From NCBI GenBank assembly GCA_965645245.1, contig OZ287068.1, forward strand, positions 2,294,001 through 2,358,000: a stretch of 64,000 nucleotides of DNA, read 5' to 3'. Shown here in pieces: positions 1-64,000 of the stretch. A model generated the notes under the pieces. It saw nothing but the letters and a program-made list of their open reading frames with translations, made no database searches and had not been told where the DNA came from. Each line of letters opens with the position of its first letter. Positions within the stretch are counted from its first letter, which is position 1. The translations under genes were made by a program, and so were the position numbers. Origin of the DNA: Massalongia carnosa. Taxonomy: Eukaryota.

Positions 1-1509
1 CGGCGAGGATGAAAACGGTCAAGAATTTTGAAACCGAGGCAAGCAGATACCACAAGGGGGTTTATGGGCGAAAACGAGCGGAGCTTGAAAGCAAAATTGA
101 TGGTCGCCTGAAAGTCCTATTCCAAGGGCAATTATCTGCAGCTCACAAGTCTGGCGTTCATGCCTTCAGCGAAGCAGTCAGCGCCGCTGTGAAAGCTGGG
201 CAGAAGAAAGGTGCGAGCTATGATTTTGCCGAGATTGTCGATCGGGAAAAGAAGGCCGCTCTTTCGCGGTATGATAGAGAGGCGAAGGGGGTTCTTGTGG
301 AGGGGGCACCGTGGAGTATCTACAAGCAAGAGTTCTCACTTTACCAAAAGGATCTCAACGAGGTCAGTGGAAGGCTGCGGCGGGAAGAAATGCGACGGCT
401 GGCGACGCGCGTGGAGCGATGGGTGCGATCGCGGCTCGGTGAATCGGTAGGTTTGGAGTTTAACGCACTTGGTTCTGGTCGAGGGGGCTCGGGAGCACCC
501 GAAACAGGTGAAAGGCCAAACACAGAGAGCGAAATTTGGGATCGAATATGGGTCGTCTTCACCAAGACGGTGCAGGAAGCTGAACGGCGCTTCACCGATC
601 GCGCCAGGAGTTTCGACGCAAGTTCCGCCGAGGTAGACGTCGGACTGTGGAGGCTTCGACGAAAGTCTTGGGGTGTTCTCCGGGCCAAGATCGAGGAGGA
701 GATGATGGAAGGCAATTTGTTATTGAAACTTCGAGAGAATTTTGAGGACAAGTTTCGGTACGATGAAGGTGGTGTTCCACGGATCTGGCGGCCCACGGAT
801 GATATCGAAGGCATCTACACCAAAGCGCGCGAATCCACTCTAACGTTGATACCCTTACTATCTCGATTTCAATCATCACACACTTCATCTCCTCCGCCCC
901 TAGATGATTGGGTTGGCAACGCGCCACCATCGGTGACGCCTGCCGACGAAGAAGACCTTACGCCCATTGGCGGCGTCGATGAAGAGGAAGGCAAGAGTTT
1001 GGAAGAAGAAATGACACTTCTCAGCGAAGCCAAGAAGCAGGACATTACGGTACGGTTTAAGAAAACGGCCGATGGCGTCTATGTAGAAGCAAAGCGGAGC
1101 GCCATTGGCGGCATGACTCAAGTACCGTTGTATTTCTACGGTCTTCTTTTGGTGCTAGGATGGAATGAGATCGTCGCAGGTAAACGCTCCTCGCCTCCGT
1201 TCAGCTATCGCACATTACTAATGCAACCCAGTCCTTCGCAACCCTGTGTACTTTATCTTTCTCATCTTGCTCGGTGCCGGCGCCTACGTTACATACACGC
1301 TCAATCTTTGGGGACCGATGCTGCAAATGACCAACGCAGCCACGCAGCAAGCGGTGGAGGAGGGCAAGAAGCGACTTCGTGAGTTTCTGGAGGCGTCCGA
1401 TACGGGACGGCAGGCGATTGCGATGTCCGGGCAGGACGAGATTCGCATGCAGAAGCTCAACGGGTATGGGAAGGCGGAGCGAAGGGAGGACGACGACGAC
1501 GATATATGA
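1..1509 (+). CDS. SEY1: Sey1/RHD3 dynamin-like ER-fusion GTPase, 3' part (5' end outside window); intron 1180-1231
   Basis: ORF 9..1382 has [20 protein letters not shown] and [43 protein letters not shown] intron joins it in frame to [11 protein letters not shown] (TM hairpin); stop at 1509. Confidence 0.93.
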
Positions 1510-2022
1510 GATCTGGGGGGTTGTATGTAGAGGGGCTGTAGGGAGGTTGGTTGGATAGTTTGGGAAATCAGCACGAGCGAGTTCTATAAGCCTGGAGTTG
1601 GGGCGATTGGAAGGTACCTACTCTGTATACGCATTAAGAAGAATGATTTCCGGAGTCTTGTGGCTTCGGGTATGTAAGTATTTAGTTTCACCAATCAAAA
1701 ATAGTCACATCGCAGCGCCCAACGAGGACGGGGCCGACATACCTCGGCACATTGCAAAGAAACCAATGTAAAGATCATGCATTTGATCATGCGTTCCATC
1801 CATTCTCAAGGTACGCATCAGAATATGTTCACTCGCAGTGTGGTAGGAGCAAGGGTTTCATTAGCTTCAGCAATTTCCCCGTCTCCGACATCATGACACA
1901 GCCTTTCCTTAACATCTCTTCCCGCCTCAGAGCATCCCAAGCATATAAGGTAGTCAGCATACGGCTTCATGATGCCCTCTCATCAGATCAGACTTTCAAG
2001 GGCTCTCCGTGTGGCTTGGAAT

Positions 2023-3151
2023 ATGGCGAGCTTCATCACAAGCACCCAGCTGAGTAGGCTTCTGGACTATATCGGAGGCTTCAATATCTGGAAAGTACTG
2101 GCCATAGTCTTTGCCCTGTTAAATCTCAAAAGCCTGCCTCTCTTCTGGCACGTCTGTACCCCCTTCTCTCTCGCGAAATGAGCAACTCTCCAACTAAAAA
2201 TCGCCCATCCAGTTCCGTCTCCTCAATGGCTTCCTTCGCCACTTTATCCTCTTTCCCCCGCGCCTCACTCATAAAAACGGTCCCTCCGCGCTCTTTCAGC
2301 CGATGATGATCTCTTCCCGTACCAACATTCTCGAATGTGATTACAACTTACATAAATCTAACAGCACCTACTTCCTCGACTTCGACGTTGCCCGCATGCA
2401 TCTTCTCATCTGCCTCATCGGGCCCGGGATGAAGAATACAGGGAAAGAACTCGGAGCTGGAATTGATATTGTGCTCGGAGGCGTAAGCTGTAATTTCCGC
2501 CGCGAGATCAAACCCTACCAGGCATTCGAGGTGTGGAGCCGCATCCTGTGCTGGGATCGCAAGTGGCTGTACGCCATCAGCCATTTTGTCCCGAAGGGCT
2601 CTGTGAAGCCAAAGACGTATACGTTGCAGCCGTGGAGGAAAATGCAGGTGGATGAGAAGAAGAAAGGGAAGGAGGGGCAGGTGGCCGGGGAAAAGGCGAT
2701 TGCCAACGGCGAAGTTGCAGCTCTAGCGCCATATCCTATTATTTTCGCCTCCGCAATTTCCAAATACGTCTTCAAGCGCGGCCGACTCACCATCTCGCCG
2801 GAGAAAATTCTACGAAACTCCAATCTACTCCCGCCGAGGCCCAGGAGCGCGGATTCCCCCCCACCACCAACCACCTCCCCAGCCGTCGAAGCGAACTCCT
2901 TCGAAGCGAGCGCGGCGACCATGCTACCCACTCTTTCGCAATCCCAGATCGCCGAGGAGAAAATAATCGACGCCGCGCTAGGTACCAAGCCCGATAGCAA
3001 ACGCGATGAGGTCTGGGACTGGGACCGAATTGAAAGCGAGCGGCTTAGGGGGATGCGCGTTGCGGAGATGTATGCAGGGCTGGAGGCGCTGAACGATGAA
3101 TTTACGTATGAGGACCGGCCTGTGCTGGGGGAGTATCGGGATCTGTTCTAA
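2023..3151 (+). CDS. Hotdog-fold thioesterase-like protein (THEM6/YBR096W-like); intron 2152-2212
   Basis: Exon 1 ends FALLNLKSLPLFWH and splices in frame to ORF 2303..3151, which has ECDYNLHKSNSTYFLDFDVAR and FRREIKPYQ..WDRKWLY. Confidence 0.8.
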
Positions 3152-5527
3152 GCCGGTTTAGACGCGGAGGAAGGGGAGAACGGCAAGCAAAGAGACCCGA
3201 ATATTTCCGCTCTAGGTATCCGGGTAGCCGCCACCACACATCGAACACCCGTGCGACGGGGAAATAGCTATCTATCTCCCTTATACACTTGGACCAACAA
3301 GCTATAGACAGATAGACATAGACAGAAAATAGATTCATGTGTTTGTCTCACGCTAAACCCTCGCTCATCCGCTCCGGCTCCAGCTCCAAACGCTGGGGAT
3401 AGTCTATACATAGCATCACTCTATCTAGGTATGCATAGTCGCCGCAAACGGGGTTCCCCAACCCCGCCCCGCCTCCGCCCCGCCGCGATGCGTTCCCTCT
3501 TTCCTTTCTTCTCCCATCTATCTATCTACCTACCTATGTAGCAATCTCTCCATCGATCTTTTCCTTTTCCCCCATTCTCCTCTATTCCTCTAATTCTCCC
3601 CCCCCCCATTTCTTTGGTTCCCCACCATCTTTCCGCCCGCACATCCCAATATCCGAAAAAAAAAAGTATGATATCCAGAAAACACCATAGCACACTACAG
3701 CAAGCCGTGCACTTGTTCGGTTTATTTTTTTTTTTTTGGTGGTGAGGCGGGTGGAAGGAACGTTCCTGTCGTTTTTATTGTTCTTGTCGATATTAGAACC
3801 CCGGGGGGGTTATGCGCAGGGAACATGGTTGTCGTCGTCGCGGTTATGTATGTTATGAGTGGGGGTCACGTTCCACGTCAGGGAGGCTTTGCGCAAGGAA
3901 CAAGAAGGGGAACGAACGGGATAATAGATGTTGATGGATGGTATTATGAAGATGGTTGTGGACGCTGGAGTGTGGATAGAAAAGAGGGATATTCTGGAAT
4001 AGGAAACTGCCGGGGGGAAGACTGGGGGTGGATATGGTGGGAGTTGGGGGGTGGGATTAGGGTTGTAGTGGGTGTGGAGAGGGGTGAGGCTGGGCGAGCA
4101 GTTTATCAGGAACGGGGGAAAATAACGGAGGTTTTTGGGGATCAGGAGCGGTCTGTTGGTGGCTGAATAAAAGGTTTCCTTAATGCGCGTGACGAGAGCG
4201 AAACCAATACCCGGATCCCCAAACGATGGCGCAATCACGCGATTTACTTCATATCCACTACAGGCTGGCCATTCATTCTCTAGCGACCACATTTCCTTGA
4301 GAAACTTAGTACGAGGGAAATGATACTTTATGCAAAAGCAACTGTCGCGACGCTAGGGAGATGGACATTTTATCCTAGTTTGATTTCCCGTTATGGTTTT
4401 TGGGGGTGTAGAGGTTCTTCAGGAATGGTTTCCATGCCTGCCGTGCTCCTAAGAGATTCCTCATATATTGTCAACGAAGTAATCCTAAAGTGAAACGAAA
4501 CGGGACCAGGCTAGGAATGCGGGATAACGTCATTTCGATGAGCTAGAGGCAAGGCATTTCTTGGTTTAGATGGTTTTGGGGATGCTATCCTATTGCTAGA
4601 AAAATTGATAGATTCTTCCGAATCCGAGCCTACTAGGTGGTTGTGTTGTGAAAGAAAAACAAAGAAAAGAAGCATCAACATGCTGTAGGTTGCTTGCTAC
4701 CTCCAGGCCCTTGCATCTCAAATGGAGGAAAATCAAACATGTAATATGTTGTGGTGTTAAGGATCTTTGCGTCTTCAGACTTTGCTGCACGGGGGTGCAG
4801 CCCATGTGTCTGTAGACTTCCACATTTTCGTGCTCGGTCATCCATCAGCTAATCCAGAATCCAGCAAACCGAGCAATTCCCTTTCATCCTGCCTTGCCCA
4901 GCGATTGAGGTCTATGGAAACAAACCACCCGGCACGGAACGAAAGCGGGCTGTTAGCTGTTTCAAGCACATCATCTTTAAGGGGGCTTTCGTTCAAAAAA
5001 GTGCCATCTTTATGATGATGCCTAAAGAGCGTGAGAGCTAAGGAAGGACCGGGAAAGTAGTTGGATATTTGCAGAAAAGTTTTTTATCTAACGCAAAAAG
5101 AGAAGATGCAGAAATCACCATCCTTGGACGGACGGATCCACTTTTGGTACGATCTGTAGAAAATCCCGTCTTGAAGCATACATGTTTGTGCATGAAACAC
5201 GTTTATCGGGACCCGCTGCATACCTCTCGCGTAGCTAGAACGAGCTCCATGCTTGAAAGAGCCGCCCACTGTAAGATATATTTTATAAAGCACGGAAAAC
5301 TTGAATCCCGAGAAGACTACCACGAGAAACCTGGATTCAGTAACCGTGTCAAGACGGCCGAGGTGCGGAGTCCAGTTGTACTCCGTGCCGCTTCTGATTT
5401 TTCAAGAGGCGGTGCGAACGCATATATAAAACCTCCAAGTTAGGAACTCACAGAATTCTTACCTCGACGGCAATAATTATATTTGAATCCTCTAAGAACT
5501 GAAAGTGAGAAAAACTTTCTCCCCGAC

Positions 5528-6298
5528 ATGCGCGCCGAACTTTTCCTCCTGTTCGCAGGCTCCTTCATAGCACGCGCTCAGCTCTTCACACCAGACTCGT
5601 CGGAACAGGACCCAGCAGTTCCGGCGAATCAGGACTGGATACCTTCGAGCAACAATGATCCAGGTTTGTTGGCATTCAACACCCAAGGCACCGATGGACA
5701 AATGAATTCCGAAGCCAGTACAGCCCATAATACAGGTATAGACACTTTACTTGCCTTCAGCCCAGGGCCCGTAGAAGAGTCATCCGCAGAAGGTTATCCA
5801 AGCGTATTGAGCGCGGAAGCAAGTCCGGTTGAAGCAGACGCATTCACCAGCATGGCCAACCAAGACTGCTCTTCCGGTACCCATACATCAGGTGCGAAAA
5901 ATCGAAGGGGCAATGCTGTGTGCTCAACCCAGGCCAATCTCGACGAAGACATCGAAGAACTCGACCAATACGACGCAGAGACCACAATAAAGAATCAAGG
6001 GGCCTTTCAGAGGGACGGCAGTTGGATAAATAGCCGTCATGCTGTATCTGACAATCGCGCCCCATGCGATCGTCTTACGCAAAAGGTCCCCGCATGCTGT
6101 ATGGGGCCCACATATGAAAAGCAAGTTGATGAAGGGTCAGGTAGGCCAAGATTATTCGAGTTGTGGGTTTTGAACTGCGTGGCATATTTCGAGGGGCGGC
6201 CGAGATGTGCAAATGTTAAGGAGAGATGGTGCTGTCGTGGGTGGGCAGGTCGGACGGTTTGGGGTCTTTTAGGAGCGAACTGCATTCATATGCTTTGA
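5528..6298 (+). CDS. Secreted protein: long acidic N-terminal region plus C-terminal 8-Cys hydrophobin-pattern domain
   Basis: Signal-like start MRAELFLLFAGSFIARAQ; C-terminal C-X9-CC-X25-C-X9-C-X7-CC-X15-C; TATAAA near 5424. Confidence 0.75.
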   Translation: MRAELFLLFAGSFIARAQLFTPDSSEQDPAVPANQDWIPSSNNDPGLLAFNTQGTDGQMNSEASTAHNTGIDTLLAFSPGPVEESSAEGYPSVLSAEASPVEADAFTSMANQDCSSGTHTSGAKNRRGNAVCSTQANLDEDIEELDQYDAETTIKNQGAFQRDGSWINSRHAVSDNRAPCDRLTQKVPACCMGPTYEKQVDEGSGRPRLFELWVLNCVAYFEGRPRCANVKERWCCRGWAGRTVWGLLGANCIHML

Positions 6299-6415
6299 AC
6301 TGGTACAGAGCTGTAGTGGTTCGGCCTTTTGCCTGTAATATTGCTGCCGTATTTCTCCAGACTGGTTGGCAACTATTCAAGTTGAGCGTCAGTTTAATGA
6401 TCGAAGATCATCACA

Positions 6416-8570
6416 TGACCAGACTTCCCTAAGTTGGTTAGTGAAGTCGGAGCAACAAGACTAACTAGTTCCAGTACGTGCTATATTGCTTCCAATTGTT
6501 TCCCAAGCACGCGGGTGAAAAAAAAAGGGCAAGGTGAGCCGAAATTCCCCCACCAAAACATACCCTTTTCTTCCCTTTTTCTTCCCCATCTTCTTCCCCA
6601 TTCAACATTTCAATTCGTATGACCATTCAGCCCTAATTACCTCTTCCAATCGTTTGGGCATTGATCGAACTCTTTCATTGATGAATTCCTGCGTCACCCG
6701 TTCCCATCCATCCCTAGTCAGCTGCTTCAAGCTGACATCGTCCTAATGAGGATACTTTCGAACATGCTGCTTCGCTGGCTGCCAGCAACTTTCTATAGGG
6801 GAAAATCAGGTGATGAGGCACAATTGAAATAATGCTCTAAATGATGATCTTCCTTCCATTTCTTGACGGCATTTCTTGTCTTGCTCGTGCCATGACCAGA
6901 GTCTCCATCTTCTTCAAGTACGAAGTCATCCCCACGCTCCAGCCAGGGCTTGACGACGGGGTCAAGAACGGATTCAATATACACCTGATGAGTCATTTTA
7001 CCATTGCCGTTGCCCGGCACGTCATAAAAGATAACATCCGACTTGAAAATTGTAGCCAATTGCAGCCCAGCTATTTTTTTGTTTTCGATCTTTCTCAGGA
7101 GGCGGGTCACGATGCTGTATGCAATCCCAACGATATCGTGTTCTGGGCTGACGAATGATTCGTAACTGTCCTTCCGGCCCATATCCAAAATGAATCTCAT
7201 CACTAAATCGTACGCGATCCCATTGCTCCGGTTTGGGATATCTGGTCAGCATCATGTGAGCAAATTCGACCCGTCTTTCCATAGGTGGGTCGGCCAGCCA
7301 TCCCTTGACGCAGGCCAGACATTTCTCATAGTTTAGAGCAGCCGACATAACATTGTGCATTGTACGACCGACAACGTCGGCCCCAATCTCCATAGCCAAT
7401 TGTTCCCATGTGTATGGTTTTCCTTCCAACTGTAGCCCCTCATCTTGTAGAATGTGATCTGCCTCCTGTATTTGTGCTTCCGTGACTTTTGATTTGCGAC
7501 CGCGTGTCTCAACGAGCGTTGAATGATGTCTTCTTCTAGATGATGCTCCGTTTCGAATGATCTTATAGCCCTGTCTCTCGCTTCGAATGCCAAATTGCTG
7601 AAAAATCTCTCGAGGATCGATGGAAATGCCTTTTGCAAGAAGAAATTCATAAGCTCCCTGCACCTTGGCCTTTTGAGGGTATCGTAGTGGGATGGCATTT
7701 GAAATGTTGAATGAGGAAGAAGATGGTGAAGAAAAAGGGGAAGAAAAGGGGTAAGTTTTGGTGTGGGAGTTTCGGCTCACCTTGCCCTTTTTTTTTCACC
7801 CGCGTGCCAAGGTCCATTTGCGACCCCAGTATTTGAAATTCTTGTCGGTCCTCACGAAAAACTATTTTATGCGCACGCCGGGATCCTGTATGAATTCGAG
7901 AGCTTGCGAGCGTTGGTTAAAGGGGAGTGGACCGAAGAAGCAAATAGATTGGAAAACTTTAGATGTAGATTGTGTGGCGAAGCTTCTGCAATGGATGTAC
8001 ACAGGGGATTATGTTCCAGCACTAGTGAATCCTGGTACGGACGGGGGATCAGAGTCTACCGGTTGTCAGCAAAAGTATTTCTTTTTCTTCAGAAATTGAA
8101 CCAGCTAAACCATACAAGACGTATGAAATCACATTTCTTACGCACGCAAAAGTCTATATGATCGCGGATCATTTGGTTCTACCGGATCTCAAGCGAATGG
8201 CTCTAGAACGGCTTCAAGAAGGCTTATACAAAATAAAATCCCCTATAGCGCATTCGCGAGTGATATCCTTCTTGGTGAAATTGATCAAGTACGTGTACAC
8301 TAACACCTAACTCACGGCAAAGGAGAACCTTTACAGAAACTAGTATCGAAGTTTGCGGCCAAGAACGCCTCGACCTTGGAAAGCGAAGGCATCCGGCTTC
8401 TACTGGAGGATGGTGGGGATTTTGCGGTGGACTTGATGACGGAACTGAGGCAGCGAATCGTCGGCTACGAAAATTCGGATAAAGATCACACGGGGCCAGG
8501 TTTTTTTGGCATATCAAACGGATCACTTTTCGCTTCAGTGGCTCCATTTGGATCCTCAATTTCCAGTTGA
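6416..8570 (+). pseudogene. BTB/POZ-domain protein pseudogene interrupted by a Tc1-like element (5' boundary approximate)
   Basis: Downstream of the TE: PFATPVFEILVGPHEKLFYAHAGIL, VAKLLQWMYTGDY, THAKVYMIADHLVLPDLKRMALERL and LLEDGGDFAVDL, spread over several frames with stops. Confidence 0.7.
6508..7806 (-). mobile_element. Tc1/IS630-like DNA transposon, defective; ~110-bp imperfect TIRs starting CACGCGG; 5-bp TSD CCAAG
   Basis: TIR CACGCGGGTGAAAAAAAAAGGGCAAGGTGAGCCGAAA at both ends; CCAAG at 6503-6507 and 7807-7811. Transposase starts at 7698 with [16 protein letters not shown] and SPDF(S)PIE; frameshifts near 7677, 7045 and 6800, plus a TAG in place of Trp. Confidence 0.9.
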
Positions 8571-10286
8571 TTCATCAGCATCCACTGCCACACCAACGCT
8601 CCCTCCAACGGGTGTATCTTTGGATCGAACACTCCAAGCAGAGCAGTATTGTTCGGATTTTGATGGTTGGATTTATTTCGTAGAAGTCATGTTCTTAGGA
8701 CGTTATACAAGAAACCTCTTCGAAGCTAGTTTGCACATGGGATCAGAAGGAGATATTTGCGCTTCATCTCACAACGTCACATGTGAAGCGGATAACTAGC
8801 ACCAAATAAACGCCCATGTCTGCCTCAACAGGTTCATAAAGGTAGATTTTGTCAAATCGCAGCTCTATTAGAACCTAACGCGTAGCAGTAGCATAAGTAC
8901 CTTCTATCCAACCCGTTCAGCCGCAGAGATACACGCATAGATACCTATAGCTCCTTCTCAATCCATTTACTAAAGCCAACTAAACTAATCAACTAGCCAG
9001 CGAGCTAGCCAGCCCAACCACCCATCACCCAACAAACCCAGAAAGACAGTCTGTCAGTCAGTTCCATACTTGAAGAGATACGTTTAGTCAAGACGAGACG
9101 GACGGAACCGTTGTCGACTGACCGACCGACCGAACGAGCTATCTCCCAGAAGTTCTCCAAGCTCTCTCTTGGAAATTTCGTGAATGGGGGCTTAGGCGTA
9201 TATTGTATGTATGTATACGTACATGTATTGATACGAGAATAGATAACTTACGTAAAAAGGATTTGTCTAAACCGCATCCCCTTCCCCCCTCTCTCCCTCT
9301 TCTCTAGATACATGAATACATAAACGTGGACAGATTTTTATGGTTTGTTTGGATTGGATTCGAATCTGGTTAGTTAAATCTAAGTCTCGTTTCTCAAAAT
9401 AACGCGAATCTCCGAATCTAATCCCTTCTCCTCTTCTTTCTTTTCTTTTCTTTTCTCTCTTCCTGCGCTGTCAAACAGCACCTCAACAGCATCATAGTTT
9501 TCTTCTCATCACCCCCCTTTTCTAGAAAACCATGCCATACATCTCATCTCATCTCATCCAAAACCACACACACACCTATCTAGTACATGCAGACAGTAAG
9601 TACGTTCAAATCTTCCGCCAATCCGTCAAAACAAAACATCCTCTTAGAAACGGAAATGTAGAGTAGAGCAGTGATCTCCATATTCGCTTTGTTTTTTTCT
9701 ATCTCTAGAGAAGATAACTACGAGTAAGTAAGTATGATTCAAAAAAGAAACTCGATAGATTCATATCAAAGCGAAGCCCCTATTTACAAAGCCCTCTCTA
9801 CTCCCGGAACAGAAATTAGTATCTATCACTACTGCTGGTTCAGTCAGTCAGTTGTTCTTTTCTCTCGTTCTTCATCCATCCATCCACTCATTCCTCATAA
9901 TTAGTCGGTCTCCCATCCCCGGACTTTCTAGAATCTCTCCTCGAAACTCCTCCTACTCCTCCCTTCCTAGAAAAGAAACACTAAATAAAAATCTCTCCGA
10001 AAAACCAGAAAGCTCGAAAACATGAATAAGGTTAAGCATTGTTGTTGTTTTACTACTATTCAAGATTCAAATACACGTTTTTAAGCTTCCCGATCCCGCA
10101 ATGGTAGACGTGTCTTACGATTAATTTTTGCTCGGTTTCGGTCTGTCCTCGTCCATCTCGTCCGTTCGTTCGACCGACCAGTCGACTTGTCTATGTATGG
10201 AAAAATAAGAGTCTATCTCGGACGAAGAACGAGAAAGTAAGAAGGTCAAAAGACCGTGAAGTGAACTTTAAGGGTATTTTAGATAT

Positions 10287-12235
10287 TGCCCCACACTTTC
10301 GCTCGGTCGGCCTCGCTTAGTGCTAGCCAGCCATACAGCCAGGACCAGCCATACAACCAGGACCAGCCATACAACCAGGACCAGCCATACAACCAAAACC
10401 TTCAAATTTTTACCCACCACCTTTGAAAATTCATAATCCACCACCATCATGCCTGAATCTTATACTATAGTTGAGAATCGTATTTCAAAGGCAATTGACG
10501 CCTTGTATGTACTCGCGCAAGAACGCCAAACTAAGTGCAATTGCGCGAGAATTTAACGTGCCTAGAGAAAGACTTCGTTCTCGAGTCAAAGGAGTTCCAT
10601 CCAAAACGAAAGTACGAGGACTGCATAATCAACGTCTGAAACCCGATCAGGACCTGGCCCTACGTCTATATATTCTGAAACTGGACTCTTGTGGCATACC
10701 GGCCCGCTTGCACATGGTGAAAAGCGCTGCAAACTCCATCCTTCGACAAACTGCTCCCGATTCAGTGTCTCCTCCTCCTCTCGGCTTGCATTGGACCAAA
10801 AGATGGTTGAAACGTCATCCGGATCTTCACAAGGTTAAACGCAAGCCTCTAGCTGCTGATCACAAAAATGCGCATGATTTGGAGTTGTTTAAGGCACATT
10901 TCGAAAAATATCAAGAAGTGGTGAACAACTATGGCATAATCTCGGACGATCAGTGGAATTTTGATGAAACGGGTTATCGTATCGGCATGGCACGAAATGA
11001 TTGGATAATTACTGCTGATAATTCTCGAAGATCATACAGTGCTGATCCATCGAATCGAGAATCGCTGACTGCGGTGGAGTGTATCAATGGGGCCGGGCAG
11101 GATATTCCCCCTTTTCTAATTGTGACTGGCGTTAACATACTCGCTCCCTGGGTAAAAAATGACCTGAATGATGATGTTGTCATCTCTACGTCTGACTCGG
11201 GTTGTACCAATGATTGGTTGAGCTTGCAATGGATAAAACACTTTGATAAACACACTGAAAAAATCCGGAAAGGGGCTTGGAGACTTTTGATTATGGACGG
11301 TTTTAGGTCGCATAATACTCGTGAATTTATAGAGTATTGTGAAAGCAAAAACATTGTTCCATTCGGATTACCTTCTCATACCACACATCTGTTGCAGCCA
11401 TTAGATGTGTGTGTGCTTCAGCCTCTGAAACACTGGCACTCCGAGGCCGTCAATGAGGCAATTCAGAACGGAGACGAAACGTTCTCCAAAGTCGAATTTT
11501 TTGCTGCATTTAACTTGTTTCGATCGCGAGCGTTTAAATCATCAACAATTAAAGTCCGCCTGGAAACAAACGGGCTTGATTCCATACAATCCGGAAATTG
11601 TTCTCGATAAAGTTCGAGAACTTCTTCCTCGTCCTCGTGAATCAACTCCAACTCCAACTCCGTCTCATATAGCACCTCAATCAGTACAAAAAACTCCTCG
11701 AATCGTGCGACAGTTGGCCGAGGTAGCCACAGAAATCATGATGCATCCGGCTTGTTCTGGTGATCTTGTAAAAATGGTCAGCATATTTGTGAAAGGAGCT
11801 GTGGCCGAAGTACGAAAAGGCGATCTTCTCGAACAACGCTGGGAACAGCAAACCGCGGCCCAGACTGCTCGAAAAGCTCGTAAACGAGAGTCCAATAATA
11901 TTCTCCATCGCGGAGGTGTACTTATTGTTGGAGAGGCCCATTCAATGGTTCGAGACAGGGAGGAGGTAGAGGAGGAGAGAGAGAAAGAACGAGGGGTCGC
12001 ACGGGAAAAGCGCTATTGTACAGCTCTCACCAAGGTGGCTGGACAGTCAAAAGCGCATAGAAAGATGCTCATGAGGCGAATGAATAGTCACAAAAGATGG
12101 ATGGTGATCATGAAGGAATTGTTGGAAAAAACCCCGATGTATGTAGAATAGTTGATTTTTGGTTGTATGGCTGGTCCTGGTTGTATGGCTGGCTAGCACT
12201 AAGCGAGGCCGACCGAGCAAAAGTGTGGGGCACGG
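10287..12235 (+). mobile_element. Fot1/pogo DNA transposon; frameshifted transposase 10449-12151
   Basis: HTH/CENP-B-like N-terminus with WNFDETG, IMDGFRSH and LQPLDV. Inverted ends TGCCCCACACTTT.GCTCGGTCGGCCTCGCTTAGTGCTAGCCAGCCATAC; the outermost bases and TSD are degraded. Confidence 0.9.
10327..10395 (+). repeat. 18-bp subterminal tandem repeat CCAGCCATACAACCAGGA, ~4 copies (~2 inverted copies at the right end, ~12160-12192)
   Basis: Read directly from the sequence. Confidence 0.9.
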
Positions 12236-12420
12236 ATCATAATGTAACTATTTCTTATTACTTCGGTAAAATTCTCCTCTCTTGAGGTCATATTCAACGG
12301 AAAGGACAAGAGAAAAGAAAGATTCGATGAGAGTAGCCCTTTGACAAGCGCGTACATATATCGTAACCCATACATCATAATTAATACATCTCTTTTCCTC
12401 ATCTTTCCCCTTCAAATAGC

Positions 12421-15013
12421 TCATTCATGCGGTACGCATCCCTCTTCCGCCAACTTGGCCAAATCCGCCACCGTCAGATGCTACAGTGCGTCTACAAAAA
12501 ATCTTCCTAGACGTCGCTGCCGCCGTACGTGTTCTTCGACGTCACGGGATCCATCAAGCTCTCAGGGATATTCCAAAACGCCGCGATCCAGCTAGAGTCT
12601 ACCGTCTGCGTACCCCAGGTCATTTCCTCGTGGCGCTTCTACGCCACTTCGATGGCGATGTAGCCATCGGCGCGCTTGTCGACGACTTTGAGTCCATGGA
12701 GGCGCGTATGGCGAAGGAGGTTCAGCATGCGGATATCAGCCCACTCGGCAGCCCAGTGGAGGACCCCTTCATCGTGCCACTTCTTATGGCAGGTGTAAAC
12801 GTCAATACTAGAGATAGTCGAAGGCACACACCGTTCATGGACGCAATTGGCGCAAATCTCCCAGATGCAGTGCGGATACTCCTCGATCACGGAGCCGATA
12901 TCGACGCCGCCGATGATGGCGGCTGTACCGCTCTCCACCAAGGGGTACAGAGCAACAGCCACGAAGTCCTCGCCGTGCTCCTAACCGCCAACCTACAGCA
13001 CAACCTCCACGACCACAATAACCGCACTGACTGGATCGGTATACGACATGGCGCTTAGTAGAGCCATTCGCTTCCTATTGTCCGCTTGATTCACTTTAGC
13101 GCCATACTCGAGAAGTGGCTTCATGCAGATTACGTCGTAACCTTTCAGCGAAGAGATTAGGGGGCTTTGGCCGATTCGGTCGGGTTTGTTTGGCGACGCT
13201 CCATGGCGCACCAGTGTTTCCAGGGATTTATTGTCGCCCCGCCTAGGCCAGGGCAGTCCACGCGTTTGCGTCTCCTTGGTCGATTATCGAGCGATCGCGC
13301 ATCAACTCTTCTTATTCTAGTCCATTTGTAGGATTTGAAGAACGATTTTATGGATCCGCGTAAACCTGCGCCATTCTTTTTTAGACTCGGGGATTGGGAA
13401 AAGGGCACGCATCTCATTTCGTCCACCCGCCAAGCTGATGCATTTGGTGTCCCGTGAAAGCAATAGATACTGCTCCATGCCATGTGGCACGGAGTCCTTG
13501 AGTAGCTGAGCGACCTGCGGCTATCTCTATGAATGGTAGTACTTACTCTTGAGTTCTGTTTTCGAGACATGGTTCAGATCCCATCTGAAGCAGAACTTCA
13601 ATTACCTCCACATTGCTCCTTCCTAGGGCATACTACACCTTCATTAGAAAATGCATGACTAATATATGGAAATACTTACCTGCGACGGTGAATGTCCAGA
13701 GTCGTCGGTCGCATCCAGAACTGAAGCTTTTCAGGAAGTAAGGAGAGATTTGACAGACTCTGCGTTGCCATCGCGGCAAACCCTGAAAACGGCCTCACTG
13801 CTGCTGCGTGTGTTTAAGGTACGCAACGAGATATCAAGGCTCTTGCAGTCGGGGATTCTGGTTGCCATGGATATCATTCGCGCAAGAAACCATTATGGGA
13901 AATAATAGTTAATTTGCAGAAACCCCTCAGAAGAGCGTTGACGGGCTTGATTGTTGCACGAAGGGGTCAATACAGGCAAGCCTGCGTAGCCAATGAATAA
14001 AGTGCCAAGAAAGGACTGTAGAATCTGGGTTGTGTGACCCCGTGTATGCGTGTGACAGCAGCAGTCACACCATGACTTGCACTTTTGCCGTCGTAAAAAT
14101 CGCATTCGCAGGGAGCTGAAGCTATCCTCTCAGAACAAAGAGCCTGGATAGTCACTATACCTTCGATGCGAGATATGTTGACTAGAGGAGATAGATTTGA
14201 CGAACTCCAATTTCTCTTTCTCGGGGCTACCTGGGATAGAATTCTCGATTAGTATTAAACGCTAGTAGTATACCTGCTGAGTTTCCAGCATATGAGCAAA
14301 TGCTTTCTCCAAAGTGTTACTATGAGATGTCAGCTTTTCAGTTATTGCAGCCTGTCCCTGCTTGGTGACGAAATGGAACTTTTGAAGTTGGGCCTCTAGA
14401 CGGAAGGATTTAGAGCTACATTGAGATCAGCAGTTGGGTAAAAATTGGAACCTTTCAATAGTGTGGCGTAGAAGCAAACATCGAAACTAGTACCCTCCAC
14501 GTAACTGTTCATAGATGCATAATTGCAACATGGACGGAAGCGTAGTGAACCCTTACACGCATCACGAAATTTCATAAGATCCACTCACGAAGTCACAACC
14601 CCCAATGCCGCACTTACGTTGAGTCTTACTATTCGAAGATCCTATTTTGTCCTATTAACCTTGTCTTGCTCCCTTAGCCAGCCGAGTTTATTCAATGTGC
14701 CCATTCGAGTCATAATTCGGGTTTGCACGATTGTTTCCATCTCCAACAGCTTATCCTTCGCTCGATCGATGCTGAGCAAGAGAGCAGAGTCCATAGGTTC
14801 ATGAGCCTTTTCTTGCATCTTCGCCTCTTTATGCTTGCGCGATAAAGGTTCCGTCTCGCACAAGACAAGGCGGAGGTCTGACACCTCACTGTTAAGAGCG
14901 AGGATCGCGGCAGGGGCTCGCTTCAGCGATGCGAGTGTATTGAGGCCAACGGCGACTTGGTTGGCGGTACCAATCAGCGTCACGATGCTGGCAGCGATTG
15001 AGAGAGGATCCAT
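12421..15013 (-). pseudogene. HeLo-like N-terminal domain plus ankyrin-repeat protein pseudogene, with internal inversion 12765-13028
   Basis: Start MDPLSIAASIVTLIGTANQV..APAAILALNSEVSDL resembles fungal STAND N-terminal domains. Ankyrin motifs include LLEYGAKVNQAD, LLDHGADIDAADDGGCTALH and VLHWAAEWAD. Premature TAGs at 14642 and 12639. Confidence 0.8.
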
Positions 15014-15210
15014 GTTTCCGTCGCGCACTAACGATAAAGACCGAGGAGCTGTGTCATCGTGCTCGCCCCCTCCAGAGGATCTGCATGGGTAATATCATAA
15101 AATCGAAGACTCCAAATCTATAATCCAGTTCTTATGCACTTCAGCAACCATGAAAGATCCAATAACCTAGCAGTATTAATGACGCTAGGCCAGCGTGCTC
15201 TACAGTTTCA

Positions 15211-15639
15211 ATAGATTACTGTCATTGTTAAGATGAACAATTGACGGCACAATGTTAAAACTACCACGGAGGTGGCTGCTTATACATAGCAGTCATGGCA
15301 GCCTACAGGGCTAAGCGAGTATTCTAGCAGTCATTGCGATAGCATAGGTGCATAGGTAAATATCTTCTAGGCGAACAGTTGGAACCGGCAGACTGATCCG
15401 CACGAATTTAAAATAAATACCGTATTAATAAATGCTAATCAGTCACGGTCTTCAAAAGCCCCAATATCAAGGAATAGAAAACGCATGATCCGAGCGTATG
15501 GTAGCTATTTTTTTTTAAAAAAAGGGGGTAAAGGAGTGTTGCCTACAGGCTACTATGACTACCATAAGCAGTCACCTCCATAGCATTTTCAACATTATGC
15601 CGTCAACTATTCATGTAACAAAGGCTAATGACTATCTAT
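15211..15639. mobile_element. Degenerate MITE-like element with ~100-bp imperfect inverted repeats
   Basis: 15211-15310 (TTGACGGCACAATGTTAAAA..GGAGGTGGCTGCTTAT) matches the reverse complement of 15541-15639 (TTGACGGCATAATGTTGAAAA..GGAGGTGACTGCTTAT). No TSD recognised. Confidence 0.6.
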
Positions 15640-16047
15640 CGAGGAAGGAATAGGACGGGATTAGGTCTAATTTAAAGGGGGTAAATGAGTCCCGAAGAGC
15701 TTTTGAGTTACGTATGGCGAGAGAGAATAGAAAGGTACCTAATTGAAAGGCTGGGTTGATGAAAATTGTTCCTCATACGACATATCTGTTTCGTTTTTGT
15801 GAGAAAATTACGTAGAGCGCGGAAAAGGTGGCATACGACATAATTCCAGGTGCTGGTTCTTGAACTCGAGACGCCGGAAACTCCAGCCGAAAACGAGAGT
15901 AATGAGTTGGTCTACCTTTTGGCCCTGTCATCGCCCAGCCTGCCCTGTGGGTCTCCAAATCTCCTTTGCACAAGCCTCCCACCGAGTTCCGGTTCTTCAA
16001 TATTACCCCCCTTGTTGGGCCTTTGGCTCCATCCGATATCCCCGTGC

Positions 16048-16702
16048 TCAAAAAACATAAGCATCATGACCATCGCTCTCAGACCCCGCCTGAGATCCAA
16101 AGGTTTCGGCAAGTTTCAAAATGTCGAGTCTTTGATCATCCTTCTCTCTTCCAGACCCGCGGTCGTCACTAAGCGTTGCCAAAAGCAATCCGTTATCATC
16201 AAGCGGATGATCAGAAAATCTTCCGGACCCACGATAGCTTTGGCCGTTGTCATCCTCAGGTATGAGGCTTGGGATACCTTCCGCAGTGTCGCTCAACTGC
16301 TGAAAGGAAATCGAAGGTTGGATCCACCCGTTTGGATCTTGCGCTGCTGTTGGTTCGGAGATTTGCTCTAATTGTCCATTGGTCGAACTTGGAGTGATAT
16401 CCGCATAAGAAAACTCTTCTGCATTTTGTTTCCTGACAAGATGATCCTGCTTGGAGCGGAAGATCAGCTTCCCCTTCGCCAATAAATTTCTAGGGTTTGG
16501 GTATTTTGCGCCAGCTGCCTGCGCAATGATATCAATTTGTAAATTTGCGGGTAAGGCGTAAATTTACTTTTTCGATCGAGATTGCAGAAGATCGCTTGGT
16601 GTTCGCCAGTGCGAGAGCTGATACCCGTTCGTGTGGAAAGGAAGATGTAGGGGTAGCAAGCCACACGCTCGTCAATCCTGAAACGAGAAGTACGAAACGC
16701 AT
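16048..16702 (-). CDS. Orphan secreted protein; intron 16567-16519; may originally have extended to 15773 via a frameshift
   Basis: Signal-like exon MRFVLLVSGLTSVWLATPTSSFP splices (GTAAAT..CAG) in frame to ORF 16048..16482. Confidence 0.55.
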
Positions 16703-18978
16703 AATATTTCATATGCTATTCTTATAAGACAGGTTGCAATGTATTCATGAAGAGTAGATAATAAACGAAAAAGCTGATTTTTTTTCGGTCTGTCGAGACT
16801 TGGAAACACCTAGGGAATACTGATATTGAAGAAGGGCCCCGCCTTATACGTCAGTCGATGAATCTCGATGGGTCGAGGCAAATATTGATCCCCCATGACA
16901 TACAGCATACATGTCGCTTTCGGGAAATCCTCATGCGACTTGAAAACGGAGCCAAGTGGACGAATTTAGTCAACATTCGTTTATCCTCTCCAGACGCGGA
17001 ACTTCCTACATAAATAAGGGGCACGGACCAAAGCCATTCAACCTCGAACACGGTCAACCTGAGCTCCGATGCAAGTCATTGGGGCTACCGAAATCCGATT
17101 CTTCAGACTTATTCATCAGGCAAATGTGGAGTTTTAATTGGAAATGGGTTGATTAAAAAGACTGATCGGCGTCTTGTATGAATGTTGTGCGATATTGAAA
17201 TTTGATTTCTATAACCACTAGCTTTGACTTCGCTTACTCTGGGGTACAAGATTCTTTAATCCTGCAAAAAGCTTACGGAAGAAGGCTGATTTACTCCTTT
17301 CGTCATACGCAGGTCGAGCCCTTGTGCCGGGGTCAAACGGCCTCAAGTTTTCGGATTCTCGATCCGATTGGCTCAAATCAACGACAATAAAAATATCCTT
17401 CCATCTTGCCTCCTTATCAAGTCATGCTAGAAGAATACCCCGGTGGCTATCACACAGTGATTATAACGGATAGCATTCTAGCTTAACCTCACGAGAGCTG
17501 ATCTTAAACAGGGATTTTCAGTCAAGTGGGAAAGCCCCAACCCTAATTGCGATTTGACGAGAATTGCGGCGCTTTGAGAAAGATATGCGTTCTCATGAGC
17601 TGGTAATAAACTGCACAAAAAGGTCTAGCCTCCAAGAAGGATTATCAGAGCGTGGCTGTCTTCTAGGATGACATGTATGCAGACCAGAATTACCAACCCC
17701 CCAAATAATCAGCTCAGCGCTGCACTTGCATTGGCGCAGCGAAAAAAGAACATCAAGCCCGAGCGCTCAGGACCTCCGAGACACATAGTTTTAGCTATTG
17801 TGAACTAGCGCTGGAAGATCTGGGGCCTCTAGACAGAACAGGTTTCGCAAGCAGATGGGTGAAACTGTCACAAACAAGATGTTGAAAGACGTGATGCAAC
17901 TCTATTCAAACTAATCAATGACGAACGACGAAATGCGAGTTTCATCATCTTATTAGCTAATCACAACCTTATGATCACAGATGGTCTTCTTGATATCTGC
18001 CCCCTGGTACCAAGACTCGGATCGGAGTAAATTGTCCTATGCAGCCAGTATGGGCTTTCTACATGTACAGTACAAGCCGTCTTGTTTCGTGTCTGGACAA
18101 CGCAACCTCAAAGGACCGAGCCTTGAAAGATACGCGGATGAGAGCGACCGTGTTCTTCATCTCCAAGTAATTGTTGATTTTGTCATCATCATCAGTCCTT
18201 GACAACAGCCCAAAGCATCACCGAGAAAGGCACTATTGACAGACGTAAGCCAGGCGGGGAGAAAGATAATCCACGGGACCAGAACGTGATGATTTGGAAT
18301 TAACTACTCCGTACGTTACCGACCCTTGGTGTACAGCTACTGAGTATAACTACCCGATAATCATAGTTACTTTGAGAAAGTACAACCCTATTCTCAAACT
18401 TTAATCGTTTGAAGTATTTGATTCAGTAAATAAATTGCTGAAGTCTTGTTTCAAATGCATGACAAATGCTCATATCGATAACTTATTTCTTCAAAAAAAT
18501 GATAATGAAATGGCACAGTTCTCAAAAGCAACGTGATCGTCGCCATGTTGGAGCATGACAAGAGCTTACCGCTACCTCGCCGTACACTTGGGAGCCCAAT
18601 TTTCAGATTTTGCAAGTCCGGGCGAGAATCAGTTCTTTGCTCACATACACGAATGGCCATATCCCACCCTGGTTTCAGTGGACTCCATGAACGTTGACGG
18701 GAGGAATGTCGAAAACTATACAGAGGTAATGCAATTGGACCCAACCCGTTTACAGGCAATATGAAAGAGGATGCTGTCGCAAGGCAAAAAATTCGAACGA
18801 TGGATCGCAGGCTGCTTCCCGCACCCCAGCGGATTTGACTTGAATAGTACTCTGCCTGCCTACGCCAACTGAATATCTCTTCTGCAACTTATTGAAGAAA
18901 ACCCTAAAACTGATTTAATAAGGCAAAGGGTATTATAATTATTATAATAGCTGATTATCGATAAATTACATCGCTGAA

Positions 18979-21103
18979 ATGGCTTCTTCCCGGCAGTTTC
19001 GAGTTACAAAATCGGGATTGCGTACTACCTTGAAAGACGAGGATAGAGAACGTTTAAAACAGGCTGTTAAGGTCTATGAGGAGGCAGAAGGGTCGTTATC
19101 TATTACGCAAGCTGCTTGGCTCCATGCGGTACCGAAAGCAACATTGTATCACAGGATAAACGGTCGCCAGGACCAGGTATCGTACGTTACTTCAAAGCAG
19201 AGGTTAACGCCCGAGGAAGAAGGATCTCTTCAGAGTTGGGTGCTACAACTTCAGTCTTGGGGATTTCCGCCTAGAATAGCGCAGTTACGCGAAATGGCAG
19301 AAGAATTATTACGAGCCAAACAGGATTTTAAAGAACTGGGCAAAAACTGGTCAGAAAAATTCCTCAACCGTCATCCTATACTTCAGTCGAAATATAGCCG
19401 TACGCTTGATCAAGAACGGTTTTTAGCTCAAAATCGGGATTCAATACAGCAGTGGTTCGATCTGTATCTGTCTATTAAGGCCCAACATGGTATATTGGAC
19501 GAGGATACATACAACATGGATGAAAACGGTTATATGATGGGTATTGCGGGGGAGTTCAAAGGTGGTATTTTCAAAATACCGGAAACAGGCATTTATAAAC
19601 CAAGCTGGTAATCGGGAATGGGCGTCCCTCATTGAAGCTATTGATACCACTGGTCATCGATTACCGTTATTTGTTATGTTAAAGGGTAAGAGATGGAAAG
19701 ATGATTGGTATCCTAGTAATATGGAACCGGGTGCTCGTATTTTACTAAGTGAAAACGGCTGCACTGATAACAAGCTCTGTTTGGAGTGGTTGCGTGACTG
19801 TTTTGAGCCAACAACAAGAGCTTACCTCCGTGGTGAATATCGAATGTTAATTGTTGACGGTCATGCATCTCATGTGTCGACTGAATTTATCCGATTTACC
19901 CGGGAACATAAAATAGTTTGTCTATGTCTACCAGCACACTCAACACACTTATCACAGCCTCTTGATGTTGGAGTATTTGGCCCTTTAAAATAAAACTATA
20001 AAACGTTGCTAGCTGAGAAAACACGGTTTACAACCTACAATATCGACAAGGCTGATTTCATTTCTTTAATACAAAAAGCTAGGCAACAGGGTATTACTGC
20101 TCGAAATATACAATCAGCATGGCGAGCTACTTGGACTTATTCCATACAATCCTTCCGCTGTCTTTGGCAAAATATCAGCTAAGCCTCATACGAACGATGA
20201 CACTCTACCTGACGCTAGTACTCCTATTCAAACGCGTTATCTTTCAGGCCAAATACCACCAACACCAGGAAACATAGAACAAGTCTCAGAGGTTGAGCTT
20301 ATATTACTATTTCGCCATCAGACTCTCGATTCCCCTAAGCTTACTCTTCTACAAAAAACCCTTAAAGCAGCCAGACTTACTATGGCTGATCGTATTGTCT
20401 TGAATCGTACTAATACGGAGCTTTTAGCAGCCAATACACGAAAAAAAAAATGAGCTCAACGTACGGGCACGCAATACGATGGTAAAGGGGCTCGCTTATT
20501 GAGTTTAGAGAGGAAAGAAGACAACTAGCTGAAAATAAGAAAAAGGAGAAAGAGGCTAGATCACAGGTAAGGAAAGAAAAACAGAACGATCGGGTATCTA
20601 AAGACCTAATGCGACTTGGACCCGACCTGATATACGGGCCTGATCCCGTAACATCTCGATCTTTACCTAAAATTAAGAAACGAGCCGATTCTATTTTTCA
20701 AAACGCTTTTCACGACCTTCTTCAGATTACACCTCATATTTTTGAGGAGACAGTTGAGGGTGACCTAGGGTTTAAAAAAACTGCTCTGAATAAAGGAAAA
20801 TGTATACCAAGAAAGAAAAACACCACTGAGTTGGTACAGGGTGATGTGGAAATAGTAGGAAAGGGGGAGAAGGAGGAAGTTTTAGAGGTTCGGGTTAGCT
20901 CGCGCGGTCGTGTCATTCGTAACACTCGTAAATTGTAGCTCTACAAGCTTATGCTAGCTACATATGATCTCTAGAACCTGTTCATCAATTCCCGAGTACA
21001 TGTGCTGGAAGTTTTGTGGATGCGGTGATAATAAATTACGAAGGTTGGTATCAAATTTGTTAGTTCCGAATAAGCGGGTGTTCCGAATAGCGGTGAATTA
21101 CGT
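18979..21103 (+). mobile_element. Fot1/pogo transposon, defective; right TIR ends 21103 followed by TA; left TIR not found
   Basis: Transposase pieces YNMDENG, IVDGHASH and QPLDVGVFGPLK*, with frameshifts and stops. The terminus GTTCCGAATAAGCGGGTGTTCCGAATAGCGGTGAATTACGT-TA contains an internal direct repeat. Confidence 0.85.
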
Positions 21104-21169
21104 TAGCTGGTTTTATACAACCCTTCGAGGGCGCTTCATATCCAGGGATCCATATTAGCGGAAGCTCTT

Positions 21170-22385
21170 CGATCAACGTAACGTGTACAAGATTTCAAGC
21201 TTAAGTATAACATAGATAGATTTCGACTAAGTTACTCTCCTTGATTAAAGTTTTCGTCCGATTCTCCTGCGATTGCATTGACAAGCGAGTCATCCATCTG
21301 TAGTATGGATGGAGGGGAAAAGCATGTCTCCAAGATTTTTGACAAGGCAGGTTTCAACTGCATGAGTTGCAACATTATCATTTAGGATTTTCATTGCTAT
21401 CTTTTCGCGGTCATTTATTGCAACCTATGCCGGGGAAAAGTTCATTTACATTGTATTACGCCTCCATACACAGCAGAATTTTGGAACAGGCATATTTATC
21501 CATAATAGCTTCGCTTTACGATGCAAGCACATTTACCTAACCTCCCACTTTGAGGGAGGCTTTTCCTCTGCTGCTGCCAATGGTGTCGTTGTCGCTAATA
21601 ACCTAGGGTTTCTGCATAGCCTAAAACCGAGTGAAGTCGTGCTTTGATTTCGGTTTCTAGTCGTTTCTGCCGTACGTAATGAACAGTCTCGGTGAAGTTA
21701 TGATTGTAAGTAATAGGGTGGCCGCTTTAATATGACTTGAGGATTTCACAGTTTGATCTCGAGTCTTCCCATCTTCTTTGCTTATTAGAAGGTTGATGAT
21801 CCATGTGCAGAAGGGCTTCTTAAGTAACAACGTCGGCTAGATGCGATAAGGCCAAAATGAGAAAATTTCTCACCGCAGCCTAACTTCTTTGAAGATGAAT
21901 ACTGGCCAACTCATCCCAAGGTTTCCATTGCTGATGGAAGATCTCATTAACTATGAGTGGATTGAACATTCCTGGAAGCTCTCCTCGGCTTCGCATCAAA
22001 AGCTCTTGGATTTTATCAATGAAATTGGCCTTATTGATATATATATTTTTGGCCTAGATAGGATTCCATACGATTACTCTACGCTGCCCAATGTCAGCCG
22101 CTTGTCAGGGTCTACTTCCACAATCTCACGCTCATGTCCATAAAGTCGCATTGCTTCCACATATTCTAGACTAAAACTTTGCAGCACAGCGGGCAGCCGC
22201 TTACTATAGCCATCTTTGGAGCTAGGATCGTTGCAAAACAAATCCCCGTAAGTACCGCCCACTGCCGCTTTGGCTAACAATTGAAACTTCCGGCTTACAT
22301 CGAGCAGGAAAAGTCGCTGCTGACCCAGTGTTGCACGAGATTTCCCAAGCCTATCGAGCCTTTCCTAGCAATCTTTGATATCTAC
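21170..22385 (-). pseudogene. Mx-like fungal dynamin-family GTPase pseudogene (middle and GED parts only)
   Basis: Manual translation gives QQRLFLLDVSRKFQLLAKAAVGGTY, RSRGELPGMFNPLIVNEIFHQQWKPW, GHPITYNHNFTETV and NAIAGESDE, with many stops and frameshifts. No GTPase domain seen. Confidence 0.75.
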
Positions 22386-23597
22386 CTTTATGTTCTAAAG
22401 TAAACTTACCTGAGCTCTCTCTTCTTTCCAACCCATCCCACCCCCCTCGTCATCCTACCTTCCAGTCCGCATCGCTAGCTTCACGGTTCCCATTCACGTA
22501 CCGTTGAGTTCGCTCGATTCTACCCCTATCCGAAGAGGCTTTTGATTGATGGTAGTCCGTTCATGACCGGCCTGCTGGCGTTTTTGATAGCCTTGGTCTT
22601 TGTAAGGTTTTCTTTTTTTCTTTTTTTCCCTTTAGAGTCCGTCTCGTGTGTTAGCTTCTGGAAGTGTTGCACGGCTTTAGCTCTTTGCGCTTGGGGGGAG
22701 GGGTTATGTTAAAAATATCTTCCTTTTAGGCTCTTTCAATCTCGTTTTTGGGGGGAGGCGAGGTTCTCTTTCCTTTCTTTCTTCTCCCTAGCTTCGTTTT
22801 CTGTGTTTCGATTTTGAGATGAATATCACTGTTTTAATTGCTATTGTCTATTCTTTCCTGATTGTTTCTTTTTCTTCTCGTTGAATGCTTAAGAGAAGTG
22901 GACGAGCTCTTGTTGGGGATTTTTTCAACATCAAGTATTATTTTAAGTACCTATTTCATATATTCATCCATCTACTCAATCATTTTTTCACCCCTCTTTT
23001 CACCCCTCTTCTTACCCATATCTTCCTTTAATCTATTTCTAAACGTCTTTCTTTCGATCCTTTCTTCCTTTCTTTTCTTTATTATTACTGCTAATTTTCA
23101 AAAAGACACATCCTTCATTCCCTATTCTGACATTTTCCATCACTTTCCCACCACGTTATGTTAATAAGTTCCTCTTGCCGGCTGCTATATACTCCCCTTC
23201 TTTCTATACCTTAGTTTCCCTCCAACGGCCGGCCCCCCCCCATCCCCCTTTCCCGTTCTGTCTCGGCTTGTCTCGTCTTTTCTCGTCCTCTCCTATCTGA
23301 CATTGCGGCTTGCTCGCCGGCTCACCGGCAGACTCTGTCGGATCTCCATGATTCTGATTCTGTCTGTCATCATCACTGTGGCTGTCACCGTCGTTGGTAG
23401 TATTGATGATGGAAGAGCGAATGAAAGAGATAGAAAAGGGGGGGTGACGCAAGAGGAATTTTGAATAGAAGATAGGCAGAAGGGGAAAACATGAGTCCTG
23501 GAAGTTTGAAGATCGCGGGTTTTCAGTATTGGACTTGATTACCATTCTCTACGGTGTTTTTTCACGTTTTATTGGGAAATTAGAAATTACCCTTGTT

Positions 23598-25953
23598 TTA
23601 CCCCCTCTCGAGGAGACCCCCACCTACCCTCCTCCTAAGCCTATCTGTCTCCGCATCGACCCTCCTTTCCTCTCTGGTCAGCTCCTTGCGGTGGGCCTTG
23701 CCAAACGACAGGGACTCCAAGGAGCGGCTTTTGCCGTGGGAGTTGGAGGTTTCCGGTGTGAGAAATTTGGTGACCAGAGCGCCGAGCAGCATGACGACAA
23801 AGAAGCTAGTCGGTTAGGCGCCGTCAGCTATTTGAAAGAAGAATAGGCTAAATATGAGGGGAGGGAAAAGGAGTTTATGGAGTGAGCAGGCAGATAATTG
23901 GAGATCCTTACGAAATCAAGAGATAGCCCACCCGCTTCGACTCCGCGGTATCGTCAACTAACTTTGTGATGACGATTTGGCCGAGGACGGAGCCGAGTTT
24001 CCCGCTCGCAGCGGATATGCCATGGCAAGTGCAGCGGTAGCGGGTTGGGAAAGCTTCCGCTGGGATCTAACGGGGTTGTTAAGGTTGGGTACGAGTTATC
24101 GAGGGTGAAAGGACTTACGATAAACGTCGTCGTATTCGGACCTGGTGAGTAGAGAATGGTCAGCGGCGGTCGATTGCGGAAACTGGCCGGTTGAAACTCA
24201 CCGACGTTGAAAAGAAGCTGGCAAAGCACGTAGACTGCTACAATGACCGCGGATCCGTTCGTATTTAGCAACAGAATATACAATACCCCCACGACAACGA
24301 ACAGCGCCGCCAACGCTAGAAAACACCACATCTGAATCTTTTTGCGGCTGAAGTTGTTCATGATCTTGATAGCGATGATCCCTCCAATCACAGCACCAAT
24401 CGATGTCGCCACGAGCGTATGCCATTCGTTACTGATGAGCCTGGAATAGGGGCCTTGGACCAGCTGTTCGTTGAACATATTTGGAACAAGCCTTGAGCTA
24501 TTGACGCCGAGAAGATAAAAGGTAAAATCCAAGAGCATCCAACTGAACGAGGTTGCAAACAAGTCAGTCCAGTTTCCTCGAGTCCAACACCCGTCAGTCT
24601 CGAAAAGGAAATTTTTAAAGTCTTTGAGGGATTGCTCGCGTGGGTGTGGATCCTCGAAACTGCCGGTTACCTGTGGATGAGCTTGAGGTATAGGAGCGGA
24701 ATCAAGTGGTAGGTTTTGTGCAAGAGGTCCTCGCAAGAAACCGCCATTCTGCATTTGACCATTGAGAGGCAGCGACTCCGGAGCAGCAAAACTCCCCCTA
24801 TGATTTCTTTCTTCGTCAGGCCCAAGCTCTTCCATTTGTATACTATCGTTATCAGTAGCAGGGTCATTGGCATTGGAATACGCCGCAGGCCAGTAATCCC
24901 TGGTTTGCATCGCTTGATTGGTGTCGTTTTTTACATCGAGAACCCAGTACACCTGGCGAGATGGTTAGTTTCTCTGAACTAATCATGCACGCACAAAACT
25001 GACAGATTCTGGTATTGTCAAGCGAGAGACGATGGCGAGAGCCGCGGGAAAGGCTCCGAGACCCGATACGAGTCGCCAAACCCTATCAACGGTTCGAGCG
25101 CATTCGGCACCAGCAGGATCCGTGAGTCTATCTACATATATCGAGCACGATTTGGGATCCTCGTTCCGGAGGATATATTCTCGGAATCCTTCAGTGGCAG
25201 CAAAGGCCATGAGCGTTGCCAAGAGTTGTCCTAGAGGCTGGAAGAAAAACACGGCGGTTACCATCCGAGCCCTGAACCTCGTCGGCGCAAACCTAGACCG
25301 CATGTAAGTGGTAATCCGATCCTCACCCTCCGCGATTGTACGCACTCTGCCGTTATGACGGCGCTGAGCGGGTAGTCCGCTCCTATCGAAACCCCCATTA
25401 TGCCACGCCAGAAGACCAGCCAAGCAATCATGGACATTGAGTTGTTGACGCCCGGAGACGCGGCGGCAAAGCCTAATGAGGCCACGATGGTGACGACCAG
25501 CTCAAGTCCGTACATCTTCCGCCGACCGTATATGTCGGCTAAAATGCCAAAAAGAACCTGTCCAATCATCGAACCCAGCAAGGTTGACACATTCATGGCT
25601 AATTGGTAATTCTCGGGTAGATTTCCTTGCCAATACACCGTCCCCAGCATGGGTATCACGGTATTGATGGCGAATATCTAGCGCTTGTTTAGTGGCCCAG
25701 CGTATGGAACCGCCGCTTTCCCCAGGCAGGCGTACGTCATACGCATCTGTCAAAAACCCCAAACCGGCCACGCAGACAATCCACCAGCCGAAGCCGGACC
25801 TTTCCAGTCGTCCCAGGACCAAATTCCGTCTCTCTTGCCATGTCTAACGAAGGTCAGGAAACTGCCCTCGGAGTTCAGGTGGGGAAAGCGTACTAATCCG
25901 TAGTTGAAACCATGGAAGCTATCGACCCAGAAACGGGGCCACCGCCACTGCAT
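23598..25953 (-). CDS. PHO84: Pho84-family MFS phosphate:H+ symporter, multi-exon
   Basis: Motifs [90 protein letters not shown] and TPET..RSLESL, separated by GT-AG introns. The symbol denotes the family; orthology was not tested. Confidence 0.9.
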
Positions 25954-27591
25954 GTTGCGTTATGCAGGAGAGGAATGCACGGATGAAATATATAACGGCG
26001 GATAAAAATATCTGAAGGAAGCGAACTTTGCGGGAGGGTGGATCAAAGCGGGCGGAGGAGACAGGTATACATCTTATGCCGTGCCTACGGGGAGTCTTGA
26101 ATGCATACGTCTAAGTGTCCCTCCTGGAGCATGGAAAGGTAGATCATCCCACAGGCTTTAACAGAGGAAAAGTGAAGCAATAGGCAGACAGTAAGGCATA
26201 TCGAGGTCGAAACCGGGGAGACGATGGAACCATACCTCGCGCTGCGCCTGAATACATTGGGAATAGGGGATCCATATATGACAGCCAAATCCAAGCAGCC
26301 TCAGCGGGTGTGGCGCAGCTTATTGATACCCACGCATCGGTTCTGTTTCCGTCGGCTCCGTTAGGCGTAAATGATACCGAGTCACTAGTGTAGTCACATT
26401 CGCCGTTGAAATAACGTTACCGGTTCCCTCGAAGCCGGAAGTCTTTACAACCACTTATTTCACTCTCCTTGTTGTCGGTGTCCGGGAATCAGTGCGCGAC
26501 TCGAAATCGAACACGGTGTATCGAGGAGAGTGCGAAGCACACGAATATAGAGTATACTCGTAAACCACCTCTCTATACTCTTTACTCAGTATTTCGTTCA
26601 GGATAGTGCGATATTACAACCCTGCAAGTAGGATCGATTGGGTAACAATACAGTGTCGTATCGAATACATCCAATCAATCATCGCATCGCGCCAACGTGC
26701 TCGCGAGCTTCATGTTTCGCTTGTTCAACGTTACCTAGGGTGCTAGGGCAAAGGATTTTGCATAGAACACTCGATACCTCTATACAGAGTATTCTTCCTC
26801 AAGCACTCCCGTAATTCTATCTTTGACCGTTGCCCACAATACCCTGTAGAGCATCCCGAGTACTCTATGCATGTTCAGGAGAACCTTTCGTTGCTACCAG
26901 GCACTGCGCCCACCTCTTTCCGGGCTCTCCTCCTTGCCTCTCAGCCTCGATCGCTTTTCCTTCATACCTACAAAACACAGAATACTGTATCGAGTACTCT
27001 ATCCGTACTCGGTACAGAATACCACGGAGTCTGCCTTAGACCCTGCCTTTAAATCCTCGCATATTTCCCGTTTCGTATTTTACCGCCTACTCTGGACCTA
27101 TTGTCGCTTTACGGAGTATTGATCTCAGCGTCGAAGCCCCATGTCACAAGACACGTTGTACGTGGGCGCTCTGTGTGCATCTTATCCTATCGTATACGCC
27201 ATAGAGTTCCCATCGTCCATTCTTGAATGAAGGCTTGTACCCCACCCTTCCCCGTCCTAGAATTCAAATCAAAATCCCTCGTTCGCTTCTCTAAATGATC
27301 CGATGGGGAAAAGAGGCGAAAAGAGAAGGACCCGAACAAGACTAGACTGCATGGCAGCCTCTCTGCCCATCCTACCTACCTACTTACCTCTCGCCTCACA
27401 TGGAGAGTGCTCACCTACCCACTTACCCACCTACCCACCTACTCACACCTACTTACCTATCTCGCCTGGCCTCCCCTATTCATCTACCAAATGTGCCGGC
27501 CTCGTGTCTCTCAAATGATTCTTAGTCCTCTTTACAGGGGCCCGACGTAACTTGAAGCTGGCGACGGTTCTCGTCTCCATCGGTGTTCAAT

Positions 27592-29671
27592 ATGGTCCTT
27601 CCTGGCTGGAATGTCACCGAACCGCTGCATGTCGCCGGAAAATTCTACTCCTTCGTGCAACAATATCGAGGAGCTCCCGAGCAAATCAAAGCCTTTGCAG
27701 CCTACGTGAAAAAATTCACCACAGCGTTGGAAGCGTTCGACAGCTGTTTAGAGCATTCCGGCTCCATCCCGACCGATGACCTCGACAGGCTGAGTTTCGC
27801 CGCCGATGGTTTCAGGACCTGTGCCAAAAACTGCCAGGCCTTCGTTAGCACCTTCTTCACGGACAATAAAGTCGGGCCTGGCGACCAGTTGAATTGGGTC
27901 TGGCGAAAGGACAAGGCTGATGCGCTGAAGAAGGAGATGAACGAGCAAGTCGAATTCACTAACCTGCACCTTCATCTCACAACAATGTATGTATCAGGAT
28001 AGGTCACTGTGAAAGTTTTCCCTGCTGAGGGGGAATAGGAAGGATCAGCAAAGGCGGAAATCTGCGATAGAAGGCTCAAGCACTCGTCCTCTAACTCCAG
28101 GCAGGCTGCTCAGGGTTGACGCTGATGTCACGTCGTCACAACCGCCAACACGAAACAACAGCCTCTCCACGCTGATCGCGGCTCAACTCGAGGGATCGAC
28201 TGCAGTGAGTTCGATGAACTCTGCATATCAGCCGGACGAGCGCAGCATGAGCGTATCGCCACACTCGGACGGCCGACCATATTCTTTTCTGGAATACGTA
28301 CCACAAGAGATACTTCAGAGACGGGACTCTGAGGTCAGTCTCAGTCTCCCGTCCTCTGCTACAACAATGGATAATCTCGATGGCGTCACTATGTATGTCA
28401 ATCACAAACGGGTTGTTTCACCTCGTTCATCCCTCTAACGCCATCGCCCAAAAGCTTCTATCGTACAACCGCGACCGGTGAACCGCGACCGGTGCAAAAG
28501 CTGGAGTTTTTGCACGACATGTATGGGGACCTCCGTTACATCATCGCGACCCTTCCGGCTGCTTACAATGCTCGCTTTTTTCAACGAGGTAGGAATTCTG
28601 ACGTCTCGGATGGTTGGTGCTCACAATTCTACAGTCCTACCATCACCTCGCGTGATCCCGCACTCGGAGCATCCTCAGGCGTATGAATACCAGAAAATTT
28701 TTCGGGTTAAGTTTCTCGAACCTCAGCAGTTGACATCCCAGAGATGGTTGTCGTCACCGATGAGTGCGGCGAGCATAGGAAGCGGTGGCACATCCAGCAC
28801 TCGTAGCGCGAGCGTGTCCTCTGTGTGTGGAACACCTGACACCTTTCCTTCCTCTGCGAGTATCATAAGTTCCATGAGTATTGGTTCGCCTTCTCTGTCT
28901 GCCCGCGCCTGCAGGTTTGTGGATGAAACCAATTATCCAAAATATGAGTTTCGGCATGAGGAAGGTACGTGACCCAGGCAATCGGTCGTACCGATCCCGT
29001 CTGATGACGTCAGATTTTATCAAATTCCAGGAAAACCTTATCGGCAAAACACTTCTGCTCACCATTCCAGTGAACCAGATCATCTCCCAACAACTAGAGC
29101 CACCTAGGATGCGCGTAGAAAGCCACACGCAATGCCTGCGGCTTTGGAGCAGTGGTCGATCACAATCGATCATGTATCACGCCAATCTTTTGGCTCCGTG
29201 GCCTCAATATTTTGAACACGACAGTGAGTAGAAATACTATGCGCACCCACAGCGTTAGGCATCCAGCTGAGCAGGTCAGTCGAACACTTCAGAAATGACC
29301 CGGAGTCTCCCGATGGTATCGTCACCCTATTAGTCAAGCAATCGACAACGTCACCACCTATGGTTAAGCGCCAAGGAATGTTCAGATCTCTACTCCAGAG
29401 TCCATCCAAGAACGTGAAACCGACGGATGACGAAGACGTCGTTGCAAAGTCTGAACTCCCCGAGAATCTACAGAATTTATCTGCCCTGATGATACATTTT
29501 ACCTATCCTGATGGTAGGTTAATCGCTTATCTTCCAATCTTTCAGCTTCGGCGGGAGCTGACGGAGTTTCTCCTAGACAGAGTGTCTTTCCTGAAACGAG
29601 CAAAGTTTTATGGAACGCCGGATGCGTCGGCAATACCCCCTTTTCCCTTCCAGCAACCATCATATCGATGA
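27592..29671 (+). CDS. Multi-exon hypothetical protein with a HeLo/SesA-like N-terminal helical domain
   Basis: MVLPGWNVTEPLHVAGKFYSFVQQYRGAPEQIKAF..LNWVWRKDKADALKKEM, followed by consecutive + strand ORF blocks separated by GT..AG introns. Confidence 0.6.
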
Positions 29672-31699
29672 AACGAATACCTGTGACAGAGGTATGGAAG
29701 TCCCATGTATTTGGCTCCAACTACTTCAAGTTAAGAACTAGCGCACGGCATGAGCGCGTATCAACAGAGACTAGACTTGAAGCCATCCAATTCGACTTTC
29801 AAACTTAACAATACCAAAAATATTTTCTGTCATCTATTTCTGCCCGAGAATATCCTCAAAGGCCTCCTATGCTTCTCTAAACTAGTGTAGCACCAAAATT
29901 GGGCGTTGTTGAATCAAACGAGACAGCAGGTACTGAGATAACTCATACATACTCTCCAAAGCGTATTTTTTGGTGCTCCCAAAGAAAAAAAGGTATCACA
30001 TCCTCGCAGGTCACCTATAGCTTCGATTAGCCTATAGGTTGTTCATGAGAACTAAGTCAATTTGGAACGTAGAGCTGGTCACCTGACAGGCTATTTCTGG
30101 TCCTGGTCTCTCTGGGTTTCGCACTCTCCCCCATTCAATCCGGAGCAGTCAACCCGGTAATCAAGCTGTTCGGAGTGAAAAAATAACCATTTATGCCTCT
30201 CTGGAAACAAAACTCTTACTCGCACAGGCATGACATAGTGGTTAGAAAATTGGACAGAATGAAGTTACATGTAGAGCTTACAGCTCTAGGCGCGAGATAT
30301 GCTAGGCTGCTTGAAGTGGTGTGTGAATCTTGACTTTCTTTCATAGAGTTAACGGAAAGGCTGACCATAGCTAATGATCTAGGAAACGACAGAGGAGAGG
30401 AGCGTAGAGAGGCAAGTTTGCCATTGGACGGGAATATGATATGGAAGAAAGAAGATGATGGGAATAGAGCGGACGCTAGATTCTTCGAAAACGTCCAGAT
30501 TCCATCCTCTTATACTTTCCCTCAGGTGGAATAAATCTGCTACGCTGCATTTAATCAGTCAAGCTTCTAGCCGGTTTGATGGTGAAGACGATGAGTATAT
30601 GAGTGAGTAAGCGATGGAGAGGGTTGGAAATCTATCACCGACCAAAATCAGCTCTGAGCATAAATGAGTGGATTTTCATCGCCAGGGTTAGGGTTGATTG
30701 GAAAAGAAGATATGAAACCCCGTCGTTATCATTTATCTTTTTCTATATATAAAATATATCAGTACATGCAATTACGTGTATAATCTTTTGTCAATAACGT
30801 ACTTCAAAAGAAGAAGACTGGGATTTTGTGTTTTCTTTTCTGGAATAGGGGGAAAATGGGGTGAGAGAAGTGGAAGAGGAAGAGGAAGTGGAGGGAAAGA
30901 GTTTGCCTTTTTCTTTTTCTTCGTTTGATCGTTTGAGTAAGTGGATTGATGATTGGATGGTGAGTCGATGAGTGGGTAGATGTATCACGGTACAAGGGCG
31001 AGTTCTAATTCAGGTGGTGCAAACATGAGACTCGATTGCCTAGTTAAATACACAAGACGAAAAGAACCAAGAGAACGAAATGACACGCCTATAACTCCTA
31101 GTAATTAAGCTAGTCCTCATTCAGACATCGCCTGCCCTGATTCCCATACTGACTTCGTCATGATTTCGGCATGCACTTCCGCAATGCCACTACCTCATGA
31201 TCGTAACTCATTATCCTCGGAAGACTAGTTCTTCCCGTTCCGACAAATGCCCAATTCCACCTACGGTTGCCCTAGATGGACCGATTGGGCTTAGCTTATT
31301 TTGGCAGACTAACCTAAAGGTTTGACACTCCATGAGAGGATGGTAAGTAGGGAAACAAGCGAGTAAATGGAAATCAACCACGACTGGTTGAGATTATTGA
31401 GAGGTTAAGAGATAATATTCGAGATTCAGATATGTTGAAAGCTAAAAGGTTGAGGAAGCGGAGGGGTTGAGAAATGGAAAGAATTATTGAAATTATTGGA
31501 GAGATCGCTGAAAATGAACGTTAGTTTTTATCGACGAGAAGAAAAACCATGCGGAAAGAACAAGACGGAAGAAACAACAACGAATAGGATTTTCCTCGAG
31601 AAGTGTTATTTTATAGAATTATGGATTAGGAGTATCATCGTGATTACCGACTGACGACGAACTTTTTCTTATAGTACAAGTGTTTAATGTTGAAGTGGG

Positions 31700-31933
31700 C
31701 ACGCGGTGCGAAAAATAGTTGACACACCAAAAATATAAAATAATTATGATAGGCTACATCGTTAAGTAATACATTTCCAAAAAGTTAAGGTGAATTTGAA
31801 CACATAACTCTATTACTCTATCAAGTCTGTTTTACTGGTTCATCTGTTGTTGATTTTCTATATTATGTTGAAGCTTTGTAGTTTTATGCGTACTGACGAG
31901 TTTTGGTGTGTCAACTTTTTTTCGCACCGCGTG
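31700..31933. mobile_element. 234-bp MITE with 33-bp TIRs starting CACGCGG; 5-bp TSD GTGGG
   Basis: CACGCGGTGCGAAAAA(T/A)AGTTGACACACCAAAA at both ends; GTGGG at 31695-31699 and 31934-31938; AT-rich non-coding interior. Confidence 0.9.
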
Positions 31934-33550
31934 GTGGGGTACTAGTACCCTGTACAGTCCTATCAAGCACAGACCTTTCCGCAGTCACGGCAGTTTCTAG
32001 TGCCGGGGCCGAGGTTGGCCGAGTCATGTGACACACCCCTGAGCACTGTTCATCCGTCGTTCGTTTTGCTTCGTCTTTTTCCAGTCTTTCGTTCAGCAGA
32101 GCCACTCTTTTCTAGCTAGTCAGCCATATAGTCCATTCAGCCGTTGTACATATATAAGCTGACACATGAGGTGACGGTCTTTTTGCTTCGTTTCTGTCTT
32201 TTGATGTCGCCGTCCAGCGTCTTCGGCAACGGCTCCATTGGTTCATCACGACATGCGCTACCTATCATCGCCTTTTTATGATGGACGTAGTGGTGCTTCG
32301 TAGACAATCAACTACATTAGCATATAGCGAAAAAGCCATCTATGCTTTTCATGCTTCATTTACACCTCTGCCTTCGCCTCAATTCCTGTCTCCACTTCCT
32401 CATCTCTTTCTTTGCTCTTCTCTCTCTTCATTTCTCCCCTCCCTAAACCTAAAGAACTAACGACTTCTTTTAGGAGCAGCAAAGAAAGGATAATTGAAAA
32501 GAAACTGAAAGTATGCATGTAGATAGATAGGTATGTATATATACGAAAGGCAAGAAGCGAGGCGAGGGAATATGGGAGAGGGGGAAGGGAGAGAGGGAAG
32601 GGGTAGAAAAAGGAGTAGAGAGGGGGGGGGGGGGGGGTAAGGAACAAGGGATAGGAGATAGAGAATATCGACTAGGAATTGGGGTTTTTATTTTTTTTTT
32701 GAAAGCGATTATTGAATGAGAGAGAAGCGAAGAGAAATGAAAAAAAGAAATGAGAAATGAGCGACTGATAATTGATGATTGAAAGATGAAGGGGTTTTTG
32801 AAGAAGGAATAGATGAAAAAGAAAAACGAATATGGAGATGGAGAAGAAAAGGGAAAGAAGAATCGTGATTATGAAGGGGATTATCTGAATTTGGAAAGGG
32901 GGTTTCTTCGATAGGAAGTTTGAGGGGGGAGTTGGGCCGGGGTGAGGTGGGGGTAGAATGGGGTGTCAACTGTGTTATGATCTACCTAGAGACTAGTCAT
33001 AGAGACACTAGAAACGAATACAATCAAGATGAAGAAGAAAAAGACCATCGACCACCTGAACCTGCCCCTATATATCTTCTGTCGCGCTAGTACCCATGTG
33101 GTATAGTCGCGATGGAATCTTTTTGTGAAAAGTGCTTGCGTGCCGAATTAACCGAGGTTGCGCCGGATAGAATCGTAAGAAGTTGAACAGTATCAGTGTC
33201 AATCTTAGTCTTGCAAATACATACCATATAACAAGTTTTATTTTATTTTTAGATAAGTAAATAAATCAATACCTAATACTGAAGCTTCTTTCGTACAGCT
33301 TCGCTTTTCCTTAACTCGTGTCTTTAACCCTCGAGCCGGTGAGAAGGGGTGATGAATGGCAAAGATGCGTGCTAATAGAATGAGGTGCGACGTGATAGAT
33401 AGATGGCCAACTGAGCAGTGAACACCCACAAATGATCGAATGAGTCTACGACTACATGAACATGTGATGAACTCGACTAGACGACTGCACAAATGAGTGT
33501 GTTGTCACTATGACTATGTGACAAAGATGAAGTGTTGAGACGCTGTGTTG

Positions 33551-33612
33551 AGATGTATATGTAGATGTAGATGTATATGTAGATGTAGATGTAGATGTAT
33601 ATGTAGATGTAT
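33551..33612. repeat. Hexanucleotide microsatellite (AGATGT/ATATGT)n
   Basis: About 10 units visible. Confidence 0.9.
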
Positions 33613-36600
33613 GTAAAAATGTGAAGGTGCAGGAGAAAACGCCAGCAAAAAGCCCCTTTTATCCCGACTCTCGGCTGCACACAGGCCTGTCCTGTCACCT
33701 GATCATCTATATAGCACGTGTGACCCCGCCACACCGGGTTTCGGGCAGGAAGCGAAATGGTTGCTTGATTGCTTAGGTGGTTGGTTGGATACGTGTGTGA
33801 GTGTGAGAGTGTGTAGTTGGTAAGGGAGTGGGTTGAGGTTGTCGAAGCGGGCGAGGGAAGGAGGAGGATATGAAGATGAAGATGGAGATGGCGAGGGGGA
33901 AAGGGACGGGTTGTTGTGAAAAGGGGGTTTTGATTTTTGGGATTAAGGTTGATGGGCTGGTTGTTTATAAAGGGTAGGATGTCCGATGATTCATTCGAAT
34001 GGGGATTGGGTTGGTGGAGGAGGTTTTTTTTCTTCGGGTGTAGGTTTTTGCGGTGCGTGTTTGACGAAAGTGATGGAGGGCTATTTTGGAGACGGTGAAG
34101 ATAGTTAGTCGTGGGAAAGGGTCTGAAGATAACTCTTCGTAAATGAAAAAAGAATCATATTAAGAATTTGTTCATTGAGTTTCTTTAGATTGAGATGGAT
34201 CCAAAAGATAGGAGGTTATTGTCATGTCGCTTAGATAGGTCGAGAAACAAGATGAGTGATAAATAGGGTGCTGTAGTCGCCTTGAAGATAAATGAAGGTT
34301 TTATTCTCTTCGTTGCGCATATGTTGCGGGGAGAGATTCGATGAAGATCGCTAATCTGCTTTCTTATCATTAGCATTATTAAAGTAAGTATGAGCTTCGT
34401 CCAACTGTTCTTTTCGCTGGCCTGGATAAACAAAGCTGACGAAGACTGTAATTAACGCATTTTTCGTGGTTGAATGTACTTCTTCAGTCCTTTGATTGCT
34501 TCAGTTATGGGCGCGGCTACACCAGGTCAAATAAGAAGGAAATGTGCCCAGGCTGAGAACAGGGCGGAAATAACAATGAAAGGAGTAAAAGCTCTAGAAC
34601 TCTTCACGTGCTTCAAGAGATCGTTGAGAGGACGCGGCCGTAAAACAAGCGTGCATGCTCAGAGATGAATGAAGCACCGGACCTTGCCTTGAAATGTTGG
34701 AATTGGAAAAAAAAGCAATTTTGACTTTCCGTCGCATTCTCTCGGAGATTTTGACATGACACGAGACCCTGCGAGGATTGGCGCTGATGACAAGGAACAC
34801 CAGAGGAAGCAACAAATGAGATGAGATAAGGTGGGGAAACGCGCATGCGACGATCCTGCGGGTGATAAAAAATAACGACCCGTAATTAGAAGTACGCAAG
34901 ATGTCCGGCCCGTCATCCTGGAACGATTATTACCACGGCGCTTGACCTGAAATCCTTGGATGCCGACAAAGTAGCCAATAGGAATTGAACAGAGGTGTCT
35001 TAAATACAACAATAGCTGCAAGATGCCTACGGGAGTTCAAACGTAAGAGGATAAAATTGTCAGGATATCCAGGAAGCGGTGTATCGTGGTTGCTCGTTGG
35101 TGGTTGCTGAACCTATAGCGCCCAGCTATTCCTGGGGATAATGTTGTGATTACTTGCATTGATGATCACATTCAGCCCCATTCGGAAGGCGGCCGTTCAT
35201 ATTATACGCAGGGTTTATTCTATGAAACTTCACTAAATTCTCATTTTCAGTTGGTTATCGCATCATTGACGATCATGCTTTCAGCCATCAAGGCAGCTAA
35301 ACGCTATGGCATGCAGTGCGGAGGGAGAGGGGAAGAAGCCAACAGAAAAAGGGAAATTTGCTACAGTATAGTTGCGAACGGGCTAGAGGGACACGGGATG
35401 TTTTCGAAGCGGAATTAGGCTCATCGGTCTGGAAAATAGCAAGAAACCAACGCAGGGGTAATTGAGGATGTAAGTAAAAAGGTCAATATAGGGAACGATG
35501 AACAGGGAACGGGATTCTACCAGTATCTGATCATGATCTTGGTTGGCTTACCATGCCCACTACGCTTCATTGCAACAAACCCGTTGTAGGAACCCCTTCG
35601 GTGCATTGATATACCTTGACGGAGAGAAGAGATTTGATTTGTGTTAAGGCTGAGATGGATGGATGATATCTGTGTATCACTTTTTTTTCGGTTCATCCTT
35701 TCTTTTCCTGCTTCCCTTTTCTCCCTTTTCTTGACGCCGCCGGTGAGAGTCAGGAACAAGATTGAGGCGGGAAAAGAAGATCAATTAGGAAGCACGTTTC
35801 TCCGTTATCCGTGTTTTTAATACCACTTGCCGAGCGTCTAGAGTATCGATTACCGATTGATTACATTCTAGCGTCACGGTACGGAAAGAAAAGAGAATGA
35901 GCTTAATTTGATCTCCCGTCCCGTCCCTCCCTTATCCTTCTCAACCCTCGACCCCTTTTAAATCTCTACGCACGTTTTCATAATAACGATCATACGAGTC
36001 CTAGAACAAAATACACTGATCCATCTTAGCTGCTGGTTGATGATTTAGTACGAGTTGCACGCACAACTGATTGAGTCCAATTAAGCCTAAACATAGCATT
36101 GCTTGATCGACCCAGGAACGGCTGATCGTCTCGTTCGCTAGCTTGTCGTGCTTGTCATCTCCAACTCTCGGCCGTCCCAAACTAAGAAAATAAGCTTCTC
36201 GCGCGCAACGTTGGCCGAACCACCAAATGGCTGGTTTCACCACTGCGCCGCTTCGCTGATTTGCGCCTTGAACATGGCCATTTGGAGTCGGGTTTGCTCG
36301 TGCTAGAGCCGAACCTTGGTTTCACTCACGGCCCTCTGAAAGGGTTAGATATGCTTTTGTAATGAAAACCCACTCTGCGTTGCTCTGCGCTTCCGAACCG
36401 CTGTGATTTCAGACATTGCTGCACTAAGAAAAAGGCTTACGCAGGGGTCGTTGGAGCGCGGTATTGACTATAAGATGCTTCTTCGCTCATGTATCGCTCT
36501 CTCATCCAACTTTTCTCATAAATGATATCTCCTACCGTCACTCTTTTCCAAGTCGTTCATACTGTTCATTCGACTACACGTTCTTTTTGAAATCAATCCA

Positions 36601-36675
36601 TCCGCCTTCATTGATTGAAGCCTTGTCCCTTCTTTTCTCTCATCGCCCGATCCATCTCCACGGCTTTCATCCAAC

Positions 36676-38302
36676 ATGGTCGCCGTCAAAGCATGTGCAC
36701 TGGCTGCCGTAGCGTTTGTGACCCAGGTCGCTGCTCATGGCATCATTGTCGCCACCACGGTCGATGGCGTGACGTATGTATTGCTGTATGACCTATAATC
36801 TTCCTCACTAACAAGCACACAGTCACTCTAATTTCAATCCTCACGCCTGGAATCAAGATCAAAAAATTACGGCTGGATGGACCACCGACAATAAGGACTA
36901 CGGCTTTGTCAAACCATCTACCTATGCAAATGGGGATATCATCTGCCATAAGGGTGCCACGCCAGGCCAGCTCTCCATCAAACTCAAGGCGTGTACCACC
37001 ATGCATCTTCAATGGACTCGTTATGTACCTTCCCATCACGGTCCCGTTATGCACTACATGGCCAACGCCCATGGCGATCATCAAAAGGTCGACAAATTCG
37101 CCCTAAAGTGGAATAAAATCGATCAGCTTGGCCTGATCGATCCCCTCCATAGCTGGAATACTTCCGCCAGCGAACCAGGGGGTTACTGGGCCGCAGACCA
37201 GCTGATCATGCAAGGCGATCGATGGGACTTCACGGTGCCCTGCTCCATCGCCAAGGGCAAGTATGTTGTGCGCGCCGAAACCATTGCGCTACACAACGCC
37301 ATGATCAAGGACGGCGCCCAGCACTACCCGCAGTGCATCAACATTGAGGTCACTGAAGGTGGTACTAACGAACTTTTGGACGGTACCGTTGGGACGGAGC
37401 TCTACAGCCCTACTGATCCGGGCATCGGAGACTTGAATATCTTCAGTACCAACCCCATCTTAACCAACTATGTCATTCCCGGACCCGAGATCCATCAGTG
37501 CGGTCAAAAGGGCTACGACCAAACGCCAAAACCTGGCTCTGCTCCCATCTGGAAGGGACCTCAAACCGCCGAGGTTTATGGCATGCAGCTCAATAGGCAG
37601 GGAGAGTATGAAACCGTTGGTCAGGTGGGCGTTGGCGGTGGCGGTCCGGACGGCGTGACATATGGGAACACGCCAAACTCCGGGACGGGGAATGCCCCCG
37701 GCACAACTTCCACTACGCCTACTACATTAGCTCCATCAGGTAAGAACTAGTCTTGTCCTTGAGTGGACAGTTTCCCTTGTCTTGTGACTCTTACATCTGT
37801 CTGCAACATTCACCCTGGCGAAGACAACGCTAACGTGTTTCCAGCTTCCACAACCCCCTCCAACCTCCCCGGTGACAACTCCACCTATCACTCTACAAAC
37901 ACATACGATAACAAAACCCCTAACAAGAACTCCTACGACAAAAATACTCCCAACAAGAATTCTTATAATAACAATACTCCCAACGAGAGTTCGTCTGACA
38001 ACAATACTCCCAACAAGAATACCGACAACACCGACAAGAGTATCTATGGCAATCAAACTCCTGACCAGAAAACCGACTCAGAGGCAACCGGCTATACCGC
38101 TGACAAAACCATCACCAAACCCACTGGCTACACCACTTCCACGGACAACACAGTCCCCGTTAATACTGCCAATCTCGCCGATGCTAGCGGCGATGAGTCG
38201 GTCACAGGGCTCCTGGACACGATTACCAAGTGCGTGGAGAAGTTGAGGGCGAAGCTTGTCAAGACTGCCAGGCGGCACGCAAGGGATGTCGGGAAGGCTT
38301 AG
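36676..38302 (+). CDS. AA9 (GH61) lytic polysaccharide monooxygenase with a disordered C-terminal extension; introns 36774-36822 and 37740-37844
   Basis: Signal MVAVKACALAAVAFVTQVAA followed by His1 (HG). Motifs DIICHK, SHHGPV, GYWAADQLI, ETIALH and GAQHYPQC; tail ends RRHARD. Confidence 0.92.
37905..38040 (+). repeat. 30-bp (10-aa, DNKTPNKNSY-like) coding tandem repeat, ~4-5 copies, in the AA9 tail
   Basis: YDNKTPNKNS YDKNTPNKNS YNNNTPNESS SDNNTPNKNT in ORF 37763..38302. Confidence 0.8.
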
Positions 38303-41300
38303 GGTTAGCCTCTGCGGGGCCTTTAGACGTTAGAGGGGGAAGGGCAGGGTGGCGGTGGTTAGAAGGTGTGAACGACTACACGATCCGAGGGAAACGAACG
38401 CGCCGCTCTTGACGAGCGCCTGCGGACGCAACGACGCGAGGACGAGAAAAAGCGATAAGTGGAAAGGTAATCGCTTCTTCCGGGCTCTGTCATAATTATT
38501 GTACATACTCATATTTTCATCTCCAACAATAACCAGGGTGCGCTGGTCGTCTTTCTTGCGCAAAACCTCCCGTCAGGGCCGTAGCTTCCTTTTTTTCCGA
38601 GCTTCTCCGTGAATACGAAGGACGCGTTAGCGGTTACACTTGATGCGAGCGAGCAGGGGTTGTGGATGTTATGAGATGGGCTTGTGCTGTCGATGAGTGT
38701 GGGGGCGGTGGAGCGCTGTGCATAGGTATCGCACCCATCAAGAATTGAGTTTTTCGCATACAAGGTTGGCGGGGTTGATGAATGCCCCCCTTCGCAGCGG
38801 ACTAATGGATCGATCGATAGATAGGGTTAGCATGCCTTACGGTGTTCGAAGACGGGTGGGTAGTAGGGTAACTCGATAACTCCCGATCATCTTATCTCCC
38901 AATTTCCGGTTTTTTCTCACACGAACACTTCTTCTTTCCCCTTTTTCTTTCACTGTCTCAGTTCTGTTCATCCCTCCTCCTTTGTCTTCTTATTGTTCGT
39001 CTTATTCACCAGTTGAAATGTTAGACGTTGTTAATGATGATTTATCGATCTTTGTTGTTATCATCATCATTATCTTAATTATCAAGTCTTTTTTTTAAAT
39101 AAAAAAGAGAATTTGTTTCTTAGAGGACGACGGAATGAATAAATAAATAATTAGGATAGAGTGATATAGGAGAAAAAGATTTAAGCCAGAAACAGAAGAC
39201 GAGAAAGAGAGGGGTGTGTTTAGGAATTTAGGTAGGTGGTAAGTGAGATGGATAGATGTCCTTGCGCTTGAGGATAGGTATGGTTGATTTGATTTTTTTT
39301 TCTTTTCTTTTCTTGTTTCCGTTAAGCAGGTATCAAGCAGGAAGCATCAAGCCCATCTGTCTCATCAACAACAACATCATCATCAGCAAACAAAAAAACA
39401 GTTCACAACAACTGCAACTAAACGAATGAAAAAAACATCCGTCGTGAACGATTTTCTTCGAAACCCTGAGGCCCAAAGAGCCCCCTTATATTAACTATTT
39501 TCTCAACAATCAACAAAACAGACTTGCCTACATAAAAAACTTTTCTTTAACCCACTCAACAGGCAAAAACATGGGTATCTCGTTTCGTCTTCCATTTCCG
39601 ATTGTCGAGTTCCCCCAGAGAAAAGCGTCCATGATGATAGAATTGCCTGTCGAGGTGATGATGATGATGATGTATTCATACTCCGATATGTCACCGGTCG
39701 TAGGCCGGCCCATGCGGGCAAAGCTATCTAAATTATGTTACATAGAAAACCTTTTTCAAGTGTAAAAACCATATCCCATGATACCTGTCCGATGTGATAC
39801 CGGGTCGACGTCGGACAGGAGACGCAGAGCGAAAATATTGTGAGAACTGTGACGTCATGTGAGATGGAAAGGAAAAGAGAAGTGAAACTACTGTTGATTG
39901 TACAATAGTGTAGATGCCAGTGAGAATTGGGTCAGTAGACCTGTTTTCATTAATCAAGCAGTTAATATCTTTATAGTCTTTGATGTTTCGGTGAAAGTCT
40001 TGAATGACGCTAAAGTTATGTATCTCTATACACGCATTAAACTTTTAGTGTGTAAGCTGCTCGGGACATAGCATGGTGACATGCTCTCTATCCTACAGGC
40101 TGGATTCAGAATACCCCAAGCCTGCAACAGCCTGAACCGAATTAACGTAGCTATAGTACTTGTATGCGCACGCAGCTGCGTATCATTAACTAGCGCAAAT
40201 CAAGGACTTTCGGTGTTTACCTCCGTACAGTACATATCCTCGTAGTAATCTCATTCTCATGCCATCAAAAACATTTTCAACAACCGAACTCGAGAAACCT
40301 CCCAGGCGAACAATCCCCCTAACCAGAACACCAAAGGTGCTGGTTTTCCGATCTTACTTCTTCACGAAAGCGGGGAATGAAAAAAAGAAGCCAGGGTTGC
40401 GGGGCGCTGGGAGAGATCCCGAGAAGCCAGAGATGGAAAATCCGATGCTATTTGTGCTTGGGAGGACTATGTTGTGTTGTTGTTGTGGTTTGCTGCAAGG
40501 TAAGCAGCTATCTAGACTATGGATGATACTTCGGATTGCTTTGTGTTGGGTTATTGGAGTTTGAGCTTGAGTGTGGAAAGGGGGTTTGATGGTAGGGTGG
40601 GGATATTTTTTCTTCTTTTCTTTTCGCTTTTTTCTCTCTCTTTCTTGTGATTAAGGACGTCAAGGCTTTCATCTAATGAATGAGAGCCTCGATAATTAAC
40701 GGTTTTGGACTCGTGTTCTCTATTTGACTGACAAAAGAAATCATGATGCGGTCATAGAGAAAGGGTTTCTCCACTGAGAAAACCTGAAGTGCGGGTAAGC
40801 GTGGTATCAGCAACTCTCAACGACGAACCTGGTAATGTGTCCTATATTCGACAAGAGAATAAAGCTATTTATAGATGAAAATGAAACGAATGATATCTAA
40901 GTACGGAGTACACAGTTTTCTATTTTCACCATTCCAAATAGAGGAATGAAAACAGCGAGGAAACCACAAAAATTCATCTCGATGTTCAGCCTTTGCAAGA
41001 CCTCCGATGAAATTGTTGAAGTGCATATAGGTTGTTTTCTTTTGAAAGAAAGTTAAACCATGCGAATTAGTAAAGACTTCAATGCAAAAAATACCGTCGA
41101 CAAAAAAAAACCTGCGCCATGTTTCAAAGCGCGTGGGAGATATTCCGAGGTGATGCACGGTTGCAAAGAAACCTGCCTTGCCTACCGTCAAATTACCGCT
41201 TCCAACTAGTCTCGGAGTTGCAAAATATCTCATGTAGAGACCGATTCATCCAGAACCCGATGAATGGGGGTTTTTCGTGTCGGACTGTTATGGTCGCAAA

Positions 41301-41487
41301 AAGTTGGGTTGTGAAATGTGCCTTACAGTCTACAAAGGCTGAGCGACCACATGTTTCGGTCGCGGCTTAGTGCTCGGAGGTTTCAAGGCGGCTCGATATT
41401 TCATAAAAACGGAACTTAGCAATATAAAGGCTGACCTGCTACCAAGAATTCCATTCAGTCCAATCTCGAAAACTCGACGTCGGCGAT

Positions 41488-42205
41488 ATGCGGCTCGAGG
41501 CTTTTCTTTCCTTCGTTTTCCTATTGAAAATAATTGCGAGTCCACTTCCGGCGGAGTCGCAACACCGAGACGTTACGGCGAATCGTCTCCTAGGACTTCG
41601 TTCCCCCAGAGATGAGGCCATGAGCGTAAATCTATTGACACCCGAACCAGGCAGTATAGTCGGTACTGGATATCCTGCGTACAACGAGATAAATGGACCT
41701 AGCCGTGATGGTGATATCTCCTTCGCTCCATCGGAAAGCTTCGCCCATGGAAACCAGCAAGGAACCGCAAACTTCATCGCAACCACATTCTCTCACCGGA
41801 CGAGCGACCCTAGTAATATTTTATTTGGCAGCCCTGCATGCGGGGACAAGGAAGCTTTCTGTTGCCCGGGGGCACCTTTAACGAACGACATGGAGGGAAA
41901 CAGCTGCACAGAGCGTAAGAGCTACCTCTAATGTCTCATCATGCATTCCCTGAAACTCTTCTAAATAGTGACCTATTTGGATTTTTTCGAAAAGACGTCG
42001 CCAACTTGCTCATCAGACCACCTATTCTGTTGTCACAAAGACATAGGCGTAAGTTTTTCCATTTAAGCCAATGATACTACCGGATTGGCCTCGATTCGTC
42101 GTCTAATTAACATTATATGTCGCCCAGCTTGTCGGACTCTTGGCACAAACATGCCATGTGGCTCCTCCCTATGATCCACTTTCGGTCGGGCCTTTATGGA
42201 ATTAG
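41488..42205 (+). CDS. Secreted protein with C-terminal 8-Cys hydrophobin-pattern domain; introns 41915-41968 and 42049-42127
   Basis: Signal MRLEAFLSFVFLLKIIASP; the spliced product has C-X6-CC-X13-C-X15-C-X6-CC-X13-C. Confidence 0.78.
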
Positions 42206-45205
42206 GTAATCAACTCTTGTAAAAGAGATGACGCTGGGTATGGATTCAACAGTGTCAAAAGTCTTTGGCCTCCCAAAAACAAGGGAGATGATCAGATGCT
42301 CCAAAATACCAGTTTTGCTGAAATGTGGGTGGCTTCATTATATGGCTAAAATATATAAGTACTATTTTTGAACGAGAACGCTGCTGCTTCGCTGGCACTA
42401 AGTTATGTTGAGGGCCCCTCCTATAGCGGCCTTTTCCTGGCAGCACTGAAGAGCATTATCTCAATTTATACGATTTATTGAAGTGAGTGAATGAAAGAAG
42501 GGTTTCTCAATACTAAACTTCGAATTAATGATGATAAGGAGAAGAGTGTTAGAAGGCCGCCTCTATATCTCTCGTTCTCCTCTTTTTGTTCAAATATTTG
42601 GCCCCTCCCCCTATTGATCAATTCAAGCCCTCTTTCCTTATTTATTCTTTTTGCGAAAGCATCCTTAATGGTCATTGATGAATTCTGTCACGGAACTCGA
42701 AGAATGCATAAACCTGTTACTGAAAATTAATCTTTAATAAAAAAAATCGGTTTCGATGATGGAATGTCCAGTCGACGGCAAAGTAAATCAAAACATCCCA
42801 TGCTTTATACGACGAAATCGCTAGAAAGGTCGAATCAAGACCTCACAGTTGTTGTGGTCTCATTTGAAACATGGACAGATACTAAGTGCTGATACACAAA
42901 TTCTCAAAAATCTAGAGATTAAATCTCGCTCTTCTTCAAAACCGTTCGTTCTTCAAGGATTCGCTTTGGTGGTGCTGGACGACAAATTTGTTATCATCGT
43001 GTCATCTATTATCGCTGGATCTGTGATTTACTGAGAAAGAAAGCGCCCTATAAAGCGGAATAGGAAACTGAATCAAATTATTACCTTACAGGAAGCGTAG
43101 GGATCGCTGGCGTTGACAAATTATGTAAAGTAAGAGTTATTGTCTAGAAATCGGTAAGAGGGATATCAGTCTCTTACAGCCTGCATGCATATGTACATCG
43201 CCGGTTAAACTTATATTACTGGACATTGGCACCTCCCAGAGTCTGCCAGTCAGCGCACTTTTGTCAACGGCGTATTATTCTGAGCTTCTGTACTGCTGTA
43301 CCCTAAAAGTACAGCATTCCCCGTTGTGCTTCTTTCAGTACAGGATCGTTGGGTCAGCTTGCATTGTTGATATGCTCTGCCTTCAAATATCCCTGCCATA
43401 GGTGCGCTCGAGAAAAGTGGAAAAGACTGCCCGTTATAGAGAAGCTTTACGTTACTAGAATCTTTGGGTGAATAGAGCCGAAGGCCCTGGCACATCATCT
43501 TATAATCTAGTTGGACCTTTCTTAGTGCCGCTTATGGAGTACGGGTGGGAAGAAGCCCTGATTAGCTTCCAGCAAGTCACTGAGTCAAAAGAAGGCCTTC
43601 GAAAATGATATTAGAAGGCATGTGATCTCATAGTTTTCAATCTATCCTACAGGCGATATCAGGGCGCTTGGCACTTGATAGACTCGCGTATCCGCTGAGA
43701 GCATAATTCTTTGCTACTCAGGATGAAATTAGGCAAAGTCAAGGAATCGAAGCTCGAGACCTATCTTTAAGAGCATGATATGCTAAGTATGCCTTGGTCA
43801 TTGAACGGGGAAACAAGTCTCTCATAACAGCGCTGACCACCTCACCGGCAGAATCCCATCGTGCAATAGTTCTTCTCGCTCGCTCGCTCGCTCGCTAACT
43901 TTGTAAACCTCAATGCTTTACCAGTGGTCAACTCTGGTAATTGAGCAATTAACGAATGACTAGAGAACCTAGTGGCATCGGCGAGGAGAGGACATCATCG
44001 TGCAGAGCTTGTCTCCTTGTTGCAAAGCCATGCTTGAGGCAACTCCTGTACGCGGAATCTCGAGACCTTTGAGAACCCTTTACACGGACCTCGAGATCTC
44101 TGCTTATCTATAAATGCGCGGTTAGAGCTTTCACGTGCTGGCTTCAGCTCCGGCTTCGGTTATGTTATGTCTGTGTTGCTGGTTCTATGACTGGCTCTAC
44201 AGAATCCTGCTTCCCTTTCGGACTACTCACTGTTAACAATGTAGATTTGGTTCATTCAATCAAGCTCGCCGTAAGAGAGATCAGAGATGTGTCTTCTGAG
44301 CGGTGATCAATCCTTTAATGTCTATTTCTTCAGTATGCTGTATAGCGAGAATCCAGCATACCCTTCGAGTGACGTTTTTTCCCTTGATGGCATGTTTCGA
44401 TATGGGTTTTCCCATTAGACTTCTCGCTCGATGTAAATGCATAATAATCTGTTTCCGGTTTAGTCAACGTATTCTTCTCCCCATCGAAGCTGCGAGATGA
44501 TCCCTCTTGTTTAATTCCAAGTTTTCTATCATCGACGGAGTCCCTAGCTAGGGAAGGCGAATCATTATGGATCGGTGAATGCGCGATGAATAAACATGTT
44601 TTTCTAATGTCATGACTGTGTCTCACTTGTCTGATTATACACACAAAAGAAAAGTCTTTAAAACCCCAGTCTTTCTTATCTGCTGATTTCCATCTATCGG
44701 TTTGATCGGCGATACACTAAACGACTCCCGCAATCTCGAGTCCAATATCCTCTAATGAGATAGATATCCTGACGGTATGTGTCATAATTACCAATAGCGA
44801 AAACAACATAATATTTGCTCCCGTTGTTGAGAAAGACAAGGGCCATTATAATATATAATCCGAACAGCTACACCATAAGTAAATTCGCTGTAAGAAGCTC
44901 GTCACCTGACTTTTCGTGCAAATAAATAAATTCCAGCTCGATCTCTCGCGAATAAAAGTCGCGCTAGTTTACTTGATCGGAAAACGTAAACTCGAATCCT
45001 TTTCTTTCCTGTTCATAATCGAAAATCACAAATAGACAGATGTGCAGGACATCAAGATAGCAAACAATTTCAATGATTCTACGTTAACTTAAGTCAGTAG
45101 CAAAGCCTCACCAGATTAACTAGTTAACTAGCGGCCGCTTAACCATGCGAAACCCGAAGTAATCGTGTCAAGAAACTAGTAAAGTTAATCGAAGCGAGTC
45201 GCCTA

Positions 45206-47066
45206 CTAGTGTCCGACACCTCAGTGACGCATACAGCTCAGTGACGCACTTTTCCCATTTTACCTACCACTCTTCACCACGTAATCACTCCACCAAATCA
45301 TGTCCAGTTTATCTTTCAGTAAGGAGAATCGAATTCTTGAAGCTATTGACGCGTGGGACACGGGTGATTTTCGAAGTGTGCGCGCGGTAGCTTTGGAGTA
45401 CGACGTGGACATTCGTACTCTACAGAGAAGACTTAATGGAGGTGGTTCGAAAATCGGTCGTTCTGCCCCCAACAAAGCTTTGTCTGATGAACAAGAATTA
45501 GCTCTTTGTGAATATATTAAAATGCTCGATCAAGCCGAACAATCTGCCAGACTTCCAATGATTCGGGCGGCAGCAAATTATCTACTTCAAGAGGCTCATT
45601 CAGACGTTTTCACTCCTTCTCCTCACGTCAGCAATGCCTGGACCAAACGTTTTCTGACTCGACATCCTCAATTCTTCAAACGCAAACAAAAACCACTAGC
45701 CGTCGAGCAAAAACATGCGCACAACGTCGATGATATATTGGAATATTTCGAGACATATCGGGCTGCTCGCGAGGCTCTTGGAGTAGCGGATGAGGATATT
45801 TGGAACATGGACGAGACAGGCTTTCGAATTGGCTTTGGGCGAGCTCATTGGGTTGTTTCAACTCATTCTAGAAAGTCTTTGCTGTTGACGGACTCGGACA
45901 ATAGAGAATATATCACCTCGTGTGAATGTATTAGTGCAGGGGGGCGTGATATTCCCCTCATGATCATAATCGCTGGTGCATGGGTGCTGGAGAAATGGGC
46001 CCAACACAATGACTTGGATGATGATATTCTCCTGACCACCAGTCCTACCGGCTATTCCAATGATGATTTAGCTCTCGATTGGTTGAAACATTTCGACAAA
46101 CACAGTCGAAAGGGGCAGGTAGGTGCATGGCGCATGCTCATCATGGATGGATATGGATATCATACGACATTCGAGTTTTTTACCTATGCCAAACGAAACA
46201 AAATCGAATTGTTTCGTCTTCCACCTCATTCCACACATCTCACTCAGCCATTGGATGTAGGATGTTTTCAGCCTTTCAAACATTATCATTCCGAAGCCAT
46301 TGCTCAACTGATGCGGGGTGGAGGGTCTGATTTCGATAAACTCGACTTTCTGTCGATTTTTCAGAACATGCGAAATCAAACATTCACGTCAACTACCATA
46401 CTAGCTTCATTCAGAAACACGGGTCTGGTGCCTTATAATCCAGAAGTGGTACTCCGCAAAGTGGAGGCTATTCAGACCCGTAGGCCTGCTACCCCGCCCC
46501 CACTTCCATCAGCTCCATTGCTCGCCAGAACACCTTCCACAGCCAAAGAAGTTGTTGAATATGGAAATAAGCTTCGGAAAAGCCTGAAGAAGTACAATGT
46601 TTTGAATGCCGAGTGGGACTGTCATGTGGAACGATTTGTGAAAGGCTCCATCTCCAGTGCTCATGCACGTCAGATTTCAGAGCGAGACCTTCGGGCCAAT
46701 CAGATGCTGTCCATCGCGAAGACAGCACGACGAAAACTTGATGGAAAGGTGGCCCAGAAGGGAGGAGTCATAACCGTACGAGATGTACGGGCGAAGGTTA
46801 AAAAACGCACTCAGAATGAGGTGGAAAAGACCAAGCAGGCCTATGAACGTGCCGTACTAGCTGCTGAAAAGAAGCAATTGGCCCTGGATCGAAAGTATAG
46901 AGCAATCGCTCGATCTATGCCCAGGCAAGCAAAGCTGTTTTACCAGCGTCATAGTCAATTAAATTTTACATAACCATTGTTGTCCACAAATTGTATGTAA
47001 AATAGTAGGTAAAATGGGAAAAGTGCGTCACTGAGCTGTATGCGTCACCGAGGTGTCGGACACTAG
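45206..47066 (+). mobile_element. Fot1/pogo transposon with intact transposase; ~60-bp core TIRs flanked by TA; inverted repeat extends outward to 45162/47104
   Basis: TA-CTAGTGTCCGACACCTC(A/G)GTGACGCATACAGCTCAGTGACGCACTTTTCCCATTTTACCTAC at both ends. Confidence 0.92.
45300..46973 (+). CDS. Fot1/pogo transposase (HTH + DDE_1), 557 aa, uninterrupted
   Basis: Catalytic motifs WNMDETG, IMDGYGYH and QPLDVG in a single ORF. Confidence 0.93.
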   Translation: MSSLSFSKENRILEAIDAWDTGDFRSVRAVALEYDVDIRTLQRRLNGGGSKIGRSAPNKALSDEQELALCEYIKMLDQAEQSARLPMIRAAANYLLQEAHSDVFTPSPHVSNAWTKRFLTRHPQFFKRKQKPLAVEQKHAHNVDDILEYFETYRAAREALGVADEDIWNMDETGFRIGFGRAHWVVSTHSRKSLLLTDSDNREYITSCECISAGGRDIPLMIIIAGAWVLEKWAQHNDLDDDILLTTSPTGYSNDDLALDWLKHFDKHSRKGQVGAWRMLIMDGYGYHTTFEFFTYAKRNKIELFRLPPHSTHLTQPLDVGCFQPFKHYHSEAIAQLMRGGGSDFDKLDFLSIFQNMRNQTFTSTTILASFRNTGLVPYNPEVVLRKVEAIQTRRPATPPPLPSAPLLARTPSTAKEVVEYGNKLRKSLKKYNVLNAEWDCHVERFVKGSISSAHARQISERDLRANQMLSIAKTARRKLDGKVAQKGGVITVRDVRAKVKKRTQNEVEKTKQAYERAVLAAEKKQLALDRKYRAIARSMPRQAKLFYQRHSQLNFT

Positions 47067-47111
47067 TAGGCAACTCGCTTCGATTACTAGTTTCTTGACA
47101 CGATTAACTAG

Positions 47112-48397
47112 CACGCGGCTGACAAAAAAACCGGGACACCAAAATTTTCACCCCACCAGAATCTACCCCTTATTTTCACTTTGCTACGTACAGTTACCAT
47201 GCAATCAAATCAATAATCAATAACCAGTCATCTTGCCTTCACCTCGAATCACCGCCTCTAGTCGATCGGGCATACTAGCTACTTTCTCATTGATAAAACC
47301 CTGAGAAATGTGGCACCAACCCTCATAAATCAGCCCTTTTGTGGTCTCATCGTCCCAATGGGGATATTTGTAGAGCTCCTGCTTGACCGGCTGCCAGCAA
47401 TTTTCAATGGGCGATAAAGCAGGAGATGAAGGGCAGTTAAAATAATGTTCGAGCCCATGTTCCTCCTTCCAAGTGCGTACGATGTTTGATTTGCCTGGCC
47501 CATGCCCTGAATCACCATCTTCCTCCAACACGAAATTATGCCCTTGATCAAGCCACGGTTTGACTATAGGATCTAAAATTTGATAAATATAAACCCGTTG
47601 ACTCATTTTTCCATTCTTATTGCCCGAGACGTCGTAAAAATGAATGAAAGACTTGAAATCGTGCCCTGCGGCCGCCCAACAATGATGCCTTTTTTTATTC
47701 TTCTCATCCGGCATGTGCTCCTCTTGTATGCAATCTTGACAATATCGTTGGCCCGGCTTGCGAATGATTCGTAGCTTGCCTTGTGAACCCCATCCAAAAT
47801 GAACTTCATCACTAAATCTGACTCGATACCAGTCCTCCTTTTCAGGATATTTATTCAACATGAATGTGGCCCATTCAACTCTTTAAGCTGCTGTTCGCTC
47901 ATTGACCCAGCCCTTCTTACAAGATACGCACTTATGATAATCCATTGTCCCCATTGCTCTTTGTATCGTACGGCCACTGCAATCCAGCCCAACTTCGTAG
48001 CCTAGCTGCTGCCACGTTAAAGAGCGAGCTTCAATGCCTTCTTCTTCTAAAATTTGTTCCATCTCTCGAATTTTGACGGAAGAAATCTGGGATTTTCTTC
48101 CTCTAGTCTCCTTGTGATCAGGATTATTGTGTAGTTGGCGAGAAGAATAGTCCTCATTTCGAAGCATTTCATAGCTACGTGTGCGACTAACGTTGAATGT
48201 TCGAAAAACATCCTCCTTATAGTACGGTAATTTCATACGATCGGCGAAATGAACCGCTGCCCGAACTGATGCCTTGGTGGGAATAGAATAATGAGCTAAT
48301 AGAGCTCGAGTTTCAATGTTTGGAGTATGTGGGCGTGAGTCATCCATGATTGAGATGTTGAGAATTTTGGTGTCCCGGTTTTTTTGTCAGCCGCGTG
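47112..48397 (-). mobile_element. Tc1/IS630-like transposon (DD37E); 39-bp TIRs starting CACGCGG; 5-bp TSD ACTAG; ORF 48347-47217 with one in-frame TAA at 47883
   Basis: TIR CACGCGGCTGACAAAAAAACCGGGACACCAAAATT; ACTAG at 47107-47111 and 48398-48402; motifs [16 protein letters not shown] and SPALSPIENCW. Confidence 0.92.
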
Positions 48398-48582
48398 ACT
48401 AGTTACTCTGAGATCTCGAGGCGATGCTAAGATAACTTTTCCTATGCTCTACTCTGCACAACAGCCGACGAAAGTCATATTCGTGTCGTCCAGAAACTGA
48501 TTCGTTTTCTGTTCGGGTTAGCGACACATAACTAACATTAGCTGCGATAGTCATGTTGGTGAGGATGATAGTAAATATTACA

Positions 48583-48654
48583 GGCCTGCTAGGTCAGAAA
48601 CTTCTATGTGGTGCAGGCTATCAACACCTCCTCGGAGGTGGCCAATATCTGATC
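48583..48654 (+). ncRNA. HDV-like self-cleaving ribozyme fold (predicted), copy 1
   Basis: P1 GGCCUGC/GCAGGCU, P2 GGUCAGA/UCUGAUC, P3 ACU/GGU, L3 UCUAUGU, P4 CACCUC-CUCG-GAGGUG, J4/2 GCCAA. Confidence 0.72.
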
Positions 48655-48735
48655 ATCGCCAACGCTGAAGCCCACCTCGGTGGCCGTTTGAATGATCAAC
48701 GTCTCTACTGATCATTCACCACTTCGAAGGCATAC

Positions 48736-48938
48736 AAAGCCCATTCATTCGGAATGGCCACACCCCTCAGGCGGAAGCCTTTCACCTCATCGAAAAAGCC
48801 CATTTAATCGAAATGGCCACACCCCCCAGGCGGAAGTCTTTCACCTCATCGAAAAAGTCCATTCAGTCGGAATGGCCACACCCCCAGGCGGAAGCCTCTC
48901 ACCTCATCGAAAAAGCCCATTCATTCAAAATGGCCACA
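48736..48938 (+). repeat. ~59-bp tandem repeat (3 full + 1 partial) inside retroelement copy 1
   Basis: AAAGCCCATTCATTCGGAATGGCCACACCCC.CAGGCGGAAGCCTTTCACCTCATCGAA units start at ~48736, 48795, 48854 and 48912. Confidence 0.9.
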
Positions 48939-49988
48939 TTTTCACATCTTCATTTATACGACACCACGATCTGCCCTCGATCATGGCCAGTCTATCATCT
49001 ATTGAGTCAAAACGGTTAAAGAGAGAGAATGTTCGTCGAATGTGTAGAGATACACTGTCTAGTTCATCGGGTCTATAGGATTCCTAGCGCTTGAAGATCT
49101 AGGTGTATGCACTGCGTGGTAGAAGAACGATCTCGTTGCGTTCAATATGGAATAGGAGTGGTTTTACCCTAGGGGCCAGGTTTCCACTTCCTGACTGTTG
49201 TTTATGTACATAAATAGCAGTCACAGCGTCATATCCTAAGGATGCATACGCTTAATGAATAAATAAATAAAATAAAGTAAATATTGCTGTGACCCTTTAA
49301 AATATTTCAGAGTACTCCGTAACGCGGGTGTGAATGAAGCGATTTTTGAATTGGTCATACATAGCTCCCTACCGACTCTGCGCTAACCTGGAAAGAGAAT
49401 TCTGTCCTATCTACTGGGGTTCACTCCATGCACCCCACGCACCACTTCCTGATCTCACCTCGCTTTGCATGGACTTTTCATCTCGTCTTCATTTTCCGTC
49501 TCAACTTGCTGCGCTTGCCTAGCTTGTCTCATCCGTCATACAAGCACTTTGCATGTAGCATCAATGTCTGCTGATGAGACCACACGTTTCTTTTCCGTTT
49601 CTGCTGCATCACCAGCTACACATGCACTAGCTGCGTCAGCTGCGTCAGATGCGTTGGGCCATTGTCTTGTGGGCTGGGCTTCCATCTCTTGCGTCGGCCT
49701 GCATCTCATCTAGTCTCGACTGTAATTACTCCGGACCCCTTAGCCTTTCCGTTTGATATACCCGTTCACGCTTTCATTTGTCATAGCATCGTTCATTGGA
49801 GAAATAATGCCTTCGCCGGAAAGGAAAAGGAATGTGCCGATTCGTTATTTCGATAGTTCTGATCCATTGCGTTCCACGAGGGAGCTCTAAGGACTGACTT
49901 GATCCAGAGGGTTCCTTGGCCAGCGTCCATTTCTCCTTTCACAAACCCCAGGGTGCAAAATCCCCCTCGAAAGTAACTTCGATACTAG

Positions 49989-51733
49989 ATGTATTACATT
50001 GTCCTGCTGTTCACCGTACGGCTTGTTGGCTTTGGCTTTCTTCGAGTGAGATCTTTTCGCCATGACACCTGTTACCATGATAACATGTGGGCCTCGTTTG
50101 TCTCTGAAAATGCTCTGGATATTGAGTTTGCTGGTCTTGCATGTGGGAATGCCTTACGTCTCCGCTTAGCCCCAAGTACAGAAGCCTCTTGCTCCGCCAG
50201 GCGGTCCTCCTGGTGGTCCTCCCGGTGGTCCGCCAGCAGTCGCTCCTCCAGCTGTTGCTCCGCCAGGCGGTCCTCCTGGTGGTCCTCCTGGTGGTCCCCC
50301 CAGTGGCACCTCAGGTAGCGTTTCAGGGTCATCTCTCCCAGGCGATGGTACCCCAGGTAGCAGTTCCTCCAGTTCTATTACAAGCCAGGCTGATACTTCA
50401 ATCCAAGGCGATGGTAAGAACGATCCAGGCCAGTATAATGGTCCAACAAAAGCTAACAACCCGGAGTGCCCAGAGGCAGATCTTAAGACTTATTACACCC
50501 TCGAGGGTATTTTCTTTGTGGTTCAGTGCTCTCGAAGTCATGGGACAAGCATTATTCAGAAAACCACAGCTGTTACTTTCCAGGAATGCATTAACAAGTG
50601 TGGTGAGGAACTACCTTGTAATAGCGTCAGCTATGGAAACAGAGCATGTATGCTTGTATCTGGATCTGTTATTTCAACCGCCGATTCGGAGAAGAACACG
50701 CAATTTAACTACGCTACAAAAATTGATCCTCCTACTAAAGTTGCAAAAGATGATGAGACATGCATGTTCAGCTTCATGTCCTACAGGTAATGGTCACAGC
50801 TATGCCTCTACCTTTGGTGAAACATTTAGGCTCAATTGTGGCAAACGATATGGCACCACATACCTGAAGAAGGATCAACAAGAGACCTTGAAAGATTGCA
50901 TGGACTCTTGCGCAGCTTTCACTCCTTGCCACAATGTTGATTATCACGAAGGCACTCAAACGTGTTATTATCCAATCATCACGGAGAACCTACTCTGGTA
51001 ACACCAGGTTTCGGCAGCGCCTACTCTCTCGGATGCACAGGTGCATGTTCAGGGAACTGTACCAGCTGCAGTTGTGGCCAGACATTCACACCACCCTCTC
51101 TCCCCAAGCCTACCGGCCCACCAACCCCAGATCTCCCCTGTGGCAACCAAGGTTTTAATTTCGTCATCTATCCGAACAACAAAGCCGACGGCACCACAAA
51201 CTACTACGAAGCGGGCCCCGACCCCACCTACAGTACTTTCGACCCTCAGCTTTTCAAGACCGCCGCTACCGAGGTCACAGGCAAAACTAAGAGTGTCAGT
51301 ATCCTTGATACTATTGATATTTACGTCATCAAGCGTGCACAGTCACTATACGTGACCATCAACCACAAAGGTTACCTCTTTACTCAATAAGCCGGCGAGT
51401 ACACCTTCCGAATCCCATCCGGAGATGACATTATCCTTCTCTAGGTCGGCGCCAACGCTTACTCCGGCTAGAATCGTGCAAACGCCAAGATCGTCTAGTA
51501 TTGGAATGGAGGACAAGTCATGTACAAGGAGACTTCGCGCAGGGGTTTTATATCTCTCTTCAAATCATGTATGCGAATGGACTAGGGCCGGTGGGTTCAC
51601 ATTTGAGCTCAAAGCGCCGGATAGGACGATTGTTATTGGGGGCGATACAACTAGTGAATCATCTTTCTTGGGTCAATGTTCTTGTGATAAAACGAGTGCG
51701 CCAAGGTTTGCACCTTTCGAATCGGAGAAATAA
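49989..51733 (+). pseudogene. Secreted adhesin-like pseudogene: PPGG repeats, two PAN/apple-like Cys domains, C-terminal GLEYA/PA14-like domain
   Basis: TFQECINKC..C and TLKDCMDSCA..C domains; CGNQGF..NHKGYLF..GEYTF..DDI..GANAYSG*NRANA..YAN..GGFTFELKAPD; several frameshifts and stops. Confidence 0.72.
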
Positions 51734-52786
51734 AAGGAAGGGGGATGGGAAAGATACTAGTGAGTTGATGAAGAAAAGTAAGACGAGGCAATGAGATACC
51801 TAAAGCAAAAGCCTGAAAGCGAAAGGGTGTGAATAAAAAGCATCCAACTAACCATGCCCATAACCTTTGCTATCCTAAATATTTCAACCATGAGCAAGAA
51901 ATGCTTATTGTCAAGCTCCGAAAGCACATTTTTTACCAAATTTGCCCGCTGTGGCTGTAACGCATCGATAGTTATTTGATCCTTCATCCCCTGGCCAGTA
52001 AACTACTCAACGTCTCATCAATGATAAATATGATCTCGCCAGCAACATACCGATGAGATGCATAGAACCCAGTCTATCAGTCTCTGCATTCGCCCCCTTT
52101 CTCTCACCTCTCTCGCGCTGTCAATTGACGGCCAGACCGAGAAGTGTCAAGATAACTAAGTACTTATGTAGCGTTGCCGAATCTATATAGTACGACTGGC
52201 TCCTTGCGTTGCCTGGAAAATGATTCGTCTTGCGAATCGAATCTTCTAATATAAAAAACAAGTCCTTCAGTAACCCGCGGGCTTTTCATCGTGTGCGCTG
52301 AATAGTATATATAAATATTTACTAGTTATAATTGAGCAGATCCTTTCCTCGCTGTTGTATTGCTGACGCTCAGTTTTGCTAAGAGTTCGTTTTGACGGCA
52401 AGAAGGGGAGTGGGGATTTGTTGTTTATGCGATTGTTTTAGGAAATGAATGAATGAATTGAGAAGAGATAGTTTGAGCTTCGAGTTAATGATGAGAAGAA
52501 GAGTGTTCCAAAACCATCTATTTATGTCCTTTTTCTCTCCCTGTTCTGAACACTATTTCCCTTCGACCTTCGATTATTCACGGCCTCGGTCCCGACATTA
52601 CCTTCCCTTCCCCCTTGGCCAAATTATTACTATAATCTGCAGGACCTCGAGAATCACCATACTAGCTCTAGAAACTTCCTCCGAAACCGTTTTCGGCTCT
52701 GGACCTTGTAAAACCATTACAGGGCTTCTCGCACCCTCTCGGCTCTAATGGGAAGCCCCTATTCATATGTCGCGATAGCCATGCGC

Positions 52787-53321
52787 CTAGGAGCTACCGT
52801 ACATATAACGGCACTGGATCCCTTGCCCGCGAGCAAGAATCACGCAGCAGAAGTTCGTCCCGCTACTCTGGCAATACTTCTTCGTGAGATCGACTGTGCA
52901 CACATTAGCCCTTACATCCTGATGGCGCCGAGAGAAATTAGAGAACGTAGAGAAAGCTACGGCCCACACATTGTTTGCAATCGTGAATCAGAACGATAAA
53001 CCCCTCCTCCGGATTTTCGCCTTCTAGGGGCCCGTCGCAGCACGCAGCGGTCATTCTACCGTCACCACTACCGTTGTCGCAAGGGTTTTTCTCAGGCTCT
53101 ATCGGCGTTACTTGAAGTGGCTCGTCGGGGTTGCATTTGAGTTTTTCTGAATTTGACTTGTCTAAAGGCTTGAACTCGTCGGGAGTCTGTATGGTTCCGG
53201 AAGGGGGGAATTTGTCAACAATATCCCGTGCCACGCTGCTGCTGAATTCATTGAAGTCGCCGTAGGTGGTTACGGCCGTTGTGAGCCAGGTGAAGCAAAG
53301 AAAATAAAGGACGAAATGCAT
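52787..53321 (-). CDS. Secreted protein with C-terminal 8-Cys hydrophobin-pattern domain; intron 52969-52894
   Basis: Signal MHFVLYFLCFTWLTTA; the spliced product has C-X12-CC-X19-C-X9-C-X7-CC-X10-C; CTAAT branch site before the acceptor. Confidence 0.75.
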
Positions 53322-53879
53322 GACGATTAAGAAGACTGGAAGCAGCGGAATGTGAAGAGGACAGATTTATGCGACGTATATATACGGAAGGTGCTTCATA
53401 TTAAGACCTCCAGCACTTCCTAGAGCAATACCAGAAACAAGCTCCAAGGCAGATTCATAGAGTAATGTCTCTAATGTTACATCGATTTGGTTCGGTATTA
53501 TTTTCCAGCGCTATCAACCTAGTTGCATTTCGTAGATGTATACTCGCGGAATAGAACGATTCTAGCTAGGTTTTTATGCAGTGAAATGACCCATAGGGAT
53601 TCAACAATCGTATGTGCCGTCGGCGCGGCTTGTTTCTTGTTGCTTGACGGCGAAATACCCAAGATCAACGGGAATTGAATACTACTACAGAGTCGGCCAA
53701 TTGGCAGCTGATCACCTGACGATAGTAGTCTTTTGCCTGTAGATAGGTATAACACAGTACTCTAGAAGAACCAATTTTGCTCTATCCCGCACGGGATGAA
53801 GACGCGGAGAAATGTTGTTAGCTTGTTTGCTACTAGTGAAAACTTACTTAGATATAGAGGTACAGAGCATATATTTCTA

Positions 53880-56632
53880 GGGTCGGGATACGGGCACACC
53901 CTATTAGCTACCTTAACACCCTACTTTGCTACCTTCACACCCTACTTGGATAAATTCACACCCCCGAAAAAGTAACCGCGAAAGGAAAAGTTTCCGCCCC
54001 TTTCCCGAGTAGGGTAAGCGGTGCGAAATTCTGTCGCCTGAGATGGGGAAGGAAGAAATTCCATGTTTTCGAACCTCAGGAATCGGAGTCGATTGGCACC
54101 ATGTTGGCCATTCGCACCTTGATTTCAAGCTACTAAACTTAAAGCAGACTAGCTACCTCATTTCCTGCCTGATCTATCGCTGCTTCATTCAACCCTCATT
54201 TTCGCCGTCTCCATCTCTGACATCTCCCTCACCTCCCTGATTCTCTCGCGCATTCCGAGCACTTCTTCGAATCCCTCGCGCACCTCGAGTCCCTCGAGTC
54301 TCCTGCGCATCCTGCGTCCCCCGCGTCCCCCGCGTCCCCCGTGCATCTCCACCACCTCGATCAGCTCGATCAGCTCGAGCTCTTCTGCCTCGCGCCCTTG
54401 TCGGGGCTGGATCCGCCCGACGAATGACCCATTCCACATCCGCTGGCACCTCTTCATCTTCTGCCGTCTCCATAATAACTCGCTCGAATTGGGAAGGTTG
54501 TCGACCCGTAGAGGCATTGAAAGCTTGAGTTCTTCTGTTTTCCGCTCCCGAAGGTCGTCCACGAGGTCGAATAATGTCTGGTTCTTCCACTATCAGCAGA
54601 TTGAAATCATTGGCGGGAGCGTTTCTTTCAAATCTCCAATGTGGATGACGAACGTCTTCCAGCAATAAACTTCCTTCGCCATACAATCTTTCCTGAATTC
54701 TATGACTGCAAGGCAGTCCGGTGCTAGTTGTAAAATAATTCGTACATGCTGGCAGAGCCGTCGGTCTCCCGGTCATTAAATCGTACTGAGAATTAATTCT
54801 TCTGATTGCCTTAGTACTGATGAATGGAGATATTTGCTGAAAAATTGATTTCCGAAGATCTAGCGGATATCGCGTTTTGGTCCTCATTCAATTTGATCCA
54901 ATAGTTATGATACTCGTTCATCAATAAAAGACTGACTCCGTCCACCACCGTTTTCAGAGCTCCGGTCGACGTTCCTAATTGACGTTTGATCACTGCATGC
55001 CCTCCCTCACCTCGAGAAGTAGTGGTGGTGTCAAAATGCAGTACTCGATTGGTAAAGCATCTTACGAAATGCTGAACATGAGTAATGTAGGTGGTAGCCA
55101 GATATTCCACTACCTCATAGTCCTTGTATTTGATCGAAAACTGACCCCAGAGCTCCCATAGTATGACTTCCGATGAGGCGTAAGTTATCGCTTTCCATTC
55201 CGCAAAGAAGGTGTCCCATTCTTCCTTGCTGAATTGTCTTTTGCAATTGGCGACGACATTCTTATTGATATGCCAAATGCAAAGCAGATGATTGGTACGA
55301 GGAAATTGCGCACGAAGAGCAAGCATCAGACTTCTTTCCATGTCGGTGACAATGACGGTCGGATCTGGAAGCTCCATTTGCAAATATAGAGCTTTGACTT
55401 GCCTCAAAACCCAGGTGTAGTCAAATTTTGTCTCACTGGCCATGAAGCAAAAAGCCACATAGAAATTGGTATGCAATGCGGTTTGACCGCTGATGATCAG
55501 AAGAGGCATTTTGTAGCGATTGGTTTTATAAGTGCAATCCATGATCAGAACCTCATAGTTGGACTTTAAAAAAGTTCGGGAACTTCCTTTTACAAAGAAT
55601 AAATGAGTTATCTGATTGCGATCCTCCTCATTCTTTTGCATTTGATACAACCAATCGTCGCTCTGATCAAGCTCTCGAATCAATGCCTGTATGGGAGTCA
55701 ACGGTCCCAAAGCCTCGCGACGAAGTTGAGCCTTGAGATTGTAGATGTCTCGAGGTTTGATCATGGGATTGACGACTCGAGGATTGGCCGGATCGTCCCA
55801 ATTGATTCCGGTGGTAAGATCAGGTATGCGCAGACTCGAAATCACTTTCGATGGAGCAGTCTGAACACTTAGCTGACGCGATATCTCATCTTTTACCTCG
55901 GCGGTGATAGCCATCTTTCGATGCACTGGATGAGCCCCTGCCAAACTCGAGGCATGATTATGTTCCGATTTGACCACTTCCAAAAACCAGATATCAGACT
56001 CTTTTTCCCGAATCGCAATCATTGAAAAGGGACAAGCAATGGCTCTGCTGGCAGTAAGACGACGACTTTGTCCGCGAGGTTCTCTCACTCTGCCTCCTCG
56101 ATCGCAAATCAACCAAGCTTTGCGCGTATTTCCATCCTTATTCTTCTTCGTACGAGCGAGAACAATTGCATAACTGCGCGGGCCAGCATACTCATTGACT
56201 CGTTGAATCAAGTCTTCCAAAGACTCAAAGGATTGTCCTTCTTCCGGAGCAGCAAGAGGTGCTGAAGCTGACGAAGGGGGAGAAGCTGGCGGAGGGGGAG
56301 AAGCTGGCGGAGGGGAGGCAGATGCGACTCTTTCGAGGATGATGATATTGGGAGCGGAAGAATTGGATTCGGTATCAAAATCATTGAAAGTGTCATCGGA
56401 AGATGACATTCTGCAGGAGTAAGAAGGTTGCGGCGAAATTCCACGAAAGATGCAGCGAAATTTCAGGTGCGGCAAAATTTCGCGCCGCTTACCCTAATTG
56501 GGAAAGGGAAGGGGGCGGAAACTTTCCCTTTTGCGGTTACTTTTTCGGGGGTGTGAATGTATCCAAGTAGGGTGTGAAGGTAGCAAAGTAGGGTGTTAAG
56601 GTAGCTAATAGGGTGTGCCCGTATCCGCACCC
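53880..56632 (-). mobile_element. Mutator-like element (MULE, Hop-like); long TIRs (~150 bp); 8-bp TSD TATTTCTA; transposase 56409-54189 with a frameshift near 54880
   Basis: Motifs MDCTYKTNRYKMPL, IVTDMER, LCIWHINKN and TTTSRGEGGH; TIR GGGT..GGATACGGGCACACCCTATTAGCTACC; TSD at 53872-53879 and 56633-56640. Confidence 0.93.
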
Positions 56633-57506
56633 TATTTCTATGATCACAAGTCTAAGATACCGAACTATTGGGACAGCTAGTCGTAACATACATCTCAGTG
56701 AGTTAAAGATCTATTTTATAACGTTGATCACATGGTCTCTATCATCTGTGGATTCGTTATGCATTGCCTTCTTGATACTTGAGGTCATTCCTCTGCCACT
56801 GTCGTCTTGCTTACGTTTAGATAGTTGTTGGCTCTATCGCGACTTTTATCGTCAGTAGAAGTAGAGAAACCTGGTATCGAGGCTACCTGTGTTGGAAAGT
56901 AAACAACTGCCTGATTCAATTGATCGTTACAATCATGGAGATCATAAAGTGCCCTACGTTTACACTCACTAATACGCAGTCCTTTCTATCCCCAGTCTCG
57001 CCATTTCCTTGAACATGAATCTAGAGCATTTCTACTTCTTGCTTCTTCTCCATCATATCGGGTTTTCAGTTTGTTAGTTCGTTCAGAAAAAGGTATCTTT
57101 TAGACGAGTATTTTTTCGATTCTTATTGTGGGGTTTGATCAGGAAACTTGAAGCTTTCATATTGTCACCCTATAGCCTGTTTATCCTAGACAAGTAAAGC
57201 AGTTACGATATATAGAGAAAGTCTTCGAATCCAACTAGAAAAATGAATAGTTTAGCTGGTAAGCGGCGTCCCCACTCTAAATTGCTTTTTACGCTCTCCC
57301 GGTCGATGTTTCAACTCCTTTTAATGAGCCCCAACTTGTACCTTCTGTATCAAGTCTGCCAACTTTGAAACTTTAATCTCTAATTCACGCTCTCACTTCT
57401 CTCTATCATCCTCTGCATATTCATCTCATATTTAACCAGGACCTTTAAGATCCGCAATTTAATGCGCATATTATAGTATGCATACCACCATTATTATTTC
57501 TTTGAC

Positions 57507-57578
57507 GGCCTGCTAGATTAGAAACCTCTACGTGGTGCAGGCTATCAACACCTTTTCGAAGATGGCCAATATCTGATC
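57507..57578 (+). ncRNA. HDV-like self-cleaving ribozyme fold (predicted), copy 2
   Basis: P1 GGCCUGC/GCAGGCU, P2 GAUUAGA/UCUGAUC, P3 ACC/GGU, L3 UCUACGU, P4 with UUCG loop, J4/2 GCCAA. G1 abuts the TSD. Confidence 0.75.
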
Positions 57579-58021
57579 ATCGCCAACGCGGAAGCCCACC
57601 TCAATGGCCGTTTGAATCTCTACTAATCATCCACCACTTCGAAGGCATACAAAGCCCATTCATTCGGAATGACTACATTTCCACACTTTCATTTATAATG
57701 ACACCATGATCTGCCCTCGATCACGGCCCGTCTTTCCTCCATTGAATCAAAACGATTAAAAAGAGAGAACGTTTGTCGAACGTGTGGAGATACACCGTCA
57801 AGTTCATCAAGTCTTCAAGATTCCTAGCGCTTGAAGATCTGGGTGTATGCACCGCGTGGTAGAAGAACGTTTTCGAAACGTTCAATATGGCTTAAGGGGG
57901 TGGTTTTGCCCTGAGGATCAGGTTTCCACTTCCTGACTGTTGTTTACGTACATAAATAGCAGTTACAGCGTCATATCCTTAGGATGCATACGCTTAATAA
58001 ATTAATAAAAAATAAAATATA
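57507..58021 (+). mobile_element. Short non-autonomous non-LTR retroelement, copy 2; TSD TTCTTTGAC
   Basis: Colinear with copy 1 but lacks the 59-bp array; A-rich tail; TSD at 57498-57506 and 58022-58030. Confidence 0.85.
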
Positions 58022-60833
58022 TTCTTTGACATTACTCCTGTTGGGATATCTTGGCTTTTTTTTCGGTGACTAAGTCACTTTTCTTTAGGATTGGGTTACA
58101 GGGAAGCTGGGACTTGCTACTACCAACCCAAAGTGGGTGCTATTTAGCGGAGAAACTTCGTTATTGGCAAAGTCCTGAAGAAGCTTGTCCTTTGTTCACC
58201 TCCCGACAAGGGAACAAAAGTCCTGTGCAAGGCGTCCATGGTCGGTTCTATCCTGCTGCGATAACAACAACTTTGACCTTCTTACAAGGCCGCTCTCACG
58301 TTTTTCTGACTTTTGACGAGGTAAGACCGGGAGGGCGATCACTGACAAGGAGCTCGCGCCTTCTCGTGGCGCCGGTGGCAAGTAACCCGGAAGCGCAAAA
58401 TAAAGTCGGGCTTGACCTTATGGAAAGTTCAGGTTACTTCTAAAACTAAAGATTGGGTGAAATCAAGCGATGCTAGATCAGTATAAAGCAAATGAATAAG
58501 TAGGATCTCTCGGAGCCTGTGAATTGTTTTTGAAAAAAATGGAATCGCTGAATCTTACCTTAGCCACGAGGACTAGGATATTTACTATACAATCACTCTT
58601 CATCATCATACACGCTACCTGCTCCACACGTTAAGAGCCTCATCCTGGTCGCCCCTATTTCTTCCTTCTCTTTGCATCATACTGCACCACGGATATAACG
58701 TCGCTAGATTTCAATAATTGCTTTCAGTAGATCGATCTACTATGTAGCAGGATTGTCTACGTTTTAGGTAAGTTTTTCTAATACTACATCCGTTTTGGGT
58801 TTTCAGGATTAGGAAGATATCTCCAACCCTTCAGTTGTCACAAAAATCGCCGTCAAAAGGCCACGGCTGAAACATCATGCCAAATTTACCTTAGAGAACG
58901 ACGCTCGTGCATCGCCCCTCCATGGTTGCCTGTCGAGCTACTCCTCTAGGTCGCCTCTAAAATGTCCACCGACTCGTGCGTTTGTATGACCATGAGCAGT
59001 AAGAAGCCTTGCTTCATTTTAAGAGAACCATCGAAGGGCTTAAGATTCCTTGCGGAGCAGGCCTTTCATTTTCAGGGAGAGGCAATGAGTCTACCCAGAT
59101 TGTATCTAGCTGGAAGATAGAGGCTGTTATGTTCACTTGAGAGAGATGCTCGCAAAAGATGGGTGATATGCTCCGAGTGTTTCCTGCTGTATCGTTCTTG
59201 TCAGTTTACTTTCCATGACTCATTGAAGGAATATTATCGCCGATCGTGCCCATTTAAATAACCTATAACCGAAAACTCATGTTTAAAATTTTTTTCTCCC
59301 ACAGGGCTTGCGGATCTCTGCCTTTAATGAAGCTGAAAAAGCATAAACTTGAAGCCTAGCTATTGGTCATAAGACCAGAAAAGGAAAAGCAAGGACAGTC
59401 AACTGGACTGGAGGCCCCCACTCTCCTCCGAACCTACCATCAATACCTAATAATGGCATGAGTGCCGCAAGACCTAATAAGGCTATAAGATTTAGGTGAG
59501 AATCGCATATTTCTTTGGAAACACAGCCCGCGTTAAGTGATTATCCAATATGAGTATTCGTGCGCCTCGCAATCCCGGCTACATGCTCTCGATTATGCTG
59601 CCCACACCAAGCCATTGATGCAGGGATCGACAACGTGTTGCAATATCGCAGCACGGATCCTACGAAAGTTGTATGCGCTTGATGCAACTACATGAAGGAC
59701 TGTAAATATTGCAGCAGCATCATGGGGGGCTTCACGGTGCCTAAGAGAACGACGTCCGACCGGATCTCTTGCTCCTTCTGATCGTTGATGGCAATTCCAC
59801 ACGATCTTCCCATTCTCCAAACGACGACGATCGTCGTTGCCCCGGAATGCTGGGGCAAGCCTGTTTCTTCACAATCTTAGAAGGTCCGTTCATGGTTTTC
59901 GGAATGAATAGGAGAAAATCAAATTTGGATAATGGTGCTAGAAATCTTAGGGATAGGTCCCTTGGGAGTTTCCCATGACGACCCATTGCCTGTTCCAGGC
60001 AAGGGTTTTGGGCGGGGCTTTGGGGAGTCGGAATCGGGATTCGACATGAGGCTTCTTGTAGGCTTTCGTTTTTATCAAGGTAAGATTCGCCGGACGGGCT
60101 GCTCAGGGCTTCGAGGAGAAAAACCTCAGCCCATTACATGGGAAGAAAAGAGAGTAATCCCACTGAAGACTTACATCAGTTGGTAATCGCCTCTTTCCCT
60201 TACACTAATTAGCCTTTTATTGCTATCTAAATAGGTACTCGTACCTTGGCACCATAGATGACGTAAGGAGTATGGTTTCTACGCCACTCATATTCTGGCA
60301 AGGCTGTACGCGTCCAATCGCGATAAACTCCCTTGCATAAACACCCAAGGCTCGGTGCACTACAGACGTGATAAAACGGAGAATACACGGAATCACTTCA
60401 CTTGGGGTTTGTAATATTTTGGGAAAAGAAAGAATTTGAAAATCACACTTCAGATGATGCAAGAGAGCGAAGGAGTAGAAAAATTCAGGTAGAAAAGACT
60501 CACCAACTCGGGCCTTTGATATTGCTGATAGAGAAAGCGCGTTTCCTTTCAACATCCAGCGGCATCACTAAATCTGGCATAGCAAACAACATTTTCAAAT
60601 CTCGGCTATTTACTTGTTCATGCGTTAAAAGCCAAACATCTAACAGGACTTAGAGGGGATAAATTCGTTTAGGTGGAACTTATGATTATCAGATATTTTT
60701 CTAGGCTTTCAGCAAGTCTTGGACTGGATTTCTTTTTGGCAGCATTAGAACACCCTGGTTTACATCTCTCCAATTTGAAGTAAGACTGACTTTCGCAATT
60801 TTGATTGCTCCCAGACACGGACTAGATAAGACC

Positions 60834-62555
60834 ATGGAAGCGGAAACGCTTGCAGGATTGGAATCATCCGCTGCGCTTGTCGCCAAACTACAATATGCCG
60901 ATCTTCAGGAACTCAGAGACAGCCCCTTCAATGAGACTAGGGGCATAGATATTTCGGACTTTGAAATAGCTGTGCAATTATACGAAGCTGAGCTTGCTAC
61001 GTGGGAGACTACGCTTTCCGATCAGAGTTTTGCCCGCAGCATGGCTCGAGCTGTGTTGGAAGATACACGCGTTCTCCAAGATATGATTGTAGAGGAAGAG
61101 GAGGCAGCACGAGATAGGCGCATGGCGTGTGAGATGAGCGGCGTTGCAGTCACCAATCAAGCCGTGGTGCTTAGAAGCCCCGAAGAACCCCCGGCAGAAA
61201 AAAATCTCGCACGGTACGCCTCCTTCAATGTTCCGGAGATCGAGTTGCCAGAATACCTTGACCATTTGGAGCCTGACGGTGATGCTCTCGGGGAAGGGGA
61301 ATCCTCACAAAGGGGCAAGAGAAAAGGCAAAGGCAAAGGCAAAGGGCGGGTTTTGGACAAGAGCGCCTGCGTGGTATGTCACGAGGAGAAGCATTTCTTT
61401 GACATCATGACAGCGCCATGTGGGCATGACTACTGCCGCGCCTGCATAGCAGAGCTCTTCCATCTTGCAACGACGGACGAATCCCTCTTTCCCCCGCGGT
61501 GCTGCCGCCAGGAGATTGAGCTGGACCTGGCCTATCAATTTCTGAACACCGAGCTGTCAACCCGGTTCGCTGAAAAAGCCAAGGAGTTTCGCACGCTGAA
61601 TAGAACATACTGCGTTGCATCTGCTTGCTCCAAATTTTTGCTTCCCACGGAGATAGAAGGTGATGTTGCTACATGCCCTGCATGCTTGGAGCGTACGTGT
61701 ACCGTCTGTAAGAGTGCCGCTCACGACGGCGATTGCCCAAATGACACTGCGCTTCAACAAGTCATACAAGCGGCCACAGATATGGGATGGCAGCGCTGTT
61801 ATTCATGTCGTCGAATGGTCGAACTGGCCCACGGCTGCAACCACATGACGTGAGTTTTCTCTTTTTTGCGCAGTCAAGAGCCTTGATTAACACCTGCGCA
61901 ACGAAGATGCTTGTGCAGGGCCGAATTCTGCTATGTATGCGCGCTAGTATGGAAAAGCTGCGCCTGCGCCACGTGGACGGAAGAACGCCTCTATAACCGC
62001 GCAGTTCAAGTCGCTGCGCGACGCGACATTCAAGAACCTCAGATTCCTGAACCTGTGGCCGAAGCGCCTGCCCCACCACCAGAACCGGCTCCTCTCCAGC
62101 CTCGGCTATTGCGCCGCGTCCTACCGTTGATGCAGCCTAATGTTCTACCAGTGCCTGACTATAACCTAGGCGAGCTTCCTTTGGTTGAAGCTCCTCCAGA
62201 GCAAGCTCCCCCGCCACCAATACAAGCCCAATTTGCACTACGCCCACTTCGTCAAGTCGTGACTCCACCTCCTGAAGCAGCTCTACTTGTGGAAGAGGTC
62301 CCGCTCGTGAATCAATTCCCCTCCAGACCACCCTCTCCAGAGCCAGCATTCGAGATTCCAAACGGCTTAGCATCGAATATCCTCCAAATCATGAACTCGT
62401 TACGCGAGAATCACGTCTGCACGCACGAGCGCTGGCAATACATTGCTGGTCCTCATCAATGCGAGGAATGCTTCCATAACCTGCCTCAATATATCTTCGA
62501 ATGCCGTCAGTGCAATATCCTGGCTTGTTGGAGGTGTAGACGAAATCGGCTGTAG
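60834..62555 (+). CDS. RBR (RING1-IBR-RING2) E3 ubiquitin ligase; intron 61850-61906
   Basis: CVVC..PCGHDYCRAC..DESLFPPRCC, RTYC..C..CPAC..CTVC..H..C and WQRCYSC..GCNHMT|CLCRAEFCYVC, plus a C-terminal Cys cluster. Confidence 0.92.
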
Positions 62556-63388
62556 AAGAAGGGAAGAGGCGGGTTAGGAGGAGAGTATTTCGCATTTACA
62601 TTAATGGTTGTGGGGCTGGGGAGAGTGGAAGGTGAGCTCCTGGGTTTCACTGTGGAGGGAGATATGAACGTAAGGGTGAAGACAACGGCTAGTTCTAGTC
62701 ATTGGTAAGCATTGCTGGAAGAGGAACCGTAAATACTTGACAAGCCCCGCTGAACCACGCATTACTTGTGCTCTGCGATTCTTTACTCATTCACCAACCT
62801 GGAGCGGCCCAACCACCAGTTTGTTTTGCACGGTCTCTCACCCTGGAGCAGCTATGACCATCGTGATATTCTGCACATTTTTGCTTCTCAATGCCTGTCG
62901 GGGCAGTGGAAACCTTTCAGCCCGTTGACAGAAATTGTAGGTCTACGTTCATGGGTATGCACGGTAGATGAAGTATTCGGAGAAGATCTAATATACTACA
63001 AAATTGATCGCTGTCATGCTCTGAGATCGACTTTCTATTTTTTACAGTCTGAATTAGAAAAATCTCCGAAGGTGTCACATGACAGGATGATGGTTTCGCG
63101 TTAAGCCAGCTAATCATCATGTGACTTCACGATCCTTGAGCAGACGCGACCAACATCCCGTGCATTGCCACTTTCGGATCCTGGAATAACATTTGCATAA
63201 GTGAAAATCCCATCATGACATCAGACTCATGTCGTCACCGAGTGTTGACGACTTCCTGGAACTTGGACCCCTCTTTTTTCAATCCATCCTCCAACTATCG
63301 GCTGTGCATACCTGTATGAATTGTATCCCACTTCTATGCTAAGTCCTGCTAACTCTACCAGATCAACTTCCTGCCGCAGTACAAAACA

Positions 63389-64000
63389 ATGCCGCATAAT
63401 ATCTGCATCACCGCAGTCGATGGCCATACTGGCAACGCTATCGCGGAGCTTTTGCTCACCAACCGAGATTTCTCCAAAAACGTCAAAAATGTTATTGGCC
63501 TGGCCCTGAAGCCGAATAGCCCAGACTGCAAGGAGATTGCTAAGCTTGGCGCGAAAATTGTTCACCACAAACCAGGGAGAGTTCGCGAGATGGTTGCCAC
63601 GCTAAAGGACATCGAGGCTGATACGATTTGTGTTATCCCTCCTGTCCACAAGGACAAATACGACATTACGGTGGAGCTGGTCGAGGCGGTGGAGAAGGCC
63701 GGAATCCCCAATGTATGCCTTCTGAGCTCAGCTGGATGTGACTTGGCGGATGGAAAGAAGCAGCCTAGGTTGCGCGAGTTCATCAAGATTGAAGAGCTCG
63801 TGATGCGCGCCAAGGGGGATCCTAAGAGCAAGGGGGGGATGTCTCCTGTTATCATTCGGTAATACAATCCACCATAGGGATAATGCACGTCTACGAATAT
63901 AGCTAATTTGTGATCAGAGCAGGATTCTACGCGGAGAACCTTCTCTTGTATGCTCCTCAGGCACAGCATGACAAAATCCTACCGCTTCCTACTGGCATGC
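63389..64000 (+). CDS. NmrA-like NAD(P)-binding Rossmann-fold protein (3' end outside window); intron from ~63859
   Basis: ICITAVDGHTGNAIAELL, NVCLLSSAGCD and PVIIR|AGFYAENLLLY. Confidence 0.8.

Follow-up and report, generated by a model that had tools for sequence, protein, structure and literature searches.

The window (the whole 64-kb stretch of DNA analysed) contains three CACGCGG heptamers on the + strand, at positions 6508, 31700 and 47112. Each is paired with an inverted CCGCGTG, ending at 7806, 31933 and 48397, respectively, and the insertions delimited by these pairs are the three that the initial annotation had described. Two additional CCGCGTG copies (starts at 7500 and 57852) have no partner. 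The five bases that flank each element form an exact direct repeat, different at each site (CCAAG, GTGGG and ACTAG), again as first reported; the chance of three such 5-mer matches is about once in 10^9. The features are as follows, TSD denoting a putative target-site duplication.

6503..6507, no strand: left TSD copy, CCAAG, element 1
6508..7806, minus strand: element 1, decayed Tc1-like transposon, 1299 bp
6626..7699, minus strand: element 1 transposase gene remnant, from alignment to residues 2-355 of P0003
7807..7811, no strand: right TSD copy, CCAAG, element 1
31695..31699, no strand: left TSD copy, GTGGG, MITE
31700..31933, no strand: element 2, non-coding MITE, 234 bp
31934..31938, no strand: right TSD copy, GTGGG, MITE
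45162..47104, plus strand: neighbouring pogo/Fot1-type transposon, with DDE_1 and HTH_Tnp_Tc5 domains
47107..47111, no strand: left TSD copy, ACTAG, element 3
47112..48397, minus strand: element 3, Tc1-like transposon, 1286 bp
47217..48347, minus strand: element 3 transposase gene, 376 codons, DD37E, Pfam DDE_3 and HTH_Tnp_Tc3_2
48398..48402, no strand: right TSD copy, ACTAG, element 3

Element 1 is bounded by CACGCGGGTG...CACCCGCGTG and has inverted repeats of about 106 nt that are 93.5% identical (6508-6613 / 7699-7806). Those of the MITE (31700-31732 / 31901-31933) and of element 3 (47112-47150 / 48359-48397) measure 33 and 39 nt, respectively, and are both 97% identical. The A-tract and the (A)CACCAAA motif noticed earlier behind CACGCGG lie inside the inverted repeats. 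The core of the MITE is AT-rich, and its ends most closely match those of a full-length element in metagenome locus L026. Both long copies are broken: aligning the element 1 remnant with the intact relative P0003 requires two frame changes and reveals in-frame stops, and the element 3 gene, a single reading frame whose product is 69% identical to P0003, carries one in-frame TAA (47883-47885).

The initial assignment of the encoded protein to the Tc1/IS630 type was borne out by domain, profile and fold comparisons. Pfam identified DDE_3 in all 32 family members examined and HTH_Tnp_Tc3_2 in 18 of them (best E=3e-10). The family profile matches the catalytic domain of Sleeping Beauty (5cr4, E=5.4e-16), with SPDLSPIE among the motifs paired with the Sleeping Beauty triad motifs; the Tc1-like motifs listed at the outset, SPxxSPIE included, are all present. 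In an AlphaFold model of the transposase (mean pLDDT 81.6), the catalytic domain is preceded by two helical bundles, and the model can be aligned with full-length Mos1. In fold it comes closest to full-length Mos1 transpososome chains and to the catalytic domain of Sleeping Beauty (target-normalised TM-score 0.75-0.78), SETMAR also being among the matches. The triad spacing agrees with the values first proposed, namely D37E in element 3 (counted by hand) and 38 in element 1 when read across the frameshift. Among 106 family proteins in which the motifs could be located, the spacing is 37 in 53, 38 in 35 and other in 18. The elements thus display a DDE_3-type D, D, E catalytic domain with an N-terminal helix-turn-helix, and one transposase gene bounded by short terminal inverted repeats within about 1.2-1.5 kb, as expected for the Tc1 family. 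The remaining hallmark of that family, a TA target with a 2-bp TA duplication, is absent.

CAC ends combined with 5-bp TSDs are the signature of Transib (PMC1131882), and CA..TG ends with TSDs of 2-5 bp are described for the CMCT group (PMC12730594). One might suppose, therefore, that the ends and TSDs belong to another superfamily (Transib or CACTA-Mirage-Chapaev) and that the Tc1-like gene is a passenger on elements moved by a different enzyme. We consider this very improbable. The Tc1-like transposase is the only long frame in 36 of 36 metagenome elements, leaving no room for a second gene in 1.2-1.5 kb. Pfam detected DDE_3 and HTH_Tnp_Tc3_2 in the family and no RAG1-like or other transposase domain; furthermore, the ends resemble those of impala and mimp (see below). 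The transposase of Transib itself is RAG1-like, and Transib is reported to be missing from fungi (PMC5751038). Its likeness to the present elements, CAC...GTG ends and 5-bp duplications, is only superficial, as the protein encoded here is Tc1-like.

Analysis of flanking sequences was extended to 79 related metagenome loci, which together with the window yielded 39 independent insertions with both ends. Another 39 of the 79 loci were left out of the TSD count because both ends could not be placed: 31 showed no inverted-repeat pair or just one recognisable end within the available sequence, four (L007, L019, L020 and L037) were left-truncated copies sharing the L006 site, three (L025, L027 and L047) had degenerate ends, and in one (L042) the contig begins at the element end. 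An exact 5-bp repeat flanks 24 of the 39 insertions and none has TA on both sides, as opposed to agreement in 3 of 1482 mismatched left/right flank pairs used as control. The altered target stagger proposed from the three window elements is thereby supported outside the window as well. Near-identical copies carry differing 5-mers (CCTGC at L001, ACCCC at L004, GCTGG at L010), as do the copies of one subfamily at L055 and L057. Fifteen insertions lack an exact 5-bp repeat. Seven of these are on contigs shorter than 3 kb, in which repeats that have been collapsed may be joined wrongly; the repeat is also missing at L018, L033 and L063/L064, which are on long contigs. At L012 the flanks agree at four of five bases, and at L003 one 5-mer is present on both sides, shifted by one base.

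The insertion sites display a palindromic 11-bp preference, TA-S-[CCWGG]-S-TA, newly identified here, in which the middle five bases are the duplicated ones and TA lies outside them. Across 77 ends, the flanks placed in a common orientation give the consensus T42 A51 S C38 C38 W G43 G41. TA occupies positions -8/-7 at 26 of 76 ends, against a background of 6.7% (p=1.4e-12), and among the 24 sites with an exact repeat, 18 have A two bases beyond the duplicated stretch and 18 have T at the mirrored position. The suggestion that these elements have no TA requirement accordingly calls for qualification: TA is not duplicated, but insertion favours a TA on either side, separated from the duplication by one base.

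This enrichment of TA near the insertion sites, together with the superfamily rule of TA duplication (PMC10045372, PMC4054914), could be taken to mean that these are ordinary Tc1/mariner elements whose ends were misplaced, the 5-bp repeats being coincidental. Such an explanation is extremely unlikely. The inverted repeats have CA...TG as their exact limits, and the adjoining five bases are repeated in direct, not inverted, orientation; the enriched TA is not part of the duplication and lies 6-7 bases away from the element end, none of the 39 insertions has its inverted repeats bordered by TA at both ends, and exact matches number 24 in 39, against 3 in 1482 for the control pairs. A less remote, still improbable, alternative is a Tc1-like family with a loose stagger of 3, 5 or 7 bp depending on site or subfamily, five being the commonest length rather than the rule. 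L045 has an exact 7-bp repeat and L003 and L015 have repeats of only 3 bp, suggesting that the stagger may not be fixed; the 5-bp repeat is missing in 15 of 39 insertions, and discrete multiple TSD lengths are documented within one family, IS481EU (PMC10045372). Against this, 24 of the 27 insertions with any exact repeat of at least 3 bp have one of 5 bp, and about one pair in 64 would match at 3 bp by chance. Moreover, insertions without a 5-bp match show the half-site consensus of the others at their ends (15 of 29 have A at -7 and 17 of 29 have G at -2), a pattern more readily explained by flank exchange or mis-assembly than by a different cut. A 5-bp stagger thus remains the preferred reading, the duplication being deduced from the flanking sequence.

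Searches for empty sites found none. Self-comparison of the flanks within the window revealed no paralogous empty site. The window-containing contigs of four public runs were compared over 30500-49500, and none joins across 31700-31933 or 47112-48397. Contigs enter the MITE ends from the flanks and then stop: X1 record 1 reaches 31726, and the X1, X2, X3 and X5 records resume at 31906-31916. The joints listed close to the elements either have 20-52 nt per side or coincide with the inverted repeat. When the empty sites of the independent insertions were reconstructed and compared with all available DNA, no empty site emerged; in the sole junction-spanning match, L069, the flank runs into another element-like end.

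Homologue searches returned 394 proteins from many ascomycete classes, and 450 clusters (50% identity) were matched at E<=1e-30; a viral contig collection held no relative of the family. Insertions with 5-bp repeats occupy several deep branches of the tree of this family, which is Pezizomycotina-wide. An ORF of at least 330 aa is kept in 10 of 36 metagenome elements. Taken as a whole, the data make it very probable that the window elements represent a large Tc1-family lineage of filamentous ascomycetes, in this case in a lichen-associated fungus.

Among known Tc1-family elements, impala, of about 1.3 kb, invites the closest comparison. Impala and its miniature mimp are from Fusarium oxysporum, and the fungal host and DD37E triad (PMC7325037) are shared with the elements described here. 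Mimps of about 200-230 bp, with terminal inverted repeats of about 27-33 bp (PMC3599309), are comparable to the window MITE. The published mimp/impala end consensus, CAGTGGGNNGCAAWAA, resembles CACGCGGGTGCAATAA (L021) and CAAGTGGGTGCCAAAATAA (L076) when compared by eye, the ends being similar, not identical (CA...GGGTG.CAAAA). In contrast, 150 of 158 mimp/impala ends have a TA after this consensus (PMC3599309), whereas in the present family none of 39 insertions is TA-flanked and 24 of 39 have 5-bp repeats. The link to impala is indirect, being suggested by triad spacing, size and end-sequence resemblance. Our homologue searches returned no protein named as Fusarium oxysporum or impala. The impala clade in the supplement tree of PMC7325037 comprises Penicillium, Talaromyces, Aspergillus, Rhynchosporium, Cordyceps and Fusarium; the motif EEDGDSGH was not found in the searchable supplement files of that article.

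Tc1 and Sleeping Beauty (DD34E) and mariner Mos1 (DD34D) likewise combine a helix-turn-helix with a DDE_3-type catalytic domain, but they target TA with a 2-bp duplication, whereas here 5 bp are duplicated within TA-S-CCWGG-S-TA. Departures from TA occur elsewhere in the IS630-Tc1-mariner group: Tc4/Tc5 duplicate TNA, TBE1 ANT and Zator 3 bp. In the pogo group, Fot duplicates TAA and Fot-like elements TAAA (PMC7386202). Duplication length can therefore change within the group; however, these duplications are of 3-4 bp, and the TAA, TAAA and TNA types retain T..A, unlike the 5-bp, GC-rich duplications of the present family (CCWGG preference), which have no TA inside. In the literature searched, 5-bp duplications were not described for any Tc1/mariner or IS630 element. 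Among the 5-bp TSDs retrieved were those of a Pao LTR element, of hAT5 and the CMCT clade (PMC12730594), and of IS3/Ginger/IS481EU (PMC10045372); the element end sequence, used as a text query, matched unrelated primers only.

These findings suggest the following model. The elements are very probably cut-and-paste DNA transposons, two full-length and one a miniature derivative. A transposase of about 360-375 aa, with an N-terminal Tc3-type helix-turn-helix and an RNase-H-like DDE domain (mostly DD37E or DD38E), would bind the conserved inverted repeats (consensus CACGCGGGTGACAAAAAAA..GG.ACACC.AAA) and excise the element, whose 3' ends would then be joined to target strands at points five base pairs apart. 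Gap repair would then leave five duplicated bases, variable in sequence, where other Tc1/mariner elements leave TA. The palindromic TA-S-[CCWGG]-S-TA fits a symmetric transposase dimer, each half of which would read one half-site. We tentatively propose, as a possibility we rate somewhat below even, that this is the first IS630-Tc1-mariner lineage with 5-bp staggered integration, and that it arose from an impala-like, TA-duplicating ancestor by moving the strand-transfer points apart, each protomer keeping its TA contact outside the stagger, which would account for the TA-S-[CCWGG]-S-TA target. If true, a natural "stagger switch" would exist inside a single transposase family and would show which parts of the dimer set duplication length.

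TA duplication counts as a hallmark of Tc1/mariner, and annotation pipelines classify elements and MITEs by it. An ascomycete branch that is widespread and duplicates 5 bp without TA would go unrecognised or be assigned wrongly. The combination of CAC ends and 5-bp TSDs suggests Transib or CACTA. With close relatives that differ in stagger, 2 bp in one and 5 bp in the other, one could compare directly how a DDE dimer spaces its strand-transfer sites. The ORF-intact natural copies might serve as tools for insertional mutagenesis in fungi, where a CCWGG-type, GC-rich target preference could complement the TA-restricted impala, Fot1 and Minos.

The family is distinct from pogo/Fot, which is characterised by DDE_1, a DDD triad and a Tc5/CENP-B-type helix-turn-helix, in having DDE_3 of the Tc1 type. 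The pogo/Fot1-type neighbour at 45162..47104 has canonical TA flanks, providing a contrast inside the same window; element 3 lies 2 bp past its right TA.

Three copies of the heptamer CACGCGG lie on the + strand of the window, starting at 6508, 31700 and 47112, and each has a CCGCGTG partner downstream, ending at 7806, 31933 and 48397, respectively; CCGCGTG also occurs twice without a partner, with starts at 7500 and 57852. All three elements delimited in this way are flanked by an exact 5-bp direct repeat that differs from one element to the next (CCAAG, GTGGG and ACTAG for elements 1, 2 and 3), as the initial annotation had described. Their inverted repeats share a common layout: about 10 bases, an A-tract, then a ACACCAAA-like motif. 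Being only 234 bp long and devoid of coding sequence, element 2 was classified as a MITE.

6508-7806: element 1; inverted repeats of about 106 nt, 93.5% identity
7699..6626: transposase remnant of element 1, aligned to an intact relative; two frame changes needed, plus stops
31700-31933: element 2 (MITE); inverted repeats of 33 nt, 97%
47112-48397: element 3; inverted repeats of 39 nt, 97%
48347..47217, minus strand: transposase frame of element 3, 376 codons, interrupted by one TAA (47883-47885)

In Pfam, the protein of element 3 hits DDE_3 and, with a score under the curated cut-off, HTH_Tnp_Tc3_2; among aligned family members the two domains are found in 32/32 and 18/32, respectively. Searching solved structures by sequence with the family profile returned one relevant match, the Sleeping Beauty catalytic domain (5cr4, E=5.4e-16). 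In this alignment, SPDLSPIENCW of the profile lies opposite a Sleeping Beauty triad motif, and the family has three extra residues after the second aspartate motif. A structure predicted from 45 sequences (mean pLDDT 81.6) found its best fold matches in Mos1 transposase chains of full length and in the catalytic domain of Sleeping Beauty, with TM-scores, normalised to target, of 0.75-0.78. These findings uphold the assignment of the transposase to the Tc1 type. Triad spacing is 37 in 53, 38 in 35 and something else in 18 of the 106 family proteins in which the motif search located all three positions.

To assess the 5-bp duplication beyond the window, metagenome contigs were scanned for relatives, yielding 79 loci with flanks, in which the outermost inverted repeats were placed by script and then by eye. 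Thirty-nine loci with one element end or none within contig DNA were left out. The other 40 gave 41 two-ended insertions which, together with the three window elements, made 44 rows; merging rows with identical flanks left 39 independent insertions. An exact 5-bp repeat flanks 24 of these 39, as against 3 matches in 1482 control pairings of a left flank with another insertion's right flank, and none of the 39 has TA on both sides of the element. The duplication reported from the window thus extends to the family. Near-identical copies lie in different 5-mers (CCTGC in L001, ACCCC in L004, GCTGG in L010, CCAGC in L055, ACAAG in L057), indicating that the five bases are target sequence and lie outside the element. 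Cases with a 5-bp repeat range from 68% down to 43-45% identity to the query, and in a tree built from intact proteins they are spread over several deep branches.

Fifteen of the 39 insertions lack an exact 5-bp repeat, seven of them on contigs shorter than 3 kb. The flanks of L012 agree at 4/5 bases, L003 has one 5-mer on both sides offset by one base, and L018, L033 and L063/L064 show no 5-bp repeat despite long contigs. Repeats of 3 bp flank two insertions (L003 and L015) and a 7-bp repeat flanks one. The latter, CCCAGGT, is an exact repeat around an intact copy (L045, 668-2024) from a divergent subfamily that ends in CAAGGCCTGG and whose stagger may differ from 5 bp; in L052, the sole other copy of this subfamily, which sits on a 1.85-kb contig, the flanks are unrelated. 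Elsewhere, two copies of one subfamily (L035, 2410-3701 and 4402-5693) are separated by 700 bp and point in opposite directions, with separate 5-bp duplications, CCTCG and TATGT. Both are rich in transition-type changes and without a long ORF, and the changes look like repeat-induced point mutation.

No empty site was found for the window flanks, in the contigs of four public runs, or among the reconstructed sites of independent insertions. For this reason, a 5-bp staggered cut made at integration is inferred from the flank repeats and from the target logo, obtained by aligning 24 reconstructed target sites. Two positions outside the duplication the base is A in 18/24 sites and C or G in 0/24, and the mirror position on the opposite side is T in 18/24. 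With both strands counted (n=48), the consensus is T(29) A(36) S C(27) C(26) W G(26) G(27) S T(36) A(29), so that the preferred target is a palindrome of 11 bp whose central pentamer is the one duplicated. A transposase dimer with two-fold symmetry, making cuts 5 bp apart, would account for such a target. This preference was absent from the initial annotation and is new to the present analysis.

The oriented flank gives a similar reading (T42 A51 S C38 C38 W G43 G41) across all 77 ends, non-matching insertions included. TA occupies positions -8/-7 from the element end in 26/76 ends, compared to a background of 6.7% measured at positions -30 to -13 (p=1.4e-12). The proposed lack of a TA requirement therefore stands as far as the element borders are concerned, but must be amended for the outer target, where TA is preferred. 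Where the insertion lacks a 5-bp repeat (29 ends), A stands at -7 in 15/29 and G at -2 in 17/29. As this half-site matches that of the other ends, these 29 suggest genuine insertion flanks, with exchange or mis-assembly afterwards.

In L017, L033 and L079, which have no 5-bp repeat, the inverted repeat continues outward into the flanks (..GG|CAC...GTG|CC.. or TGG|...|CCA); either end resembles half of the preferred CCWGG site, and the two sides disagree. The right flank of L069 (about 2309-2340), directly past the duplication, is like another element end (..CGCGCGGGCTGCAAAA..), which suggests insertion beside or into an older copy.

Departures from the TA duplication are familiar: Tc4/Tc5 duplicate TNA, TBE1 ANT, and Zator 3 bp. 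The ITm group is described as generally making TA duplications (PMC10045372; PMC4054914), with TAA and TAAA reported for Fot and Fot-like pogo elements (PMC7386202). A Transib-like combination of CAC ends and 5-bp duplications had been pointed out initially; the likeness goes no further, the protein being of the Tc1 type with DDE_3 in every aligned member, and Transib is reported in one source as missing from fungi (PMC5751038). Judged on size, triad spacing, ends and host, impala, described as a member of the DD37E group of the Tc1 family (PMC7325037), may be regarded as the closest named relative. This placement draws in part on the resemblance, seen by eye, of element ends, such as CACGCGGGTGCAATAA (L021) and CAAGTGGGTGCCAAAATAA (L076), to the end consensus of mimps, TT[TA]TTGCNNCCCACTG, which is followed by TA in 150/158 matches; mimps are miniature impala derivatives, 200-220 bp long, whose TIRs measure about 27 bp (PMC3599309; PMC6131394). 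Full-text literature searches, a scope outside which lie Repbase Reports, Dfam and most subscription journals, turned up no 5-bp duplication for any Tc1/mariner or IS630 element. We consider it about an even chance that a curated repeat library already has such entries, with the feature undiscussed in print.

The family is widespread. Among 1205 candidates, 394 are homologues of the element 3 protein at E<=1e-3, named ones coming from Pyrenophora (including P. tritici-repentis), Bimuria, Clathrospora, Colletotrichum, Botrytis, Rutstroemia and Acephala and usually labelled "Tc1-like transposase DDE domain-containing protein" or "hypothetical". The divergent L045 member, used as query, adds Exophiala, Gaeumannomyces, Hirsutella, Drechslerella, Geopyxis, Xylaria, Nemania, Clonostachys and Trichodelitschia. 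In an exhaustive profile search, the number of clusters (50% identity) rises from 450 at E<=1e-30 to 3781 at 1e-10 and 13874 at 1e-3. Of 36 metagenome elements, 10 retain an ORF no shorter than 330 aa, and naturally intact copies include the L004 and L055 types. The public runs containing window sequence include a lichen metagenome, which makes an ascomycete living in association with lichens the most likely host.

Other transposons in the window are as follows.

10287-12232: second pogo-type element, DDE_1 and HTH_Tnp_Tc5; 73-nt inverted repeats, 97%
45162-47104, + strand: pogo/Fot1-type transposon, DDE_1 and HTH_Tnp_Tc5; inverted repeats of about 90-110 nt
53878-56634: Mutator-like element; 129-nt inverted repeats, 95%
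54814-56493, minus strand: Mutator-like open frame, 560 codons; MULE, ZSWIM RNaseH-like and FAR1 domains

The pogo/Fot1-type element, whose frame (45285-46970, +) has 562 codons and no stops, bears TA on both sides, an ordinary TA duplication. The host genome thus carries both TA-duplicating and 5-bp-duplicating elements. Element 3 is inserted 2 bp past the right TA of this transposon. The gene of the second pogo-type element lies in two frames (10471-11607 and 11429-12148), and a clear TA duplication was not made out at its flanks. Finally, in all four public runs, summed contig depth over 32400-33670, 39376-40009 and 48252-49500 is tens to more than 100 times that of neighbouring bins, indicating that these stretches belong to highly repeated families.
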